This document shows positions 1 to 64,000 of a stretch of 64,000 bases of DNA, piece by piece. A program made the translations under genes and the position numbers. How positions within the stretch are numbered: position 1 is the stretch's first letter; each line of letters starts with the position of its first letter. Below the pieces are notes generated by a model that searched no databases, was not told the DNA's origin, and saw only the letters and a program-made list of their open reading frames with translations. Location of the stretch: positions 32,001-96,000 of the IMG/VR virus record IMGVR_UViG_2816332589_000001; one strand, written 5' to 3'. The DNA comes from a virus. Its lineage: Duplodnaviria; Caudoviricetes.

Positions 1-29
1 AGATCCACGACCTCTCACACGGCGACCTG

Positions 30-3000
30 GTGCGCGTGGAGGGAACCACCAAGCAAGGCACCCCGCGCACCCTGGCCGGGTACGTCGTGGACGGCCCGAA
101 GCAGATCCCGGCAACTCGCAACCACCGTACGCGAGACATGTACCGGGTTCTGATCGCGGACACCCCCAACGGCAAGGGCGCTCCGGTCTGGGTCATGCCC
201 GACGCAGCGGCGGCCCGCGCCACCCGAGACAACTCCGCCCAGGTCGAAGGCGCCCCGCATACCGGCGCGGACGCCGATGTCCTCGCCGGGCGCATCGCCG
301 ACACCGTCCCCACCGACCGCAACGGCAACGGCATCTTCCCCGGCTCGGTTGTCACCGACGCCGAAGGCAATGACGGGGTGGTTACCGGCGCAAGCGCCTC
401 CAGCGTCCGCGCACGGTTCGGCGACAGCCGCAGCGAAGAAGACCACTCCCCCACCTCGCTGCACGTCACCGACGGCGGCGCGGCCCGGCCCACCGGCTGG
501 ACGGGGGACGGCCACCGGGTACGGACCGGCAACGTCGTCGGCGAGAAGGACGGCACCATGCTCGGAACCGTCGAGGAGGTGGACGGCGACACCGCGACCG
601 TCGCCATCCCGGGCGGCATGTCCGAGCACCCGATCGGGGACCTGCGTGTCATCGGCGACACCAACAACGGCAACGACGGCAACAAGGTCACCACGGTTGA
701 ACCGGCGGACGCTGGCGAAGTGAAGGAAGGCGACGTGCTCGTGCGCGACACCCCCGAGGGGCCGCGCACCGCCCGGATCACCGGCCGCAGCGACGACGGC
801 GAACAGATCAACCTCGACCTGACGGACACCACCACCGGCGAGACCGACACCATGTCCGTCCCGTCCAGCGGCGGTGTACTGCGCGCCCGCGACGCCGACG
901 GCAACGCCCCCGACCTCGGCCCGGAGGACGGGCCGTCCGACAACGCCGAGATCACCAGCCACGAACCAGCCCCCGCGGTAGACCCCGTCGCCGGCCCGAC
1001 CGTGAACCCGCAGCTTTCCCCCGAGGAACGCGACGCCATCGCCGACCGGGGCCAGACCGCCACCGCGGACCCCGATGCCGAGCAGGCCGCTGCCCGCATC
1101 GCCAACGACCTGCCGGTCACTCCCGAGCAGGCGTCCGCACTCGCTGACGAACTGCGAGAGGGCGCCGACTCGGACACGGCGGATGGCCGGGCCGCGCGGC
1201 GGGCCGCCGACCACCTGGACGCCGCGGCCGGTAACGAACCCGACGGCGAAACGTCGAACGACCGCCCGGAGCCCGGCACGGTCGGCACCGTGGGCGTCGG
1301 CGACACGATCGCACTGCCCGACGAGTTCACCCCGGACACCCTGACCGCCTACCGCGTGGTGGACATCCAGGACGGCCCCGGCGGCGTACGGAGCCTGACC
1401 GTCGAGGACGGAGACGGACAGCGCTTCAAGCGGACCCTCGCCTCGGCGGACCCGCTGTACCAGCTCCCCGAGCCCGAGGCCCCGGCTGGCGATCCCGAGG
1501 CGGAGCCGCGTGACCCGAACCCGGCACCGGACCCGGACCGGCTCCGTGCCGACTACCGGGACGCAGTGGTGCGTGCCGTCATCGACAGCGCAGTTCAGGG
1601 CACCACCACCCCGGGCAGCGTCCACCAGCTCCGTGAGCAGATCGCCCAGCAGCTCACCCCCGAGGCCCTGCGCGCATCCATGCGCCGAGCCCGCAACGGG
1701 GCAGTCGCCGCGATCACGGATGCAGGGATCGAGGGGGACGACCGGGAGGCCCTGGTCCGATCCCTGCGGCGAGAAGCCGCTACCGCCCGTACGGACGCGA
1801 TCCGCGCAGCCCTGCGGACCCTGGACGACTTCGAAGCCCACGACGGCGAATCGGAAGAGGACACCGCCCGCCGCGCCGCCGATGCGCTCCGCCTGATCCC
1901 CGAGGCACTACGGAACCGGCCCAACGGAGACGACAACACCGACGGGGCACCGCACGCCAACGATGCCGTGACCCAGCACGCTGACGATGCGATCGCCGAA
2001 GCCCTCCGGGCCGCGGCCGCCGACGGACCGCTCACCGAAGAGCGCCGCGCCGCGATCATCGCGCAGCTCGCCGCCCGCCTGGCCGCCAACCGGGACGCCA
2101 CCGCACGCCAGATCGCGGAGAACCTCCCGGCCGGCCGACGCCCCGGCGTCATCGCGCACATCGTCGCCGGTCTCGCCCTGATCGCCCGCAAGATCGTCGC
2201 CATGGTCACTGCCTTCCTGAAGGCCCTCGCCAAGGGGTGGCAGCGCAGCCGCGAGGGCCTGCGTCGAATGCGCGAACGCCTCGCCCGGTTCCGCCGCAGC
2301 CTCGCCCAGCGAATCAGGACGTGGCCCGAGACCCGACGCCTTCGCCGCCTCGCCGCCGCCACGGACCTCCCGGGCCACGCGGACGGCCTCCCGCTCGGCG
2401 ACCGCATCGCCCACTGGACGCGCCTCCTCCCAGCCCCCGGCCGGTTCGGGCAGGTCTCCCGCCGGGCCCGCTGGTACCGGCCCGCAACCCGCTCGTCCCT
2501 GGCCAGCGGCCAACTCCCGCCCATCCAGGACGGTGTCCGCTGGACCATGGATCGGGCCGTGGACGGCGGCCCCGGCCCGCAGGCCCTGCGGCACCTGGCC
2601 GCGCTGCGCGCCGCCGGGCACGACGTGGACGCCGACGTGGCCACCCGGCTGTCGGCCGCGGCGCCGGAACTCGGCGACGACCCGCACGGCACCGTCCGGC
2701 ACGCCTCCCGGCACGCCGACAACGCCGAGCAGCGTCTACGGGACCTGGAGGCAGCGGCGGCCGGCGGCGCGCCGGACGCTGACCTGGAGATCGCAGCCGC
2801 CCGGGTCGAGGCCGAGACCGCACGGCAGGAGGCGGGGCGCCTTCAGCAGGCGTACGCCGCGGCGCTGCCCGCGGCCGTGCTCGACACCTTGGCTGGGATA
2901 CGCGAGATGGGACCGGGCACCACGGCCACGCTGGTGACCACCCCGGACAGCGACCCCGCCGCCGTCAGAGCGCTGAACGACATCGCGCGGTACGTTCCCC

Positions 3001-3395
3001 GGGACTGGCTGGCGCCGACGGAGGCGCGGTTCATCGGGGCCCGTGGCGGAGACGCCGGGGCGTACGACCCGCGTACCGCGACGGCGACCGTCGCAGACCT
3101 GGGTGACGGAGGCCAGCGGACGGCGGCGCACGCCCTGCTCGCGCACCTTCAGCAGCACTACCCGGACCTGCTCGCGGCGCAGGAGGCGTTCCACTTCACC
3201 CGCACCCACCGCGGACGAGTGGGGGCGCGGCGTCGTACGGAGCTGGACCAGCTCCTCGCGCGGCTGTTCCGCAACCGCACAAACGGCGACGGTGACGACC
3301 TGGTGCCGCTCGGCCTCGCGACGCTGTTCTCGGGCGACTGGTACGAGGACGACGACCTGCGAGCGTTCCTCCTCGGACTGCTCGCCACCCGGTAG
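30..3395 (+). CDS. C-terminal part (5' end probably outside the window) of a giant head-associated/polyvalent protein with SH3/KOW-like repeats and a degenerate zincin-like C-terminus
   Basis: 1121-aa open frame with typical high-GC codon bias, upstream of the protease/capsid genes. C-terminus reads AAHALLAHLQQH...LVPLGLATLF...DLRAFLLGLLA. Confidence 0.7.
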   Translation: MRVEGTTKQGTPRTLAGYVVDGPKQIPATRNHRTRDMYRVLIADTPNGKGAPVWVMPDAAAARATRDNSAQVEGAPHTGADADVLAGRIADTVPTDRNGNGIFPGSVVTDAEGNDGVVTGASASSVRARFGDSRSEEDHSPTSLHVTDGGAARPTGWTGDGHRVRTGNVVGEKDGTMLGTVEEVDGDTATVAIPGGMSEHPIGDLRVIGDTNNGNDGNKVTTVEPADAGEVKEGDVLVRDTPEGPRTARITGRSDDGEQINLDLTDTTTGETDTMSVPSSGGVLRARDADGNAPDLGPEDGPSDNAEITSHEPAPAVDPVAGPTVNPQLSPEERDAIADRGQTATADPDAEQAAARIANDLPVTPEQASALADELREGADSDTADGRAARRAADHLDAAAGNEPDGETSNDRPEPGTVGTVGVGDTIALPDEFTPDTLTAYRVVDIQDGPGGVRSLTVEDGDGQRFKRTLASADPLYQLPEPEAPAGDPEAEPRDPNPAPDPDRLRADYRDAVVRAVIDSAVQGTTTPGSVHQLREQIAQQLTPEALRASMRRARNGAVAAITDAGIEGDDREALVRSLRREAATARTDAIRAALRTLDDFEAHDGESEEDTARRAADALRLIPEALRNRPNGDDNTDGAPHANDAVTQHADDAIAEALRAAAADGPLTEERRAAIIAQLAARLAANRDATARQIAENLPAGRRPGVIAHIVAGLALIARKIVAMVTAFLKALAKGWQRSREGLRRMRERLARFRRSLAQRIRTWPETRRLRRLAAATDLPGHADGLPLGDRIAHWTRLLPAPGRFGQVSRRARWYRPATRSSLASGQLPPIQDGVRWTMDRAVDGGPGPQALRHLAALRAAGHDVDADVATRLSAAAPELGDDPHGTVRHASRHADNAEQRLRDLEAAAAGGAPDADLEIAAARVEAETARQEAGRLQQAYAAALPAAVLDTLAGIREMGPGTTATLVTTPDSDPAAVRALNDIARYVPRDWLAPTEARFIGARGGDAGAYDPRTATATVADLGDGGQRTAAHALLAHLQQHYPDLLAAQEAFHFTRTHRGRVGARRRTELDQLLARLFRNRTNGDGDDLVPLGLATLFSGDWYEDDDLRAFLLGLLATR

Positions 3396-3407
3396 AAGGA
3401 GAAGAGC

Positions 3408-3638
3408 ATGAGGATCATGGGCACGCTGGACGACGGCGCGGCCTACGACGTGGAGGTCACCGGCCAGCAGGACCGGCCGGTGACCGGCTCCCGCCGCGTG
3501 CGGGCCCTGGTCGAGCAGTACACCGGCAAGCCGGTCCTGCTCGGCCCGCTCGGGCCCCGCCGCACACTGGAGCCCACGGACACCGCAGCCGTGCTCGCGC
3601 TGCTGCGGGCCCACACACGTGTGCTGGAGGTGTCCTGA
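3408..3638 (+). CDS. Small hypothetical protein coupled to the giant protein
   Basis: AAGGAG RBS directly after the upstream stop; 76 aa. Confidence 0.7.
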   Translation: MRIMGTLDDGAAYDVEVTGQQDRPVTGSRRVRALVEQYTGKPVLLGPLGPRRTLEPTDTAAVLALLRAHTRVLEVS

Positions 3639-3781
3639 GGATCGCTGTGTGGCGCCCGGTGGGCGGCGTCTCGGACGACGGGCATTCAGGCGACCGCTCG
3701 GCGCGGTCGCGGTCTGCGGCCGGGCGCGGCCAGGCACAGTGGACCGGGGCCAACCCTGGCTCCTCAATCCGAAGAGCGGAG

Positions 3782-4213
3782 ATGCCGGTGACGACGGTTG
3801 CGGATGACCTGACGGGCAAGCAACTCGCCGACAGCCTGCTGCGCGGTGTCGGCAACGAGAAGATGCGAGCGGCCACTCGTCTGCTCGGCGCCCATCGCAA
3901 CGGGTACTGGCTGCGGCGTCTCCTCAAAGAGGAAGGTGAACTTCAGCCTACGACCCTACGGTCAGTCATCGACCGCAGCGGCACGCACCCCTCAGTGGAC
4001 TGGGACAGCATCGAGCTGCTGCTGACCCCCGGATGTCCGGCACTCCCCTGTTCCAGCAGCGAACTGGCCATGCTGGAAGTCGCCACTTCCATGGCGACCC
4101 GCTACAGGCTGCCTCTCGCGGAGGTCATCCATGCAGTTGATCACCGCGAATACCGGCTGATCCTGAAAGCGCTGGAGGAAGCCGCGTTCGGCGAGATGCC
4201 CGTATGGAGCTAA
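3782..4213 (+). CDS. Hypothetical protein
   Basis: ATG at 3782, in frame within the 188-aa ORF; plausible globular composition. Confidence 0.6.
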   Translation: MPVTTVADDLTGKQLADSLLRGVGNEKMRAATRLLGAHRNGYWLRRLLKEEGELQPTTLRSVIDRSGTHPSVDWDSIELLLTPGCPALPCSSSELAMLEVATSMATRYRLPLAEVIHAVDHREYRLILKALEEAAFGEMPVWS

Positions 4214-4267
4214 CCCTCGCGAACTGCGACTTTTCGTCCAACGTGCTACATACGAGGTGATAGGCCC

Positions 4268-4516
4268 TCACACCGTGATCGTGAACACCCATAGGTGAGC
4301 GTCGGGGCCGGAGATGATCACGTAATGGATGATCGCGCTGCGTGTCGTGACGACGCGCACCGACTCGTCCATCTCGTACTTGTCGGCCTGCGGCCACGAC
4401 CACGGGTCACCACAGGCTTGCAGCACCGCAGTGTGCAGTTCTTCTCGCGCGGGCGCCGGTAGATCGCGGATCGTCTGGCCGACGTTGGCCGCGAACCGGG
4501 CGGGGATCGCGCTCAC
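4268..4516 (-). CDS. Putative RelE/ParE-like toxin
   Basis: 82 aa; GTG start overlaps the antitoxin stop (GTGA); helix followed by beta-rich IIHYVI...LWVF pattern. Confidence 0.55.
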   Translation of the reverse strand: MSAIPARFAANVGQTIRDLPAPAREELHTAVLQACGDPWSWPQADKYEMDESVRVVTTRSAIIHYVIISGPDAHLWVFTITV

Positions 4517-4755
4517 CGACCGAAGACCTCCGCCATGGACATTGCGCCGTCTTCCGGACGCCCCTCGTTGTTCCACCGGCGGTACGCGAAGCTCGCCAGC
4601 ACCGCGGCCCGGTCCGCGCGGTCAGTGCCCTTCATCGCCTGCGCGGCGGCGAGCACCGATGCCACGTACTCATTCACCGCCAGCCCATGCTGCGCGGCGG
4701 ACTCAGCGACCTGTTCCGCCAGCCGCTCATCTATCGACACCGTCAGCTCCGTCAT
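4513..4755 (-). CDS. Putative ribbon-helix-helix antitoxin
   Basis: N-terminal ELTVSIDERLAEQV...GLAVNEYV RHH-like pattern and C-terminal MSMAEVF; upstream of the toxin-like ORF. Confidence 0.6.
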   Translation of the reverse strand: MTELTVSIDERLAEQVAESAAQHGLAVNEYVASVLAAAQAMKGTDRADRAAVLASFAYRRWNNEGRPEDGAMSMAEVFGR

Positions 4756-4839
4756 ACGTCGAGAGTAGCGACCGGAGCCGGGCGGTGGCAGGGGAACGAG
4801 CCCGAGACGCTAACCCTCTTGGCCCGGACTCTGCGGCCC

Positions 4840-5520
4840 GTGGACTACGCATACGCCGTGAAGACGCTGCCCCAGCCCAACGACGCCCCGGCCGGCGCCG
4901 ACCCGGCCGCGCCTCCGCCGCCGGAACCGCAGCCCCCGCATGAAGATGACGCCCGCCCGTGGGCTGGTGACTTGTACGACGAGGGAGACGAGAGCGACCC
5001 CGCCGAGGCGTACGCCTCCTTCTCCGGGCAGAACGGCGAGCAAGCCTGGCTCGACAAGGCCGAGGACGGCACACTCACCGGCTGGGTGCGCGACGAGACA
5101 GGACAGGTGTGGCGCTACGCGGACGCTGACGCCTGGGCCATCGACGTGGACGACGCCGGCATGGCGCAGACCGGCGGCACTGCGAACGGCGCGGCGCCCG
5201 AGGACCCGGCCGCCGACCCGAGTACGGCGGACCCCGCTGCCCAGACCTCAGCCGCAGGCGACCCGGCCGCCGCGCCACTCGACTTCGCGACCGCCGACGA
5301 CGTCGCCGACCCCGCGGAGGGCGAGGAAGATCCGGCGCTGCCCGGCGAGAAACAGCGAGAAGGCGACCCCTCCATCACCGGCGAGGAAGAGGAACCGGCC
5401 AGCGACGAGGAGCCCGCTGAGGACGAGGAAGAAGACCCTGCTCAGGGCGGCAAGAAGGACCCCTCCAAGAACAAGAAGGGCGCTCCCAAGGGCAAGAAGG
5501 GCGGCAAACCGTGGGCCTGA
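4840..5520 (+). CDS. Acidic low-complexity hypothetical protein (head module)
   Basis: GTG lies 7 nt after the -10 of the late promoter motif (leaderless); Trp-rich core with an acidic then basic tail. Confidence 0.65.
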   Translation: MDYAYAVKTLPQPNDAPAGADPAAPPPPEPQPPHEDDARPWAGDLYDEGDESDPAEAYASFSGQNGEQAWLDKAEDGTLTGWVRDETGQVWRYADADAWAIDVDDAGMAQTGGTANGAAPEDPAADPSTADPAAQTSAAGDPAAAPLDFATADDVADPAEGEEDPALPGEKQREGDPSITGEEEEPASDEEPAEDEEEDPAQGGKKDPSKNKKGAPKGKKGGKPWA

Positions 5521-5606
5521 CGACCGAGCCAGCGAGCGCAGGACGTTAGCCCCCCGGCGAGGGCACGGTGCGCACCGTCCGAGACGCCCGCCAGGAGGAA
5601 CCCGCC

Positions 5607-7862
5607 GTGCCCCGCACCCCGCCGCCCAGCCCACCGGCCCGCCGCAGCCCCACCGGCAAGGGCATAGCCCGCGCCATCTACGCCGTGACGGGTGTGGTGG
5701 ACGAGGTCAACGATCTCATCGTGCCGGGGGCCTTCGCCCGCACCCTCGCCACCCGCCGCGTGAAGACGGTCTGGCATCACGACTGGAAAGACCCGGTCGG
5801 CACGGTGCTGGACGTAGAGGAGTGGAAGCCGGGCGACCCCCGTTTCGCGACCATCCCCGGCGGCAGCATGTGGCCGGCCGCCGCCGGGGCGCTCGTCGCG
5901 ACAGTCCAGTACAACCTGCGCACGATCCGCGGCCGGGACGCCTACGAGCAGGTAGACCAGTGGCACAAGAACAACGAGGCCGCGTTCAGCATCGGATACA
6001 AGGTCGTCCCCGGCGGCGCGGCCAAGCGGCACGACGGCGTCAGGGTCATCCACGACCTGGAGCTGTACGAGATCAGCCCGGTACTGCACGGCGCCCACCC
6101 CATGACGCGCAGCATCGAGGTCAAGGCCGCCGCCCGTACAGGCGACGACGATCTGGAACGCAAAGCGACGTGGTCAACGGTCGAACTGAAGGCAGCGGAG
6201 ACGCAGACCGGCCGCGGTGTGATGGTGGCGCTGCGTCTCCCGCCCGACGTGGCCGCGAAGATCGCGCATCCTGAGGGCACGCCGGCGGAACACCTGCACA
6301 TCACGCTCGCCTACCTCGGTGACGCCGCCGCGCTCAGCGAAATCCCTGACGATCTGCACGGCATCGTCGCTCCCTCCGTCGCCGGCACGGCACCGCTGAA
6401 GGGCACCATCGGCGGCATCGGGCGCTTTCCCGACACCGGCGACGGCGAACCCACCTGGGTTCCCGTGGACGTGCCGGGCCTGGCAGAACTGCGGCAACGC
6501 GTCGTGGAAGCCCTGGGCGCCTCCGCGTACGCCGACAAGCTGAACACGCAGCACGGATACACCCCGCACGTCACCCTCGGCTACGCGCTGCCCGAGGTCG
6601 CGCCGGTCCCGGCCACCCCCGTCACCTTCGACCAGGTCGCTATCGTGCGCGGGGCGGACACCTCCTTCGTCCCTCTCGGCCAGCCCGCAGCCCCGGCCCC
6701 CTCCGCAGAGGAGCCGGCCGACGACACTGCTGCTCCCTCGGCCGCCGTCCCCCCGGCCGAGGTGAAGTCAGCCGCGCAGATCGTGCTGGAGGCCAAGGGC
6801 GCCGGCCCCGACGCCCACCGCGGCGACGCCGAACAACTCCGCAAGTGGTACGCCCACGGTGAGGGCGCGGCCCGCATCGGCTGGGGTGCGCGCGGCGACT
6901 TCGACCGCTGTGTGGCCATCGCCGCCCAGCACATGAGTCCCGACGACGCCAAGGGCTACTGCAACCTCCGCCACCACGACGCCCTAGGGATCTACCCGGC
7001 CACCCACGCCGCCGCCGAACGGAAGTCAGCCGCACAGGTCGTACTCGAAGCGAAGTCGCACCCGCTCCCGAAAGCAGAGCCCATGTCCCCGATCTCCCCC
7101 ATGCCCCTGTCCTACGAGCAACTCCACGCCCGGATCGCGGAGGCCGCCCGCAACCTACTCACCGAAGACGGTGACGACTGCTACGTGGCTGTCGAGGCGA
7201 CCTACCCCGACCACGTCATCGTCACCCGGTACTCCCCAGGTGACAGCTCCACCTACTCCATCCCCTACACGGCCGCTGGCCGCGACATCGACCTCGGCAC
7301 ACCCAGTCAGGTCGAGCTGACCACCGTGGCGCTGCCCGTCACCGGCGAATCGCACGCCGTGGACGGCGACGAGGAGATCACTGCCCGGTACATGCAGCCC
7401 ACCGCTGCCGCCCTCCAGGACGCCACCGCCCTCATCGAGGTCTCCGACGCGGGCCCGGAACACCTTCAGCATCTGAAGCCGACCATCACCGACCTCCTCA
7501 CCACCCTCGCGAAGAAGGGCCTCCCCATGAGCAAGCAGACCACCGCCCCGTCCGGCTCCTCTTTGGACCTGTGGGACTCCGAGTACGACGTCACCGACGG
7601 CTGGGACGACGACACCGACGACACGGACGCTGCCGAGGACGCCGAAGGTACCGAGGGCGCCGCGACGGAGGACACCAGCACGCCGACGGCCGCCGACGGC
7701 TCCACGGCCGCTGACAGCAACGTCCCGGCGGCCACCCCCGACGACACGGGCCCCGTACCGGCCGCCCAGGAGCCCGACACCGACGATGAGGACGAGGACG
7801 ACGAGCAGGTCCGGCTGAACGCGGACGAGGTCAAAGCCGTGCTCGCTGCGCTATCCCTCTGA
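5607..7862 (+). CDS. HK97-family prohead protease fused to a 2H phosphoesterase domain and further C-terminal domains
   Basis: Protease motifs VWHHD, FSIGY and LYEISPV; 2H motifs HITL and PHVTL; AGGAGG RBS; immediately upstream of the capsid gene. Confidence 0.85.
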   Translation: MPRTPPPSPPARRSPTGKGIARAIYAVTGVVDEVNDLIVPGAFARTLATRRVKTVWHHDWKDPVGTVLDVEEWKPGDPRFATIPGGSMWPAAAGALVATVQYNLRTIRGRDAYEQVDQWHKNNEAAFSIGYKVVPGGAAKRHDGVRVIHDLELYEISPVLHGAHPMTRSIEVKAAARTGDDDLERKATWSTVELKAAETQTGRGVMVALRLPPDVAAKIAHPEGTPAEHLHITLAYLGDAAALSEIPDDLHGIVAPSVAGTAPLKGTIGGIGRFPDTGDGEPTWVPVDVPGLAELRQRVVEALGASAYADKLNTQHGYTPHVTLGYALPEVAPVPATPVTFDQVAIVRGADTSFVPLGQPAAPAPSAEEPADDTAAPSAAVPPAEVKSAAQIVLEAKGAGPDAHRGDAEQLRKWYAHGEGAARIGWGARGDFDRCVAIAAQHMSPDDAKGYCNLRHHDALGIYPATHAAAERKSAAQVVLEAKSHPLPKAEPMSPISPMPLSYEQLHARIAEAARNLLTEDGDDCYVAVEATYPDHVIVTRYSPGDSSTYSIPYTAAGRDIDLGTPSQVELTTVALPVTGESHAVDGDEEITARYMQPTAAALQDATALIEVSDAGPEHLQHLKPTITDLLTTLAKKGLPMSKQTTAPSGSSLDLWDSEYDVTDGWDDDTDDTDAAEDAEGTEGAATEDTSTPTAADGSTAADSNVPAATPDDTGPVPAAQEPDTDDEDEDDEQVRLNADEVKAVLAALSL

Positions 7863-8026
7863 CCTGCGCAATTCCGGGCTCCCGGCTGCACGGACATCCG
7901 TGCCCGGGAGCCCGAGACGGTAGGCCCCGCACTCCTCTTTCATGCGCCTCGCGTTGAGGCGTCCCGGTGCTGGCCGGGCGAGCGACGCACGCCATCGCCC
8001 ATCCAGCACAGGAGTGCATCACCATC

Positions 8027-9340
8027 ATGGCTACCGCCACCAACGACAAGAGCCTCGTTCGGAGCCTGAAGACGCAGCTCGCCGAGAAGAGCGCGGAGGC
8101 CGAGCGGATCGCAGGCACCTTCAAGGAGGAGAACGGCTCCTTCATCGTCTCGACCGAGCAGCGCAACGCGTACGTCAAGGCCGTCAAGGACGCCCAGGAG
8201 ATCAAGGGTCTCCTCGACGCCGCCCAGGGCGCCGACACCCTGAACAGCTACCTGGACGCGCCCGCCGGAACCCCGGCGGCCGGCCAGCATTACGGCGGCA
8301 CGGGCGGCCCGGCCGGAGTCGAGGCGAAGAGCCTCGGTGACCTGTTCGTGGAGTCCGACGCCTACCAGCGCGCCGCGGCCAGCGACTTCAAGGACCGGCC
8401 GTTCATCCGCGCCGAGGTCGAGGGCAAGTCCATCTTCTCGCTGTCCGCCGGCACCCACACCCACCAGGCCCTCGGTGGCGTGCAGGACCTCGGCATCACC
8501 GAGGCCCAGCGCCGCAAGTGGCACATCCGAGATCTGTTCCCGAGCGCCAAGACCAAGAACGCCGTCCTGCTCGGCATCCGCGAGACCGGGTGGGTCAACA
8601 ACGCGGCCCAGGTGCCGGAGCGTCGGGCGGCCGACGGCGTGTCCGCGCCGACCGGCCTCGACACGGACGTGTTCGGCCGGGCGCCCCGCTCGAAGCTGAA
8701 GCTGGAGCCGGTCGCGTTCCCCATCGCGGAGATCGCCCACATGATCGACGGCCACAAGAACATCCTCTCGGACGAGCCGCGGCTGAAGCAGTTCATCAAC
8801 TCGCGGCTCATCGAGGGGATCAAGTTCGCCGAGGACTACGACCTGCTTCACAGCAGCGGCGCCGACGGCACGTCCCTCACGGGCCTGTTCAACACGCCGG
8901 GCGTGCAGACCTACACCGGCGACAAGAAGGACAAGTTCTCCATCCAGATGCGCCGGGCCATGACAAAGGCTCTGCTCGCCGAATACGAGCCGACCGGCGT
9001 CGTTCTCTCCCCGTCGATGTGGGAGCACGTGGAAATCGAGACGGACGATACCGGGGCGTTCCGTGTCGCGCTCCAGGTCGCCGTCGGCGCGGAAAAGCGC
9101 GTCTGGAGGCTGAACGTGGTCGAAACCACGGCGATGCCGGACAACAACTACCTCCTGGGCTCGTTCGGTATGGGCGCGCAGCTCTACGACCGGGAGAACG
9201 TCTCCGTCACCGTCTCCTCGGAGAACAGCGACAACTTCGAGCGGGGCGTCCTGACGTTCCGAGCTGACGAGCGGCTTGCCCTGGAGGTCAGCAGGCCCGA
9301 GTCCTTCGTGATCGGTACGTGGACCGCTCCGGCCGCCTGA
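8027..9340 (+). CDS. Major capsid protein, HK97 fold
   Basis: N-terminal coiled-coil delta domain; EAK/SLG processing-like site; C-terminal FERGVLTFRADERLALEVSRPESF. Confidence 0.92.
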   Translation: MATATNDKSLVRSLKTQLAEKSAEAERIAGTFKEENGSFIVSTEQRNAYVKAVKDAQEIKGLLDAAQGADTLNSYLDAPAGTPAAGQHYGGTGGPAGVEAKSLGDLFVESDAYQRAAASDFKDRPFIRAEVEGKSIFSLSAGTHTHQALGGVQDLGITEAQRRKWHIRDLFPSAKTKNAVLLGIRETGWVNNAAQVPERRAADGVSAPTGLDTDVFGRAPRSKLKLEPVAFPIAEIAHMIDGHKNILSDEPRLKQFINSRLIEGIKFAEDYDLLHSSGADGTSLTGLFNTPGVQTYTGDKKDKFSIQMRRAMTKALLAEYEPTGVVLSPSMWEHVEIETDDTGAFRVALQVAVGAEKRVWRLNVVETTAMPDNNYLLGSFGMGAQLYDRENVSVTVSSENSDNFERGVLTFRADERLALEVSRPESFVIGTWTAPAA

Positions 9341-9415
9341 TCAGCGCCGCCGGAGACGTAACGCGGGGTCGGGCCGTACGGTCCGACCCCGCTCCCATGT
9401 ACCGAGAGGACTGCC

Positions 9416-9685
9416 GTGGCAGACACAAACGGGCTGATCGCGGCCCTCACCCAGCTCTCCGACGCGCCACCGGCGCCGCGCGGCCCGCGCTGCACGGTCG
9501 GCGCCATCCTCGATGCGCTCGATGCCGCCACGGCGCAGAAGGTCCGGGACGTGCTCGATACCCGGGACATCAGCGCCACCCAGATCGCCGACACCCTGAC
9601 CGCCAGCGGCCACCGCGTGCAGGCCCCGGCCGTCGCCCGGCACCGGCGGCGCGGCGCGTCCAACGGATGCAGGTGCCCGCGATGA
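9416..9685 (+). CDS. Small Cys/His-containing HTH-like protein
   Basis: CTVG...VARHRR...CRC; GAGAGGA RBS; overlaps the next gene (ATGA). Confidence 0.65.
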   Translation: MADTNGLIAALTQLSDAPPAPRGPRCTVGAILDALDAATAQKVRDVLDTRDISATQIADTLTASGHRVQAPAVARHRRRGASNGCRCPR

Positions 9686-10929
9686 GCCTCGACCAGCACC
9701 TTGACGCTCTCCTCGCCCCGGCGCCGGCGGAGCAGGCTGCGCCGCCGGAGACCGTACGACCCGCCGCTTCCTCCCCGAAGGGCTGGGAGCCGGGTGTGCG
9801 GTACGAGTCCGGCGGCGCGATGCTCGTCACCGCGCCGGCCGCCGACGCTCCGCCGCAGGACGAGAACGGGTGGCGCGCTCGCGTGGAAGAGCTGGGCCTG
9901 GTCGTCCCCGACGGGTTCCGGGTCCGGCTGGTGGAGGCCCGGCACGACCCGGCCGCCTGGCACCGCGACGCCCAGGGCGAGGACGCCGTTACCCGGCCCG
10001 TGTGGCGCTGCCGCTACCTGATCGAGCCGTCCGTCCCCGGGTGGGCGTCCGCCGAAGACCTCAACTCGCTCGTACGCGACGTGATGCGGCGGCGCCGCAA
10101 GCCCCGCACTCCGGCCGAGCAGCCAGCGCGGTCCCTCGCCGTGGTGTATGCCGACCCGCAGGCTGGGAAGGTCGGCCGTGACGGCGGCACGCGCGAGCTG
10201 GTGGCCCGGGTCGCCGAGCGGTTCGACAGACTGGAGGATCACCTCCGCGACCTCGGTAAGGTCGGCCGCGCCCCCGATTCCGCGTACTGGCTCGACGCCG
10301 GCGACTGTGTTGAAGGATTCGAGAACGTCGCCGCCCAGGCGTTCACCAACGACTTGACGCTCACGCAGATGATCCGGGTGCACAGGCGGCTGACGTTCGA
10401 GGGCCTGGACCGGCTCGCCACCTCCTTCCCCCGGGTCGTGGCGGCGACGTGCGGCTCGAACCACGCCCGGGTCAGGCGCGGGAAGGACCCCGTCGGCCCG
10501 CCGCAAGACGACTGGGGCATCGAGGTCATGTCCCAGATCGCGGACGCGTACGCGAAGAACGCCGACGCGTACGGACACGTCAGCTTCGTCATGCCGGAGC
10601 CATGGCGCGACACCGTCTCGCTCGACATGTCCGGCACGGTCGTCGGCCTGGCCCACGGCCACCAGTACCCGCGGCCGGAGAAGGCTGCCGACTGGTGGAA
10701 GGGCCAGACCTTCGGCCGCCAGCCCATCGCCGACGCCCAGATCATGGTCAGCGGGCACTTCCATCACTTCCGCGCGCAGCAACTCGGCGCGGGGCGCCTG
10801 TGGGTGCAGGCCCCCACCCTCGACAACGGGTCCGACTATTACGCAATGCGCACCGGCGAGGTCAGCCGTCCCGGCCTGCTCGTCTTCTCCGTCACCGCAG
10901 ACGGCTGGGACGACCTGCGCATCCTGTGA
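9682..10929 (+). CDS. Calcineurin-like metallophosphoesterase (Mre11-like)
   Basis: Motifs ADPQ, AGD, GSNH, HGH and GHFHH in canonical order. Confidence 0.85.
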   Translation: MSLDQHLDALLAPAPAEQAAPPETVRPAASSPKGWEPGVRYESGGAMLVTAPAADAPPQDENGWRARVEELGLVVPDGFRVRLVEARHDPAAWHRDAQGEDAVTRPVWRCRYLIEPSVPGWASAEDLNSLVRDVMRRRRKPRTPAEQPARSLAVVYADPQAGKVGRDGGTRELVARVAERFDRLEDHLRDLGKVGRAPDSAYWLDAGDCVEGFENVAAQAFTNDLTLTQMIRVHRRLTFEGLDRLATSFPRVVAATCGSNHARVRRGKDPVGPPQDDWGIEVMSQIADAYAKNADAYGHVSFVMPEPWRDTVSLDMSGTVVGLAHGHQYPRPEKAADWWKGQTFGRQPIADAQIMVSGHFHHFRAQQLGAGRLWVQAPTLDNGSDYYAMRTGEVSRPGLLVFSVTADGWDDLRIL

Positions 10930-10995
10930 CCGCGACCCAAGCGTCCGGGCCCCGGCACCCTTCGCCCATCAATTCCCACTGAGGAGGGAGCCCCC

Positions 10996-11478
10996 ATGGG
11001 CCTCTACAACGCGGCCGGCGACCGCATCACCAAGGCCGCCTTCCCTGCCACCGCGGTCACCGACCCGGAGAAGACGATCACCGCCGACGTGTACGCGACG
11101 CGTCCGTACGATGTCGGCACCCGCCCGAGCGACACCCGCGACGGTGTGCCGGAGGGCAGCATCAAGACGCTCCTGTTCAAGGCCGGTGCGGTCGTTCGTC
11201 AGTCGCAGATCGACAAGTTGTTCCCCCCGGCCACCATCGCCTCCGTCAGCCCGGCGACCGGCCCGGCCGCGGGCGGCACCGTGGTCACGATCACCGGCAC
11301 CAACCTCGACGGCGTCGCCGACGTGAAGTTCGGCAGCACCGCGGCAACGAACCTGAAGGTGCTCTCTGCCGGGCGCCTCCAGGTCACCACCCCGGCCGGT
11401 ACGGCGGGCGCCGTCGCGGTCGTCGTCGGCGACGAGGCAGGCGCGGTCACCAAGGCCAACGGCTTCACCTACGCCTGA
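10996..11478 (+). CDS. IPT/TIG (Ig-like) domain virion protein
   Basis: IASVSPATGPAAGGTVVTITGTNL...FTY is a typical TIG pattern. Confidence 0.85.
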   Translation: MGLYNAAGDRITKAAFPATAVTDPEKTITADVYATRPYDVGTRPSDTRDGVPEGSIKTLLFKAGAVVRQSQIDKLFPPATIASVSPATGPAAGGTVVTITGTNLDGVADVKFGSTAATNLKVLSAGRLQVTTPAGTAGAVAVVVGDEAGAVTKANGFTYA

Positions 11479-11549
11479 CCGAGACGGTAGCCACCGCCAG
11501 GGTCCAGGGTCCTCCTCCACACGCCCGTTCACGGCAGGAGGAGGACCCT

Positions 11550-12032
11550 GTGCCCAGCACCACCCGCACCACCCGCAAGACCGCCGCGGCCGACACCGAG
11601 GAGCAGATCCCGGAGACGCCGCCCACCACCGATCCGGCCCCGGCCGCCGAGGGCAAGGCGACGGCCCCGGCCGCCACCGAGACGAAGACGCCCGACGTGG
11701 CGCCGCTGGAGCCCCCGAGCGAGCCCGAGCCGGTCCCGGAGCCCGCTCCGATGACCACCGCGCAGCAGCTGCTCCCCGCCAAGCTCGGTCACCAGATCGT
11801 GGACGAGGCCACCGGCCAGCCGCCGGCCGACCCCGACGGCGTATTCATCCCTGTACAGCCGCACGGGAACCGTTTCCGCTGCACGGTCCGCCTCATCGAG
11901 CACGTCGGCATGGGCGCGTACAACACCCCTGCGACGCGGCTTCTGGTCCCGGCCGGCGGAGAGCTGAGCCGCTACCAGGCGGACCGGGTCATCGCCCGCC
12001 TGCGTTCCCAGCTCACCGAGAACGCGGAGTAA
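11550..12032 (+). CDS. Hypothetical virion-module protein with a Pro/Thr-rich N-terminus
   Basis: GGAGGAGG RBS; follows a late promoter motif. Confidence 0.7.
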   Translation: MPSTTRTTRKTAAADTEEQIPETPPTTDPAPAAEGKATAPAATETKTPDVAPLEPPSEPEPVPEPAPMTTAQQLLPAKLGHQIVDEATGQPPADPDGVFIPVQPHGNRFRCTVRLIEHVGMGAYNTPATRLLVPAGGELSRYQADRVIARLRSQLTENAE

Positions 12033-12043
12033 GGGGAGCCCTG

Positions 12044-12913
12044 GTGGCGGTGTACGACTACCGACCTGTCTGGGCTGGCGCTCTGTGCGATCCGGACACC
12101 CGCGGCGGGCAGGTCAGCCGCATCGACCTGTACGCGACCCCCGAGCGCAACGGCCCGGTCGTGGCGACCGCCGGGCCCGCCGTACGGCTGCGCTCGACGG
12201 TCTACCGCTTCTACCTGCCGGACAACCTCCCGGACGGCCGGTACTGGTGCACCGTCACCGTCACCCCCGGCAAAGACCAGCCGCCCGCAACCGACCGCAC
12301 CGTTCGGGTGGACTTCCCCCTCGGCACTGGCCTGCTCGCCTCCGCGGAGCAGGTCGCCGACAAGCTGGGCGTGCCGCTGCCCCTCACCGCGGCCCAGCGG
12401 GAGCAGTACCGCAACGTCATCGCCGAGGCTCAGGCCGACGTGGTCGCCTACCTCGGCCGTCCGCTCGTCCCCGAGCCGCGACAACTGCACGAGGTGTACC
12501 CGTTGTTCGGCTACGACCTGGACGACCCGCAGGCATGGCCCGTGCAGCACCTGGACGACATGGTCACCGTCGTCCAGCACACCGAGAATGCGGACGGCAC
12601 GTACGACGTGCAGCTCCTCGTCGGCCTGGACGGCGCGATGGAGGAACCCATCGTCCGGTACATCGTCGCGCACGCCTCCGAAAGCATCCGCAACACCGCG
12701 ACCACTGACGGCAGCAGTGGCCGGAGGGTCACGTCGGTGTCCGCCGAAGGCCAGTCGATCAGCTACGACGCCGCGCCCCTGGCCGGGCAGGCTGGCGCGC
12801 TGCCCACCATGGAGTCCCTGGCCGGGTACCGCAGGCGCCTGTACCGGCCGATCCCCACCATCCCAGCCGCGCCCTGGCCGTACGGCCGCGGTCGCCGTTA
12901 CAGCCGCTGGTGA
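12044..12913 (+). CDS. Putative head-to-tail adaptor
   Basis: Synteny; LASAEQVADKLG...VTSVSAEGQSISY pattern. Confidence 0.65.
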   Translation: MAVYDYRPVWAGALCDPDTRGGQVSRIDLYATPERNGPVVATAGPAVRLRSTVYRFYLPDNLPDGRYWCTVTVTPGKDQPPATDRTVRVDFPLGTGLLASAEQVADKLGVPLPLTAAQREQYRNVIAEAQADVVAYLGRPLVPEPRQLHEVYPLFGYDLDDPQAWPVQHLDDMVTVVQHTENADGTYDVQLLVGLDGAMEEPIVRYIVAHASESIRNTATTDGSSGRRVTSVSAEGQSISYDAAPLAGQAGALPTMESLAGYRRRLYRPIPTIPAAPWPYGRGRRYSRW

Positions 12914-12926
12914 AGGAAGACGCCCC

Positions 12927-13256
12927 GTGGCCGTAGTGCTCCCTGACCGGAATCTCACCGTGTACGTCCTCGCCCACCCCTGGCGCCGGGACACACACGG
13001 CGTTCCCGTACCGCCCCCGGCCGGCGCCCGGCCCGAGCCGCGCGGCACCTGGCCCGGCGCCGCGAACGAGCAGGCCGACGGGTCGTGGACGTTGCGCGCC
13101 GATCCGGCCGCATGGCCGGTGAAGCCCGGGGACGTGCTCGGCGACGGCACCCGCACATGGACGGTCGTCACGGCGGCTCTGAAGCGGGTGCCTGGCTTCG
13201 GGGCCGCGGACTACGTCGCGATCGTCGCCACCCTCAACCCGCCGGAGGTGCCGTGA
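12927..13256 (+). CDS. Putative head-to-tail stopper
   Basis: Synteny; small beta-rich protein; AAGGA RBS. Confidence 0.6.
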   Translation: MAVVLPDRNLTVYVLAHPWRRDTHGVPVPPPAGARPEPRGTWPGAANEQADGSWTLRADPAAWPVKPGDVLGDGTRTWTVVTAALKRVPGFGAADYVAIVATLNPPEVP

Positions 13257-13786
13257 TGGCCACCTTCCACGTTGAGCCGGGCCTGGAACAGAAGCTCGCC
13301 CAGCTCATCACACCGCAACTCCACGAGATCGCCCGCCAGGTCGAACGGCAGGCGAAGGTGTTCGCCCCGCCTACCAAGAAGTGGATCACGGTCGCGGACG
13401 ACAAGGTCCGCCCCACCCACCTCGCCGCCCACGACCAGGAGGTGCCGAGCAACCTCCGCTTCAAGATCACGTCAATGGACTGGGACCGCCGTCACCGCGG
13501 CGTCGGCGAGTTCTCCTATATGAAAGCCCCCAAGGACGAGTCCTCCCGCGCGGTCGCGAACCTGAAGAACTGCCGCTGCCACGCCCGGAGCATCCCCGAC
13601 GGCATCAGCCGCAACATCCGCACGCTCCCGCCCGTCGTCACCGGCAGCACCGTCACGGTGAAGGTCGTCGCCGAAGGCGAGTGGGTCGTCCCAGCGGAGA
13701 TCGGCACGGTCTACCCGGGGAACCTCGAAGCGACGGGCACGTACTTCATGGCGCGCGCCGCCGCCGCGGTCGCCGCCCGCCTGTGA
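13256..13786 (+). CDS. Neck protein (HK97 gp10-like position) containing a MuF-like motif
   Basis: KKWITVADDKVRPTH...NCRC motif lying between AKVFAP and GTYFM segments; coupled start (TGATG). Confidence 0.6.
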   Translation: MATFHVEPGLEQKLAQLITPQLHEIARQVERQAKVFAPPTKKWITVADDKVRPTHLAAHDQEVPSNLRFKITSMDWDRRHRGVGEFSYMKAPKDESSRAVANLKNCRCHARSIPDGISRNIRTLPPVVTGSTVTVKVVAEGEWVVPAEIGTVYPGNLEATGTYFMARAAAAVAARL

Positions 13787-13839
13787 ACAGCGGCAGGACC
13801 GGGCGACACAAGCTGTCCGGTCCTGCACTGTTCCGCCCC

Positions 13840-14091
13840 ATGACGAACACCCGCAAGACCGCAGCCACGACCACCGAGCCGGAGACCACCGCCACGCCGG
13901 CCCCCGAGACCAACACCCCCACCGTCATCGGGCCGCCACTGCACCACGGCCAGAAGCCGGAGAAGGTGGTCTTCGCCCACCACCTGCGCATCGCCGGACG
14001 CGACTTCCGGCCCGGCGAGAGCGCACACATCTCCCCGGACTACGCCCGCCAGCTCCGCGGCAGCGGCTACCTCGCCCGCGGGCGCGCCTGA
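13840..14091 (+). CDS. Small hypothetical virion-module protein
   Basis: ATG 8 nt after the -10 of a late motif copy. Confidence 0.6.
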   Translation: MTNTRKTAATTTEPETTATPAPETNTPTVIGPPLHHGQKPEKVVFAHHLRIAGRDFRPGESAHISPDYARQLRGSGYLARGRA

Positions 14092-14093
14092 CC

Positions 14094-14534
14094 GTGGACG
14101 CCTACGCCCTCGCCGACGCTGACCCGGTGGCGGCCGTCCTCGCCTGGCTCGCCGAGCACCCCAAAGTCACCGAAGTGCTCGGCGGGCCAGGCCACGTGTC
14201 CGGCACCCGTGAAGCACCGTGGCCGCACCTGCGCGTCGCGCTCGGCCCCGGCGGCGACCTCGGCAACCTCTCCTGGCGCACCGAGCCGGAGGTCAGCCTG
14301 GAGCTGTACGGCGACCCGGGCGGCTGGCCCGGCCCGGCCGCCCTCTCCCGAATGCTGAAGATGTGCGCGGTCGCCGCAACCGAGCTTCCCGACGCCGAGC
14401 CTGCCGCCGGCCGACCGGTCATCGCCGGGGTACGGCCCTCCGGCGTCCTGCTCGAATCGCCCCTGGAGACAGGCCAGCCCCGATGGGTCATGGGCCTGCT
14501 CGTCACCCTTCACCCGAACCCGGAGACCCCGTGA
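14094..14534 (+). CDS. Putative tail terminator
   Basis: Synteny before the major tail gene; 146 aa. Confidence 0.6.
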   Translation: MDAYALADADPVAAVLAWLAEHPKVTEVLGGPGHVSGTREAPWPHLRVALGPGGDLGNLSWRTEPEVSLELYGDPGGWPGPAALSRMLKMCAVAATELPDAEPAAGRPVIAGVRPSGVLLESPLETGQPRWVMGLLVTLHPNPETP

Positions 14535-14832
14535 ACCTCCCACCCGGCACCGTACGCATCGCCCCGTGCGGGGCTGTCCGCAACGAGGGGTACGCCCACC
14601 TCAAGCAGTCCACCCTGTTCAGCCCGGCGCCCTGCTGGGACACCCTCGCGCGCATTGAAGCACACGCCCGCGAACTCGCCCGTGTGCAGCGCATCTCCCG
14701 GATGCTCGCCGGCGCCCTCGCCGCACCGGCGCTCTTACCGTGCCCGCCCCGGATTTGAGCCCGGGACGGTAGCCAGCCGCCCTCCCGATCGTGGCCCGGC
14801 CCTTTCCCCAGGCCACGAGGAGAACCACCGCC

Positions 14833-15456
14833 ATGGCTGGCGAGATCACCAACGCGACGCACATCGTTGTCCCTGCACGAACCCGGCTGTGGCTCGCCCC
14901 GGTCGGAACCACCGCGCCCGCAGACGCCACGGCCCCGATGCCCGAAGGCTGGTACTCGGTGGGCCTGACCACCGAGGACAGCCTCAAATTTCAGGAGGAG
15001 CCCCAGTTTGAGCAGGTCAAGAGCGCTCAGACGGACTTCCCCAGCCGTACGTTCCAAACCTCCGACTCCGCCACGATCGAGGTAGACCTTCAGCAGTGGA
15101 ATGCGCGGAATTTCAAGGCGGTGTTCGGCGGCGGCACGATCACCGAGATCACCCCGTCCGGCGGTGCCGGCACCCAGCCGCCCAAGCACTACAAGTTCAC
15201 CCCGCCGAGAATCGGCGGACGCTCGGAGATCGCCAGCGCCATCGAGGTAATCGACGGCGCCAAGCGATACCGCTACGTCATCCCGCGCGCCATGCAGATG
15301 GAAGGCGTGCAGACCGAGCTCCAGAAGTCGAAGGAAGCCGTTCTGCCGTTGCGGCTGGCCGTACAGGGTGGCGACGACGCCGACGCCTGGTACCTGATCA
15401 CCAACGACCCCGCTTTCGCGGAAGCCGCTGCGCCGGCGACGACATCGGGAAGTTGA
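14833..15456 (+). CDS. Major tail protein
   Basis: Actinophage tail-tube pattern LWLAPVGTTAP...W.SVGLTTEDSL; GAGGAG RBS. Confidence 0.85.
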   Translation: MAGEITNATHIVVPARTRLWLAPVGTTAPADATAPMPEGWYSVGLTTEDSLKFQEEPQFEQVKSAQTDFPSRTFQTSDSATIEVDLQQWNARNFKAVFGGGTITEITPSGGAGTQPPKHYKFTPPRIGGRSEIASAIEVIDGAKRYRYVIPRAMQMEGVQTELQKSKEAVLPLRLAVQGGDDADAWYLITNDPAFAEAAAPATTSGS

Positions 15457-15510
15457 TCAACAGCACCCCAGATTCCGCGGACGCCGCGTAACCTGACGGG
15501 GTACAAGCAG

Positions 15511-15563
15511 AAGGCCCGTACCGGGCGTGGGAGATACGGACTTCCACGATCGGTACGGGCCTT
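15511..15563. terminator. Long hairpin between the convergent major tail and parA genes
   Basis: 13-bp perfect inverted repeat AAGGCCCGTACCG/CGGTACGGGCCTT. Confidence 0.6.
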
Positions 15564-15587
15564 CACTGCTTCCCGGAGGAGTGGGGA

Positions 15588-16526
15588 TTACTGGTTGCGG
15601 TCCACGAACCCGAGGGCGGTGGCCAGCTTGTTGTAGTCCTCGATCGGCATTGCGTTGCGGGGGCCGAAGGCGTGAACCGGCGCCTGACGCCGGTGCTGCT
15701 GACGGATGAGTTTGCTCCACCTGACCTTGTGGAGCTGATAGTGCTCGCCGAGCGCGGCCGTCATGGAGGCTACGGTCAGCTCGCCTTCGGAGTCGTTGTA
15801 ACCGGGCGTCGGCGTACCGCACATCACTACGTGCTTGATCGTCGGGCCGGTCCTTTTACGGCGACTGCGACCATTCTGCTGCGCGCGCATCTCTGCCAGC
15901 TCTTCGAAGGTGGCCTTCAGATCGGTCTCCTCCTTGCTCGTGACGAGCACGGGAGGAATGATCTCGTCGTCCTCCTGGAACGGGGCCAGCACGCTGACAG
16001 CCAGCTTGCTCAGCGACGCGGGCAGGTCCAGCAGCCAGACATCATCGTCGCCGTCGTAGTCATCGCACAGTTCACGGAACCAGCTGATCAGCATTTCGTT
16101 GCCGGGCAGGGTCAGTTCCGTGTCGAAGTTCTTCACTGCCCGAGAGCCGGGCACGATCTTCAGGTTCTCGACCGTCTCGTACTCGGCCGGCAGCATCTTC
16201 TCCGGGTTGTCCGGGTCGGGGCGCGCCGGTGTCAGCCTGTACCGGTAGGGGACGCTGCAAGCCTCCAGGTCTGCACCGTGCATCAGGTCGTACACCGTGC
16301 CCTGCCCGGCGGGCAGCTCGTCCATGGCGCAGGCGATGTGGCTGGCGCTTCGCTGGTGGTCGAAGTCGAAGACGCGGACCTTCCAGCCGCGCAGGGCGAG
16401 CGTGACGGCCAGCATGATGATGCTGCTGGTCTTGGCGCTTCCGCCACTGATGATGAGGGCGGCGAGCAGCAGAGGCCAGTTCCGGCCGCCGGGCCGCGTA
16501 TGGCGAGCCAGGGTTGTCTTGGACAT
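15588..16526 (-). CDS. parA: ParA-family partition ATPase
   Basis: SGGSAKTS Walker A variant, FDFDHQ (A') and LLDLP (Walker B); adjacent to parB. Confidence 0.85.
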   Translation of the reverse strand: MSKTTLARHTRPGGRNWPLLLAALIISGGSAKTSSIIMLAVTLALRGWKVRVFDFDHQRSASHIACAMDELPAGQGTVYDLMHGADLEACSVPYRYRLTPARPDPDNPEKMLPAEYETVENLKIVPGSRAVKNFDTELTLPGNEMLISWFRELCDDYDGDDDVWLLDLPASLSKLAVSVLAPFQEDDEIIPPVLVTSKEETDLKATFEELAEMRAQQNGRSRRKRTGPTIKHVVMCGTPTPGYNDSEGELTVASMTAALGEHYQLHKVRWSKLIRQQHRRQAPVHAFGPRNAMPIEDYNKLATALGFVDRNQ

Positions 16527-16537
16527 TGTCTATCCCG

Positions 16538-18052
16538 TCAGTTGATGGAGTCGGCGTCGGCGGCATCGCCGACCGGGAAGGGAACGCCGTACTTCGTCAG
16601 CTGGGCTCGCTCCCACGCCGACTCGGGGTGGTGGTTGCCGGCCTCAATGAGGAGGCGGACGTGCTCGGCGTCGTGTACGTCCCACTGACGGCGGCCGTCA
16701 CGTGCCCGAACCTCGCACGCTGCAAGGGCGGTGACTACCGTAACGGTCTTCACGAGTTCGTGGTTGCCCGACGACAAGACGGCCTCGAAGTACGACTCCG
16801 TGTCGGAGACGGTGAACACTGCCTTGCCAGCCTCGCGCAACCACTTCTGAGCGCTTGCACGCGCAGCCGCCTGCTGCGTGGGTGCAAGAAGCGCCCGCGC
16901 GAAGAGGCCATCGACTTGCTCAGGGGTCAGCGTGACGCCCTGGGCGACCATGTTCTGGCAGGTCATTTCCCTGTCCGCACTGGCGTGAGAACGCTGGGCA
17001 GCGTCCTGGGCGGATGCTGCTTTCTTGCCGGCTGCGGGTTTCGGCGCTTTCTGCGGAGTGACGCTCACGTCGTTGGTCTTGGCGGTGCTGGAGGCTTCCG
17101 CCGTGTCCGGTTGGGTGTCTGATGCCTCACGCTTCGTGGAAGCATCGTCGGAGCCGTCCGGCTCCCCGACGCCGCCCGCTCCGGCCGCGTCTGCCGCAGA
17201 GGCATTGGTCCCGGATTGGTTATCGGCGGGGTTAGCGTTCCTGGGCTCGGGCACGCCGTTCTCCTTGAGAACAGAAACGTCACCGGAGTGGAGTCGGCGG
17301 ACCGCCTCCTTAACCGAGACCCCCTCATCCCGGATCAGTTCCCAGACGAGGAGCATGTCCTCCGGGTCGTCCAACTGCCTCGCGATGGTCCTCGCCATAC
17401 TGACACCTGGGCCATCCTCAGTGCCGACGATCGCTTGAAGCTCTTCCGGCAGGTCGAGGAGTTTCAAGCGGCCCGCTACGTACCCCGGGCCAGACAGGTT
17501 CAGCTCCGCGGCGATCTGGCGGGTGCTAAGGCCCTCCTCCTCCTTGAGACGCTTGAACTCGCGGGCTTCCTCGATCGGCCGGAGCTGCTTGCGGTGGAAA
17601 TTCTCGCTGAAGAGAATCGCGCGGATCTCTTCGACGACGTTGTTCCGGAGAACGGCCGGGATCGTCTTCTTCCCCGCCATCCGGCTGGCACGCCAGCGGC
17701 GCTCACCAAAAGCGAGGACGTACTTCGTGGTGATGCCCTCGGCTGCCCTCGGCCAGTACTCGGCGAACACCGCGGTGTGCATCACGTTGATGTCGGTCAT
17801 CACCCCGTGCTTGGCGACGTTCGCAGCGAGCCACGTGAGGTCGCCCATCTCCCGATCGTTGAATGGGTTCGGCGAGATGTCGTTGAGATCGATGTCTAGG
17901 GCGTCGCCTTCCTCCTCAGTCGATGGAACTGCCCAAAATGCCGGGGTAGTGGTGGCGCCCGGTGTTGTGCTGTTGGAGGTGGATGTGCTCTCGGCTCCGC
18001 CGCCACCTCCATCGCGGCTCCCCCTACCCTGCCTCTTCAACTGTTGTGCCAC
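16538..18052 (-). CDS. parB: ParB-family partition protein
   Basis: ISPNPFNDR, FGERRWRA (GxxR), ENFHRKQL and HTH STRQIAAELNLS. Confidence 0.88.
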   Translation of the reverse strand: MAQQLKRQGRGSRDGGGGGAESTSTSNSTTPGATTTPAFWAVPSTEEEGDALDIDLNDISPNPFNDREMGDLTWLAANVAKHGVMTDINVMHTAVFAEYWPRAAEGITTKYVLAFGERRWRASRMAGKKTIPAVLRNNVVEEIRAILFSENFHRKQLRPIEEAREFKRLKEEEGLSTRQIAAELNLSGPGYVAGRLKLLDLPEELQAIVGTEDGPGVSMARTIARQLDDPEDMLLVWELIRDEGVSVKEAVRRLHSGDVSVLKENGVPEPRNANPADNQSGTNASAADAAGAGGVGEPDGSDDASTKREASDTQPDTAEASSTAKTNDVSVTPQKAPKPAAGKKAASAQDAAQRSHASADREMTCQNMVAQGVTLTPEQVDGLFARALLAPTQQAAARASAQKWLREAGKAVFTVSDTESYFEAVLSSGNHELVKTVTVVTALAACEVRARDGRRQWDVHDAEHVRLLIEAGNHHPESAWERAQLTKYGVPFPVGDAADADSIN

Positions 18053-18299
18053 TGATGTCCTTCCAATCGGTGCGAGATGTGGATGAGACAGAGGCTATCT
18101 GCCAGACACCCCCCACCTGTGCGCTCGCGGGGTGTCGCGGTTGGGAAGTCGCATCGAACCCGTTCACCGCGAGAACGCCGACAGCCGACCCGCTGGATCG
18201 CGCTGGCGCCTCAGTTCCGTGCCCGCTGCCCCGAGACGCAAGCCGTACGGGCTCCCTACCTTCCCCGGGCCTTGACGCCCACCCGGGAGGACCGGACCC

Positions 18300-18827
18300 A
18301 TGAGCTACGTGATCAACCTCGACGCCCAGCGCCGCGAGGTGCAGTACCCGCACGGGATCACCGTGCTGCTGAAGGGGGAGCAGTTCCTCTTCCCGGCTGA
18401 GGTCCCGGCTGATTGCCTCGACCCGCTGTTCTCCGACGAGCTGGACCTGATGGGGGTTCTGCACGACATCGTCAACGCGGAGGACGGCACGACCACGACC
18501 GGCGAGTTGATCGAGGTGGTCTTCCGCCGGCCGAAGCTCCCGGCCGCGTTCTACGGCGCGATCAAGGACATCTACAAGGAGCTCCTGGGGGAGGCCGCCT
18601 TCGAGGACTTCAAGGCCGTCCGCCCCTCGATCCCCGACTACGTCCGCCTCACCAAGGCCCTCATCGCCGTCTACGGGGTGGACCTGGGAAAGCTCTTCAG
18701 GTCGGCCGACTCCTCCGGGACCGATGGTCCGATGTCGAGTCCGACCTCTCCCGCTTCCACCAGCTCGACGCCCGAGGAGTCTGGCTCCGCCCAGGACAGC
18801 CCGGCTTCATCGGCCTCCGCCGACTGA
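18300..18827 (+). CDS. Tail assembly chaperone (gpG-like)
   Basis: Position before the tape measure gene; contains an in-frame slippery heptamer. Confidence 0.8.
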   Translation: MSYVINLDAQRREVQYPHGITVLLKGEQFLFPAEVPADCLDPLFSDELDLMGVLHDIVNAEDGTTTTGELIEVVFRRPKLPAAFYGAIKDIYKELLGEAAFEDFKAVRPSIPDYVRLTKALIAVYGVDLGKLFRSADSSGTDGPMSSPTSPASTSSTPEESGSAQDSPASSASAD

Positions 18828-19120
18828 CCGTCCTCCTCGACGGACTGCCCGAAGAGTCTCGCGTCATCTCCCAGCCCATCAGCGGCTGGACGGCGCAGAT
18901 CGAACTCTTGGTGCAGCTCATCGAGGAAGTCTCGCTGCTCGCCGCCGACAAGCGCCGCACCGAGCCCCGGACGATTCCTCGGCCTCAGCTCTTCGGCACC
19001 ACCTCGGCCAAGGGTGTTCCCACGGTGAACACCCCGGCGCAGCAGCCCGCCCCACTGAACGGCCACCGCGCGATGCTCGCGGCCGCCGCCCGGAGAGGAA
19101 TGGTGCGCCCCGATGTCTGA
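18686..19120 (+). CDS. Tail assembly chaperone gpGT extension via programmed -1 frameshift
   Basis: G GGA AAG at 18686-18692, the same heptamer as lambda G/T. The -1 frame stays open to 19120 (RWSDVESDLSRF...LRRLTVLLDGLP). Confidence 0.85.
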   Translation, partial: GKALQVGRLLRDRWSDVESDLSRFHQLDARGVWLRPGQPGFIGLRRLTVLLDGLPEESRVISQPISGWTAQIELLVQLIEEVSLLAADKRRTEPRTIPRPQLFGTTSAKGVPTVNTPAQQPAPLNGHRAMLAAAARRGMVRPDV

Positions 19121-22100
19121 GGGCTTGCAGGCCGGCCGCCTCGAAGTCACGGTCGTCTCGGTACTCGACGGCTTCGCCCGCGAGCTGCGGACCAAGGTGG
19201 AGACCGCCGCCGAGGGCCTGGCCGTCAAGGTCAAGATCGAGGTCGATGCCAAGGGCCTGCGGCGGCGCCTGAAGGACGCAGTCAAGGAGGCGTCCAAGGG
19301 CCTCACCGCCAAGGTCAAGGTCAAGATTGACCGCGACGGCATCCGCGGGGAACTGGAGGAAGTCGCCCGCCGTGCGGCCGACACTGATGTCCGCGTGCCG
19401 GTCCGTCCGGACGGCGAAGGGGACGGCAGCCGCAGCGGCGGACTTCTCGGGCGCCTGCGTGATCTGCTGCGTGGCGCTCAGACGGAGGCCGACCAGAGCC
19501 CCGTCATCATCCCGGTCGAGCCCGGCGAAGGAGGTGGGGGAGGTCGGGGCCGTGGCCGCGGGCGCCTTCGCTCCCTGGCCCTGGGCGCGATCGTCTCGCT
19601 CGCGCAGCCTGCCATCGCGGCAATCACCCAGTACGGCTTCGCGCTCACCGCCCTGGTCTCCGCCGCGGCGCCGGCGGTCGGCGTTCTCGGCGCCATCCCC
19701 GGCCTGCTGGCTGGTGTCGGTACGGCCGCCGTTGCCACGAAGGTGGCCTTTGGTGGCGTCGGCGAGGCCCTGAAGCAGACGCTGAGGGCGCAGACCCAGC
19801 TCGCCAACGGCAGCAAGCTCACCAAGGCAGAGCAGAACGCGCTCAACCAGTCGCTGAAGGGCCTATCCACGTCGGCCCGCGCGTCCGTGAAATCGGTCGC
19901 GAGCCTGAGCGGCGAGTGGCGCAAGATGCGCCAGTCCGTGCAGGAACGCTTCTTCTCCAAGATCGCGGGAGAGATCAAGCCGCTGTCCACAGCGGTCCTG
20001 CCGCTGCTGAAGTCCAGCCTCGGCGACGCGGCCGGGCAGATGGGCAACCTCGCCAAGCGGGGCGCCCAGGCCATGCGGTCCGGGCCCTTCGCCGAGGGGT
20101 TCAAGAAGGTCGCCGCGACCAACAGCAAGGTCATCGGCAACGTCTCCAACGGCGTCGCCAACCTGTCCGCGGCCACCGGCCACTTCCTCGTTGCGTCCGG
20201 CCCGTTCGTGGAGCGCGTCGGCAAGGGCGCGGAGGGCTTCACCCGCTGGCTTCGGGCCTCCGCGCAGGCCGGTCGCGAGACAGGCTCGCTCGCGCGTTTC
20301 CTCGACCACGCCGCCGAGAAGGCCAAGCAGCTCGGCCGTACGACGCTGCTGGCCGGCAAGGGGCTCGCCGGAATCGGCCGCGCCGGGCAGGAAGCGGGCA
20401 ACGCGCTGCTCGACGGGCTCGAAGGCACCATGCTGCGCTTCTCGCGCTGGGCCAACTCCGGCGAGGGCCAGCGTTCAATGAAGCAGTTCTTCAGCGACGC
20501 CGCCCCCACCTTCCACGAGCTGAACAAGCTCGTCGGCGACTTCGTTCGCGGCCTCGGCCGGATGGCCAAGGACAACGGCGTCCGGGATCTGATCGGCCAG
20601 ATCCGCACCGAGCTGATGCCCGCCATCGGCAAAGCCCTCGACGTGATCGGCGGCACGATCGGCCCCACGATCGTCGGGCTCGTCTCCAACATCGCACGCC
20701 TGTTCGCCACCCTCTCCTCCGCAGGGGTCGGCCTCGGCACCTTGCTCGGCGCGCTGAACGGGCTGCTCACTCTCTTGAACGGCCTGATGAACGTGGTGCC
20801 GGGCCTCGGCGCCAGCCTCGGTGTCCTGCTGGGCGCCTTCCTCGCTTTCCGGATGCTCAGCAGCATCGTGGGAGTCTTTCAGCGGTTCGGCGCCAGCATC
20901 CGCAACGTCGGCATGGCGAGCAGCGTCGCCGCCGGAACGATCGGGCCACAGATCAGCCTGTGGCAACGGATGGGCCTCGCGTACACCGTCGCCGCGGCGA
21001 ACGGCGGACGCCTAACCGGCATGATGCGCGGAGTCAGTGCAGCCGCCGGCGCCATGCGCGGCGCCATGGGTGGCCTCCGCGGCGCCCTGGGCGGCCTCCT
21101 CGGCGCCCTGGGCGGACCGTGGGGCGCCGCGATCACCGCCGTCACCATCGGCATCGGCCTCCTCGCCAACCAGCACGAGAAGGCGGCCCGCGCCGCCGAA
21201 GCGCAGAAGAGCCGCATCACCACCCTGACGCAGGCCCTGCGCGAATCCAACGGAGCGATCGACGCCAACGTGCGCGCGCAGGCCGTCCAGCTGCTCCAGG
21301 AGGCCAAGCTCGGCGACACCAAGATCGTGGACAAGCTCCGTGGTGTCGGGGTGAGCCTGACCCAGCTCACCAACCTCTACCTCGACCAAGGCAAGGGCCT
21401 GTCGGATCTGGAGAAGAGGCTACGCACCCTCGCCGACGCGAAGCAGGAGTACATCGAGAAGGGCCGCGATGTCTTCGTCAAGGGCGACGGCGAGGAATCG
21501 AAGCGGTACCGGGACGCAGCCGACGCGCTGAAGAGCGTGAACGGCGAACTCACCGAGAGCATGCGCAACGCTCGCGAGGGCGCCGCCGCGATGAACGGGG
21601 CGGGTACCAAGGGCGTGGATTCGTTCACCCGGTTGAAGACGGCCGTGGACAGCATGTCCAACTCCACTGCGACCGCAGACAGCCGCGTGGACCAGCTCAA
21701 GCGCGCCATCGACGCCCTCACCGGCGGCACCCAGTCCTTCCACGACGCCCAGACCCGCGTCAACGCCGCGGTCCTGTCGGTGAACGACGCCATCGCGGCC
21801 AACACGGAGCACCTGAAGAACGCGAACAAGGAGCTGATCAACCAGGACGGCTCACTGCGGACCGCGACCCGGGCCGGCCAGGACTACAACAGCCACCTGA
21901 CCGAGCTGCGCGAAGCCTCCCTCAGCGCAGCGAACGCCGCCTTCGAGATGGCCAAGGCCAACGACATATCCCTACCCGAGGCCATGAAGAAGGCCGAGGG
22001 AGAGGTCCAGAAGGCACGGGACGCGGCGATCAGGTACGGCGTGGACCTCGGCCTGACCAAGGACCAGGCCGCGGGCCTCGCCAACCAGATGGGCCTCATC

Positions 22101-23180
22101 CCGTCCTCGGTGTCGATTCTCCTCCAGGCCAACGGCATGGAGAAGGCGACGGCCGACATCCTCGGCCTGTCCACCCAGCTCCTCAACCTGCCCACGGACA
22201 AGACCATCACCGTCAAAGCCCCGACGGACACCGCGATCTACGCCCTGCGCAACCTCGGGTTCGAGGTCGTCAGGATGCCGGGCAGCAAGCAGGTCACCAT
22301 CCGCGCCTTGACCGACTCGGCTCGCACCAACCTGCAAGGTCTCATGGCTGACCTCGCCGCGACCCCCGGCAACAAGAACGTCACGATCCAGACGCTGGTC
22401 AAACAGGCTGCCGCCGACCTGACCGGCATCCGCAACCAAGTCGCCGGGCTGCCCCCCGGCAAGAAACTGGACGTACAGGCACCCACCAAGCTGGCGCAGC
22501 AGGAGCTGAGGGACCTCGGCTACAAGATCAGGGATCTCAAGGACAAGAAAAGGATCGAGATCACGGCGCCCAACGCCACGCCGCTCGCGCAGGTGCAGAG
22601 CATCCAGGACCGCATCAACAGCCTCACCGGCAGGACGGTGCACGTCACCGTCCAGTACAGCGAGTCCGGCAAGCCGAGCGTCGTCAGCACCCATGCCAAC
22701 GGCAGCATTCTGCGGTTCGCCGAGGGCGGCATCCGGCAGGCGAGTGACCGCGTCCGGGCCTTCGCCGACGGCGCCGAGCGGCACATCGCGCAGATCGCCC
22801 GGCCCGGCGAATGGCGGCTGTGGGCCGAGCCGGAGACCGGCGGCGAGGCATACATCCCGCTTGCCCCCAGCAAGCGCAAGCGCAGCGAGGCCATCCTCGA
22901 CCAGGTCGCCCGCATGTTCGGCGGCCGGGTCGTCTACTTCGCCAACGGTGCTCTTCTGCGCCAGCAGGCCCAGGGAGCTGTCTCCCTCTACCGCGGCAGC
23001 GCCACCTCGCCCGCCGCATCCACACCTCAGCATGTTGCCGCCACAGCGCCCCGCGCCCTGGTCGGCGGTGACCTCAACCTGACCATGACCGGAGCCCCGA
23101 TGTCCCCGAGTGAAGCCCTGAGCAGCGCGATGTTCGAGCTGCGCCGCATACGCCGGGGAGGTGCGTATGTCGCTGGCTGA
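19113..23180 (+). CDS. Tape measure protein
   Basis: 1355 aa, Ala/Gly-rich and helical with hydrophobic stretches; C-terminal FAEGG...WAEPETGGEAYIPL. Confidence 0.92.
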   Translation: MSEGLQAGRLEVTVVSVLDGFARELRTKVETAAEGLAVKVKIEVDAKGLRRRLKDAVKEASKGLTAKVKVKIDRDGIRGELEEVARRAADTDVRVPVRPDGEGDGSRSGGLLGRLRDLLRGAQTEADQSPVIIPVEPGEGGGGGRGRGRGRLRSLALGAIVSLAQPAIAAITQYGFALTALVSAAAPAVGVLGAIPGLLAGVGTAAVATKVAFGGVGEALKQTLRAQTQLANGSKLTKAEQNALNQSLKGLSTSARASVKSVASLSGEWRKMRQSVQERFFSKIAGEIKPLSTAVLPLLKSSLGDAAGQMGNLAKRGAQAMRSGPFAEGFKKVAATNSKVIGNVSNGVANLSAATGHFLVASGPFVERVGKGAEGFTRWLRASAQAGRETGSLARFLDHAAEKAKQLGRTTLLAGKGLAGIGRAGQEAGNALLDGLEGTMLRFSRWANSGEGQRSMKQFFSDAAPTFHELNKLVGDFVRGLGRMAKDNGVRDLIGQIRTELMPAIGKALDVIGGTIGPTIVGLVSNIARLFATLSSAGVGLGTLLGALNGLLTLLNGLMNVVPGLGASLGVLLGAFLAFRMLSSIVGVFQRFGASIRNVGMASSVAAGTIGPQISLWQRMGLAYTVAAANGGRLTGMMRGVSAAAGAMRGAMGGLRGALGGLLGALGGPWGAAITAVTIGIGLLANQHEKAARAAEAQKSRITTLTQALRESNGAIDANVRAQAVQLLQEAKLGDTKIVDKLRGVGVSLTQLTNLYLDQGKGLSDLEKRLRTLADAKQEYIEKGRDVFVKGDGEESKRYRDAADALKSVNGELTESMRNAREGAAAMNGAGTKGVDSFTRLKTAVDSMSNSTATADSRVDQLKRAIDALTGGTQSFHDAQTRVNAAVLSVNDAIAANTEHLKNANKELINQDGSLRTATRAGQDYNSHLTELREASLSAANAAFEMAKANDISLPEAMKKAEGEVQKARDAAIRYGVDLGLTKDQAAGLANQMGLIPSSVSILLQANGMEKATADILGLSTQLLNLPTDKTITVKAPTDTAIYALRNLGFEVVRMPGSKQVTIRALTDSARTNLQGLMADLAATPGNKNVTIQTLVKQAAADLTGIRNQVAGLPPGKKLDVQAPTKLAQQELRDLGYKIRDLKDKKRIEITAPNATPLAQVQSIQDRINSLTGRTVHVTVQYSESGKPSVVSTHANGSILRFAEGGIRQASDRVRAFADGAERHIAQIARPGEWRLWAEPETGGEAYIPLAPSKRKRSEAILDQVARMFGGRVVYFANGALLRQQAQGAVSLYRGSATSPAASTPQHVAATAPRALVGGDLNLTMTGAPMSPSEALSSAMFELRRIRRGGAYVAG

Positions 23181-24108
23181 GGGCGAATGGAACCTCTCGT
23201 ACGGCCCCAATGGCGTGCATCCCGGGTGCAACTTCACCTTCGGCACGTTCCGCACCGGGTACTACCTGCTGGACCCGTACGAGATCACGTACAGCGACGG
23301 AGATCCCGGCGACGTGCCGCTGCCGCGCGAGGACGGAATCCGGTTCGGACAGGACACCCGAGGCCACGCGACCATCACCTTCGAGATTGGCGTGGACACC
23401 GTGGACAAGGCGCCGAACCAGCTCGGCCGGCACGGCGCCAACCTGGACGCGGTCTCAGCGATGCTCCAGGCGTGGGACGCCGAGGCCGTACGGCAGCGCT
23501 TCGCCACACCCGCCGTCCTGCGGACCGTCCAGGGCGGCCGGGCCCGCCTCTTCTACGGGCGCCCCAGGAAGCCTGCGCCCGCTGGCAGCCGCCTGACGCG
23601 CCAGGGCTACACCCCGGTGGTCGCCACGTTCGTCTGCCAGGACAACATCGCGTACGACGATGTAGAGCAGCGAGTGCGCGTGGACCTGGTCCCGCCACCG
23701 CACCGCGGTCTCGTGGGCCCGCTGACGACGCCACTGACCATGACGGGGCAGAGCAGTGCCCGGCCCATCAGCGATGTGGACGTGGGTGGGACCAAACCCA
23801 CCTGGCCCGTCATCACGATCTACGGCCCGATCTCCCAGCCCGTATGCGAAGTGGTGGGCCGCTGGAAGGCGAGCCTCAACCTGACGCTCGCGGCAGGCGA
23901 GCGCGTGGTGATCGATCCGCGCCCGTGGGCCCGCACTGTTCTCCGCAACGGCAACGCCAACGCCGCTGGCTGGCTGTACCGAGGATCGCCCCGCCTGGCC
24001 GACATGCGGCTCCCCGTGGGACGGCAAGACCTGGTGCTGCGCGGCATCGACGCGACCGGCAGCGCGTACATGACGGTCGCGTGGAGAAACGCCTACGCCT
24101 ACCTCTGA
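23167..24108 (+). CDS. Distal tail (Dit-like) minor tail protein
   Basis: First gene after the tape measure; TWPVITIYGP...VVIDPRPWARTV. Confidence 0.8.
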   Translation: MSLAEGEWNLSYGPNGVHPGCNFTFGTFRTGYYLLDPYEITYSDGDPGDVPLPREDGIRFGQDTRGHATITFEIGVDTVDKAPNQLGRHGANLDAVSAMLQAWDAEAVRQRFATPAVLRTVQGGRARLFYGRPRKPAPAGSRLTRQGYTPVVATFVCQDNIAYDDVEQRVRVDLVPPPHRGLVGPLTTPLTMTGQSSARPISDVDVGGTKPTWPVITIYGPISQPVCEVVGRWKASLNLTLAAGERVVIDPRPWARTVLRNGNANAAGWLYRGSPRLADMRLPVGRQDLVLRGIDATGSAYMTVAWRNAYAYL

Positions 24109-24219
24109 CGGTGTTCACCGTGGGAACAGCGAGCGCGCCCGGCGGAAGCCCGAGACGCAAGGTGTTCTCACGATGAACAGTCCCGCTGCCCCGTCACCGA
24201 GCAGCAGAGGGATGTACTC

Positions 24220-25173
24220 ATGTCCTGGGACAGCGTTCCGTGGTTCACCGAAGGCGAAGCCGAGCACAGCTCCGAGGTCGCCAGGCTCTTGGCGTACGCG
24301 GCCTTCGGCGGCGCCCAAGGAGTGGTTGGTGCCGGTGACCTCCAGGTGAGGGCGCTCGCCACGCCGGGCGCGGCCGTGCAGGTGCTCCCCGGCGCCTGTG
24401 CCATCACCAACCGGGCCACTGGTTCGGCCTACCAGTCCTACGCGGCCCGGCTGCCTGTCGGCGAGCAAGCGCCGATCGCTGCCACCGGCTCCGCCGCCCG
24501 TTCCGACCTGGTCGTGGCGCGCGTCGAGAACCCGTTCTCCTACGGGGAGACCTGGCCGAACCCGAGCGACCCGAAGGTGGGCCCGTACATCTTCACCCGG
24601 GTCATCTCCGGGGTGCCCAAGACCACCACCAGCGTGCGGCAGATCCGGCCGAGCGACTCGGCGATCACCCTGGCCCGCATCGACATCCCGGCCAACACCT
24701 CCTCCATCACCCAGGCGATGGTCAAGGACCTGCGGCGTATGGTGCGGCCCCGCAAGGACCGCAGCATCCACACCGCCTCGCCGAACGGCAACCAGAACTG
24801 GTACGGCGACAAGGGCGTGTGGCATCAGTGGCCGGCGATGGCCCGCTGGCAGGTCGATGTCCCCGAGTGGGCCACGCAGGCCCGGATCACCATGACCATC
24901 GCCGGAACGCAGGTGATCGACGGCAACGTGTGGGGAGGCTGTGCCTTCCGGGTCGGCGACCAACAGGGGCAGAGCGTCCAGTTCGAATCGACGAGCGCCC
25001 GCATCAACCTGATCTCCGCCGACACGCTGCCCATCCCGGCCGCGATGCGCGGGACCACCCAGTGGCTGGAAGCGCTGATCCTGCTCGACAAGAAACTCCC
25101 GGGGTGGCTTCAGGCCGACGTAGTCACCACGGCGATCGCGGATGTCGAGTGGGCCGAAACCCCGGAGGCGTGA
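24220..25173 (+). CDS. Minor tail protein
   Basis: Synteny; RSDLVVARVENP...ITLARIDIPANTSSIT..MVKDLR pattern. Confidence 0.8.
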   Translation: MSWDSVPWFTEGEAEHSSEVARLLAYAAFGGAQGVVGAGDLQVRALATPGAAVQVLPGACAITNRATGSAYQSYAARLPVGEQAPIAATGSAARSDLVVARVENPFSYGETWPNPSDPKVGPYIFTRVISGVPKTTTSVRQIRPSDSAITLARIDIPANTSSITQAMVKDLRRMVRPRKDRSIHTASPNGNQNWYGDKGVWHQWPAMARWQVDVPEWATQARITMTIAGTQVIDGNVWGGCAFRVGDQQGQSVQFESTSARINLISADTLPIPAAMRGTTQWLEALILLDKKLPGWLQADVVTTAIADVEWAETPEA

Positions 25174-25176
25174 GCG

Positions 25177-26376
25177 GTGGTCACCGGATGGCGCTTCATA
25201 GCGCAGCGCGCGCTCCCCGAGACGATCATCGACTGGGAAGTCCCGCTCACGCTGTCCTCCAACCCGAAGAGAAGCCTCTCCGGCCCCGGGTCGATGACGG
25301 GGACGATCGAGCCCGAGTACGCCCGTATGGTCGGCCCGGACGGTCAGCCGATCATTGAGGACTGGAACACCAAGCTCTACCTGGAGATCGAGGGCCACAT
25401 CAGGTGGGGCGGCATCGTCACCAAGACCACGTTCGACGGCCCGAAGTGCACCGTCAACTGCGAAGGCTTCAGCTCCTACGCGCAGGGCATCCCGTTCGAG
25501 GAGCGCATCATCTCCGGCGCGCTCATCACGCCGAAGGACCCCTACGCCGGCAAAGACAAGAACCATGATGGATGGGTTGACGGCCAGAAGAACAAGCAGC
25601 GCGTCCCTGATCCGCCGAAGCCGTACGGCGGCACACGGCTCGACGCCTACGAGGTGTTCCGCGCCATCTGGAGACACGTCCAGACCCGCCCGTACGGCAA
25701 TATCGGCCTGACGATCGACAGCCACAAGCTCGGCGAACTCCTGGGGGCTACCGACGGCACCGACCCGTGGGAACTCGCCTGGTGGAACCATCCAGATTGC
25801 GGTCAGGCACTCGACGGCCTGGCCCGGGAGATCCCCTTCGACTGGGTCGAGAACCACGCCTGGGCTGACAGCGGCAACACCATCTCGCACCACATCACCC
25901 TGGGCAGGCCCCGTCTCGGTCGTAAGCGCACGGATCTCCGGTTTGCCGACGGCGAGAATCTGGCGGCCATCGCCAAACCGGAAGGCATGGGCGACTCCTT
26001 CGCCAACGAGGTGTTCGTCCTCGGCAAAGGCGAAGGCCAGAAGATGAAGAGGGCGCAGGTCCACCGCTATGACGGGCGTCTGCGCCGTGTCGCGACGGTG
26101 ACCGACAAGACCCTCAGCTCCGACCGCGCGTTGCGGACCCGCGGAGAGCAGGAGCTGGCCGGCCGCACACACGCCCTTCAGATTCCCGCCATCCAGGTCA
26201 TCGATCACCCCAACGCGCGGCTCGGGTCCTGGCAGCTCGGTGACGACATCCTCGTCCAGGCCCACGTTCCGTGGGTCGGCGACGTGGCGGTCTGGCACCG
26301 GATCATCGCCGACGAGATCAGCGCCGACGGCCTGGTCGTGCTCACCCTCAAGCGCAGCGACTCCTTCGTCTACTGA
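25177..26376 (+). CDS. Minor tail/baseplate hub protein
   Basis: Synteny; LSGPGSM.G...WGGIV...WQLGDDI pattern. Confidence 0.8.
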   Translation: MVTGWRFIAQRALPETIIDWEVPLTLSSNPKRSLSGPGSMTGTIEPEYARMVGPDGQPIIEDWNTKLYLEIEGHIRWGGIVTKTTFDGPKCTVNCEGFSSYAQGIPFEERIISGALITPKDPYAGKDKNHDGWVDGQKNKQRVPDPPKPYGGTRLDAYEVFRAIWRHVQTRPYGNIGLTIDSHKLGELLGATDGTDPWELAWWNHPDCGQALDGLAREIPFDWVENHAWADSGNTISHHITLGRPRLGRKRTDLRFADGENLAAIAKPEGMGDSFANEVFVLGKGEGQKMKRAQVHRYDGRLRRVATVTDKTLSSDRALRTRGEQELAGRTHALQIPAIQVIDHPNARLGSWQLGDDILVQAHVPWVGDVAVWHRIIADEISADGLVVLTLKRSDSFVY

Positions 26377-26501
26377 TCCCGGCTCCGGCGTTCACCGTGG
26401 GAACGCCTCGGCCGCCCCTGTCCCGGGCCTCCGGCGGGGTGTTCCCACGGTGAACAGCAGCCCGGGACGCAAGCTGTGTGCGCTGCCCAGCATCCGCAGC
26501 C

Positions 26502-28010
26502 ATGGCGAATTTTTTGGACGTGGGCACGGATGCGCAGCGCTTCGCTGCCATCCTCGCCGACTACGAGCGGCGGCTCGAAGCGCTGGAGCGCAGCACCCAG
26601 GCCGGATACACCTCCATCGAGGGCGGCGGCACCCTCGACATCTACGACGAGAACGGCACCCTGAAGGGCTCTGTCGGCGTCCAGCCTGACGGCGGTGTCG
26701 CGCTCGTCCCGGTCAACACGAATCCGCCGCCCACCCCGATGCCGCCCGCCCTCGAACCGGTCCTGGCCGGTCTGCTGGTCACCTGGGACGGGCAGTGGGA
26801 CGACGCTTACGGCACCCCCACAGATCTCGCCGGAGTGCAGATCCACCTGGGGGCCACCGCCGACTTCGTGCCGGACCTGTCCAGCCTCGCCGCGACGATC
26901 ACCAACGGCTCCGGCGGCACCATCACCGTCTCCACCCCCACGTACGGAAGCGTGTGGGTGCGTCTGGTCGCGGTGAACACCGCGCAGATCACCGGGCCGC
27001 CGTCCACCGCGGTGCAGGGCACCCCACGGCAGGTCGATGGCCCGGACCTGTCCAAACTGCTGGACCTGGCCACCTGGCTCAAGGACGAGTCCATACCCGG
27101 CTCCAAACTCGTCCGCGAGACGATCGGCGCGGACCTGCTCGCCGCCAACGCCGTGGTCGCCGGAAAGATCGACGCGGGCGCCATCACCGGGCGTGAGATC
27201 AAGGCCCAGACGCTGGAGGGCCTGCACATCAAGGCCGGCACGCTCGACGCCACCCACATCAAGGCCGGCAGCATCAAGGCCGAGCTGATCGCCGCCGACG
27301 CACTCAACGGCAAGACGATCACCGGCGCCACGGTGCAGACCGGCACGACCGGCTCGCGCATCGTCATGGACACCGGACTGCGACTGTACGACGCCGACGG
27401 CGTCCTCGCGGCAGAGGCCACCGTCGGCGACCTGGCCACCCGCGAGGTCGGTTTCGCCGCCTACAACAACACCCTGGGCGGCGCCTTCCGGTACTGGGCG
27501 ATGCTCAGCCGCGGCTACGTCACCTTCGGCCGGGACGGCACCACCTACGTACGAAACCCCAACCTCGACCACCACCTGTCCGGCGATGTAAGCGCTCTGG
27601 AGATCACCTCCGGCGCGGTGGGACCGGAGTACGGAGGCCAAGCCGTTCTTCAGCTCATCGGCGGCGACCCCACGGGCCAGCAGCAGCCACAGGCGCGCCT
27701 GCACGCAGAGAAGCTGGGCACCCAGTGCGACTTGGACGTCTCTGGGGTCTTCACGGCGCGCAACATCGCCACGGGAACCGTCACCATCACCCCCACCATC
27801 GCCGACCGGCCGTTCTCCGTCACCGTCACCGGCCTGAACGTCGCCGGCAAGACCTTTCGCGGGTTCGTGACAGCCCTGAGCAGCGTCCCGGGCACCGGCG
27901 TGACCGGGTGTACCGCTACCAACGTCACCGGCAAGGGCCTGACGATCTTTCTCACCCGCCACGACACGAACATCCCCACCGGCATCAACTGGATGATCAT
28001 CGGAAGCTGA
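26502..28010 (+). CDS. Tail fibre/central tail protein
   Basis: FN3-like region followed by 10-residue (I.A..I.A) repeats; ATG 8 nt after a late -10. Confidence 0.78.
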   Translation: MANFLDVGTDAQRFAAILADYERRLEALERSTQAGYTSIEGGGTLDIYDENGTLKGSVGVQPDGGVALVPVNTNPPPTPMPPALEPVLAGLLVTWDGQWDDAYGTPTDLAGVQIHLGATADFVPDLSSLAATITNGSGGTITVSTPTYGSVWVRLVAVNTAQITGPPSTAVQGTPRQVDGPDLSKLLDLATWLKDESIPGSKLVRETIGADLLAANAVVAGKIDAGAITGREIKAQTLEGLHIKAGTLDATHIKAGSIKAELIAADALNGKTITGATVQTGTTGSRIVMDTGLRLYDADGVLAAEATVGDLATREVGFAAYNNTLGGAFRYWAMLSRGYVTFGRDGTTYVRNPNLDHHLSGDVSALEITSGAVGPEYGGQAVLQLIGGDPTGQQQPQARLHAEKLGTQCDLDVSGVFTARNIATGTVTITPTIADRPFSVTVTGLNVAGKTFRGFVTALSSVPGTGVTGCTATNVTGKGLTIFLTRHDTNIPTGINWMIIGS

Positions 28011-28020
28011 GGACAGACAG

Positions 28021-28218
28021 ATGCCCCAAGCCATTGAGGACGTACCGCCGCACGCTGACCTGCTGGCCCACTGCCACACTCCGGACTGCCCAGCGGCCGA
28101 CAAGGAATTCGTCGTCCGCTGTTACGAGAACCCGGGCGAACCGCGCTACGCCGCATCGTGCGGCCTGTGCGGTAAGCCGATCACGGATTTAGTCATCATT
28201 CCTGCCGGCGGTCAGTGA
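28021..28218 (+). CDS. Small Cys-rich tail-associated protein
   Basis: CHTPDC...CGLCGKPITD; GAGGA RBS. Confidence 0.7.
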   Translation: MPQAIEDVPPHADLLAHCHTPDCPAADKEFVVRCYENPGEPRYAASCGLCGKPITDLVIIPAGGQ

Positions 28219-28328
28219 CCGCGCGACGCTACCGCGTATCTCGTGCACGGTATGCGCTGCGGGGAGCCGCGGGCCGTACGCCGGCCCCGGCTCCCGCGCA
28301 CCCCAGCAACCCATCATGAGGAGGCGCC

Positions 28329-28835
28329 ATGGACTGGCTGACTTCCGCGGCGCCCGCCATCGCTTCCGCGTTCGCCGCCCTCGGCGTCATCACCGGAGCC
28401 GCCTTCAGCTACCGGCAGGTCAAGCGCAAGGGCGACACGGACGAGCGCATAGCCACCGCGCAGGTCCGCGCGACCACCGAGGCCGCCGAGGGACAGACGT
28501 ACGTCGAGGCGATGAAGACCGTCACCGCCGGGTTCTCCTCGCTCCTCGACCAGCAGCGCGGGATGCTCGACCAGCAGAAGGTCCTCCTGGAGCAGGAGCG
28601 CACCATGCACGCCCAGACCGTGGAGCGGGTGAACCTGCTGGAGGCTGGCCAGCTGGAGCTGACCCGGGAGGTGCGCCAGCTCCAGGAGGAGCAGCGCAAG
28701 GACCGCCGCTGGAAGGCTGCCGCCCTCGACTACATCCGTGACCTGCGCGGCCTGCTCGCGAAGGCCCTCGGCCGCCCCGCGCCGGAACCGCCCGAGGAGA
28801 TCGCCGCGGACATTCTCGGGCCGGACCGTCTGTGA
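28329..28835 (+). CDS. Membrane-anchored coiled-coil protein (lysis-associated)
   Basis: N-terminal transmembrane helix plus coiled coil; GAGGAGG RBS. Confidence 0.7.
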   Translation: MDWLTSAAPAIASAFAALGVITGAAFSYRQVKRKGDTDERIATAQVRATTEAAEGQTYVEAMKTVTAGFSSLLDQQRGMLDQQKVLLEQERTMHAQTVERVNLLEAGQLELTREVRQLQEEQRKDRRWKAAALDYIRDLRGLLAKALGRPAPEPPEEIAADILGPDRL

Positions 28836-28918
28836 CCGGCCCCGGCAGCCCGGGACGGTAGCCGGGGCCGGGCGCCAGTGTTCCCGTCGTCCTACTTCAC
28901 CGACAGACGGGAACCTCC

Positions 28919-29239
28919 ATGTCCACCCTCCAGACCATCGCCACCGGCTCCGGCATCGGCGGCCTGCTGCCGCTGCTGACGGCCATCGTGCAGCGCCCGC
29001 ACTGGTCCGTCGGGACCAAGAAGATCGTCGCCGTCGTCATGGCGGTCGTCACCGGCGTCATCACCGTCATCTCCAGCGGCGGCCTCGACCAGTTCCAGCA
29101 CGGCTGGCTGACCTTCGGCACCGTCGGCGCCGTCGTCGCCGCCTCGCAGGCCGCCTACGATCTGATCTGGAAGCCGAGTAGCCTCGCCCCGGCCATCGAG
29201 TCCGCCACCAGCCCCAAGAGGGCTCCAGCGGCCGAATAA
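28919..29239 (+). CDS. Holin
   Basis: 106 aa with about three hydrophobic segments, at the end of the tail module. Confidence 0.75.
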   Translation: MSTLQTIATGSGIGGLLPLLTAIVQRPHWSVGTKKIVAVVMAVVTGVITVISSGGLDQFQHGWLTFGTVGAVVAASQAAYDLIWKPSSLAPAIESATSPKRAPAAE

Positions 29240-29521
29240 GGCACACAGTAGGGGAGCGTCCGCGTGGCGGCGGGTATCATCCCCCGAGGTGGCCGCCGCG
29301 CCGCCGACCTCACCGTCGCAGGCAGCGACTCCGCGGTTTCAGGGCTTTCCACTGGTTGGGCCTGGAGCGTGCCGCGGGGAAGCACCAAGCAAACTGCGCC
29401 CCTCACGGGGCCCAGGGCTGGGTACTGGCCGCTATCCGGGACGATCCAGCTCACGGTGAGATCGGTCGCACGGCGGCCACCTTGTACCCCGTGACGATGA
29501 GCACCAGGAGGGCCAGCCGGG

Positions 29522-30085
29522 ATGGCGGCACCGCAGCAAGACGCGCCCGACGAGCGGGGAACACGCCAGAGCCGCTGGACGGAGCCGGAGCCTGGCGCCG
29601 TGGCCGCCCAGATCGAGTCATTGCGGACGCTCGCGAAGCCCGAGTTCGGAAGGGCGTTGGCGGAGTTCATCGCCGCGGACAACGATGACCGGGACGAGGC
29701 CACCGCGTACGCGATCCGCTCGCCGCAGCTCGTCCGCAAGGCGCGCCGGCTGATCCCCGAGCTCGTACGTGAGCCGGAGAAGTACCTTCCCGCGATCCCC
29801 GGCACGTCGAACAACGCCCACGTCCGGCGCCTGGCCCAGTTCCGGAGCCGCGCCGACCACGAGGCGCAGATCCTCTTCTACGTGCAGGCCGGGATGGTCG
29901 CCCGCCGTGGGCACCTGTTGCCCGAGCCGAGCCCCCGGTCACGCGCCCGGCGCCGCCTCGCCGACGAGTTCCCCGAGCGGTTCCTGGAGCTCGTGCGCGA
30001 AGAGGAGGCCGCGGACAAGAAGGCCGCGGCGCAGCGGGAGGCCGAACGCAAACGTGCCCGTACGGAGCGCGCCGCGGCGCAGTAG
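29522..30085 (+). CDS. Hypothetical protein
   Basis: AGGAGG RBS; 187 aa, helical. Confidence 0.7.
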   Translation: MAAPQQDAPDERGTRQSRWTEPEPGAVAAQIESLRTLAKPEFGRALAEFIAADNDDRDEATAYAIRSPQLVRKARRLIPELVREPEKYLPAIPGTSNNAHVRRLAQFRSRADHEAQILFYVQAGMVARRGHLLPEPSPRSRARRRLADEFPERFLELVREEEAADKKAAAQREAERKRARTERAAAQ

Positions 30086-30640
30086 CGGAGCTTCATCAGG
30101 GCGTACCCCGGTCCAGGGGTACGCCCTTTTTCGTGCCCGCGTACGGCGTACCCCCTCGCCCGGGGTACGCGTCTCGTACGGCCTGGGCGTCGTACCGTAC
30201 GGTCCCGCGGCGAGGCGTACGACGAGGTACGGGGTACGGGGCGGCACCCGTACGCCTCGTACGGGTACGCGCCGGGCACGGGGTACGGGTACGGCCGCAT
30301 CTTGCACCGTACGGCGGCATACGCGCAGGTCAGAGCTAGGTACGACTCCAGCGGCCGGGCCCTGCTCCGAGAGGCGCCGAGCGAATGCCGAGGAGCGTTC
30401 ACCGCGAGAACGCCCCGCGCCGCAGCCCGTACGCGGCCGGAGTCCTGCGCGTACGCCGCGTACGCCGACCCGCACCCCGTACGCGTACGCCTCGTATCGC
30501 CGTACGCGTACGCCCTCGGCCCGTACACGTACGGGGTCGCCGCGCCCCGTACGCTCCGTCCGCCGTACGCCCCGTACGGTCGGCCACCGTACGGGCAGCG
30601 TCGTACGGCCGTACGGTGGCGCGAAGCGTACGGCCGTACG
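30059..30640. repeat. GTAC/CGTACG palindrome-dense non-coding tract
   Basis: About 36 GTAC counted by eye in ~580 bp between convergent genes. Confidence 0.85.
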
Positions 30641-30732
30641 CGGAGCTCGGCGTCTGTGCCACGCTCTCTGCCTGATCAGTACCAGGCGCCGTCGCGCATT
30701 GGTGGGCAACAACAGGCTCGCCCGGTGAACCA

Positions 30733-30821
30733 GACGTGACGTGACGTGACGCGACGGCCGAAGCGCTCCGCTCCCGGCAACCGGCCGACGGGGCGGTCCT
30801 GCCTCCGGCACGTCACGTCAC
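30733..30821. repeat. Inverted pair of 5-bp tandem arrays: (GACGT)n facing (CACGT)n
   Basis: GACGTGACGTGACGTGACGCGACG at 30733-30756; CACGTCACGTCAC at 30809-30821. Confidence 0.7.
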
Positions 30822-30825
30822 TTCG

Positions 30826-32226
30826 TCATCGGGCCTGGAGAGTGCGCTTGAGGAACTCGTTGAATTTCCGGGCCGGAACGCGGTCGCCGAACTTGGCGTA
30901 CGCCTCTGCGGCCTGCGTCATGCCCTGTGCCTTGAGCCTTTCGAGGACTTCTCCCCTGTGCGCCCGGATGTGGTCCTGAAGCCGCGATCCGCCCCGGATG
31001 TCATCGATGCTGCTCGCTCCCGGGGGCAGCAGGTCGGCCACGAACTCCAGCGACGGCATACCGAGCATCTGCGCTTGGAACTCCACTTCATCGATCATGC
31101 TCGCCTGTGCCCGCTCTTCCGCCGTCATGTTGGCGGTGCGCTTGGCCTGCCGGGGCGTGGCCGCGGCGGGCGGCGGCGGTTCGGCCGCGGCCGGGGCCGC
31201 ATCCGGCTGAGGGGCCGGGCTTGGCTGGGGCGATGCGGCCTTGCTCATCAGCGCCATGGTGATCGCGCTGTTGGCATCGACCGTGCCCCACTCGGTGCTG
31301 CGCACGACGACCTGGGCGAGTGTTCCAGCACCGTACTGGGCGCGCAGCGCGTGAAGGCGCGGTTCGGCGGTCGCCGGATCGGCCAGGGCGTCGGCCATCT
31401 GCTGTTCGATGATCTCGGCGTCGGGCAGGGCAGGCGGGGCGGGCGGCGCCGGAGCAGGAACGGCGGGCTCTGCGGCCGGGCGCTGCGGAACAGCCTGGCC
31501 CCATGCGTCGTCGTACGGGTCCGGCGGGTCGGGATACTCCGCAGCCATCTGCGCCTGCGCGGCCTGCCGCTCCGCGGCCTGCCGTTCGGCACGGGCCTGC
31601 TGTTCGGCGAGGAGCTTGTTGCGCTGGCCCTCGATCACCTGGCGGAAGGTGACGCCGGGCCGGTCGGGCATGTGCAGTTCGGCGAGTCCCGCGCCGGCCG
31701 CTTGCTCCAGCAGGGAGTAGAGGGCGTTGGGGTTCTTCCAGACCTCGCGTTTTTCGATCTGGCCGAGGTACCAGCCGAGCGGATTGCGGGCGGAGACCGG
31801 GTGCTCGTGGTCGCCGTCGTCCTCGCCGTCGCTGATCTCGAAGACCTGCTTGTACGCGTACTTCTTCGCGGCGGTCATGGCCTTGTTGCTGGCCTTGTCG
31901 GCGACGTCGGCGCCTTCTCCGACGACGATGATGGGGGTGTCCATCTCGTCGCCCTGCGGGCCGCGCATCACGTAGCGGACGGTCAGGATGGCGACGTTGA
32001 CGTTCTCGCCCCGCGTGAAGTGCTTCTGGTCGATGACCTGGGGCAGCATCCGCAGCCCGTACTTGGCCATGCGGGGCCCGATCTCGGCCACGATGTCGTC
32101 GTACGCCTGGAACTTGTACCCCATCTTCTTGTTGGTGCCGTTCTTGCCGACGGGATCGATCTCCCGCATGACGGCGATCATGGCCTCATCGACGGTGAGA
32201 TGGGGCGTCGTCTCGGTTTCGGCCAT
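30826..32226 (-). CDS. ERF-family ssDNA-annealing protein with a long C-terminal extension
   Basis: VGKNGTNKKMGYKF...GEGADVADKASNKAMTAAKKYAYKQVF...DGD. Confidence 0.85.
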   Translation of the reverse strand: MAETETTPHLTVDEAMIAVMREIDPVGKNGTNKKMGYKFQAYDDIVAEIGPRMAKYGLRMLPQVIDQKHFTRGENVNVAILTVRYVMRGPQGDEMDTPIIVVGEGADVADKASNKAMTAAKKYAYKQVFEISDGEDDGDHEHPVSARNPLGWYLGQIEKREVWKNPNALYSLLEQAAGAGLAELHMPDRPGVTFRQVIEGQRNKLLAEQQARAERQAAERQAAQAQMAAEYPDPPDPYDDAWGQAVPQRPAAEPAVPAPAPPAPPALPDAEIIEQQMADALADPATAEPRLHALRAQYGAGTLAQVVVRSTEWGTVDANSAITMALMSKAASPQPSPAPQPDAAPAAAEPPPPAAATPRQAKRTANMTAEERAQASMIDEVEFQAQMLGMPSLEFVADLLPPGASSIDDIRGGSRLQDHIRAHRGEVLERLKAQGMTQAAEAYAKFGDRVPARKFNEFLKRTLQAR

Positions 32227-32352
32227 GGATGACCGTCCTCCTGGCTGGCTTGGAGCGTTGACCCGCCCGCGGCTTGCTCGTACCGGGGCATGGTGCGTCG
32301 CGGCGAGGGGCAACATCCTCGCCCGGACACGGTTGTCAGTTTACCACTGTGG

Positions 32353-32790
32353 TCACTCGTCCGGGCAGGTGAAGAGGCCCGTCACCGGTGCCTCCTTCTC
32401 GGGGTCCAGCAGAGCATCGGCGTGCCTGCGATACCAGGCGTCCAAGGCGCGGGCGGCCTCCGGCGCCCCGGACTCGGCGTCCGGGTCGGCGGCCTGTCGC
32501 TCCGCCCACTGCCTGGTACCGGCCTCGAACTCGGCCTGCACGGAATCCTCGTCGCGGCAAAGCGCAGCGGCCAGCTCCGACCACGGCGTCCCAGCCAGCG
32601 CCTCCGCCCGTACGGTCCACTGGAGTACCTGAAGGGAGAGCAGCCGCAGCCGGCGGGCAGCCAGGATGCGGTCGGCGGCCGTGCCCTCTCCCGAGATCTC
32701 TCCGACGATGCCGCGCGCGAAGTCGGCGACCTCCCGTGCGTGCTCGGCCGTGATGAGCCGCGCCTGGGCGGCCTGCTGGGGACAGTCCAT
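32353..32790 (-). CDS. Hypothetical protein, possible HTH (GTPWSELAAAL)
   Basis: AAGGA RBS; 145 aa. Confidence 0.6.
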   Translation of the reverse strand: MDCPQQAAQARLITAEHAREVADFARGIVGEISGEGTAADRILAARRLRLLSLQVLQWTVRAEALAGTPWSELAAALCRDEDSVQAEFEAGTRQWAERQAADPDAESGAPEAARALDAWYRRHADALLDPEKEAPVTGLFTCPDE

Positions 32791-32874
32791 GAAGCGGGTC
32801 CTTCGGGTGCCGAAACGACAACGGCGGGCGCCCCGAGGATACGGGGCACCCGCCGTGGCGGTGGTGAGACGGGG

Positions 32875-34125
32875 TCAGCCCGCGCTGACCAGCTCACGTT
32901 GGTCGGCCATCTTCGACGCCCGGTACTCCTCGTACCAGCGCTCGAACTTCGGCTTCACGTTGGCCCGACCGGACGCGTCGGACCGGCCGAGCCTGCGGCC
33001 CAGGTTGCTGCCGCAGAACGGCCCGCCGTCCTTCACCAGCGGGTCCTGCTCCCAGTCCTCGTACTCGCTCGCGTCCCGGGCCGCGCGATAGAGCTCGAAC
33101 AGGGCCTGCTCCGCCTCGCCCTTGGTCATCCCGGCGAACTCATCGCTCATCACCACGGACTCCACGACCCGCGCCGGCCGCTTGACCGTCTTCGCGCTCG
33201 CCGCCGCCCGGGGCTGCGCCGGGACGGCGGCCGCGGCCTCCTGGCGCTGTCGCTCAAGGCGCTGGGCCTCCTCGCGGTGCGCCCGCGCCTCCTGCTCCGC
33301 CTTCTCCCGGCGCTCCCGGTCGGCTCGCTCCTCCTGGCGGATGCGCTCAGCGAGTTCACGCTCGGCCCGCTCCCGCTCGATACGGGCGTTGTATTCGCGG
33401 CGTGCCTTCTCCTCATCCAGGCGAGCCTGCCGATCAGCCTCCTCGCGGGCGGTGCGCTCCTTCTCCAGGGCGAGAGCGTGCTCGCGCTCCTCCCGCAGAC
33501 GGGTCTCCTCACGCTCCGCACGCTCGCGCTCCAGCTTCGCGGCGTGCTCCCGCGCCTGCCGTTCGGCCTGCTCCTTCGCGGCCCGTGCCTGCTCGCGTTC
33601 TTCCCGCTGCCGCTGCTCTCGGGCTTCTTCCTCGGCCCGCCGGCGCTCATCCGCCGCGGCCTGATCGGCAGCGATCCGGGCCAGGGCAGCGCTGATCGCG
33701 CGCCGGTACGACAGGCCGGCCTCCGCGGTGACGATCAGCAGGAGTGGCGCGGCGGAGTGAACGGCCATGCCCACCCAGTCGTGACGCAGCGCGCTGTCAC
33801 CGACGTTGAGGGCGAGGGTCATCAGGCCAGTCATCCACCGCAGAAGCACGGGCCAGGCGCCGCCCTCGCCGCCGAGGCGGGAGATGACGGAGTCCAGCTT
33901 GACCACGATGATCACCGCGGCGTCCACGACGAGCGGCAGGATGGGCGCCGTCCACTCCCAGCCTGACGGGCTGACCGACCGGACGAGTGGGGTAACGGTG
34001 AGCACGCTGAAGAGCAGGGCCCCGGCCGTGATCGCCCAGGTCCCCGCCTTCAGAGTGCGTTCAGCCGAGCGGATCTCCGCCTCGGACATGGCGGCGTAGC
34101 GCGCCGTGGAAAGGGGTCGGGCCAC
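32875..34125 (-). CDS. Spd/DUF2637-like membrane protein with coiled coil and C-terminal HTH-like region
   Basis: Four hydrophobic helices (LPLVVDAA, LALNV, HSAAPLLL) followed by an E/R-rich coil; AGGAGG RBS. Confidence 0.72.
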   Translation of the reverse strand: MARPLSTARYAAMSEAEIRSAERTLKAGTWAITAGALLFSVLTVTPLVRSVSPSGWEWTAPILPLVVDAAVIIVVKLDSVISRLGGEGGAWPVLLRWMTGLMTLALNVGDSALRHDWVGMAVHSAAPLLLIVTAEAGLSYRRAISAALARIAADQAAADERRRAEEEAREQRQREEREQARAAKEQAERQAREHAAKLERERAEREETRLREEREHALALEKERTAREEADRQARLDEEKARREYNARIERERAERELAERIRQEERADRERREKAEQEARAHREEAQRLERQRQEAAAAVPAQPRAAASAKTVKRPARVVESVVMSDEFAGMTKGEAEQALFELYRAARDASEYEDWEQDPLVKDGGPFCGSNLGRRLGRSDASGRANVKPKFERWYEEYRASKMADQRELVSAG

Positions 34126-34251
34126 TGTGCTGTCCTCCTGGAGCGTCCCGAGGTGCGCTCTCGCTCGTGAGCGCTCGGTCGCGGACAGCCTAGATCATCT
34201 CCGAGGCCGCAGACCTGCCCCTTCCCCGCTAACACGCCAAAGGCGCACCAT

Positions 34252-35058
34252 CTACCACATTTGGGGCTTTCGCCGGTCGTTGCCGACCATGCGCAAGACC
34301 ACGGCCCGCTGCCCGACGCGAGATGCCAAGCGGTCACCGAGGACCGCCGCGACCTGGTCGAAGCTCAGGTTCGTGGTGAACAGCGTGGCCCGCCCGCTGT
34401 TGAGCCGTGCGGTGATCAGGTTTGAGGTGTGGGTGCGGACGTGATTCGTGGCGTACTCGTCCATCTCGTTACACAGGTCGTCCAGGATGAGCAGGTCGCA
34501 CCGTTCGTACCGCTCGCGCACGGAGACCGGCGTCAGACCGGCGGGCGCGTTGTTCGGCTGGAGCCACGACAGGTACATCGAGTGCGACACGAACCGCGCC
34601 ATCAGGCCGCATTCGACAGCGAAGGCGCCCGCCGCGGCGGCGGCCACCGTCTTGCCCGATCCGACGCTGCCGTGGGCGATCAGGTGCTGGATGCTGGGCC
34701 GGGCTATGTTGCGCTGCGCCTCCGGCACCTTGAGCTGGTCGCGGTTGTGCTGCCGGGTCTTGGCGAGCTCTTCGACGTACCGGCGCAGATGGTCGGGGAA
34801 CTGCTCCCCATCCAGGGCGGGCAGCCGGTACCGGGCGTAGTCTCCGTGCCCCGACAAGGCCAGGGAGTTCACCCACGCCTGCCGGAACACGTCGCGCTGG
34901 TACTCGTCGGTGCTGTCTGACCGGTCTTCGGGGTGGTCGGCCCTGGCCGGGTCCAGGCCGCGGCGCCGCAGCATCTCCGCGACGGCCGCGACGGGGTCGC
35001 CGGCGCGTACGACCTTCCGGCCTTCCGGTATCGCCGGGGCAGGCATGGTGAGGGACAT
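34252..35058 (-). CDS. DnaC/IstB-like AAA+ helicase loader
   Basis: GSVGSGKT, LLILDDL, TLFTTNL, LGDRLASR, GNDRR. Confidence 0.88.
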   Translation of the reverse strand: MSLTMPAPAIPEGRKVVRAGDPVAAVAEMLRRRGLDPARADHPEDRSDSTDEYQRDVFRQAWVNSLALSGHGDYARYRLPALDGEQFPDHLRRYVEELAKTRQHNRDQLKVPEAQRNIARPSIQHLIAHGSVGSGKTVAAAAAGAFAVECGLMARFVSHSMYLSWLQPNNAPAGLTPVSVRERYERCDLLILDDLCNEMDEYATNHVRTHTSNLITARLNSGRATLFTTNLSFDQVAAVLGDRLASRVGQRAVVLRMVGNDRRKPQMW

Positions 35059-35089
35059 CTCGTCGTTCCTCCTCTCGTCGGCCGACTGC

Positions 35090-36337
35090 TCAGGCGGCGT
35101 CATCGGACTCGACACCGAACACGTCGAGGTCGGGCGCGGCCGGGGCCGGCGCGGCGGACTGGGTGCCGCCTGAATCGCCCTGCATCCACTGGTCGTTGGT
35201 GAAGATCGGGGCGCGCCCGCTAGAGCCGGAACGCGGGGCGCGGACGCCTGACAGGCGTCGCAGCTCCTTGTCCAGCGCCCACTTCGTCGGTGTCCAGTCG
35301 CCGATGTTGCCCAGGGCCTGCCAGATGAGCCTGGAGTCGTAGCCTGCTGCCAGGGCCGTACGGATGCGGGTGCGCAGGTTGAGGAAGTAGCCGGTCCGCT
35401 GCCGTTCGGTGTCCGCCATCAGGGGGCCCATCCGCTTGGCGGCCACCAGCTTCTCCGCTTCCTCCCACCACTTGGTGGCGCCCTTCTGCGCCTGCTTGTC
35501 GAGTGCGATGTCCTCGGGCGTCTTGTCCTTCAAACGCTTGAGCATCCGTTCGAACTTGGCCTTCGCCGGGCCCCACTCGCCGATCTCCCGGAGCACCAGC
35601 TTGATCAGTTCCACGTCGTGGCCGGCGGCCATGGCGTCGTGGATGCGTGTGACCAGGTTGGTTCGGGCGCGCTCCCTCTGCTGCTCGGTGACGAGCGGGT
35701 GCAGATGGCCCTGATCGGTCAGGTCCTGCGCCTGCGCCCACCACTCCTCGGCGACCGTACGGGCAGCAGCCTCGACAGCGGTCTCCTGCGGCGGAGCCGC
35801 GGGTGCAGGCTGCCCCGACTTGGTATCGGTATCGGGTTCTGCTGCTTCCTGGACCTTTACCTTGCGGGGACGGCCAGGACCGCGGGAGAGCTTCTGCGCC
35901 TCTTCCTCACGGCGGTGCTTGTAGTGCTCTCCGACGTTGGTCTCGCCCTCGAAGCCAGCGGGCGGCATCTGGTGGACGAGGTAGCGGATGCCCTTGGCGC
36001 CGTTGGGCCGGGTCATCGGCTCGCGGTCGATGGCGTCGGCGTCGTCAAGCTGGTCTAGGTACTGATCGACGGACTGCTCACGGGAGAAGCCGAGGATGCG
36101 CGCAATGGTCTTGCGGGAAGGCCAGCACGAACTGTCGCCACTGGCGACGTTCACGTGCATCGCCAGCACGTTGTAGACGGCCTTCGCCTGCGGAGCCAGG
36201 ATCTTCCCCCGGTACATCGGGTGGGACTTACTGCCCGGGTACAGCGTCACCCAGTCCGGGATCATGGAGAACGGCGCTTTGCGGCCGACCACAACCTCGA
36301 ACTGCTCGTCCAGCTCGTCCATCTCGTGGCTGGTCAC
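35090..36337 (-). CDS. Phage replication initiator (N-terminal wHTH)
   Basis: FSMIPDWV...CWPSRKTIARILG wHTH pattern; upstream of the DnaC-like gene; internally duplicated C-terminal domain. Confidence 0.78.
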   Translation of the reverse strand: MTSHEMDELDEQFEVVVGRKAPFSMIPDWVTLYPGSKSHPMYRGKILAPQAKAVYNVLAMHVNVASGDSSCWPSRKTIARILGFSREQSVDQYLDQLDDADAIDREPMTRPNGAKGIRYLVHQMPPAGFEGETNVGEHYKHRREEEAQKLSRGPGRPRKVKVQEAAEPDTDTKSGQPAPAAPPQETAVEAAARTVAEEWWAQAQDLTDQGHLHPLVTEQQRERARTNLVTRIHDAMAAGHDVELIKLVLREIGEWGPAKAKFERMLKRLKDKTPEDIALDKQAQKGATKWWEEAEKLVAAKRMGPLMADTERQRTGYFLNLRTRIRTALAAGYDSRLIWQALGNIGDWTPTKWALDKELRRLSGVRAPRSGSSGRAPIFTNDQWMQGDSGGTQSAAPAPAAPDLDVFGVESDDAA

Positions 36338-36657
36338 TGGCCCGCTCCTTCCTGAGCATCGTGCGGAGCAAGGCGGTAGGAGATCAAACGGCGGTCTTGG
36401 CGGTCGATGCGGCGCGGTTGTGCGGTCCGTTCTACGAGACCGGTGCGGACGAGCAGCGTGAGCGCCGAGCGGGCCTGATGGTGGGTCATGCCGGCGGAGG
36501 CGGCGAAGTCGTCAGTGTGGTGCCAGTCGCACACGTCGAGGTCACGCCGACGCAGATGCCGTACGAACGCGGTGAGGACCGTCGGGCTGATCCGCCGGGC
36601 GCCGACGAGGTCGGTCGCCTGGTCGATCAGCGCCAAACGGGTGTCGCTGGGGATCAC
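36334..36657 (-). CDS. Small winged-helix protein
   Basis: FAASAGMTHHQARSALTLLVRTGLVER. Confidence 0.65.
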   Translation of the reverse strand: MIPSDTRLALIDQATDLVGARRISPTVLTAFVRHLRRRDLDVCDWHHTDDFAASAGMTHHQARSALTLLVRTGLVERTAQPRRIDRQDRRLISYRLAPHDAQEGAGQ

Positions 36658-36720
36658 GAAGCTTCCTTGCGGGAGGTGCCCACCCCCGTCGAAGCAGGGG
36701 TGGGCAGGACGTGCGGACGA

Positions 36721-37044
36721 TCACGCGGCGGGGGCGAAACCCCGGACCTTTGCCTTGTGCTCGGCGGCCTTGCGTATGGGCCCGTAGTCGATGGCCCTGG
36801 CCTTGCCGAGCGACCTCTCTTTGACCAGCGCCTTGCGCTCGACCTCGGTAAGGCCGCCCATCACGCCGAACTCGACGCGGCTGGCCGGGGCGAGCGCGTA
36901 CTCCAGGCAGCGGTCCTGGACCGGGCACCGCGCGCACAGCCCCTTGGCGAACTCCGTCTTCTTGACCGCGCCCGAGTCCGGGAACATGGCCTCCGGGTCA
37001 GTGCGCGCGCACAGCGCGTCGAGCATGAAGTCGGGAACGCTCAT
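36721..37044 (-). CDS. whiB: WhiB-family Fe-S transcription regulator
   Basis: Four conserved Cys (C...CARC.....C) and the GVMGG turn. Confidence 0.9.
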   Translation of the reverse strand: MSVPDFMLDALCARTDPEAMFPDSGAVKKTEFAKGLCARCPVQDRCLEYALAPASRVEFGVMGGLTEVERKALVKERSLGKARAIDYGPIRKAAEHKAKVRGFAPAA

Positions 37045-38279
37045 GCCGCACCCCCGTTGATGCCGTCCGGCTCGTCGCGCAGGAGGCGCCACCGCTGAGA
37101 GTCGCGGTCCCATTTGATGTACTCGACGCCGAAGGGGTCGTAGATCATGCCGTCCGCCCCCATCCAGAAGCCGACCTCCGCGTCAACGAGGGCGTTGAGG
37201 CCATCTACAGCGCGCTGCCACGGCGAAACCGCGCCGGTGGGCTCGCCGAGATTCTCCGGCCGGACCGCGCCCCGCCGGATCTTGGACGCCAGGATCTCGG
37301 CGCCGTCCGCTCGCAACTGGTTGTCACGACTGCCGGTTGCCCGGTACTCACGTGCCTTCTTGAGCAGCCACGCGGTGATCTGTGCGTCGCGCTCGGCGGT
37401 GATCGCCTCGCGGGTAGTGGCCTGCTTCTCCAGCTCGGCGACGCGCGCCCGCAGCCGCTCCACCTCAACGGCAGGGGTGACCCGGTCGCGGGCCCACGGC
37501 CACGGGCAGTTCCCTGCCGAGTGCTCGCCGATCACGTCTACGGGGACGACGGCGTAGGCCAGGGCGTCCGCGGCCTCCACGGCGGTATCCCGCTGCCCGA
37601 TCGTGGCCGTGTGGGCGCGTCGCTCACGCTCCAGCTCAGCCCGCAGCCGGGCGTTCTCGGCCTCCAGGTCGGCGCCCGGCCGGGTGGACTCGCCCTTGCG
37701 GGTGTCCTTCCCGGCCTCGTCGGCGCGCTCCTCCAGCACCAGAGCCGCGCGGTACAGGCCCTCGCTCTGCCGCGCGCGGCCGGGCTCGGGCATCTCGTCG
37801 GCCAGCCGACGCAGGCGACGCGCCTCCTCGCGCAGCATCTCGGCGCGGCCGGTAGCGGCCTGCTGTTCCAGCTCGGCGACACGGTCCCGCAGCTCGTCGC
37901 GCTCCATCTGCGTGGCGAGCGACGCGCCGAACATGTCCTGTACCGCCGTCTGCAACTCTCGGGCTCGGGCCGCGTACCGGTCGGCCGCACTGCCGGTGGA
38001 GAGCGCGCGAGTGCGGGCCCTGCGCCAGGCGATGCAGTAGCGCTCGGCCTCGGACTCGGCGTCAAGCAGCCGACGCAGGATCGGCCTCATGTGCTCGCCC
38101 ATGTACGAGACGAGGTTCAGGCAGTAGAGGTCTTCCCACTGCGGGTGGTCGTGCTCGCGGACGTTGGTGATGATCTCGCCGAACGAGACGACGAGGTCGG
38201 TGCGGGCCGGCTTTGCGTCACCGAGGTGGGCGCCCAGTGCGGCGCGCTGCTCAGCGGAAAGAGGGGAACGGGCGCTCAT
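37041..38279 (-). CDS. Coiled-coil hypothetical phage protein
   Basis: Repeated LR.RVAELE heptads; coupled to both neighbours by 4-nt overlaps. Confidence 0.7.
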   Translation of the reverse strand: MSARSPLSAEQRAALGAHLGDAKPARTDLVVSFGEIITNVREHDHPQWEDLYCLNLVSYMGEHMRPILRRLLDAESEAERYCIAWRRARTRALSTGSAADRYAARARELQTAVQDMFGASLATQMERDELRDRVAELEQQAATGRAEMLREEARRLRRLADEMPEPGRARQSEGLYRAALVLEERADEAGKDTRKGESTRPGADLEAENARLRAELERERRAHTATIGQRDTAVEAADALAYAVVPVDVIGEHSAGNCPWPWARDRVTPAVEVERLRARVAELEKQATTREAITAERDAQITAWLLKKAREYRATGSRDNQLRADGAEILASKIRRGAVRPENLGEPTGAVSPWQRAVDGLNALVDAEVGFWMGADGMIYDPFGVEYIKWDRDSQRWRLLRDEPDGINGGAA

Positions 38280-38845
38280 TCGCCTGCCTCCAGCTCCGGC
38301 AGGGCGAAGGACTCTGCCGTCAGTTCGGGCAGGTTCTCCAGGGCCCGGTCGAGGAAGCCGAGCATGTCGTCCAGTGCCTCTTTGCCCTGGGTGTTCCACT
38401 TGGGGCTGATGCTGGTGGGCTCACCGCCCGGCTCGTAGCCGATGCCGGGAACCACTTCGCCGGTGGTGGCGTCAACGACCGTGTTCGTCTTCGCGATGTA
38501 CCGCAGGTGGCTCATCAGCGCTTCGAGGTAGGCCGGGCGAATGACGTACTGCGTCTCGCCCTTCTCGTCCGCGTAGTCGAGGAGCGCCTTCTCGTCCTCA
38601 ACGACGAACTTCGGCTTTGACACGCCCTGGGTGAACGTGGTCAGCGGCATAGAGTCCCCGGAAGGCAGGGGCAGCTTCGCCGCTGTGCTGCGCACACCCT
38701 TGGTGGACTCGATGTACGCGGCGTTCTCCCTGATCACCGCATCGCAGATGTCGGCGACGCGGGCCTTCACGCGGTAGGCCACCGCAGCCCTGAGCGCCAA
38801 GTCGCCGACACTCACGGCGTTGGGTGCGTTGTCCGTCTCGGGCAT
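38276..38845 (-). CDS. Hypothetical protein, possibly Mu Gam-like
   Basis: GAGAGG RBS; KFVVEDEKALL...VVDATTGEVVPGI. Confidence 0.6.
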   Translation of the reverse strand: MPETDNAPNAVSVGDLALRAAVAYRVKARVADICDAVIRENAAYIESTKGVRSTAAKLPLPSGDSMPLTTFTQGVSKPKFVVEDEKALLDYADEKGETQYVIRPAYLEALMSHLRYIAKTNTVVDATTGEVVPGIGYEPGGEPTSISPKWNTQGKEALDDMLGFLDRALENLPELTAESFALPELEAGE

Positions 38846-39296
38846 CGCTGGATACCTCTCTGGTTCTGCCGGTTTCCCGGCTTGGAGCGTGAAGGTCTGC
38901 TGCTGGTGGCCTTCCGTCGCTATGGACGGAGTGAGGCCGAAATCCGTTACACCAGACCCGGTGTGGCTGCTCGCTCGTGCGGCCACAGATCGGAACTGTA
39001 CACCACGTCCGTTCGGGTTGGGTGGACCCCGCGACGGAACTGCCCGCGGCGTGTCTTCATGCACTCGGCCCGTACGGCGAACGGCGGAACGCGCACCCGC
39101 TGAACCGACCCGCCGGGCCCCGGCACCGCCCCGTCCGGACACGTGGGGCGACGCCGGCCGAGGAGCGGCCGATCCGGTCCGGCCATGACGGCACGTCCCG
39201 GTAGCGAGCCGGGACGCCGCGGTTGAAGTCCGCGGGCTCGCTGACCGCCGGCCGCTCCTCACCCCGCCCGTCGAGCTGCGCGACCAGGAGCAGCCC

Positions 39297-39932
39297 GTGA
39301 CCGGCCTCGCCGCCCCCCGCCACATCACCTACATCCCGCTCGCCGACCTGCCCCCGGACCCCGTGAACCCCAAGCGTCACGAGGTCGAGCGGATCATCGC
39401 CTCGATCAAGGACCACGGGTTCATCGAGACACCCGTCGTGGACGAGCGCACCGGCCTCGTCATATCCGGGCACGGCCGCCGTAAGGCCCTGATGGAGATG
39501 CAGGTGCGCGGCGAGCCGACCCCGGCGGGGCTTCTGGTGGACGACGACGGCGGATGGCTCGTGCCGGTCACCCGCGGCTGGTCGTCCACCAGCGACCGCC
39601 AGGCGCACGCCGTACTGATCCTGCTCAACCGGCTCCCGGCCGCCGGCGGATGGGAGCCCAGCGCGCTCGCCGAGATCCTGGAAGACCTCGCCACCTCCGA
39701 CACGGCCCTGTTCGACTCGCTGTGCATCTCCGACGACGAGATGGAGGAGCTGCTGCGCCAGGTCGATCCCGAGGGCCTGCCGCAGGGCCCCGACGGCACC
39801 GAGGCGCCGGAGAAGGAGCGCGGCCTGGAGGACGACTTCGCGGGTGACGGGTACGCCGACAGCGGCGACAACGAGCGCTCCGGCTCGGTGTGCTGCCCGG
39901 CCTGCGGCCACCTGTTCAGCCCGGGACGGTAG
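39297..39932 (+). CDS. ParB/Srx N-terminal domain protein with a C-terminal zinc finger
   Basis: NPKRH...SIKDHGF...ISGHGRRKAL; CPACGH; no partition HTH. Confidence 0.8.
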   Translation: MTGLAAPRHITYIPLADLPPDPVNPKRHEVERIIASIKDHGFIETPVVDERTGLVISGHGRRKALMEMQVRGEPTPAGLLVDDDGGWLVPVTRGWSSTSDRQAHAVLILLNRLPAAGGWEPSALAEILEDLATSDTALFDSLCISDDEMEELLRQVDPEGLPQGPDGTEAPEKERGLEDDFAGDGYADSGDNERSGSVCCPACGHLFSPGR

Positions 39933-39959
39933 CCCCAGAGACGATCTACGGTCCCCGCC

Positions 39960-40571
39960 ATGCCCCGCCGTAAAAACCGCCGCTCCGACACCCCGGCGCG
40001 CGCCCGGCTGCTCACGCCGGATGTGGAGGCGCGCCTGATCGAGGCCAGTCGCGCCGGTCTCGCCGTGGACCTGGCGGCCGTCAATGCGGGCATCAGCCGG
40101 GCGACGTTCCTGCGGTGGATGGCCTACGGCCGTACCGAGGCCGTGGACCGCGCGGCCGGCAACGACCCGAACCCGGAGATGGACCGGTTCGTGGAGTTCT
40201 TCGAGAAGGTCGAGCGGGCCCGCGCCGCCGCCGCGCTCTCGGCCGCACTCGACATCCGGCGGGCCAGCCGTGGCGGCATCGTCACCACGCACCGCAAATT
40301 CGATCCGCACTCCGGCAAGGTGCTGGAGGAGACCGTCACCACGCCTCCCGACTGGCGCGCGGCGGCGTGGTACCTGGAACGCCAGCACCGCCGCCAGTAC
40401 GGCAAGGAAGACCACCTGGAGGTGGAGCTGACCGGCGCCGCGGGCGGCCCCGTCGCCGTGGAGAACACCGGCCCCTCGGCCGATCTCGCGACCCGCCTCG
40501 CCGAGACGTTGCACGCCCTCCAGTACCCCGACGACGAGCCCGACGACGCTCACGGCCCGGGCGACGACTGA
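39960..40571 (+). CDS. Putative terminase small subunit
   Basis: HTH AGISRATFLRW...DWRAAAWYLER...VELTGAAGGPV; leaderless from a late motif copy. Confidence 0.65.
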   Translation: MPRRKNRRSDTPARARLLTPDVEARLIEASRAGLAVDLAAVNAGISRATFLRWMAYGRTEAVDRAAGNDPNPEMDRFVEFFEKVERARAAAALSAALDIRRASRGGIVTTHRKFDPHSGKVLEETVTTPPDWRAAAWYLERQHRRQYGKEDHLEVELTGAAGGPVAVENTGPSADLATRLAETLHALQYPDDEPDDAHGPGDD

Positions 40572-40638
40572 GCCCGGGACGCAAACCCTCCCGGCCCCGC
40601 ACGGTGCTCCCTCCCTGCTCACCAGCACCGGAGGAACC

Positions 40639-41544
40639 GTGACCATCAACTACTACCCAGGGGCATCCCGGGCGTACGACTACTCGTCCCGCTACGAGGG
40701 CGACGTGATCAAGCCGAACTGCGGCGTCATCCACACCACCGAGGGCATGACCGTGCCGTCGTACGGCAACGGCGCCGAGGCCCCGAACGTCACCGCGAAG
40801 CCGAACTTCGCGGCCAAGCGCCTGGACTTCTACCAGCACTACTCCTTCGCCCGCTCCGCCCGTGCCCTCGTAAACGCCCGCGGGGGCGTCGAGACCAACA
40901 CGCTCAACTGCATACAGGTCGAGCTGGTGGGCACGTGCGACCCCGCGCACGCGAAGACCTGGAACGGCGCACGGGCGGGCGTGGACTACATCTACTGGCC
41001 GGCCGCGCCGGACTGGGCGCTGGACGCCCTGGCCACGTTCATGGCCTGGCAGTACAAGAACAACGGCATCCCGCTCACCGGGCCCTCGACGTGGCTGCCC
41101 TACCCGTCGTCGTACGGCAACACCCGGGCCCGGATGTCGTTCTCCGCCTGGAACGCCTTCAAGGGCTGGTGCGGGCACTCCCACGTCCCGGAGAACTTCC
41201 ACGGTGACCCCGGCAACATCGACTTCGCCAAGCTGCTCACCCTGGCGAAGGCGAAGGCGAACGTCACCGGCGGGACGCCCGGCGGCGGCCCCGCGCCGAA
41301 GCCGATGCCGCCGTTCCCCGGGGCCTCGTACTTCGGGCCGGGCAAGAACAACGGTCACATCACCATCCTCGGCAAGCAGCTGGTGAAGAAGGGCTTCGGC
41401 AAGCACTACACCAGCGGGCCGGGTCCGCGCTGGTCGGAGGCCGACCGCCGCAACGTCCGCGATTTCCAGCTCTCCCGCACCGAGCTCCGCGGCGATCCCG
41501 ACGGTATCCCCGGCCCGCTGACCTGGCGGCTCCTCTTCTCCTGA
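40639..41544 (+). CDS. Endolysin (N-acetylmuramoyl-L-alanine amidase plus peptidoglycan-binding domain)
   Basis: IHTTE, QVELVG, GHSHVPENFHGDPG; C-terminal DGIPGPLTW. Confidence 0.88.
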   Translation: MTINYYPGASRAYDYSSRYEGDVIKPNCGVIHTTEGMTVPSYGNGAEAPNVTAKPNFAAKRLDFYQHYSFARSARALVNARGGVETNTLNCIQVELVGTCDPAHAKTWNGARAGVDYIYWPAAPDWALDALATFMAWQYKNNGIPLTGPSTWLPYPSSYGNTRARMSFSAWNAFKGWCGHSHVPENFHGDPGNIDFAKLLTLAKAKANVTGGTPGGGPAPKPMPPFPGASYFGPGKNNGHITILGKQLVKKGFGKHYTSGPGPRWSEADRRNVRDFQLSRTELRGDPDGIPGPLTWRLLFS

Positions 41545-41607
41545 CCCACCCAACCGGTTGGCCCACTGCCCGGCGGGCCAACCGACGATCCTGAAAGGCC
41601 CGCTCCT

Positions 41608-42078
41608 GTGGCAGGCGAGACCGTCATCACCGTCATCGGCAACCTGGTCGATGACCCCGAACTGCGCTTCACTCCCTCCGGCTCCGCAGTCGCCAAGTTC
41701 CGCGTCGCATCCACGCCCCGCACCTTCGACCGGCAGGCCAACGAGTGGAAGGACGGCGACGCCCTGTTCCTGACCTGTCAGGTATGGCGCCAGGCGGCGG
41801 AGAACGTGGCGGAGTCCCTGACCCGTGGCACACGCGTCATCGCACAGGGACGGCTGAAGCAGCGCTCGTACGAAGACCGCGAGGGGGTGAAGCGCACGGT
41901 CTACGAGCTGGACGTGGAAGAGGTCGGCCCGGCTCTGTCCCGGGCGACCGCGAAGGTGACCAAGTCCTCGGCTCCGCGTTCGGGTTCAGGGCCGGCGGCC
42001 TCTGCGAGCCCGGCCGACAACGCCCCGTCGTGGGCCAGCGCCCCGAAGGCCGGCCGTCAGCCGGAGCCGCCGTTCTAA
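41608..42078 (+). CDS. ssb: Single-stranded DNA-binding protein
   Basis: Canonical actinobacterial SSB ([25 protein letters not shown]...EPPF). Confidence 0.95.
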
Positions 42079-43637
42079 GCAGCCCACGCGGCAGGCAGGG
42101 CTTCCAGGGCCAGGCCATGATCCTCCGGCTCCTCCGTCATGGGAGGGGCCGGAGGCGTTTCCGGGGTGGGGGTGGCCTGCTCTTCGGCGTGCGCCTCAGG
42201 CTTATCGGCTACCGGCTCCGCGGGTTCGTCACCGACGGGCAGACCGGGCTGTTCCTCGACAGGAGCGGGCCCTGATGGGTCGGCAGACTCAGGTTGCTCG
42301 GGAGCCGGCGCCGGGTCAGAGGGCTCGGGCGGGGGCATGGTGGGCGTCTTCGGCTTGGCGTCCGTGTCCGTTCCGCGGTCCTCCGTAGGGGTGCCGGTGT
42401 CCGCCGGCGTGTAGGTGGAGGGCGCGGGACCGCCCGTCGGCTTCCGAGCCGGGGCGGGAGCGCTGACAACGGCAGTGGAATCGGCCTTGACCTGGGGCTC
42501 AACGCGACTGCTCTGCGGGCCGCTCGTCGCATCCACCACCACGGCGACCGCGTCGTTCGGCCCGGCGGGTGTGATGTCGAGCTGAGAGCTGGCGGCGCTG
42601 CCGAGTACCAGCTGTACCGCGCGCAGGAGCTGGACGGACTGCGCGTCATCACCCCGCACGGCGGCCTGAATCGCCTCCTCGGTGACGCCGAGCGTTCCGA
42701 AGGCGAGAGTGGCCAGCCGAGACGGCAGCGGCGCGCCGGCCCCCGTAGGCCCTGAGAACATCGCCGGGTCCGCATGGCCCCTGTGTTGGCTCTGGCTGTG
42801 CTGTTCGGCGACGACGCTGCGCTCCCACTCCGTCAGGCGCTTGTCATCGGTGCCCCACAGCACGATCCGATCGTGCTGCCGCACGTTGTGGTACAGGTCC
42901 TTGTTGCCCTCCTCGGCGGCCCAGGCCGAAGCGGACTCCTCGTCGGGAAAGACGCGGAAGCCGACTTTCTCGAAGTCGTAGGAGAACGTGAACGCGGTGG
43001 AGGTGCCGACGGACGCCTCCGAGGTCATGACCTTTCCATCGGAGTCCACGCACTTCGCCTCGTACGGCCCCATGGGGTCGCATTTCATCTGACCGCCCTT
43101 GGCGATCTTCTCGAAGTCCGGGTTCCGGTAAGTGCTCGCGGCGACCTGGTCGTCCGCGTTGACAGGCTTGTCGTTCTGGCTGACGGGCGGGGCGGCAGCC
43201 GTGGGGGGCACGGAGCTTCTGGGAGCCGGGTTCAGCCACTGGGCCAGGATCGCGCCGCCGACGAGAGCGGGCGCGGCCACCGCAGCGATCCTCGCCCAGC
43301 GCGGAGGGCGGGGCCGCCGGTGCGCACCGACTTCCTTCACCGGCGCGGGCGGGACGACGCCGGCGGCGGGCGCCGCCTCAAAGCGGGGGATGTTCTGGTG
43401 GGCGCCCAGCCGCTCGTTCATCTCGATGATGTTCCGGCAGTGCGTACGCACGAGTTCTTGAGCCTCGTAGCGCTCCAGCTCCGGGCAGACGCGCAGGATG
43501 CTCTTGACCGCGGAATCGAAGGACTGATTGGGCGAGACGAACAGGTAAGTGATGCCCTCATCGACCTTCTCGAAGGTCACGGCATCCGCACCGTGGTCTT
43601 CTTCCAGAATGCGCAGGTGGGCGGTGCTGCTGCTCAC
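42075..43637 (-). CDS. Single-pass membrane protein with a Pro-rich C-terminus
   Basis: Transmembrane segment near aa 115-135; coupled to the upstream gene. Confidence 0.72.
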
Positions 43638-44017
43638 TGATTGCGGTCCGGAGCGTTCTGTCGCAGCCGGGCTGCGATGCTCGCGGCGATGCCTTCGAGG
43701 CGCGCATCGTCAATGCCCTCGATGTCGGCGACGGCAAGGCGCATACCCGGGCCGGCCTTGGCCTCCCGGGTATGGATGCCGGGGTCAGCGAGGTCTTCGG
43801 CGTGGTCGGCGCTGCTTTGGGGGCGGGCGCGGCGGTCGGCCTCGCGCATCATCGCGTCGAATGCGCGTGAGCGTGCGCTTTCGCTGATGGCGGGAGTGGA
43901 CCGGAGAGCGTTCGCGGCCATCACCATGCTGGTGATCTCCGGGTTTTCAGGTTCGGCGTCGCCGGACAGGCAGCGGTCAAGCTGCACTGCTGCGGCGCTA
44001 TCCCTTCGACCCAGCAT
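43634..44017 (-). CDS. Putative anti-sigma factor
   Basis: Overlaps the 3' end of the sigma gene; short helical protein. Confidence 0.5.
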   Translation of the reverse strand: MLGRRDSAAAVQLDRCLSGDAEPENPEITSMVMAANALRSTPAISESARSRAFDAMMREADRRARPQSSADHAEDLADPGIHTREAKAGPGMRLAVADIEGIDDARLEGIAASIAARLRQNAPDRNQ

Positions 44018-44717
44018 CGTTCTTCTCCCTCAGCATCACTGGCGTGGCACGGCCATCGTCCCGCGGTCCGTCCGCGGCAGACAGCAGGTACGCCGCCAAG
44101 GTGCTGTCGCGCTCTGGCATGAGAGTGCGCAGCCGGGCGAGCGCACGGTACTGCAACACGCGAATCGTACCTACTGGCTTGCCCATAATTTCCGCCGTCT
44201 CAGCGGTTGTATGCCCAGACGTGATGCGAAGAGCCAGGACAAGCTGCTGGTCGTCCGACAGTTTGTCCAGCTTTCTCCGGATGGCTTCCCCCAGCTCGTT
44301 CCACTCGGCTCTCTCCTCGGGGCCCATCTCGGTGCTCGGGTAGTCGAGCTGCCAGAAGTCGCTGGTCGGCTTCTCGAAACCCCTGTTGCGCATCGGCCGG
44401 AAATAGTCGTTGTAGACGTTGCGGGCGATCGCGAAGACCCACGCCCGGATGCCGTGGCCGTCGTAGCTGTCGATCTTCTGCACGACCTTGACGAACGTCT
44501 CCTGGGCCAAGTCCTCGGCGGTGGAGGGGTCTTGGATGCGCGCGTTCATGAAGCGAACGATCGGCTCGTACATGACGCCGAAGACCTCAGCGAGTGCCGC
44601 CTTGTTGCTCGGGTCCTTGGCAGCGCGGGCCGCGGCGGCTTCCAGGGGGCTCCCGAACTCGCCGTCGCACGACGTGGTTTTGCTCGCGCTGGGCGTGCTG
44701 GGCATGTACCGCCTCAC
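43998..44717 (-). CDS. ECF sigma-70 factor (BldN-like)
   Basis: Region 2 TAEDLAQETF...AWVFAIARN; region 4 AETAEIMGKPVGTIRVLQYRAL. Confidence 0.9.
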   Translation of the reverse strand: MRRYMPSTPSASKTTSCDGEFGSPLEAAAARAAKDPSNKAALAEVFGVMYEPIVRFMNARIQDPSTAEDLAQETFVKVVQKIDSYDGHGIRAWVFAIARNVYNDYFRPMRNRGFEKPTSDFWQLDYPSTEMGPEERAEWNELGEAIRRKLDKLSDDQQLVLALRITSGHTTAETAEIMGKPVGTIRVLQYRALARLRTLMPERDSTLAAYLLSAADGPRDDGRATPVMLREKNDAGSKG

Positions 44718-45094
44718 TCCGCTCTTGATCGGCCTCGGAACGACATCTTCCGACAGGGGCGAACGCGTGCGCTACTACCAAATCGCACGTGAGATCGAAA
44801 AAGTTGCGGTTGCCTCAAAAGCCCGGAATGCGACAAGTTGATCAGGTTGCTCCTGCTTACAGGTCGGGCAAACCGGGTCAGACCGTCCGTGCTGCACGCT
44901 CGTTGAACGCCGTACGGGCACAGTGCCCGTTGCCGAACCGTTACCGAGGCTCGGCCGTGTCGCACACCTTTCCCAAATCCGCCTGCTCATGCGCACCCGG
45001 TGCGCCTGGCTGACGCGGGACGTGGTGTGCACTAAGGTGTGTGGCCATCGCCCGGGGACGAGCAACCCGGCATCAACCAGTGAAGGGAGCGGCC

Positions 45095-45331
45095 GTGGAC
45101 CAGGCCCGCTTGGCAGACCGGATAAACCGGCTCCCGTACGAGCAATGGCTGCCCGCCGACGAGAGCGCCGGGATCATCGGTGTGTCCGCGCCCGAGGCGG
45201 CCAAGTTGCTGCGCGCCGGCCGCCGACACGGAATGCTGACCGTGCGCCGTGTGGACGACGGCCGCCTGCTGTTCATGCGCATCCGCCGGCGCCCTACCAC
45301 CAGGATCATCCGCACCGGTGTATCGGCATGA
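45095..45331 (+). CDS. Small winged-helix protein
   Basis: GGGAG RBS; ESAGIIGVSAPEAAKLLR. Confidence 0.6.
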   Translation: MDQARLADRINRLPYEQWLPADESAGIIGVSAPEAAKLLRAGRRHGMLTVRRVDDGRLLFMRIRRRPTTRIIRTGVSA

Positions 45332-45711
45332 CGGCCCGCCCCAGTGACACCCTCGACATCGACGTGATCGCGCTGTACCTCTCGGGCTGGAGCTGCCACC
45401 CTCTGGACACGCTCTTCCACGAGGACGTCGAGGACCGCATCCTGAGCACCCGCGAGGCTTACGTCCGCCGTGGCCTGACGGTGGACCAGGCGCTGCGCGC
45501 CGACTTCGACCGGGCTGCGGGGCAGCAGGGCATCGACCGCGAGGAACTGGAGGCCGCCCGCGGCGCGGTCTCGCGCTTCCGCTTCGATCTCCTGCCCAGC
45601 GACCCTGACCACCCTGACGCCTTCTTCGGCTATGACCAATTCGGCCTGCCACTCTCCAACCGCGACCTCGCGGACATCTACTACGGTGAGGTGCCGGATG
45701 GTTCAGCTTGA
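45328..45711 (+). CDS. Hypothetical protein
   Basis: ATGA coupling with the upstream gene; good codon bias. Confidence 0.6.
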   Translation: MTARPSDTLDIDVIALYLSGWSCHPLDTLFHEDVEDRILSTREAYVRRGLTVDQALRADFDRAAGQQGIDREELEAARGAVSRFRFDLLPSDPDHPDAFFGYDQFGLPLSNRDLADIYYGEVPDGSA

Positions 45712-45716
45712 GTACG

Positions 45717-45834
45717 GTTTGATAACCGGCCCCAGGCCCGTTCTTCCCAGGTGCCCGCGCGTCAGCGCGGCCCCGGGTTCGCGCGATGAAAAGACGCAGC
45801 AGCGTGGCGGGGGGCCTGGGGCCGGTTATCAAAC
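45717..45834. repeat. Perfect 23-bp inverted repeat enclosing 72 bp
   Basis: GTTTGATAACCGGCCCCAGGCCC at 45717-45739 and its exact reverse complement at 45812-45834. Confidence 0.9.
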
Positions 45835-45949
45835 TATCCTGACCAGCGGTACTACTCACGGGGGCGGAAGAACGCCGCAGGTACCGGCCTGCGGCGCAGC
45901 CTACGGGCAGGGCTCGCCCTGCCCGGTGATGCGACCCGGGAACGATTGG

Positions 45950-46495
45950 ATGGCGGAGGCAAGCATCTCGGCATGGCGCTCGCGCGCCCTCCTGAGACTG
46001 GACAGCGCGCGCAGAGCCCAACGTGCCGAAGACGTGGCGGAGATCCTTGCCGAGCTGCGCGACGTGCACGTGGCTCTCGGCGAGCGGCGTACGGGCTCGC
46101 CCGAGGAACAGCGGGAGTACCTCCTCGCCCGCAGCACCAACACCCCGCTGCCGGAGCTCCACGCCGCGGGGATCAACACCAACGACTGGCCGGCACCGCC
46201 GCACTCCTCCCCCGCCCGACCGGGCTTCGTCTCTACCTCGCGCGACACCGAGCAGAGGATCACCAGCCTCTTCGAGTCCGCCGGCCCGCTCGGCGACCTC
46301 CAGCCGCGCGGGCCGCGGTACGAGGTGCGCTACAGGCCGCAGGACCGCCAGCGCTACAAGCAGGTCCCCCTGGACTGGGCCATCTGGGACACCGAGACGG
46401 ACCTCCCGATCGCGTACCACCAGGACAAGGAGCTGGCCGAGTATCAGGCCGACAACGCGTCCGCGCGGTACGCCGAGCAACGGGAGGCCATCTGA
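45950..46495 (+). CDS. Hypothetical protein (start uncertain)
   Basis: Good codon bias in the 3' portion of the ORF. Confidence 0.6.
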   Translation: MAEASISAWRSRALLRLDSARRAQRAEDVAEILAELRDVHVALGERRTGSPEEQREYLLARSTNTPLPELHAAGINTNDWPAPPHSSPARPGFVSTSRDTEQRITSLFESAGPLGDLQPRGPRYEVRYRPQDRQRYKQVPLDWAIWDTETDLPIAYHQDKELAEYQADNASARYAEQREAI

Positions 46496-47165
46496 GAGCA
46501 CGTCACCGGCGCGGCGCGCCCGCCCAGGTGGCCCACCAGGGGGATGAGAAGGTCTAGTCTGTCCCCACGATTACCGTCGGCGATCATGTGCCCTCTTCTG
46601 AAGGCTCCGCCGCCGGCACACGACCACAAGACCACAACGGCAAAAGCCCCGCCGCTCGCTGCAAATAAGGCGTCCAAACCTTGCAGCAAGCACCTTGCGG
46701 GGCCGCGCCGGAGACCTAGCTAAGGATCGGTCTCGATGAGCACCAATGTACCCGCCCCCGGGTGGGATCACGCAATGAGAAGGCCCACCGGGCGGCGCGT
46801 CGTGCGCCGACTTCCGGTGGGCCTTGAGGCGTTCGTTGGTGGTTCTGGTCTTCGCTCCCCCTCGACGGAGGTCTGCCTTACGCATTCGGCGATCATGGCA
46901 TCCGCTCTGTCCGTCTCTCCCCCTTCGGAGGTCGTCGTGACCTAGTCCTACCTGGCTGTGCGCCCCGGGGCCGTTGGCAGCGGCATCCGAGCGTGCAGTC
47001 CCTCTTCGCGGCTGGCTCGTTGGCGACGAGTTGACCGCGGTGTTACTCGGCCCCTGGCGTGGGGCTGTTGGTCCCCCGCACACAAGTGCGGTTTCACCGG
47101 TTCTTCCCAGAACCCCCGTTTCCGGGGGCCTTCGTGCGCTCTCGGAACCCCAAGAGCACGGAGTC

Positions 47166-48551
47166 ATGATGCCCCATGTCGTTGCGCGCGGCCAGTCCAT
47201 CCCGCCGACGCGCCGAGAATCAGATCCGTCGAGCATCGTCGCGGCATCGTCGCGGCATCGTCGGAACATCCCCGCGAAGGTGATCGCGACCGTCACCCGC
47301 GGCCTGTCGCCCCAGATGGCCCGTCTGCTCCTGGAGGGCGACACGGAGTGCCGGTACATGGGCCGCAACGACAGCGAGGAGGGGTATCGGCTGACGATGG
47401 CGCTGGCCGTCGCCGCCTCCCAGCCCGGCCGGGCCTGGTCGCCGGCCGACTTCCACCGCGCACTGATCTACACCCCGACGGAGGCCGGTAGCTGGGCTCG
47501 CAGGCTGCGGGCGAACAAGGGGCCGGAGTACGCCGAGGGCAAGCTGACCGCGATGTTGCTCAAGGCACGCCAGCATGTCGCGGAGCGGCCTCCCATCACC
47601 TGCCGTCCCAGCGGCTGGGAGGCCGTGGCGCGGGCACGCGCGGTCGTGGACCGGATGGTGTGGCGCTGCAAAGGCGGAGGCGACACGGACCTGAAGAACC
47701 TCGCGGCGCGCCTGGAGCTGTGCGAGAAGACCGGCGGCTTCGACCATGAACTGTCCATTCGCCGACAGGCTGAGCTGATGGGGTGCGCGAAGCAGACAGC
47801 GGCCAACAGCAACAAGCGACTCAAGAAGCACGGCCTCCTGATTCGGGACGCTTCCGGCGCGGGGACTGACCACGGGTCGAGGTGGCGGCTCACGGTGGAT
47901 GAACTGTCTCTGCGCCGCTGGGCCAAGGAGAGAGAAGACGATGGTGCAGGACCAGGACACCGTCCAGCCGCAGGGACAGGGGGGGGCAGGACCAGTGTCC
48001 CAGGTGTGCACACCGACACCAGGAAGCTCGCCGGTCTCGTGTCCCACGACGCCTTCCACCGCTATGGCCACGGCACCACCGGCGCCCGGATTCTCGCCTC
48101 GCTCGACGTGACGGAGGGCAAGAGCGCCCGCGAGCTGCGCGAGGCCCTGGCGGTGCACCGCACGACCATCAGCCGACGCCTCGCCCTACTGGTGGAGGAC
48201 GGCCTGGTGGTGGAGCTGGAGGGCCTGTACTACCTGGCGAAGCCCCTTGCGGGGCCCGCCGGTGAGCTGGAGGCGGACGCGGCACTGCTCGACGCCTCCG
48301 CCGAGCGGAGGGGCACGGCCGGCGCGGGCGAACGGCGCCGCCAGAGGCACGCTCGCGACCGGGTCACCTACCAGCGGTGGCGGGCGGAGAAGAAGCAGCG
48401 GCGCGAGCGCGAGCGCGAGCCCCTGCGCCTGGTGCCTGAGGGAGTGGTGAACGAGGAGACCGGCGAGATCATCGACCCGGAATGGCGAGGATGGGACGTG
48501 TCGGACCCGTTCCGGCCCGTACCGCTGCCGCAATGGGCGGCGACGGCGTGA
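47166..48551 (+). CDS. Rep-like protein with two winged-helix domains (start uncertain)
   Basis: LSIRRQAELMGCAKQTAA and SARELREALAVHRTTISRRL..LVEDGLV; preceded by a ~650-bp non-coding region. Confidence 0.6.
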   Translation: MMPHVVARGQSIPPTRRESDPSSIVAASSRHRRNIPAKVIATVTRGLSPQMARLLLEGDTECRYMGRNDSEEGYRLTMALAVAASQPGRAWSPADFHRALIYTPTEAGSWARRLRANKGPEYAEGKLTAMLLKARQHVAERPPITCRPSGWEAVARARAVVDRMVWRCKGGGDTDLKNLAARLELCEKTGGFDHELSIRRQAELMGCAKQTAANSNKRLKKHGLLIRDASGAGTDHGSRWRLTVDELSLRRWAKEREDDGAGPGHRPAAGTGGGRTSVPGVHTDTRKLAGLVSHDAFHRYGHGTTGARILASLDVTEGKSARELREALAVHRTTISRRLALLVEDGLVVELEGLYYLAKPLAGPAGELEADAALLDASAERRGTAGAGERRRQRHARDRVTYQRWRAEKKQRREREREPLRLVPEGVVNEETGEIIDPEWRGWDVSDPFRPVPLPQWAATA

Positions 48552-48579
48552 TGAAGGTGTTCACCGTGGGAACACCCGC

Positions 48580-49080
48580 TTAGCGGCGTACGGCGGCCCA
48601 CGTCTGGTGCACGCCGTTCTCGAAGTGCGTGCCATAGTCCGCAGCGATCGCCTTCACCAGGTGCAGCCCGATCGTGATGTCGGCCGCAACTTGGGGAAGT
48701 TGGTGCTCATGCTCAACGCTGAGGAAGACGTGCTCCGCGTCCACCCACACCGCGCACACCAGCGAATCGCCCTCAGTGAGGGGGTAGGTGATCGTCGTGA
48801 TCTCCGAGAGGCAGGTCTCCACCCGCCGGACGACAGCTTCCGACGCGCTGTCAGCGGTCAGCATGAGCCGGAGCATGGTGCGAGCCACCTCGCGCACCTT
48901 GTACACAGCGGTGCCGGTGGCCGGGACGGTGAAGCGAGAGCGTCGGGTGATGGCGAGGCCGTTTGGCAGAGAGGGCTTCTTGGGGAAAGCGTGGCGGCTG
49001 AAGCGCAGTGAGAGCGTCAGCGCGCTGTGGGCGTCGCTCGAAGCTGCATGGGTCGGAGCCCAGGGCTCCGGAGTGCTCAT
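48580..49080 (-). CDS. Degenerate HATPase_c/RsbW-like protein (start uncertain)
   Basis: VREVAR...ETCLSEITT...IGLHLVKAIAADYG...TWA; transcribed divergently from the XRE gene. Confidence 0.55.
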   Translation of the reverse strand: MSTPEPWAPTHAASSDAHSALTLSLRFSRHAFPKKPSLPNGLAITRRSRFTVPATGTAVYKVREVARTMLRLMLTADSASEAVVRRVETCLSEITTITYPLTEGDSLVCAVWVDAEHVFLSVEHEHQLPQVAADITIGLHLVKAIAADYGTHFENGVHQTWAAVRR

Positions 49081-49339
49081 CACTCTAAGTTCCGCTCCAT
49101 TCGCAACCAGGGGCTTACAACCGCGCCGCACAGGAGAAGTCCCTGGCTGGCTTCCCCGAACACGCCGAGGAAGCGATGGAACGTTGCTGCCGGAGACCGG
49201 CGAGCCGATCACAGGCGTGCCTCCTTCGATGTGCGACGCAGCGTGTTCGACCGATCGCCCTCTTTCGGCCATGAACCTAAGCATCCGGTCCGGCGAGCGT
49301 CAACTATTGTTTAGGCAGACCGAGAGGAAGCAGCGCGCC

Positions 49340-49828
49340 GTGGCTCATAGAGACGAGATACCGGACACCGGGGTGTCGGCCCAGTCCCCCGTGCCCGTAC
49401 CGGGCCCCGGAGCGTCGTTCGCCGACCGCCTGAATTACCTGTTCGACCGGGTGCGCTCGCCGGGGGCCGACGAGTTCAGCAACGCGCACGTCGCCCGCAC
49501 GATCGCCGCCTACGGCGAGGAGAACCGCTGTACTGGCGCCTACCTGAGCAAGTTGCGCAAGGGCGAGTCCCAGCCGACCGTCGGGATCGTGAAGGTGATC
49601 GCCCGCTTCTTCGGCGTGAAGGCCAGCTACTTCCTCGACGACGAGGAGCGGGAGAAGGTCACCGCGCAGTTCGAGCTGCTGCGGAAGCTGAGCGATGCGG
49701 GCGTGACCGGTGTCGCCCTGCGCGCCATCGGCCTGTCGCCGAAGAGCCTGGGCGAAGTGGTGAAGAAGATCGACGCCGTACGCAAGCAGGAGGGCCTGCC
49801 GCCCGCGCCCGAGGAGCCCCTGCCGTGA
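49340..49828 (+). CDS. XRE/EspR-like HTH regulator
   Basis: FADRLNYLF...AYLSKLRKG...PT...IARFFGV..YF...VALRA.GLSP. Confidence 0.85.
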   Translation: MAHRDEIPDTGVSAQSPVPVPGPGASFADRLNYLFDRVRSPGADEFSNAHVARTIAAYGEENRCTGAYLSKLRKGESQPTVGIVKVIARFFGVKASYFLDDEEREKVTAQFELLRKLSDAGVTGVALRAIGLSPKSLGEVVKKIDAVRKQEGLPPAPEEPLP

Positions 49829-50388
49829 CCCGCACGCCGCGCCGCCGCAAGTGGCGCCGGGCCGCCGGCCAGACCGACGAGGTCGAACAGCGCGGCCGCG
49901 CCTTCATCGAGGAGCTGGACCTGCCGCCCGTCGACAGCGTCCTGGACCTGCTGCCGTTCATGGAGGCCCGGCTCAACCGGTCGATCCGCCTCATGCCGTT
50001 CACACCCGACCCCGCCGACCCGGACGCCCTCGACGCCTCCGCGCCCTGCGGCCTGTGGCTGGCCACCGAGACGACCGACTACGTCTTCTACGACACCGGA
50101 ATCAGCCGCGCGCACGCCGAAATCATCGTCGCCCACGAGTTCGCCCACATGCTCAAGCAGCACCGCGGCAACCAGCCGCTGCTGACCGGCGACCTCGGGG
50201 GACTGATCACCGACATCGACCCGGCCACCGTCCAGCTCATCCTCGGCCGCACCCGATACACCGAACCCGACGAGTACGAGGCAGAGATGCTCGGCTCGCT
50301 GCTGGACGAACACGTCAGCAAGGCCCGCGCCGCCGCCTCCCGCACCGCCCCGGAATCCGACCCGATAGCCCGCACGCTGCTGCGATGA
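49825..50388 (+). CDS. ImmA/IrrE-like zinc metallopeptidase
   Basis: PCGLW...HEFAH...EYEAE. Confidence 0.8.
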   Translation: MTRTPRRRKWRRAAGQTDEVEQRGRAFIEELDLPPVDSVLDLLPFMEARLNRSIRLMPFTPDPADPDALDASAPCGLWLATETTDYVFYDTGISRAHAEIIVAHEFAHMLKQHRGNQPLLTGDLGGLITDIDPATVQLILGRTRYTEPDEYEAEMLGSLLDEHVSKARAAASRTAPESDPIARTLLR

Positions 50389-50402
50389 ACGAATAAGGCT
50401 CC

Positions 50403-51620
50403 GTGAAAGACATACTCCACCCCATGTGCCTGGTGATCGCGGGCACGGGGTTCCTCTTCCTGCTCCGCGACCTCGGCAAGTCCCGTCGCGAACCTGCCCT
50501 GACCGCCCTCGCCTGCGTCTTCGGCCTGTCCGCGTTCAGCTACGCCGTCACCATCTCCTGGTCGTGGGTGCACATCGGCGGGTTCTTCGGCATCCCCAAC
50601 CTGTCCGCCCCGCTCGCCCAGGGCAGCGTGCTGCTGATGTTCGCGTGCCAGGCCACCGTCCTGGCGTACTGGACGAGGCCGCCGGCCGAAGCCCGCCGCA
50701 TCAGCCGCCGCCTGTTCACCATCGATGCCGTCGCCATCGCCAGCCTGATCACGCTGTTCACACTGCTCACCCCGGCCACGACCAGGCCCGTCGACTTCAC
50801 GCTGTACTACGCCCACGACCCGGTCTTCCAGGCGTACACCCTGCTGTACTTCGGCACCTTCACCGTCGCCCAGATCTACCTGGCGTGGGTCTGCTGGAAG
50901 TACGCCCGCCGCGCCACCACCCCGTCCATCACGGTCGGGCTGCGCATCATCGCGGTAGGCGCCGTCATCACCCTCGGCCAGAGCGGCCACCGCATCCTCG
51001 CGATGATCGGAGCCTCCGCCGGCTTCAGCGTCAAGGGCTTCGAACCGTACGCCTGGCTCTGCGGCGACCTCGGCGCCACCCTCACCCAGCTCGGCTACTT
51101 CCTGCCCATCCTCGTACGCCGCACCTCCACCGTCCGCGACTGGACGACCGCGCATCTGCGCTACCGGCGCCTGCGCCACCTGTGGGCCGCCCTCGACCAG
51201 GCCGAGCCCGGCATCACCCTGCGCCGCCCGACCCGCCACCGCGACGACCTTCTGCACGGCCGCAGCGCCGCCTTCCCCCTCCTGCGACGCCGCACCGAGA
51301 TCCGCCAGGGGCAGAAGCTGCTGCGTCGCTTTCTCGACCCCGCCGTACGGACCGCCTCCGAAGCCCGGCACACCACCGCGGGCCTGACCGGCGCCGACCT
51401 CGCGGCGGCCGTCACCGCCGACCAGATCCACGCCGCGCTCCTGCGCCACCACGCGAACGACCCCGTCGAGGCCCCGGCCGAGTACGCCGACGCACAGCTC
51501 GATCTCGCTACCACCGAAGACGAGCTGCTTCACCTGATCGCCGTCGCCGCGCACTTCACCCCGCCCCGGCTGAGCGACGCCTCCGACACTCCCAGCACCA
51601 CATCAGGAGCCCGTACGTGA
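50403..51620 (+). CDS. MAB_1171c/DUF6545-type multi-pass membrane protein
   Basis: About seven transmembrane helices followed by LRHLW...LRRRTEIRQG...ELLHLIAVA. Confidence 0.75.
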   Translation: MKDILHPMCLVIAGTGFLFLLRDLGKSRREPALTALACVFGLSAFSYAVTISWSWVHIGGFFGIPNLSAPLAQGSVLLMFACQATVLAYWTRPPAEARRISRRLFTIDAVAIASLITLFTLLTPATTRPVDFTLYYAHDPVFQAYTLLYFGTFTVAQIYLAWVCWKYARRATTPSITVGLRIIAVGAVITLGQSGHRILAMIGASAGFSVKGFEPYAWLCGDLGATLTQLGYFLPILVRRTSTVRDWTTAHLRYRRLRHLWAALDQAEPGITLRRPTRHRDDLLHGRSAAFPLLRRRTEIRQGQKLLRRFLDPAVRTASEARHTTAGLTGADLAAAVTADQIHAALLRHHANDPVEAPAEYADAQLDLATTEDELLHLIAVAAHFTPPRLSDASDTPSTTSGART

Positions 51621-53188
51621 TCGCCCGTCGCACCCTGCTCACCGCCACCACAGGAATCGCCGCCATCGCCATGACCCCTCCCGCTTCCGCCACCACCCGC
51701 ACCAGCAGCACCCGCGCCGCTCGCGCCACGCTCCACCTGGCGCCCGCGCGCACCCAACTCGCCGCCCTGCGCAACCGCGACGCCAGCAGCCGCGACCTCC
51801 TGGAGCAGTACCTCCAGCACATCGCCAAGGCCAACCCCGCCGTCAACGCCGTCGTCACCCTCGACGCTGACGCCGCCCGCGCCGCCGCCGACCAAGCCGA
51901 CCGGCACCTGCGCACTACCGGCAAGCCCCTCGGCCCCCTGCACGGCCTCCCGATGACCGTCAAGGACGCGCTGGAGACGAAGGGGATGCGCACCACCAGC
52001 GGCTCCCCCGACCTCTCCGACCACGTCCCCGACCAGGACGCCGACGCCGTCGCGCTCCTGCGGGCCGCCGGCGCCGTCATCATCGGCAAGACGAACGTGC
52101 CCGTGATGTGCCAGGACATCCAGACGTCCAACCCGATCTTCGGCACGACCAAGAACCCCTTCGACGCGTCGAAGACCACGGGCGGCTCCTCCGGCGGCCC
52201 GGCCGCCGCCGTCGCCTCCGGCTTCACCAGCCTCGAAGTCGGCTCCGACCTCGCCGGCTCCCTGCGCCTCCCGGCCGCCTACTGCGGCGTCTACGCCCTG
52301 CGCACCTCCCGCGGCGCCAGCCCGATCGTGCCCACCCGCGGCCACATACCCCGCCTGCCCGGCTGGGCCACCAGCAGCGACATGGTCACCCTCGGCCCGA
52401 TGGCCCGTACCGCCGACGACCTCGACCTCCTCCTGGACGTGCTCGCCGCCCCCGCCCCCGCCGACCGTGCCGGATGGAAGATCGACCTCCCGGCCCCCAC
52501 CAAAACCAGCCTCGACCAGTACCACGTCGGCATCTGGGCCGACGATGCGTACTGCCGCGTCGACGCCGACACCCGCGACCTGCTCGACCATGTCACCTGG
52601 GCGCTGCGCAACGCCGGCGCGAGCATCGACGCCACCACCCGGCCCATCGACTTCGACGAGTCCAACACCCTCTTCCAGCGCCTGCTGTACGCCACGTCGT
52701 CCGCCACCGCCGCTGACAAGGACTTCGCCGCCGACATCGCGGCCGCGGACAAGATCCCCGCCGACGACCCCAACGGCATCTACCTTCACTCGCGCACGAT
52801 GCGTCACCGGGACTGGTGCGTCGCCGACGAGAAGCGCCAGAAGCTCCGCGGGAAGTGGGCCGACTACTTCGCCGAGCACGACGTGCTGATCACCCCGGCC
52901 GCCCCAACCGCGGCCATCCCTGACCAGACCAGCACTCCGCTCCCGCAGCGCTCCATCACGGTCGATGGCACCAAGCGCCCCTACTACGACCAGACCAGCT
53001 GGATCAACCTGGCCAGCGTGGCGGGCCTGCCCTCGGTGGTCGTCCCGGCCGGCAAGACCGCCGACGGACTGCCGCTGGCCTTCCAGATCATCGGCCCCTA
53101 CCTCGCCGACCGCACGGTCATCGACGTGGCCAAGCATCTCGCGCGACGCCTGCCCAAGCCAGTCCAGCCGCCCGCCTTTACGGCGTAA
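51617..53188 (+). CDS. Amidase-signature family enzyme with a Tat-like N-terminus
   Basis: GPLHGLPMTVKD, GKTN, GGSSGG, GSDLAGSLRLPA; N-terminal ARRTLL plus hydrophobic stretch plus ASA. Confidence 0.9.
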   Translation: MIARRTLLTATTGIAAIAMTPPASATTRTSSTRAARATLHLAPARTQLAALRNRDASSRDLLEQYLQHIAKANPAVNAVVTLDADAARAAADQADRHLRTTGKPLGPLHGLPMTVKDALETKGMRTTSGSPDLSDHVPDQDADAVALLRAAGAVIIGKTNVPVMCQDIQTSNPIFGTTKNPFDASKTTGGSSGGPAAAVASGFTSLEVGSDLAGSLRLPAAYCGVYALRTSRGASPIVPTRGHIPRLPGWATSSDMVTLGPMARTADDLDLLLDVLAAPAPADRAGWKIDLPAPTKTSLDQYHVGIWADDAYCRVDADTRDLLDHVTWALRNAGASIDATTRPIDFDESNTLFQRLLYATSSATAADKDFAADIAAADKIPADDPNGIYLHSRTMRHRDWCVADEKRQKLRGKWADYFAEHDVLITPAAPTAAIPDQTSTPLPQRSITVDGTKRPYYDQTSWINLASVAGLPSVVVPAGKTADGLPLAFQIIGPYLADRTVIDVAKHLARRLPKPVQPPAFTA

Positions 53189-53357
53189 CCCGACTCGGTC
53201 GCGCCCGGCCCCCGCGGGGGTGGGGCCAGGCGCGCCCGTACAACACGAAGACGGGTCCGCGTTGTCGTCGGTGCTTGCTATGGTGGATCGTCTCAACCAT
53301 GGGATGCACATGCAGGGCTGATCCGCGGACGCTGAGGAAGCTCCTAGGAAGCGTCGA

Positions 53358-53506
53358 ATGGTCCCCGTGCACGCGGGGGTGTTTCGCTGAATGATCGCGG
53401 AGAGCAACGGAGCGACGAGTCCTGTCCCCGCAGGCGTGGGGGTGGCCCCTGGGGCTCGTGCTACGCCAAGCGGATAACGCAGTGGTCCCTGCACCACGAT
53501 GGCCCC
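53358..53506. CRISPR. Degenerate type I-E-like mini-array (three repeats, two spacers), no cas genes in the window
   Basis: Repeats ATGGTCCCCGTGCACGCGGGGGTGTTTCG (53358), CCTGTCCCCGCAGGCGTGGGGGTGGCCCC (53421) and truncated GTGGTCCCTGCACCACGATGGCCCC (53482); spacers of 34 and 32 nt. Confidence 0.6.
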
Positions 53507-53545
53507 GGGCGAAGTCCGGGGCCATCAAGCCGTCTACAGCAAGCG

Positions 53546-53992
53546 TCAGGTGCCGAGAGCGTCGAGCGCTACCCGTTTGCTTGGCCACGGTCCACGCTCG
53601 CCGTCCGTGGCCGGATCGGTCGGCAGGGCCCACCACTGGCGCGGGGCGCGGCGTACGACCCGAAAGCGCCGGCCGGACCACCAGCGGTCACGGGGCAGGC
53701 CCATCCAGGCGTCCCGGGCCCTGACCCATTCCTCGGTGCCGACCGCCTGTGCGATCTGCTCCAGCAGGTCCCGCCGCCGGAGGTGCGCGAAGATCAGCCC
53801 GCCGCCGGTCCCGTCCTTCAAGTGCTGCGCCCAGGTCGCGAAGGCGTTGCCGTGCAGGTGGTCCATGTACGGCTCCGCCGACCACAGTCCGCTCCGCGAC
53901 CGGTGAGCGTGACGCACGACGAGCACCACGCCGTCGATGTCGGCGTACCGCGTCTCCCGGTGCCGCGTGCTGCGCGGGGCCTGCCCGGTCAT
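53546..53992 (-). CDS. Hypothetical protein
   Basis: 3' part of a longer ORF; Trp-rich; start inferred. Confidence 0.5.
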   Translation of the reverse strand: MTGQAPRSTRHRETRYADIDGVVLVVRHAHRSRSGLWSAEPYMDHLHGNAFATWAQHLKDGTGGGLIFAHLRRRDLLEQIAQAVGTEEWVRARDAWMGLPRDRWWSGRRFRVVRRAPRQWWALPTDPATDGERGPWPSKRVALDALGT

Positions 53993-54006
53993 CGGGTCGG
54001 TGTAGC

Positions 54007-54429
54007 TCAGGCAGATGTCTGCGGGCCGCACGGCGCATCCTCTCCGTCGCGCTGGGGTTCTTCCGCACCTTCGGTGGTCTCGGGAGCGGAATCGTTCCTG
54101 CTGTCGGCGAGGAGCTGCTTCACGAGCCGGATCGGCACGCCAGTGGCCAGGGCGATATCGCCCAGCGTTGCCCGCCGCAGGGCCAGGGCCCTTACCGCCT
54201 CGGCCAGGGCCGCTGTACGGGCGTCCTCCGCGGCCCGCAGCTGCTCCAGCTCCGGCGTCGTCGGGACGATCGTGACTTCGGCGGTCACGTCGAGGAGTGC
54301 AAGCCCCTCCTCGACGTTCTTGCGCAGCGCCTTCAGCGTCCGCCCGTGCCCGTAGACCCCGTACTCGGGGACGCGCGTCGTCCAGCCCCGGCCGCGCCGG
54401 TCGGCCCGGCACTCGATGGTCTCGCTCAC
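54007..54429 (-). CDS. HicB-like antitoxin
   Basis: WTTRVPEYGVYGHGRTLKALRKNVEEGL plus C-terminal HTH (TLGDIALATGV); coupled to the recombinase stop. Confidence 0.7.
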   Translation of the reverse strand: MSETIECRADRRGRGWTTRVPEYGVYGHGRTLKALRKNVEEGLALLDVTAEVTIVPTTPELEQLRAAEDARTAALAEAVRALALRRATLGDIALATGVPIRLVKQLLADSRNDSAPETTEGAEEPQRDGEDAPCGPQTSA

Positions 54430-55640
54430 GCTCCGCTCTCCATGTCCTCGATGACCTGCTGCACGACCAGGTCCGGGATGGGGGTGGGCAGGACGATCTG
54501 CCGGCCACCGATCCGGTACAGCGTGTGCCCCCCGCTGCTGCGCACGGACGTGACGGTGAGTCCGTGCCGGCGGGCCGCGGCGCGGATACGCAGCAGCGGC
54601 CCGCCTTCCTCCGCCCCCGCGCGCAGGCTCGCGGTGACCTCTTGGGCCGCCTTCCACTCCTCCACGGTGACCACCGCCTCGTGCACGGGCCGCGGCGACC
54701 ACACCCATTGCGAGACCGGGTTGTACTTGGAGAAACCGGGGCGGCCGGTGCGGGTCGCCCGACGGTTGTACACCTGGTAGCCGGTGAGTTTCGGGTTGGC
54801 GATCAGGCTTTCCACGCGGTTCCATGTCCACCGGTCCTCGATCGGGTACCGGTCGGGCTCCGCCTCCAGGATCGCGGCGATGTCTGAGCCCGTCAGGTGC
54901 TCCTCGCGCCGCAGCCGACACAGGGTCCGGGCCGCGTCGAACCGGCGCTCGTCGGGATGCCGGGCCAGCTTCTTCTTCGGCCGGACCACGCCGAACCGGC
55001 CGTCCCGTACGGGGGCGTTCTCATCGACCACCGCGATGTACGGGTAGGGCGGGTAGCCGTGGTTCCAGCCGTTGATGGCGTGCTGGATCTGGCCGCCCAT
55101 CGACATCTCCATCAGCGTGGCCCGGTAGACCTCGGCATCGACCTGGCCGTACCGGCGAACGCGCAGCCGGCCGGACTCGGTGCCGCCCGTCGGCTCGTTG
55201 GCGTAGACGACCTCCACGCCGATCTTGCTCAGCTCGTGTTCCACGGTGAGGCTGGTCAGCATGTGGCGTGCCACCCGGTCGGAGCGCTCGGCCAGGACGT
55301 GGGTGACACCGAGCTGCTCGACCCGGTCCGCGAGGTCCTGGAAGCCGCCGTCGCGCGGGGTCGGCACGGCGAGCGCGTCGTACATCTCCTGCGGCGCGAG
55401 GCCCCGCAGCTCCGGGGGCAGCATCCCGGACTCGACATCCCAGAAGTACGCGACGAACTCCTCGCCGGGCTCCAGACGCGCGGAAGCGAGGGAGACCTGC
55501 CTCGGGATGGAGGTGGCCGGGTTCTGGTTGTCCTTGGTGCTGACCCTGCCGAGGAACGCCGAGCGGCGGGGGCGGGAGTCGGCCGGCTCGAAGGCGGGCA
55601 TGTCGGTGAGGTCGATGGGCGGCCCGAATGGATTGGTCAC
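54426..55640 (-). CDS. Serine recombinase (catalytic plus recombinase domains) with a C-terminal HicA-like domain
   Basis: GRVST..Q, DVESG, SDRVAR, GYPPY.Y, NPKLTG, HEAVV..EEW; tail VRSSGGHTLYRIGGRQIVLP. Confidence 0.82.
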   Translation of the reverse strand: MTNPFGPPIDLTDMPAFEPADSRPRRSAFLGRVSTKDNQNPATSIPRQVSLASARLEPGEEFVAYFWDVESGMLPPELRGLAPQEMYDALAVPTPRDGGFQDLADRVEQLGVTHVLAERSDRVARHMLTSLTVEHELSKIGVEVVYANEPTGGTESGRLRVRRYGQVDAEVYRATLMEMSMGGQIQHAINGWNHGYPPYPYIAVVDENAPVRDGRFGVVRPKKKLARHPDERRFDAARTLCRLRREEHLTGSDIAAILEAEPDRYPIEDRWTWNRVESLIANPKLTGYQVYNRRATRTGRPGFSKYNPVSQWVWSPRPVHEAVVTVEEWKAAQEVTASLRAGAEEGGPLLRIRAAARRHGLTVTSVRSSGGHTLYRIGGRQIVLPTPIPDLVVQQVIEDMESGA

Positions 55641-55734
55641 GGCATTCCTATGGAATGAAGGCCCGGTTGGGCGGTGAACGGTAGGAAGGTGGTGTGGCCT
55701 CGGAGCCCGGGGCCTGGTCGCCCCGGGGCCGGTG

Positions 55735-56682
55735 TCAGCGCTGGAGGGCGGCGGCCTGCTTCCACCACATCTCGCGCAGCGCGGCGTAATCGCGGGCCTG
55801 CGCGCACAGCCCGCGGTGCTCGCCCATGCCTCCCGACAGAGGCGTGTGCAGGTGCGGGATGACCGGGCGCAGCAGCTCGGCGTAGTCCTGGCCACCGAGA
55901 AAGATCACGTCGGCGTCGTACGTACCGAGGTCGAAGACCTGCTCAGCGAGCCGCTCGGGCGTGATGGCCTGCGGGTCGCCGATCGTCACGTCGTACGGGA
56001 GCAGCGGGCGCTCCAGGTCCACCAGGCCGTGCCGCGCGGACAGAATCCGGATGAGCGAGGCGTCGGTCAGGGCGTCGGCAGCCAGCCGCAGGGACCGGTG
56101 ATACTGCCCGGTGTACAGCTCCCCCGCCGGGTAGCCCGGGTTGGCGTTCCCGTACTCGTTGTACCCGGGGTGCGGTGCCTTTTCCTGGCCGCACGCGATG
56201 ATCACGATGCGGCGGCGGTGCACGTCGATGCCGCCGCGCTGCCGGGCGTACGTCCGGCCGGCCGGGGTGAGATACAGGGAATAGCCGTGCTGGCCGAAAG
56301 ACGTGGCGTAACCAGCGGCCTGGACGGCGCGGAGGGTGGGGGCGCGGAACCACCTTGCTCCTTCCCAGTACGCGCGGTCGTCCCGGCCGGGTACGAGCTG
56401 ATCGGGACGACCGGCGGCCGTCACGATCGCCTCGTGCTGCACCGCGGGCAGCTTGGGCAGGAACGACTCGACCGCCGGTGCTGGAGCGGGGCCGTGCTGC
56501 TGCCGCCAGTGGTCCAGGGCCGCCCGTCCGGCCTCGGTCATGCGGTGGGTGCCGCCGTCGCCGGCGTGCCGGACGACCAGGCCGTCGGCCTCCAGCCGGG
56601 CGATGGCCGCGGCGTGGCCGGACACCACACCGTCGTCGTGGGCGTCGAGGATCTTTGCGCCCGTGGGGCTGAGCAGGCTCAT
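55735..56682 (-). CDS. DUF6884-like domain protein
   Basis: IIACGQEK...AGELYTG...ILSARHGLV...PYD. Confidence 0.7.
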   Translation of the reverse strand: MSLLSPTGAKILDAHDDGVVSGHAAAIARLEADGLVVRHAGDGGTHRMTEAGRAALDHWRQQHGPAPAPAVESFLPKLPAVQHEAIVTAAGRPDQLVPGRDDRAYWEGARWFRAPTLRAVQAAGYATSFGQHGYSLYLTPAGRTYARQRGGIDVHRRRIVIIACGQEKAPHPGYNEYGNANPGYPAGELYTGQYHRSLRLAADALTDASLIRILSARHGLVDLERPLLPYDVTIGDPQAITPERLAEQVFDLGTYDADVIFLGGQDYAELLRPVIPHLHTPLSGGMGEHRGLCAQARDYAALREMWWKQAAALQR

Positions 56683-56737
56683 GGAAGGTTCCTTTCGGCC
56701 CGGCCGGACGGTTCCGGCCGGGCGGTGAGCGGGTTGG

Positions 56738-57178
56738 TCAAGCGGTGCGGGAGTCGGGGTGCCGGTCCTCCCACGTCCAGGTGCGGCGGGCGGGGCCGCG
56801 GCCGGTGGCGTACCGGGCGGTCATGACGGCGTCCGTCTCGCACACCGAGGGCAGGCCGATGAGTTCGCGGGCGATGTGCTCGGCGAAGTCGTGGCGGACG
56901 CCGGCGCGCGGGTCGAGGCCGCGGACGGCCGCCCATGCGGCGCGGTCCACCTCCAGGCGCCAGCCGAGCGCCATGCGCACCCGCCCGTCACGCACGGAGA
57001 GCCGGGTCGGGCCGTAGCCGTACGCCCACCCCTCGGCCTCGGCCAGGGCCTTGATATCGGTGATGGAGGCGGTGACGTAGCCGATCAGCTCCCGGGGGAC
57101 CTCGGCCGCGTCGTACCCGTTGTCGTCGGCGAAGGAGTGCACGCCGACGTTCCACCACGTCTCAAGGCGGGTGATCAC
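56738..57178 (-). CDS. Hypothetical protein
   Basis: GTGA coupling with the upstream gene. Confidence 0.6.
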   Translation of the reverse strand: MITRLETWWNVGVHSFADDNGYDAAEVPRELIGYVTASITDIKALAEAEGWAYGYGPTRLSVRDGRVRMALGWRLEVDRAAWAAVRGLDPRAGVRHDFAEHIARELIGLPSVCETDAVMTARYATGRGPARRTWTWEDRHPDSRTA

Positions 57179-57387
57179 GGTTCGCCGCCGAAGCACTCGC
57201 CGCAGGTCGCGCGCGGCTCCTCGGCGTGATCCGGGCAGACCTCCGCGACCGTGTAGGGGGTGTTCCCGTCGTCGGCGTCGGTCAGGGCGTCGGCTACGGT
57301 CTGCGCTTCGCGGTGGCCAGCGTCGCCGTAGAACGGGCCATCGACCATCGCCGTGCCGTGTTCGAACACGCCGTACTCGGCGCTCAT
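57175..57387 (-). CDS. Small hypothetical protein (CxxH...CxxC)
   Basis: ATGA coupling with the upstream gene. Confidence 0.6.
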   Translation of the reverse strand: MSAEYGVFEHGTAMVDGPFYGDAGHREAQTVADALTDADDGNTPYTVAEVCPDHAEEPRATCGECFGGEP

Positions 57388-58160
57388 GCCGGCCGCCGGT
57401 AGCGGTTGCACTCGCGGTCGTGCTGCTGGTTGTGACGCTCCTGGGCGTAGCAGTCGCAGTGACGGGAGACCGGGCTGGTCACCCAGTCGGCGGCGAGCGC
57501 CGCGCACGCGGCGGAGTCCTCGGCGCAGTCCACCAGGTCGTCGCCGCCGTCGCCGCCGTACACCGGGTCGCCGATCGGCTCCCCGTGCTCATCGTGGAGG
57601 AGCATCGACCAGCCGGTGTGACGGCCCCGGAGGTGCCGTACGGACCCGTTCTGGTCGGCGATCGACAGGTGACCGTACACGCCGCGGCCGAGGTGTACGG
57701 GGATCTCGTAGGTGTCGCTGTGGGGGCCGTAGATGATGGACAGTCCGGCGCCGGGGACGATGCCGTACTCGGCGAGTGCGGCCAGCATGTCGGACCCGGC
57801 GGTGCATCCGTCCAGCCACTCGGCGACCGCCTTCGCGCACAGCGTGGCTTCTTCGGCCGCGGTCTCCCGCCGGTCGTGCGCGGTGTCGTGGAGCCGCTTG
57901 ACCTCCTGGAGCCCGTACGGGCCGCCCGGGGCCCATGCGTGCGCCTCGAAACCGGCCCACTCGAAGGGCCATTGGGCGTCGAACGCCTGCGAGGCGATCA
58001 TGGCGTGCTGGGTGCTGGTGAGGCTGTCGGGGTCGGTGTCCGGCAGGTAGGCAAGTACGGCTTCGTCGCGCTGGTCGTAGTGGGCGGCCAGGCTGGTGTT
58101 GCGCAGTGCGGTCAGCATCGCCTCGGCGGCCGGCGGCGTGACCTTGTCGAGGGTGGTCAT
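57384..58160 (-). CDS. Hypothetical protein
   Basis: 258 aa, good codon bias. Confidence 0.7.
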   Translation of the reverse strand: MTTLDKVTPPAAEAMLTALRNTSLAAHYDQRDEAVLAYLPDTDPDSLTSTQHAMIASQAFDAQWPFEWAGFEAHAWAPGGPYGLQEVKRLHDTAHDRRETAAEEATLCAKAVAEWLDGCTAGSDMLAALAEYGIVPGAGLSIIYGPHSDTYEIPVHLGRGVYGHLSIADQNGSVRHLRGRHTGWSMLLHDEHGEPIGDPVYGGDGGDDLVDCAEDSAACAALAADWVTSPVSRHCDCYAQERHNQQHDRECNRYRRPA

Positions 58161-58259
58161 GGAGAGTCTTTCGGTAGTCAGGAAGGAGATGGGCGGGAAC
58201 CGGGGTTCCGCACACCCCCGCCCGTGCCGGAGCGCGGGCGGGCAGTGCGGCGCTCCGGG

Positions 58260-59258
58260 TCAGCCCTGTACGCGCGGGATCTCGAAGGCGTCGATGGCGC
58301 GGGCGACGTACGCGCAGTCCTCGGCGAGCGTGGAGCCGACGGGCGCGGGGTCGAGCACGTCGATGCACTCGCCGTCCCCGTCGTAGGCGGAAGCGCTCCA
58401 CCGCTCGACGTGCTGAGAGGCGGGCCGGTCAACCTGCTCGTCGGAGATGATGCGGAAGTGCGGAACCTCGTACATGTCGGCCTCGGGCGTGCTGCGGTCG
58501 AGCGGTACGACGAGCCAGGTCTGTCCGCCTGCGCTGTCGCGGTAGGCAGGGAAGCCGTACGCGGCGAGAGCGGCGCGCAGAGCATCCCCGTCGGTGTGCG
58601 GGGGCGCGATGTCCGTGGGAGTCAGTTCCAGGCGCACGCCGGGCGCGGCGACGTACAGCCTGCCGTGGGGGTCGCGCAGCACGTAGCTCTGCTCCCGCTC
58701 GGACCACCGCATCAGCATCGCGCGGGCGCGGCTGCGGTTGACCGTGCCGTTGTGGAACTCCCGCCAGAAGAGGGCCGGGAAGCTGTGCGGGTCGGGGTGC
58801 AGCACGATCACCGTGTAGCCCGGGGCGGTCACTTCCTTGGGGCTGAAGTGCGGAAGTGGGGTCGCGAGCATCTGTATCGGCCCGTCCGTGCGCGGGTCCG
58901 GCCGGTCCAGCCACGCCCGTTCCAGCCGCGCGGACTCGTAGACGACCTCGGCGGCGGCGCTGAGCGCTGAGGCGTCCCGGTGCTCGCGAGCGAGCTGCAC
59001 GCACTCCGCGGCGAGCTGGGCGCGCCTGGCGTCCGCTTCCGGGGACGGCGGGAACAGCCATCTGCTCGCGATGAGCTTTCCCGCCTCGGTACGGGCGCGG
59101 TCGATGGCCTCGTTCAGGCGCTGCACGGTGTTCTTGGCGGTGCGGCGCTCCTTGCAGGCGGCGGCGATGGCGTCGTTGAGGCGGGTGCGTTCCAGCGCGC
59201 GCAGGGCCTGAGAGCGGGCGTGAGTGGGCAGGTGGGCGAGGTACTGAGGTGTGGTCAC
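58260..59258 (-). CDS. Hypothetical protein
   Basis: 332 aa; GGAG RBS. Confidence 0.7.
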   Translation of the reverse strand: MTTPQYLAHLPTHARSQALRALERTRLNDAIAAACKERRTAKNTVQRLNEAIDRARTEAGKLIASRWLFPPSPEADARRAQLAAECVQLAREHRDASALSAAAEVVYESARLERAWLDRPDPRTDGPIQMLATPLPHFSPKEVTAPGYTVIVLHPDPHSFPALFWREFHNGTVNRSRARAMLMRWSEREQSYVLRDPHGRLYVAAPGVRLELTPTDIAPPHTDGDALRAALAAYGFPAYRDSAGGQTWLVVPLDRSTPEADMYEVPHFRIISDEQVDRPASQHVERWSASAYDGDGECIDVLDPAPVGSTLAEDCAYVARAIDAFEIPRVQG

Positions 59259-59387
59259 GGCAGGCTCCGGGAGGTGGAGGGGAAGCGGGCCGGCTGGCGC
59301 GGCCGGTCGTGGTGAAGGGAAGGTGCAGGAGTGGCGCGGGGCCGCGGGGTGGGGAGGCGGCGGGCGCCTCCCCGGGGCGGGCGCGTG

Positions 59388-59849
59388 CTACCGGCCGCAC
59401 GCCTCGCACAGCACGGGACGCGGGGTGGCGGCGTACGCGGCCTGGACGTCCTCGGTCTCAGCGGCGGCCCACGCGCCGCGCTGCGCGGCCTCGTTGGCGG
59501 CGGCGTGCGCAGCGTCCATCACGGACGCGTGCGTGGTGACCTCGACCGCGTCGCTGTGCATCGTGCGGTGACGCCACAGGATGCCGTCCGCGTCAATGGG
59601 GGCGAGCCCGGCGATCACGCAGCAGTGCGGGTTGGCCAGGAAGGCGCTGATGAGGAATTCGGTGCCGTCGGCGCGGTAGCCGAGGTGGGCCCAGACGGTG
59701 TACGGGCCGAGGTGGCGCAGCTCGGAGGTGGTGCGCTCTGCGCTCTCCGTCAGAGCCTTGGTGGCGGCCCACACCTGCTCTTCGATCACAAGCCAGGGCT
59801 TCTTGGTCTCGGTGCGGGCGGGACGCTTGCGGGTGCGGGTGCTGGGCAT
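59388..59849 (-). CDS. Hypothetical protein
   Basis: GGAGG RBS following the conserved leader. Confidence 0.7.
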   Translation of the reverse strand: MPSTRTRKRPARTETKKPWLVIEEQVWAATKALTESAERTTSELRHLGPYTVWAHLGYRADGTEFLISAFLANPHCCVIAGLAPIDADGILWRHRTMHSDAVEVTTHASVMDAAHAAANEAAQRGAWAAAETEDVQAAYAATPRPVLCEACGR

Positions 59850-59871
59850 GGCTGTGCCTCCGATGGTTGGT

Positions 59872-59937
59872 TGGGAGCGTTCGTTGGTCCCGCTCGCTCG
59901 TGCGGACCAACAAGGAAAACTGTACACCGTGTCCGGC
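59872..59937 (-). promoter_or_regulatory. Early promoter plus leader hairpin, copy A of a 66-bp direct repeat
   Basis: 63/66 identical to 60865-60930; GGTGTACAGT -10-like element followed by a hairpin with an ACGAGCGA loop. Confidence 0.75.
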
Positions 59938-60031
59938 GCGTGGGGGTAGGTCAGGCTCGGGATTTCCCGCTCCCGTGCTACCCCGCACCGGAGGGGGCCG
60001 GGCCGCCGCAGAAGGACGGCCCGGCGGGTGC

Positions 60032-60844
60032 TTACAGAGCGGCGGCGGCGCGGAGCTGGTTGTCCATCGAGCCCCACACCGTCAGGTTGACCGGCGCTTC
60101 CGTGTAGAGCAGGTGCAGGTCCACGTCCACCACGTTGTCCACGAACAGGCTCACGGTGGTCAGGCCGTACCCGTGCCGATCGTAGGTGTCCCCAGGGCGC
60201 AAGCCAGGAGCGGCGGCCCGCATCTGCTTGGCGAGCGGGCCGTAAACGGGGTGCTTGCGGCGCGGGTCGCGGTTGTCGGTGCGGATGGCGCGCAGCACCG
60301 TACGGGCCTGTTCGACCGTCAGACGCCGGAAGACGATGTGGGATGCGGCGTACTCGGGGGTGTCGTCCAGGTAGTCGCCGCGCGTGATCTTCGTGCTGTG
60401 CTCGACCTCGGCGTAGCTGCCGGGGACCTCCCAGGTGGTGAGCGCTTCGCCGTGGTACCAGCGAGTGCGTGCGTGGTCGGGGGCGACGCAGGCGAACTTG
60501 GCGGCTATCAGCCGGGTGCGGCTGACCTTGGCGTGCGCTTCTTCCAGGTCACCGGTGACGAGTTCGGCGAGCGTGCGCCCGATGGCGTCGGCGGTCAAGG
60601 TGTCTGCGGTGGCGGACACCTTCCGGCGGGTTCCGTCGTCCAGGAGTGCCACGGCGTACACCTCGTGGCCGCGGATACCGGCGAAGTGGATGTTGTGCCC
60701 GCGGTGGGAGCGCAGGGAGCCGCTCATGCCGTAGTACGCGGCGTGAATCATCCAGTCGCGGCCCAGGATGCTGCGCGCGGCGCCGAGGACAGTGGAAGCG
60801 GTGAAGGGCAGTTCGCGGGTGTCGGTGAGAATGGTTCGAGACAC
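60032..60844 (-). CDS. Hypothetical protein
   Basis: AAAGG RBS following the conserved leader. Confidence 0.7.
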   Translation of the reverse strand: MSRTILTDTRELPFTASTVLGAARSILGRDWMIHAAYYGMSGSLRSHRGHNIHFAGIRGHEVYAVALLDDGTRRKVSATADTLTADAIGRTLAELVTGDLEEAHAKVSRTRLIAAKFACVAPDHARTRWYHGEALTTWEVPGSYAEVEHSTKITRGDYLDDTPEYAASHIVFRRLTVEQARTVLRAIRTDNRDPRRKHPVYGPLAKQMRAAAPGLRPGDTYDRHGYGLTTVSLFVDNVVDVDLHLLYTEAPVNLTVWGSMDNQLRAAAAL

Positions 60845-60864
60845 GGGTGTGCCTTTCTGGTTGA

Positions 60865-60930
60865 TGGGAGCGTTCGTTGGTCCCGCTCGCTCGTGCGGAC
60901 CAACAAGGGAAACTGTACACCACGTCCGGC
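60865..60930 (-). promoter_or_regulatory. Early promoter plus leader hairpin, copy B
   Basis: Near-identical repeat of 59872-59937. Confidence 0.75.
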
Positions 60931-61009
60931 CATGGTGGGGGTGGGGCCCGACGGAAGTCCCGGGCCCCGCGCGGGGTGTTCCCACGGTGAACAGCGGGCC
61001 GGGCTACGG

Positions 61010-62086
61010 CTACTTCGCCGGCGGGTACGCCAGCAAGTGACCAGGCCACGCCGTGTCAGGCTCAACGCGCCAACCAGCTGCCCGCAGAACCCCTCCTGCG
61101 CGCTCCCGCTCCTCAGCATCATCCGTGCCGATCTCGCTCAGACAGACACCGGGCGCCTTCTCGCCCGAGGGTGCCACCGCGCTCACCATGAGCCCGGTCT
61201 CCTCACACAGGTAGCTCCCCTTACCGATCGACTCTCCGTACCTGACCAGGCGAAGCCCAGCGTCGGCGAGCAGGGCGATCGCGGCGTCCACGTCCGCGTG
61301 CCGCCGCCACTCGGGGAAGCGCCCGACCGCCGGCGTGGTGCTCTTCGGCACCCACTGCACGTGGTACAGGTCCTCCTCCGGCAGAGAGTAGGCCACCATG
61401 CGCCCCGTACTCTCCACCTCGTCGTACAGGAGCACGTTCGCAACGTCCACCAAGGCATCTATCCGCTCGTACTGAACCAGCGGGCCGTAACCGGTCACTT
61501 CGCGCACTTCCCTGCGCAGCCACGCCAGCCCGTCACCAAGGATCTCGTCCGCGCGCTCCAGGGCATCCCACAGCTTCGGCGCAGTGGCCATGCAGGCATC
61601 GGCGAGGATGTGCCGCCGCTCGGCATGCATCGCTTCGGCCGCGGCTTCTTCCTCGGTGTCCGCCGTCGCCACGTGCACCCGGGTCCACGAGTCCATGACC
61701 AGCCACGGCGCGGTGACGGGAATGTCGGAGGCGACCGGCGCGAACCGGGGGCTACTGGTGTCGTGCGGCCGGTCGTCCACGAACACGTCCGTACGGCCGG
61801 GCACGCTCGTCACCGCGAACCCAGCGGCGGTGAGCCGTTCAACGATCTGCGCCTTGTACTTCTCGCGGCCGAGAGCGGGCCCGTGCGTCCAGACCGGCCG
61901 GGTGGGCGTACCGCCGTGCCACCGGACGAACATGCGGCGCGGCTCGACGGTATCGAGGGATTCGACGCGGAACCCCTCGTGCACCACGCCGGGTACGTAC
62001 TCCGGCAGGGAGCGGGCGAGCAGCGTCGTGACCCGGGCAGCCAGGTCTACGGAGTGAAGCGGAGCGACGCGCGGTTCAGTGGTCAT
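61010..62086 (-). CDS. Hypothetical protein
   Basis: AGGAG RBS before MTTEPRV. Confidence 0.65.
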   Translation of the reverse strand: MTTEPRVAPLHSVDLAARVTTLLARSLPEYVPGVVHEGFRVESLDTVEPRRMFVRWHGGTPTRPVWTHGPALGREKYKAQIVERLTAAGFAVTSVPGRTDVFVDDRPHDTSSPRFAPVASDIPVTAPWLVMDSWTRVHVATADTEEEAAAEAMHAERRHILADACMATAPKLWDALERADEILGDGLAWLRREVREVTGYGPLVQYERIDALVDVANVLLYDEVESTGRMVAYSLPEEDLYHVQWVPKSTTPAVGRFPEWRRHADVDAAIALLADAGLRLVRYGESIGKGSYLCEETGLMVSAVAPSGEKAPGVCLSEIGTDDAEERERAGGVLRAAGWRVEPDTAWPGHLLAYPPAK

Positions 62087-62453
62087 CGGGAGACTCCTGA
62101 TCAGTACGGAAAGGGAAGGCAAGACGGGGCCGCAGCAGGCGCAGGCGGGACCGCCACGGCGTTCGGGACACGACGCGCACCACGGCGGCCACCGTGGACG
62201 CGTCGAGCCCTTCCGCGGGCACCTCGACGGCCACAGGCGGCCGGTGCGGGGCGCGCGGGCGGATGACGATGAGCAGTTGGCCGGAGCGGGTGGTGGGCGC
62301 CGACACGGCGATGCGAGTGCGGCGGGTTTCGACGGTGCCGCTCGGCTCGACGCGCCCACCGAGGAGCCGGGCAAGCTCGTACCGCAGGGCGTCCGCGCGC
62401 AGCACAGCCTGCACGCGGTCCGCCCCCGGCCACAGAGCCGGCCGGTCACCCAT
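62076..62453 (-). CDS. Hypothetical protein
   Basis: Overlaps neighbours within the operon-like run. Confidence 0.5.
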   Translation of the reverse strand: MGDRPALWPGADRVQAVLRADALRYELARLLGGRVEPSGTVETRRTRIAVSAPTTRSGQLLIVIRPRAPHRPPVAVEVPAEGLDASTVAAVVRVVSRTPWRSRLRLLRPRLAFPFRTDQESPDDH

Positions 62454-62739
62454 CGGTCAGGCTGGGCGTGCCGCCGGGGAACGCCGCCAGATAGGCCAGA
62501 TGCTCACGGTGAAACTGAGTGATCTCCGCGTCGGTGAAGCGGCGCCCGACCGCGGCCGCGCACTCCCGGGCGAGGAGAAACCGGCCGTGCAGCCAGCGAA
62601 GCCGGGACTCCGGCGGCCACGCGGCCGTGGGCCACACGACGGCCCAGTCACGCCCGGCCTCGACGAGCGCGGTTGCGTACTCGCCGAACTCCCGCATCAT
62701 GATGTCGCCGAGCTGGCCGCGCTCCTTCTCGTTCGACAC
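62446..62739 (-). CDS. Hypothetical protein
   Basis: GGAGG RBS before GTG. Confidence 0.55.
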   Translation of the reverse strand: MSNEKERGQLGDIMMREFGEYATALVEAGRDWAVVWPTAAWPPESRLRWLHGRFLLARECAAAVGRRFTDAEITQFHREHLAYLAAFPGGTPSLTDG

Positions 62740-62741
62740 GG

Positions 62742-63380
62742 CTACGCCTCCGACGGGGCTGCGGCGAGTACGAACACGTGAAGGCACGTCACGAGCGACG
62801 GCAGACCTGCATTCCGCCATCCCTCAGCGTCGTACCGGCTGTACCGCACGTAGACCCGTCCCGCGGCCTCGTCGTACCGCACCCGGACGCGGTCATGCTC
62901 GGCGACAATCCCCGACAGCACCTGCGCGGCCTCCGCCGCGGTGATGACGCCGGGAATGTCGTATGCCGCGTCCTCGTCGTGCGCCGCGACCAGTTCCCGC
63001 ACCGGCACGAGCAACCCCGAACTCTGATGCTCGGTGACGTACTGCGCGCAGTCGTGCAGGGGCGGGAACGCGAGCAGCGTCCGGCCCGGCAGGGTGGGGC
63101 CCGGGTCGGCGGGCACGAACCGCTGCCGCGCGTCCCACTTCTCGACGGCCCGGCCCAGGGCCGCGCGCACCTCGGCGTCGGACCACCAGCCGGTGCCGTC
63201 GTCCTGGTCGTCGTTCAGCCCGTCGTACCGGGACGGCACCCATGACCCGTTGGTGCGGGTCCACACGTCCCCGGTGTGCGTCCACACGTAGCGGTCGCCA
63301 TCGGTGAAGAACAGTGGGGCGGACGGCGGGGGAAACAAGGCCGACTGCACGACCGGGGCGTTCAAGGACATGGTGGACAC
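62742..63380 (-). CDS. Hypothetical protein
   Basis: GGAGA RBS before GTG. Confidence 0.6.
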   Translation of the reverse strand: MSTMSLNAPVVQSALFPPPSAPLFFTDGDRYVWTHTGDVWTRTNGSWVPSRYDGLNDDQDDGTGWWSDAEVRAALGRAVEKWDARQRFVPADPGPTLPGRTLLAFPPLHDCAQYVTEHQSSGLLVPVRELVAAHDEDAAYDIPGVITAAEAAQVLSGIVAEHDRVRVRYDEAAGRVYVRYSRYDAEGWRNAGLPSLVTCLHVFVLAAAPSEA

Positions 63381-63510
63381 GGGGGGATCTCCAAGCGGTG
63401 AGTACGGGTACGGCGGGGCGCGGTGCGCCCTGCTCACGGCCGTGACGGGCACGGCCGAGGGGAGGGAGCAGCGGGCCGGCCGGGGCGGGGACGGGCCGCC
63501 CCGGGCGGGG

Positions 63511-63957
63511 TCAGCGAAGGACGAACGAGAGCCACGCGGGCACGTGCAGCGGGCGAACGGACCGCTGGTTGGCGGAGAGCCGCAGTTCCTCGGCCAGCTC
63601 CCCCAGCTCGGCGCCCGACGCCTCGAAGTCGTCATGGCCACCGACAAGGCTCAGGGCTTCGGCTCGGGACGGCTCGGTGCGGAACGCGGACACGGTGAAC
63701 ACGCGGAAGCGGATGGCGGCGGAAGACCAGCCACCAGGCTCGACGCGGCTGTTCATGCTCGTGCTGCCGAACACGATCCGGTCGCCCCACTGGAGATCCG
63801 CGCCGGTCGGCGGAGCCCAGGCAACCCCGTACGGGGGCGGAGCCTCGATCAGGCGGCGGTGAGCGTCGCTGGCGCTGCGGGGGACGTAGAAGGCGGACAC
63901 GCGGGGGATGCTGGTCACGGGATGCTCCAGGAGAGGGACGCCGGGGCGCGCGCTCAC
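63511..63957 (-). CDS. Hypothetical protein
   Basis: Member of the - strand run; start uncertain. Confidence 0.5.
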   Translation of the reverse strand: MSARPGVPLLEHPVTSIPRVSAFYVPRSASDAHRRLIEAPPPYGVAWAPPTGADLQWGDRIVFGSTSMNSRVEPGGWSSAAIRFRVFTVSAFRTEPSRAEALSLVGGHDDFEASGAELGELAEELRLSANQRSVRPLHVPAWLSFVLR

Positions 63958-64000
63958 ACGCCCCGGCCGGATGGCGGACTCAGATGCGGAACAGCGCCTC

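Follow-up and report, generated by a model that had tools for sequence, protein, structure and literature searches.

The window is a 64,000-nt stretch of the complete 136,928-bp genome of a large Streptomyces phage with terminal repeats. Directly upstream of a gene for an HK97-fold capsid protein with an N-terminal delta domain, it carries a gene whose product joins, in this order, an S78 protease, a 2H phosphoesterase, a helical Cys/His module, a further folded domain (D4), an acidic tail and a C-terminal helix, as assigned with Pfam, PHROGs and AF2. The reading frame at 5607–7862 is a real gene, and database entry P0003 is identical to the 751-aa polyprotein. Translation probably starts at the GTG at 5607, since AGGAGGA at 5593–5599 precedes it and the database protein has the same length. 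The features of the locus are as follows.

5593–5599, + strand: AGGAGGA, Shine-Dalgarno-like, 7 nt 5' of the GTG (direct sequence reading)
5607–7862, + strand: polyprotein reading frame, 751 aa plus stop; residue n starts at 5607 + 3(n − 1)
5646–6131, + strand: D1, predicted S78 prohead serine protease, residues 14–175 (PF04586, BLASTP to HK97 gp4, AF2, invariant columns)
6120–6200, + strand: linker 1, disordered in the model, with IEVK173/A, LERK186/A and VELK195/A (Lys codons at 6123, 6162, 6189)
6201–6713, + strand: D2, predicted 2H phosphoesterase, residues 199–369 (PF13563, Foldseek, profile against the PDB)
6297–6308 and 6567–6578, + strand: HxT motifs of D2, HITL and HVTL (sequence)
6714–6824, + strand: linker 2, with AEVK387/S and LEAK397/G (Lys codons at 6765, 6795) and the first copy of a 59-nt direct repeat (6739–6797)
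6825–7001, + strand: D3, helical Cys/His module, residues 407–465, WGARGDFDRC...GYCNLRH (phrog_6439; AF2 pLDDT 86–93)
7002–7088, + strand: linker 3, with AERK473/S and LEAK483/S (Lys codons at 7023, 7053) and the second repeat copy (6997–7055)
7089–7538, + strand: D4, alpha+beta domain followed by two long helices, residues 495–644 (AF2)
7539–7814, + strand: acidic disordered stretch, residues 645–736 (AF2 pLDDT <50 over most of it)
7815–7859, + strand: conserved C-terminal helix with the eighth site, DEVK743/A (Lys codon at 7833; AF2 helix 739–750)
8027–9340, + strand: major capsid protein, HK97 fold, N-terminal delta domain (Pfam Phage_capsid; BLASTP to HK97 gp5, E 3e-34)
8327 and 8426, + strand: Lys codons of the capsid sites VEAK101/S and VEGK134/S, at the end of the delta domain

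An earlier note on this DNA had read the chain as protease, 2H phosphoesterase, Cys/His module and a single acidic C-terminal domain. The first three elements stand in that order, whereas AF2 divides the last into D4, modelled with confidence as a fold, the acidic stretch and the helix. The motifs that it quoted (HITL, HVTL, WGARGDFDRC...GYCNLRH and FSIGY) are all present in the translated polyprotein. The product of the gene upstream, 5,644 aa long, has methylase-like as well as SNF2 helicase domains, a make-up that resembles the head-packaged polyvalent proteins described in the available text of PMC5512222. This protein was considered as a second multiply cut substrate and dropped; it holds just three E.K[ASTG] matches among 203 lysines.

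Peptidase_S78 (PF04586) scores 42.2 bits on the polyprotein against a Pfam cut-off of 21, a curated-threshold match by which D1 is assigned to the Peptidase S78 family, and BLASTP indicates homology between D1 and HK97 gp4 (E 4e-8). The NCBIfam equivalog for the HK97 protease, TIGR01543, scores 43.1, under its cut-off of 59. His58 of D1 is aligned by BLASTP to His65 of HK97 gp4, which we take to be a catalytic residue. Ser128, in FSIGY, is invariant in 120 sequences; it is not aligned to the serine of HK97 MSVGF in the pairwise BLAST alignment.

The modules that follow the 2H domain are less familiar. D3 is present in 219 actinophage records (tblastn), and an Atlas search with it returned small unnamed proteins only (0.89). 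D4 is specific to the polyprotein family, its one match among phage records being Gilgamesh. Foldseek found no PDB match at E ≤ 1e-3 for either module. The best VIA match of D4 (Z 7.1), to cystatin/VirB8/NTF2-like chains, covers model residues 100–175 only; as a Z of 7.1 lies within the range of a common, generic arrangement, we draw no function from it. The fragment 484–743 has a computed pI of 4.1. In the C-terminal helix E741, V742, K743, A744, L746 and A747 are each at least 90% conserved in 120 homologs. The C-terminal tail of HK97 gp4 brings the protease into the prohead, and by this analogy we infer that the helix is a candidate capsid-targeting tail.

All seven of the E-x-K/(A,S,G) sites quoted in the earlier note are found in the polyprotein, and an eighth, DEVK/AV, lies near the C-terminus; together they take up eight of its 25 lysines. 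Seven of the eight are in, or at the edge of, low-confidence linkers between folded modules in the AF2 model, in which pLDDT falls below 50 in linker 176–198 and in most of the other two linkers. The sites do mark junctions as had been claimed, but not the first three junctions alike, because the three sites that follow the protease share one linker. The E and K of the sites are kept in 102–120 of 120 homologs while adjacent linker positions vary; in linker 1, K173 and K186 are found in 120/120 and K195 in 112/120. These homologs (48–80% identity) come from one fairly close family, of Streptomyces and its kin, so that the conservation must in part reflect shared ancestry.

The capsid protein carries the same motif: two copies, VEAK/SLG and VEGK/SI, lie where its delta domain ends, in agreement with the earlier reading. 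Among 59 distinct related capsid proteins 58 retain these sites, which are invariant in all 46 that were aligned. In the BLASTP alignment K134/S135 lies five residues before the position aligned to K103/S104 of HK97. HK97's own boundary has no Glu at P3, and the E-x-K rule is therefore an extrapolation within the clade.

The motif was counted throughout the phage genome, in 84 ORFs that passed a filter on third-position GC. E.K[AST] occurs 17 times among 947 lysines; the polyprotein and capsid protein, with 48 lysines, account for nine of these matches, and the remainder, with 899 lysines, for eight. The frequency of the motif in these two proteins thus exceeds chance. A second survey covered 177 distinct relatives and counted junctions with at least one site. 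Every protease/2H (150/150), 2H/Cys/His (55/55) and 2H/D4 (94/94) junction had one, as did every protease/NUDIX (21/21), NUDIX/D4 (19/19), NUDIX/Cys/His (7/7) and Cys/His/NUDIX (4/4) junction in relatives with a NUDIX hydrolase. The Cys/His–D4 junction has a site in 63 of 64 relatives and lacks it in one; four of the six protease–Cys/His junctions have none within the set boundaries; and at the junction of D4 with the C-terminal segment the site sits inside the terminal segment itself. Linkers hold 839 sites per 22,698 residues and domains 304 per 89,448. The comparison, through the survey and the location of the sites in linkers, supports, at the level of sequence, the idea of a polyprotein whose modules are bounded by the motif of the capsid's predicted maturation sites.

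The linkers that flank the Cys/His module are a duplicated 59-nt unit whose copies lie 258 nt apart and in frame, and the number of motifs is therefore in part a result of duplication. The repeated motif might accordingly be a by-product of linker duplication and of module insertion by recombination rather than a protease recognition site, a reading with which the frequent gain and loss of the Cys/His module (15 changes on the 58-row capsid-protein tree) would agree. We consider this very improbable. The repeat copies are just 75% identical in DNA, yet both retain E and K; the repeat is absent from the three sites of linker 1 and from the two capsid sites, which have only the E-x-K/[S,A] core in common; and the core recurs in the Brevibacterium phage Cantare, where the linkers are unrelated. 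In Cantare gp13, an S78 protease of more distant kinship, the acidic C-terminal part contains five E-x-K/[G,S,T] sites, and the capsid protein of that phage has MEAK/SLG.

In relatives the 2H slot may hold a NUDIX hydrolase, both enzymes or neither, and the Cys/His module is variably present. Among 60 species-level loci 35 carry the 2H domain, 19 NUDIX, one both and one none, and four are protease-only relatives; gp52 of the isolated phage Gilgamesh is a NUDIX form with the same linkers. The 20 carriers of NUDIX fall together on the capsid-protein tree (SH-aLRT 87), on which no more than three changes of cargo state are required, so that cargo exchange is rare among these relatives. Since the slot is exchangeable or empty in relatives, the data fit a 2H domain that is accessory cargo rather than a morphogenetic part. 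All NCBIfam matches of the NUDIX cargo are far below cut-offs, and its sequence matches in the PDB are mixed (MutT, ADP-ribose pyrophosphatase and Ap4A hydrolase).

The 2H assignment of D2 is carried by 2_5_RNA_ligase2 (PF13563; 51.6 bits, Pfam cut-off 27) and by the motifs H231-I-T233 and H321-V-T323, with conservation of 90% or more at each of the four His and Thr positions among 120 sequences. In the Foldseek search the best match was 5h7e (E 1.2e-7, TM 0.68), then 1iuh and 5ldm, and ThpR/LigT entries took ranks 1–19 (E 1e-7 to 5e-5). Acb1 came at rank 28 (7t26, E 8e-4, TM 0.61), behind ThpR/LigT and the rotavirus VP3 phosphodiesterase. A family profile of D2 run against the PDB retrieved ThpR/LigT-class chains only, from 1.7e-6 (5h7e) to 0.02, and no Acb1 chain at E ≤ 10. 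On sequence and modelled fold D2 thus groups with the ThpR/LigT 2',3'-cyclic phosphodiesterases and not with Acb1. The Foldseek check against Acb1 and LigT that had been proposed favours ThpR/LigT, and the specific likeness to Acb1 is not upheld. The top NCBIfam match of D2 is TIGR02258, RNA 2',3'-cyclic phosphodiesterase; at 29.3 it is below the cut-off of 65.7, and D2 is no ThpR equivalog.

These matches raise the question of whether the enzyme heals RNA ends, acting on the 2',3'-cyclic phosphates that host anticodon nucleases, HEPN RNases or toxins leave behind, either as part of RNA repair or by altering the fate of cleaved RNA. The nearest matches in sequence and fold, 5h7e, 1iuh, 1vdx and the LigT 5ldm, are RNA 2',3'-cyclic phosphodiesterases, and TIGR02258 names the same activity, if with a score far under its cut-off. 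The complete phage genome, however, contains no match to RtcB (PF01139) or RNA_ligase (PF09414), so that a phage-coded sealing step is absent, which weakens the RNA-repair alternative of the earlier note; and Iyer et al. state, in the available text of PMC5512222, that the 2H versions of polyvalent proteins never associate with RNA ligases. We hold this role to be unlikely.

Another use for the enzyme is suggested by the protease to which it is fused. Prohead proteases have been reported to activate CD-NTases by cleavage (PMC12991175; 10.1101/2023.05.21.541620), and the statement in the earlier note that they trigger CBASS is in print (PMC12991175). Because they are reported as a cue for CBASS, a protease–phosphoesterase fusion is a direct candidate for a matched countermeasure. 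An Acb1-like 2H domain would destroy the cyclic oligonucleotide signals set off by the protease, trigger and antidote being one polypeptide. More broadly, the chain would be a self-loading, self-unloading vehicle for counter-defence enzymes, with tens of copies brought into each head by the C-terminal tail and the cargo (2H, NUDIX or both) freed by the chain's own protease. A 1:1 fusion would match the two in timing and dose; Acb1 is itself a 2H enzyme and gives a fold match; and Iyer et al. proposed that phage fusions of 2H domains to head proteins degrade nucleotide signals (PMC5512222). Nevertheless, the failure of the family profile to find Acb1, its place in the fold search and the replacement of 2H by NUDIX in 19 of 60 loci make this account quite unlikely. 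The phosphodiester bonds of cyclic oligonucleotides are not a likely target of NUDIX enzymes, and the slot would therefore not be dedicated to such signals. A literature search for the BCSR5 phage phosphodiesterase found nothing.

Our preferred reading, at a probability of about 0.6, is a head-maturation polyprotein that processes itself: an accessory enzyme would travel into the prohead as part of the chain and be set free inside. By comparison with HK97 gp4, the whole chain would co-assemble into the prohead via its C-terminal helix, perhaps together with D4. The S78 protease would then become active and cut after Lys in [L/I/V/A]-E-x-K / [S/A/T/G], both in the capsid protein at the end of the delta domain and in every linker of its own chain; we propose this step because the motif is shared and conserved. 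Self-cleavage would yield a 19.0-kDa protease, a 19.4-kDa 2H phosphoesterase, an 8.2-kDa Cys/His module, a 27.4-kDa acidic D4 fragment and short peptides. The D2 enzyme domain has no internal E-x-K sites. If the processed internal proteins of T4 and phiKZ are a guide, the folded 2H enzyme, too large for the capsid pores, would probably stay in the head and enter the next host with the DNA. Its chemistry would be most like that of ThpR/LigT, with 2',3'-cyclic phosphate ends, or related nucleotide phosphoesters, being hydrolysed, and it would most likely serve to dampen a response of the host that is based on RNA or nucleotides. As prohead proteases can act in the cytoplasm (PMC12991175), the enzyme might instead be freed outside the head.

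Taken further, that last point would make the fusion a matter of expression only: the enzyme would act late in the cytoplasm of the producing cell, the sites would just dismantle the protease chain and so clear the head for DNA, and nothing would be delivered. HK97-type proteases self-digest after maturation, and late, abundant expression would suit the countering of a late-acting defence. Prohead proteases are, moreover, active outside heads (PMC12991175). We find this account doubtful for three reasons. Cargo devoid of internal sites would leave a folded fragment of ∼19 kDa, unlike scaffold peptides that leave the head; it lies between the protease and the C-terminal tail, and would be drawn in if the tail targets the head; and the sites flank the modules precisely at the surveyed junctions, with few exceptions among the 177 relatives.

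If packaging and release within the prohead are correct, the head proteases of a large group of Streptomyces phages and phage-like elements would trim the capsid and also package and free an exchangeable enzyme. This would be a third loading route for injected proteins, beside T4-type leaders and MuF/portal fusions. It would also give a recognition motif for this S78 clade, [L/I/V/A]-E-x-K / [S/A/T/G], with which further substrates could be predicted and foreign cargo directed into heads of the HK97 type. A practical gain is the correct reading of the family's database entries, which are loosely named as '2'-5' RNA ligase family protein', 'hydrolase' or 'HK97 family phage prohead protease'.

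We found no published description of the protease–2H polyprotein arrangement. Searches for fusions of a protease with 2H, LigT or NUDIX, or for Gilgamesh, gave no relevant paper, although the supplement of PMC5512222 may list such architectures. A close parallel is HK97 gp4/gp5, where a homologous protease gene also directly precedes the gene for a delta-domain HK97-fold capsid protein and the capsid boundary is likewise K/SLG. HK97 gp4, however, has 225 aa and no enzyme insert, whereas the polyprotein has 751 aa and three extra folded modules; and the sites in the polyprotein and capsid have a P3 Glu that the HK97 boundary lacks.

In T4 the internal head proteins IPI–III and Alt are processed by the protease gp21, and the protease of phiKZ is gp175. 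As in those phages, the cargo here has on either side the motif at which the head protease acts on capsid and scaffold, cleavage of the polyprotein being predicted, and should remain inside the head until it is injected. In T4 and phiKZ, however, the cargo is a separate gene product with a short targeting leader, the protease belongs to another family and the sites are L/I-x-E or S/A/G-x-E; here the cargo lies within the protease chain, and the targeting signal is presumably the protease's own C-terminal tail. The packaging of T4 Alt is noted in PMC5512222. The same source describes polyvalent proteins, in which effector enzymes including 2H are fused to phage head proteins and predicted to be packaged and injected, with peptidase domains proposed to free the modules. 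The polyprotein resembles these in that a single chain, encoded next to the capsid gene, combines several unrelated domains of effector type (protease, 2H, Cys/His module and D4). It differs in that the 2H carriers named in the available text of PMC5512222 are MuF and portal proteins and the releasing peptidases discussed there are MPTases (metallopeptidase domains), where here an S78 protease is found; in that paper 'prohead protease' occurs in one reference title only, and its supplementary architectures may list such fusions.

With Acb1 (7t26, 7t27) D2 shares the 2H fold, two HxT motifs and a phage origin. Acb1 is free-standing and is not known to form part of a head protein, and D2 differs from it in having no sequence-profile match to it and in being closer to ThpR/LigT.

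Actinophages often fuse head-assembly functions, as in protease–scaffold–capsid and MuF–protease chains (PMC7302621, PMC5513430). Those fusions join morphogenetic parts, and the available text of these two sources mentions no 2H or NUDIX domain in a protease gene. Gp18 of Arthrobacter phage Edmundo and gp18 of Gordonia phage Tiamoceli nevertheless have a 2H domain within a gene annotated as a capsid maturation protease. In Edmundo gp18 the 2H domain comes first and Peptidase_S78_2 (XkdF-type) last, with no E-x-K sites, and it is an independent fusion; Tiamoceli gp18, of 950 aa, differs in having other modules. These proteins show that unions of 2H domains with head proteases recur in actinophages.

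The virus record around the window spans 136,928 bp, has direct terminal repeats and is rated complete; the window is ~70% GC. Among isolated phages, its closest relative is Streptomyces phage Gilgamesh (129 kb), with which it shares the order giant gene, small genes, polyprotein gene, major capsid gene, small gene, metallophosphoesterase. The features on which the analysis centres are:

5593-5599, + strand: Shine-Dalgarno-like AGGAGGA, preceding the GTG start at 5607
5607-7862, + strand: polyprotein ORF, 751 aa, identical to database protein P0003
8027-9340: capsid protein, Phage_capsid family (Pfam)

Both Peptidase_S78 and the 2H family 2_5_RNA_ligase2 exceed the Pfam threshold in the polyprotein. 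Among PHROGs, phrog_6439, of unknown function, covers the Cys/His stretch, and head-maturation-protease families match with the 2H part inside the profile (phrog_18402, and phrog_2659, which is labelled RNA ligase); database names for the relatives are loose. The Pfam matches, structural models and site positions confirmed the protease–2H polyprotein with repeated E-x-K sites that an earlier note had described, and all sequence strings quoted there were found in the polyprotein and capsid protein. An AlphaFold2 model built from 120 homologs (mean pLDDT 74) divides the chain as follows:

Residues 14-175: protease
Residues 176-198: disordered linker
Residues 199-369: 2H domain
Residues 370-406: linker
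Residues 407-465: helical Cys/His module
Residues 466-494: linker
Residues 495-644: well-folded domain, D4
Residues 645-736: acidic disordered stretch
Residues 739-750: terminal helix

A separate model of residues 398-650 (pLDDT 83) confirmed the Cys/His module and D4. Since the models show a folded D4, then an acidic tail, then a conserved helix, the 'acidic C-terminal domain' of the earlier note corresponds to these three parts.

The motif E-x-K-[A/S/G], with a putative cut after the Lys, holds eight of the 25 polyprotein lysines (K173, K186, K195, K387, K397, K473, K483 and K743). Seven of these sites fall within the three linkers or on their borders, and the eighth is in the terminal helix. 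A census of 84 ORFs across the whole phage genome, selected by a third-position GC filter, gave 17 E.K[AST] matches per 947 lysines; the polyprotein and capsid protein together hold nine of them on 48 lysines, as against eight on 899 in all other ORFs, with none or two in the tape-measure-sized and giant ORFs. The motif is real, and its frequency in these two proteins is more than a product of chance. Conservation was followed in the best 120 of 301 relatives, nearly all from Streptomyces and many on contigs of 121–138 kb. In this set Lys is kept at the eight sites in 103–120 of 120 homologs, and Glu in 102–120 of 120 at the six sites where the Glu column is in register, while P2 and the linker residues around the sites are variable; at the K186 site, for example, E and K are present in 120/120 and P2 is H67/R41/Y7.

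The enzyme between the protease and the downstream modules is exchangeable. With each species represented by a single genome, the scan gave 63 loci; 60 had a recognisable gene, and the other three had no ORF in the filter. The 2H domain is carried by 35 of the 60 and a NUDIX enzyme by 19; one has both (locus L038), one has neither (locus L053), and four are shorter, protease-only relatives. Gilgamesh gp52, annotated 'hydrolase', is a NUDIX form with linkers, D4 and tail as in the polyprotein, and by eye the Nudix box is intact in NUDIX-form sequences. A quick maximum-likelihood tree built from 58 capsid proteins places the 20 NUDIX carriers together in a single group (SH-aLRT 87) that lies within the 2H carriers. 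Because three changes explain all cargo states on this tree, replacement between 2H and NUDIX is rare and probably happened once.

Sites accompany the junctions whichever enzyme is present. We divided the 177 distinct proteins of the homolog set and species scan into modules by BLAST, with a NUDIX segment and the modules of the window's polyprotein as references; the junction counts follow.

Junctions with at least one E.K[ASTG] site
Protease/2H: 150/150
2H/Cys/His: 55/55
2H/D4: 94/94
Protease/NUDIX: 21/21
NUDIX/D4: 19/19
NUDIX/Cys/His: 7/7
Cys/His/NUDIX: 4/4
2H/NUDIX: 1/1
Cys/His/D4: 63/64
Protease/Cys/His: 2/6
D4/terminal segment: 0/123, the site being within the terminal segment

Linkers of the 177 relatives hold 839 sites per 22,698 residues, compared with 304 per 89,448 in domains, most of the latter being those of the terminal helix and of the end of the protease.

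The capsid protein carries the same motif. Of 59 distinct related capsid proteins, 58 retain its VEAK101/SLG and VEGK134/SIF, and both are invariant across a 46-sequence alignment. The HK97 capsid protein is cleaved at the Lys103-Ser104 bond. The window's capsid protein aligns with it (HK97 gp5) at E 3e-34, pairing 133-GKSIFSLSAG with HK97 97-GAKTFNKSLG; this puts K134/S135 five residues ahead of the counterpart of HK97 K103/S104, the HK97 position at which what PMC12749128 terms the 102-residue scaffold domain ends. HK97 has no Glu at P3 of this boundary, whereas the clade of the window's phage does, so the E-x-K rule is a property of that clade. The rule does extend to a more distant S78 protease, gp13 of Brevibacterium phage Cantare, whose acidic C-terminal portion contains five E-x-K/[G,S,T] sites; the Cantare capsid carries MEAK/SLG.

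What the 2H domain resembles bears on the suggestion in the earlier note that it may be an RNA-repair enzyme or a counter-defence enzyme, the note citing the anti-CBASS 2H phosphodiesterase Acb1. Each HxT motif is conserved in at least 90% of sequences (best 120 of 301 relatives). A single-protein search of PDB sequences had as its sole match 5h7e, a Deinococcus RNA 2',3'-cyclic phosphodiesterase, and the 2H family profile found 5h7e (1.7e-6), 1vdx, 2fyh and 1iuh in the PDB, with no Acb1 chain at E <= 10. By fold, ThpR/LigT-class entries fill ranks 1–19 (E 1.2e-7 to 5e-5, TM up to 0.69), followed by the rotavirus VP3 2'-5' phosphodiesterase (1.3e-4), Acb1 7t26 at rank 28 (8e-4, TM 0.61) and the Burkholderia phage phosphodiesterase 9q2g (1.2e-3). 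Sequence, profile and modelled fold thus place the domain in the ThpR/LigT branch, as a divergent member; a ThpR equivalog is ruled out by the TIGR02258 score (29.3 versus a cut-off of 65.7). The interpretation in the earlier note is supported in part: comparison favours the polyprotein, its conserved putative sites and its accessory cargo, but not a specific likeness to Acb1, ThpR/LigT enzymes being the closer match; an Acb1-like 'antidote' is a minority reading. This is the only 2H domain in the complete phage genome, in which no RtcB or RNA_ligase family gene was found, in agreement with the statement of Iyer et al. (PMC5512222) that 2H domains fused to phage head proteins never accompany RNA ligases. 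For such domains they propose an RNase role or the degradation of 2'-5' or cyclic nucleotide signals.

The Cys/His module (window 6825-7001; consensus W-G-x-x-G-D-F-x-R-C ... G-x-C-N-x-x-H) needs 15 changes on the 58-protein capsid tree. It is bracketed by a 59-nt direct repeat (6739-6797 and 6997-7055; 75% identical, 258 nt or 86 codons apart). If the copies recombined, the module would be lost in frame, which fits its 15 gains or losses. The module was found in 219 actinophage records, within genes annotated as capsid maturation protease, protease-MuF fusion or portal, or as small separate ORFs; a fold search with it gave no match. Cantare gp12, a LysM protein, begins with it.

These sequence comparisons give good support to a polyprotein that carries an accessory enzyme as cargo and has conserved putative sites of self-cleavage. 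Module order, site placement and conservation, the core shared with the capsid boundary and the exchangeable enzyme slot are observed; the mechanism built on them is inferred. HK97 gp4 reaches the prohead through its C-terminal end, and by analogy the chain would enter the same way. The protease would then cleave the capsid protein and its own chain at E-x-K/[S/A/T/G], with predicted products of 19.0, 19.4, 8.2 and 27.4 kDa plus ~1-kDa peptides. The folded enzyme may be retained in the head and injected, and might target an RNA- or nucleotide-based host response. Entry, and retention with injection, are the weakest of these steps. PMC12749128 puts the protease copies at ~60 in an HK97 Prohead 1 and ~90 in a D3 Prohead 1. 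Release of the cargo in the cytoplasm instead of the head is possible because prohead proteases can act there, according to PMC12991175; packaging in the head is plausible.

Several neighbouring genes deserve mention. Upstream, one open frame (window 1-3395; genome 18461-35395, L069) encodes 5,644 aa, with SNF2/ResIII and Helicase_C matches in the first half, no recognised domain in the second, and a weak Eco57I-type methylase match. The counterpart in Gilgamesh is gp48. In composition the 5,644-aa protein is similar to anti-restriction proteins packaged in the head, such as P1 DarB, and to the polyvalent proteins described in PMC5512222. Between the capsid and connector genes, 9682-10926 (+) matches phrog_284 'exonuclease' (E 1.6e-56), has no Pfam match at E <= 0.01 and corresponds to Gilgamesh gp55, annotated metallophosphoesterase; its product is a second enzyme set in the head module. 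Right after the head enzymes, 10996-11475 (+) encodes a protein of 160 aa whose C-terminal part is an IPT/TIG (Ig-like) domain; it may be a capsid decoration protein. Amid the plus-strand head genes, overlapping small ORFs at 4271-4576 (-) and 4516-4755 (-), of 102 and 80 aa, have no Pfam or PHROG match; their layout recalls a toxin–antitoxin or regulator pair. Relatives of the phage occur commonly in assemblies of Streptomyces and Kitasatospora (loci L003-L061). Many are separate contigs of 121–138 kb, one (L034) was deposited as a complete 135,349-bp plasmid, and others sit within multi-megabase contigs, which suggests a phage-plasmid or carrier lifestyle.

Our literature searches found this arrangement described or tested nowhere; the supplements of PMC5512222, which lay outside the search, could list such fusions. 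Unions of 2H and protease recur. Gp18 of Arthrobacter phage Edmundo (L067 3330-4439) is an independent one, with an N-terminal 2H, a C-terminal XkdF-type S78_2 protease and no E-x-K sites; in sister phages the gene is annotated variously 'aldolase class I', 'RNA ligase' or 'capsid maturation protease'. In Gordonia phage Tiamoceli, the 2H lies mid-chain in gp18, a protein of 950 aa. The parts are known: the S78 protease, 2H and NUDIX enzymes, the protease-processed internal proteins of T4 and phiKZ, and MuF or portal effector fusions. Unlike those internal proteins and fusions, the cargo here forms part of the protease's own chain: it follows the catalytic domain, precedes the conserved tail and is flanked by the presumed sites of that protease.

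What the first reader, a model, noticed from the sequence alone, without database searches (positions are those of the whole stretch)
32252..60930. Candidate cis-regulatory RNA: leader hairpin with a conserved ACGAGC(G/A)A loop and a downstream complementary ACGCTCC, before six early genes
Seen: six intergenic leaders carry the same 8-nt loop on the sense strand of the downstream gene. The loops are at 32274-32281 (ERF), 34161-34168 (Spd-like), 38971-38978 (head of the whiB/rep operon), 59894-59901 and 60887-60894 (all - strand), and 45058-45065 (+ strand). The flanking stems differ in sequence but still pair: GTTGGTCC/GGACCAAC, TGTGGC/GCCACA, GCGCTC/GAGCGC, CCGGG/CCCGG, and CGGT/GCCG plus GCCC/GGGC. 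Five copies have ACGCTCC between hairpin and RBS (32252, 34140, 38884, 59874, 60867), which is complementary to GAGC(G) in the loop. In three copies the hairpin starts 7 nt after TACAGT, the expected transcription start. Inference: a conserved loop on interchangeable stems indicates a structured RNA. It could be a pseudoknot, an antitermination site analogous to lambda nut boxB/boxA, or a translational operator coordinating early genes. I do not recognise it as a described family.
Basis: partly seen in the sequence, partly recalled or inferred. Interest (0 to 1): 0.88.

Follow-up and report, generated by a model that had tools for sequence, protein, structure and literature searches.

The report
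Repeated leader hairpin in Streptomyces phage-plasmid
A short hairpin with a fixed loop and a freely varying stem sits in front of about a dozen early genes of a Streptomyces phage-plasmid and its relatives, which marks an undescribed gene-control signal whose reader is still unknown.

Summary
The window is part of a 136.9-kb, 70% GC virus record related to Streptomyces phage Gilgamesh and to 125-138-kb Streptomyces plasmids.

- **Copies:** all six reported copies are exact. The whole genome holds 12, all on the sense strand just upstream of a start codon. An adjacent-window note of this scan had already flagged seven of them.
- **Relatives:** related genomes carry about 9-10 strong copies each.
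- **Covariation:** among 69 distinct copies picked by a sequence-only model, the four loop-closing pairs are 91.5% paired, and all four show two-sided changes. The loop and the CGCTCC box stay fixed.
- **Known families:** no Rfam family matches.
- **Pseudoknot:** the proposed loop/box pseudoknot gets no covariation support, and two sister lineages lack the box.
- **Loop classes:** the sister lineages keep the same leader design with other loops, ACAGCGAA in a plasmid and AGAGCAA in Gilgamesh. This points to a reader encoded by the element itself.

My best reading, at about 0.4, is an RNA operator next to the ribosome-binding site that controls translation or mRNA fate. A nut-like antitermination site is the main rival. 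No reader protein, transcription start or expression data could be obtained.

The parts
32224..32294 (-). Copy 1, leader of the ERF-family gene. Stem about 32261-32294 with one bulge, loop ACGAGCAA 32274-32281, box ACGCTCC 32252-32258, GGAGG, ATG at 32226.
34123..34192 (-). Copy 2, leader of a 416-aa gene of unknown function. TAGGCT lies 8 nt before the stem. Two-part stem CCGAG/CTCGG plus GCGCTC/GAGCGC, loop ACGAGCGA 34161-34168, box 34140-34146 abutting AGGAGG, GTG at 34125.
38843..39003 (-). Copy 3, long leader of a Gam-like 189-aa gene at the head of the operon that holds WhiB. GTGTACAGT 38995-39003, stem 38962-38987 with one C/A mismatch, loop 38971-38978. A self-folding insert of about 65 nt follows, then box 38884-38890 and ATG at 38845.
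45020..45097 (+). Copy 4, leader of a 78-aa gene divergent from the ECF-like sigma gene. CCGGG/CCCGG stem, loop GACGAGCAA (ACGAGCAA at 45058-45065), no CGCTCC box, GTG at 45095.
59847..59927 (-). Copy 5, leader of a 153-aa gene. GTGTACAGT 59919-59927, 7-nt spacer, 10-bp stem with a bulged G, loop 59894-59901, box 59874-59880, C/A-rich spacer, GGAGG, ATG at 59849.
60842..60920 (-). Copy 6, leader of a 270-aa gene. Nearly identical to copy 5 from the promoter to the box, so probably a recent duplicate. GTGTACAGT 60912-60920, loop 60887-60894, box 60867-60873, GTG at 60844.

Best explanation
The element is a cis-acting RNA module in the 5' leaders of early and maintenance genes. It has four parts in order: a hairpin with a sequence-specific 8-nt loop (ACGAGCRA), a single-stranded CGCTCC box, a G-poor C/A-rich spacer, and the Shine-Dalgarno sequence. 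I propose that a factor encoded by the element itself reads the loop, and perhaps the box, on the mRNA. It would then set translation initiation and/or mRNA lifetime of about a dozen genes together.

Shown: the hairpin, its strand and position relative to genes, its repetition, and its lineage-specific loop.

Inferred: that it acts as RNA, that a protein reads it, and that the step controlled is translation or mRNA fate and not transcription elongation.
For: 1. The hairpin is selected for. In 69 distinct copies collected with a sequence-only model, the 4 closing pairs are 91.5% paired, against 23-48% when partners are slid. All 4 show two-sided changes, and 0 of 500 shuffles reach the score. 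The result is the same on 35 hand-picked copies.
2. The loop and box stay fixed while the stems change freely. This indicates sequence-specific reading of single-stranded bases.
3. 12 of 12 copies in the genome are on the sense strand of an ORF. Orientation flips four times along the genome, each time with the genes.
4. The module stays close to the ribosome-binding site. The box lies 13-25 nt from the start codon in 10 copies and 38 nt in copy 3.
5. In the copy-3 type long leader, a lineage-specific part sits next to the Shine-Dalgarno sequence in both classes compared: the box here, and the hairpin in plasmid NZ_CP108441.1.
6. Only 24 of 50 family instances have a TANNNT 4-12 nt before the stem. 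The rest lie between genes of one operon, so the function is not tied to initiation. One of the 50 looks like a chance match.
7. Three lineages keep the same layout with different loops: ACGAGCRA here, ACAGCGAA in 7 of 10 occurrences in NZ_CP108441.1, and AGAGCAA in 5 of 8 occurrences in Gilgamesh. The other classes' words are at chance level in each genome. This fits co-evolution with an element-encoded reader.
8. In 20 whole Streptomyces genomes carrying relatives, 40 hits were found in 7 genomes. 30 of them lie on the capsid-bearing plasmid-size contig, 10 on small contigs of fragmented assemblies, and none on a contig identifiable as chromosomal.
Against: - No reader was found. The one candidate is a 109-aa protein with an arginine-rich N-terminal helix, encoded behind copy 11. 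It has homologues in G001, G002 and NZ_CP108441.1 but none in G003, which has 9 strong copies of the same loop, nor in Gilgamesh (0 of 5 records). Its fold has no significant PDB match, and the weak hits are winged-helix DNA binders.
- None of the 28 element proteins scanned with Pfam shows an RNA-binding domain.
- Folding energy does not favour the sense strand: sense was more stable in 25 cases and antisense in 25. Strand is therefore inferred from context only.
- Transcription starts are not mapped, and no RNA run was listed.
- Many of the genes have ordinary, exposed Shine-Dalgarno sequences, so the need for an operator is not obvious.
- The whole early region is exchanged as a block between lineages. 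Loop class therefore co-varies with many genes, not with one.
Confidence: 0.4

Rival explanations
1. A nut-like processive antitermination site. The nascent hairpin (boxB-like) and box (boxA-like) would load an element-encoded factor, possibly the 109-aa arginine-rich protein, onto RNA polymerase. The polymerase would then read through the GC-rich hairpins that follow most genes of the long early units.
For: - 24 of 50 instances, and 8 of 12 in this genome, sit directly after a promoter-like TANNNT, with the stem starting at the inferred +1.
- The layout is two-part: a hairpin and then a single-stranded box.
- By my reading of the folds, about 19 of 24 same-strand gaps in the 86-112 kb gene array hold a strong GC stem-loop just after the stop codon. 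Most downstream genes there have no promoter or leader of their own.
- The first gene of the rightward arm, behind copy 11, is a 109-aa protein with an arginine-rich N-terminal helix followed by such a hairpin. From recall, this resembles the pL-nutL-N layout of lambda.
- Lineage-specific loops parallel the N/boxB specificity classes of lambdoid phages (recalled).
Against: - The arginine-rich protein is undetected in G003 and Gilgamesh.
- The box differs or is absent between lineages. That does not fit a site for conserved host Nus factors.
- The post-gene hairpins lack U-tracts. The scan found 7 terminator-like sites against 5.1 expected.
- Purified mycobacterial RNA polymerase did not terminate at such hairpins (PMC3993855, abstract and passages read). 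They may therefore not be terminators at all.
- About half of the copies lie inside operons, immediately before a Shine-Dalgarno sequence.
- No NusG-type gene is present (0 of 5 records, while the control rang in 11 of 14 genomes).
Confidence: 0.25
2. A factor-independent leader. The hairpin would simply protect the mRNA 5' end against 5'-end-dependent RNases, or mark a processing site inside operons. The G-poor C/A-rich tract would keep the ribosome-binding site open. No dedicated reader would exist.
For: - In promoter-proximal copies the stem starts at the inferred first transcribed base, 5-8 nt after the -10-like hexamer.
- Stems are stable, at -11 to -33 kcal/mol.
- The spacers are C/A-rich in all three lineages.
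Against: - A purely structural role does not explain an invariant 8-nt loop and 6-nt box across 69 copies while the stems drift.
- It also does not explain why each lineage has its own loop word.
Confidence: 0.15
3. A DNA-level signal. One form: the loop and box are promoter or operator elements read by the element's ECF-like sigma factor or a repressor. The other form: the inverted repeat extrudes as a DNA hairpin promoter, in the manner recalled for phage N4.
For: - Loop-to-box spacing is narrow, 10-19 nt in the 50 instances, which resembles a promoter spacer.
- The loop and box carry the same 5-mer in inverted orientation.
- The element encodes an ECF-like sigma factor. Its allele tracks the loop class: 63% identity to G003, which has the same loop, against 33-34% to the two lineages with other loops.
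- The sites are asymmetric and co-oriented with transcription. Stoperators of cluster A mycobacteriophages, as I recall them, are similar.
Against: - Duplex DNA cannot read arms that keep pairing while changing sequence, so the covariation requires a single-stranded fold.
- The loop-box spacing is too variable for a dimer or a fixed spacer, and it is 87 nt in copy 3.
- The sister classes have no box.
- The sigma allele is only one of several early-region genes with the same identity pattern.
- No single-subunit RNA polymerase was looked for or seen.
Confidence: 0.1
4. An H-type pseudoknot, possibly ligand-sensing, formed by loop GAGCG pairing with box CGCTC.
For: - 5-nt complementarity is present in most copies, with 95.3% of cells paired.
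- The loop-box distance is roughly constant.
- In copy 3 the 65-nt insert folds on itself, which would bring the loop and box close together.
Against: - None of the 5 pairs covaries.
- 16 cells are unpaired with no compensation.
- The box is absent from copy 4 and from both sister lineages.
- A short linker next to 10-12-bp stems looks sterically unfavourable (inference).
- There is no Rfam riboswitch or ribozyme match.
Confidence: 0.05

Closest known systems
Lambda-type nut sites (boxA plus boxB hairpin) read by N proteins
   Same: Both have a promoter-proximal hairpin with a sequence-specific loop on an unconstrained stem, plus a nearby single-stranded box. Both have lineage-specific loops. 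A small arginine-rich protein is encoded just behind one copy in some genomes.
   Different: - The loop is 8 nt (7 and about 10 in the sister lineages), not a pentaloop.
- The order is hairpin then box, whereas in lambda, as I recall it, boxA comes first.
- There are about 12 copies per genome, half of them inside operons and all hugging a ribosome-binding site.
- The box is not conserved between lineages.
- The arginine-rich protein is missing from some motif-bearing genomes.
- No antitermination has been shown.
Start-associated sequences (SAS) and extended SAS of Cluster K mycobacteriophages (PMC3203893; abstract and passages read)
   Same: Both are actinophage repeats in 11-19 copies, in one orientation, in the non-structural half of the genome, tied to translation starts of a subset of genes. 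Both include an inverted-repeat part. In both the function is unknown and suspected to be translational, and the consensus differs between subclusters.
   Different: - SAS is a 13-bp word (GGGATAGGAGCCC) that contains the ribosome-binding site.
- ESAS has conserved 17-bp arms and a variable spacer. Here it is the reverse: the arms vary and covary, and the loop is conserved.
- There is no sequence similarity.
Stoperators of Cluster A mycobacteriophages
   Same: Both are many asymmetric sites in short intergenic spaces, co-oriented with transcription.
   Different: Stoperators are duplex DNA sites for the immunity repressor and need no flanking complementary arms. Here the arms covary.
LoaP (NusG paralogue) leader hairpins
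   Same: Both are small 5'-leader RNA hairpins read sequence-specifically by an elongation factor.
   Different: No NusG-family gene is present in this element or in four relatives.

Membership tests
Any Rfam 15 family | Covariance-model match | tested here: not met
   0 matches at gathering score over the 64-kb window. 0 matches at E<=1 over 1.4 kb holding copies 7, 11 and 12.
Lambda N / nut | boxB hairpin with a GNRA-like pentaloop | tested here: not met
   The loop is 8 nt, ACGAGCRA. The last four bases, GCRA, would fit a GNRA pattern, but two copies (GCAC, GCGG) break it.
Lambda N / nut | boxA bound by host NusB/NusE and conserved across phages of one host group | tested here: not met
   The CGCTCC box is absent from Gilgamesh and NZ_CP108441.1 leaders, although all hosts are Streptomyces. 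Likeness to lambda boxA is recalled only. Binding is not testable here.
Lambda N / nut | Small arginine-rich N-type protein encoded by the element | tested here: inconclusive
   A 109-aa protein with an arginine-rich helix at residues 3-24 exists. It is present in G000, G001, G002 and NZ_CP108441.1. There were 0 hits in G003, G005, G006, G007 and Gilgamesh.
Lambda N / nut | Downstream terminators that are read through | not testable with these tools
   GC hairpins follow about 19 of 24 genes in the array, but they lack U-tracts. No RNA data are available.
Cluster K SAS/ESAS | 13-bp SAS word at the ribosome-binding site; 17-bp conserved inverted arms with a variable spacer | tested here: not met
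   The sequence differs and the conservation pattern is opposite: a conserved loop with variable arms.
LoaP-type leader hairpin | Cognate NusG paralogue in the same element | tested here: not met
   PF02357 gave 0 hits in 5 records, while the control rang in 11 of 14 genomes.
H-type pseudoknot | Second helix supported by covariation or at least kept in all copies | tested here: not met
   0 of 5 pairs covary and 16 cells are uncompensated. The box is absent in copy 4 and in the sister lineages.
N4-type DNA hairpin promoter | Virion single-subunit RNA polymerase; transcription start downstream of the hairpin | not tested
   The giant 4,688-aa ORF's homologue is named a DEAD/DEAH helicase in a RefSeq plasmid. 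I did not search it for polymerase domains, and no transcription-start data exist.

The most novel reading that the evidence does not exclude
Streptomyces phage-plasmids run a lambda-like N/nut antitermination circuit built from unrelated parts. Each early promoter would be followed by a boxB-like hairpin whose loop word defines a specificity class (ACGAGCRA, ACAGCGAA or AGAGCAA). A small arginine-rich protein, encoded by the first gene behind one such leader, would read it and carry RNA polymerase through the U-less GC hairpins that follow nearly every early gene. If true, this would be the first such system in actinophages. It would also bear on whether U-less hairpins terminate transcription in actinobacteria.
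Probability: 0.15. Interest if true: 0.85.

Novelty: new variant of a known kind. Interest (0 to 1): 0.62.

Why it matters
This would be a new multi-copy cis-regulatory RNA motif. It has strong covariation support and defines a co-regulated set of early, recombination and maintenance genes in a family of about 130-kb Streptomyces phage-plasmids. Almost all of those genes are unannotated.

The three lineage-specific loop words form a natural specificity series. Swapping loops between lineages should show directly whether an element-encoded reader exists, and should help to find it.

The motif could also become an orthogonal expression-control part for Streptomyces engineering. In addition, it offers a handle on how these elements switch between plasmid maintenance and lytic growth.

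Tried and rejected
- **Expression data:** no RNA holder was listed for window 58200-62200.
- **Near-identical phage DNA:** there was no megablast hit. Protein-level searches then found Gilgamesh and the plasmids. The query I had taken for the capsid gene turned out to be a metallophosphoesterase.
- **Generic GAGCRA-in-hairpin scan:** 18 of 133 occurrences sat in hairpins, against 10-15 for control words. This is not specific enough, so I dropped it.
- **Strand from wobble pairs:** sense was more stable in 25 cases and antisense in 25, so this gave no information. An earlier, looser version of that script mixed in chance matches, and I did not use it.
- **Model R1 on Gilgamesh:** it found nothing. 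Reading the homologous leaders by eye showed a different loop.
- **Arginine-rich protein:**
  - No Pfam family.
  - No significant PDB fold match.
  - 89 remote representatives were found; the two long repeat-containing proteins among the ten I scanned matched known repeat families, so I take those two as spurious. The small proteins carry no Pfam family.
  - It is absent from G003 and Gilgamesh.
  - It therefore remains only a weak candidate.
- **Canonical promoter and terminator scan of the array:** 0 promoters, and 7 terminator-like sites against 5.1 expected.
- **Considered and set aside without a decisive test:** mimicry of a 16S rRNA segment or of an anticodon or T loop (a 6-mer likeness only, from recall); a guanidine-II-like ACGR loop (column 8 covaries with column 19, not with the loop; no Rfam hit); anti-Shine-Dalgarno pairing by the box (many copies have AAGGGA-type sites that it cannot pair with); a trans antisense RNA (no separate complementary hairpin among the occurrences).
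- **Literature:** searches for 'Gilgamesh' + 'Streptomyces phage' (0 papers), 'phage-plasmid' + 'Streptomyces' (59 papers, 12 listings seen), 'actinophage' + 'antitermination' (2 papers) and 'Streptomyces phage'/'stem-loop'/'early genes'/'leader' (42 papers, 12 listings seen) showed no description of this motif. Subscription-journal work on phiC31 early promoters and terminators, which I only recall, was not searchable. Supplements were not opened.

Full report
**What the window is.** The window is bases 32001-96000 of a 136,928-bp virus record with direct terminal repeats and 70% G+C.
- Protein searches place it beside Streptomyces phage Gilgamesh (129 kb, 77% identity in a metallophosphoesterase).
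- It also sits beside seven Streptomyces plasmids of 125-133 kb (74-90% identity). One of these is the circular plasmid NZ_CP108441.1, which carries portal, capsid, ParA/ParB and sigma-factor genes.
- The capsid protein finds relatives in 20 Streptomyces species genomes, mostly on contigs of 120-138 kb and twice inside megabase-sized contigs.
- It is therefore a member of a Streptomyces phage-plasmid family.
- Near the reported sites it encodes an ERF recombinase, an IstB-like ATPase, WhiB and an ECF-like sigma factor.

**The observation.**
- The two short words alone are not enriched, but the composite loop-N10-17-box occurs 4 times against 0.01 expected.
- Reading the whole genome raised the count from six to twelve.
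- All twelve lie on the sense strand of an ORF that begins shortly downstream.
- None lies in the structural-gene block.
- Copies 5 and 6 are near-identical and are probably recent duplicates. The other stems differ from one another.

**Anatomy.** Eight of the twelve copies follow a conserved promoter-like block, typically GGAC-N2-GGTGTACAGT.
- In relatives the hexamer varies as TACAGT, TACGAT, TACGTT, TACGCT or TACTAT, so the T-A-N-N-N-T positions are kept.
- The stem begins 5-8 nt later, at the inferred first transcribed base.
- The stem is 5-12 bp and often has a bulge below the top four or five pairs.
- The loop is ACGAGCRA.
- A box (A/C)CGCTCC follows 10-19 nt after the loop. Then come a G-poor C/A-rich spacer, the ribosome-binding site and the start codon. 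The box lies 13-25 nt from the start codon (38 nt in copy 3).
- Copy 4 has no box.
- In copy 3 the hairpin and box are 87 nt apart. The intervening sequence is predicted to fold on itself, which would keep them close in space.

**Relatives and covariation.** A pattern scan of IMG/VR with no stem requirement returned 65 loci.
- Matches in the roughly 8 related contigs had extended complementary arms. Unrelated chance matches mostly had only the forced closing pair.
- A covariance model (R1) found 10 strong hits in this genome and 9, 10 and 9 in three near-complete relatives. It found 2-6 in fragments.
- To avoid selecting on pairing, I built a sequence-only model (R2) and searched 478 kb of family DNA. 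This gave 79 matches, 69 of them distinct.
- On that alignment the four closing pairs are 91.5% paired, against 23-48% when slid. All four have two-sided changes (43 cells), and no shuffle of 500 reached the covariation score.
- The control's own description warns that relatedness can inflate such numbers. However, the stems here are visibly unrelated words, such as GGTCGTC/GACGGCC, GGGCGATC/GATTGCCC and GCCCCGGC/GCCGGGGC.
- The hairpin is therefore real. No Rfam family matches.

**The pseudoknot idea.** The loop's GAGCG and the box's CGCTC are complementary, but none of the five pairs ever covaries.
- 14 of 69 copies have A at the loop position that should pair with C, and two copies have CGCCCC. 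None of these is compensated.
- The two sister lineages have no such box.
- I conclude that the complementarity may be real in this lineage but is not the core of the element.

**Lineage-specific loops.** Gilgamesh gave no model hit, yet its homologous leaders have the same layout.
- They carry a -10-like TACTAT, a 7-nt spacer, a stem, the loop AGAGCAA, a C/A-rich tract ending in GAAGGA, and the start codon. There are five copies.
- Plasmid NZ_CP108441.1 also gave no hit but has seven to eight leaders with the loop ACAGCGAA and a CACAC-rich tract.
- In each genome the other two classes' words are at chance level in hairpins.
- All hosts are Streptomyces, so a conserved host machine is an unlikely sole reader. 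A reader encoded by the element and co-evolving with the loop fits better.
- In whole-genome scans of 20 host genomes, hits occurred only in 7. 30 of the 40 hits lay on the capsid-bearing contig, and the rest on small contigs of fragmented assemblies. Only the best 150 of about 17-22 thousand first-look candidates per genome were scored, so weak chromosomal copies could have been missed.

**Who reads it.** I found no answer.
- The gene behind copy 11 encodes a 109-aa protein with an arginine-rich N-terminal helix. This invites comparison with lambda N.
- It is conserved in G001 and G002. In NZ_CP108441.1 it is 42% identical, with a different arginine-rich stretch.
- It is undetected in G003, which uses the same loop, and in Gilgamesh. 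Its globular part resembles nothing solved at a significant level.
- A comparison of all predicted proteins with G003, the plasmid and Gilgamesh shows that the early region is exchanged as a block. The sigma factor, a DnaC-like ATPase and a 142-aa protein all track the loop class, at 63-84% identity to G003 against 33-50% to the others. Co-variation therefore cannot single out one gene.
- No NusG-type gene is present.

**Choosing a mechanism.** Two features point to the translation start region.
- Every copy sits tightly upstream of a ribosome-binding site, and about half lie inside operons with no promoter-like hexamer.
- In the long copy-3 type leader, the lineage-specific part next to the ribosome-binding site is kept, while the other part moves.

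Three features point to antitermination.
- Eight of twelve copies are promoter-proximal.
- The early units are long, with a GC hairpin after about 19 of 24 genes.
- The arginine-rich first gene fits that model.

Those hairpins lack U-tracts. Work on mycobacterial RNA polymerase found no termination at such structures in vitro (PMC3993855), which weakens the need for an antiterminator. I put the translational or mRNA-fate operator at 0.40, antitermination at 0.25, a reader-free stabilising leader at 0.15, a DNA-level signal at 0.10 and the pseudoknot switch at 0.05.

**Comparison and novelty.** The nearest concepts are lambda nut sites and the SAS/ESAS repeats of Cluster K mycobacteriophages (PMC3203893). 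The element fails the defining features of both. It is a new motif of a familiar general kind. Four literature searches and Rfam gave no prior description. Older subscription papers on phiC31 early regions could not be searched.

Noticed in passing
L006:4045-4374 (+), genome 100045-100374, outside the window: A 109-aa protein with an arginine-rich N-terminal helix (residues 3-24) is encoded directly behind leader copy 11 at the centre of the divergent gene array. It has no Pfam family and no significant PDB fold match. It is present in some motif-bearing relatives but not all.
   Followed up: partly
genome 86-112 kb (window about 54000-64000 and beyond, L006): About 19 of 24 same-strand intergenic gaps hold a strong GC-rich stem-loop right after the stop codon, with no U-tract. 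Most downstream genes have no promoter-like block of their own.
   Followed up: partly
L007:12637-14748 (-), genome 128637-130748: The ATG served by leader copy 9 opens only 22 codons before an in-frame stop, and the FtsK/SpoIIIE-like ORF then continues in the same frame. Relatives start with a similar MPR... peptide. This could be an upstream ORF, a nonsense change or a sequencing error.
   Followed up: no
window 43998-44705 (-) and 45095-45331 (+): An ECF-like sigma factor gene lies divergent from a conserved 78-aa gene that carries a hairpin-only leader (copy 4). The same pairing occurs in Gilgamesh (genes 92 and 93) and in NZ_CP108441.1. The sigma allele tracks the loop class.
   Followed up: partly
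window 1-3395 (genome 21329-35395, +): This is the end of a giant ORF of about 4,688 aa. Its homologue in a RefSeq plasmid is named a DEAD/DEAH helicase family protein (5,399 aa). It lies directly after the portal gene.
   Followed up: no
window 9796-10929 (+): A metallophosphoesterase (Mre11-like by the names of phage hits) sits inside the head-gene block, two genes after the major capsid gene. It is conserved at 74-90% across the family.
   Followed up: no
L119 and L123 (Gilgamesh); L121 and L122 (NZ_CP108441.1): The sister lineages carry the same leader layout with other loop words: AGAGCAA in 5 copies and ACAGCGAA in 7-8 copies. Neither has the CGCTCC box. Three genomes with 85-87% capsid identity (G012, G013, G027) gave no model hit and may hold further classes.
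   Followed up: partly
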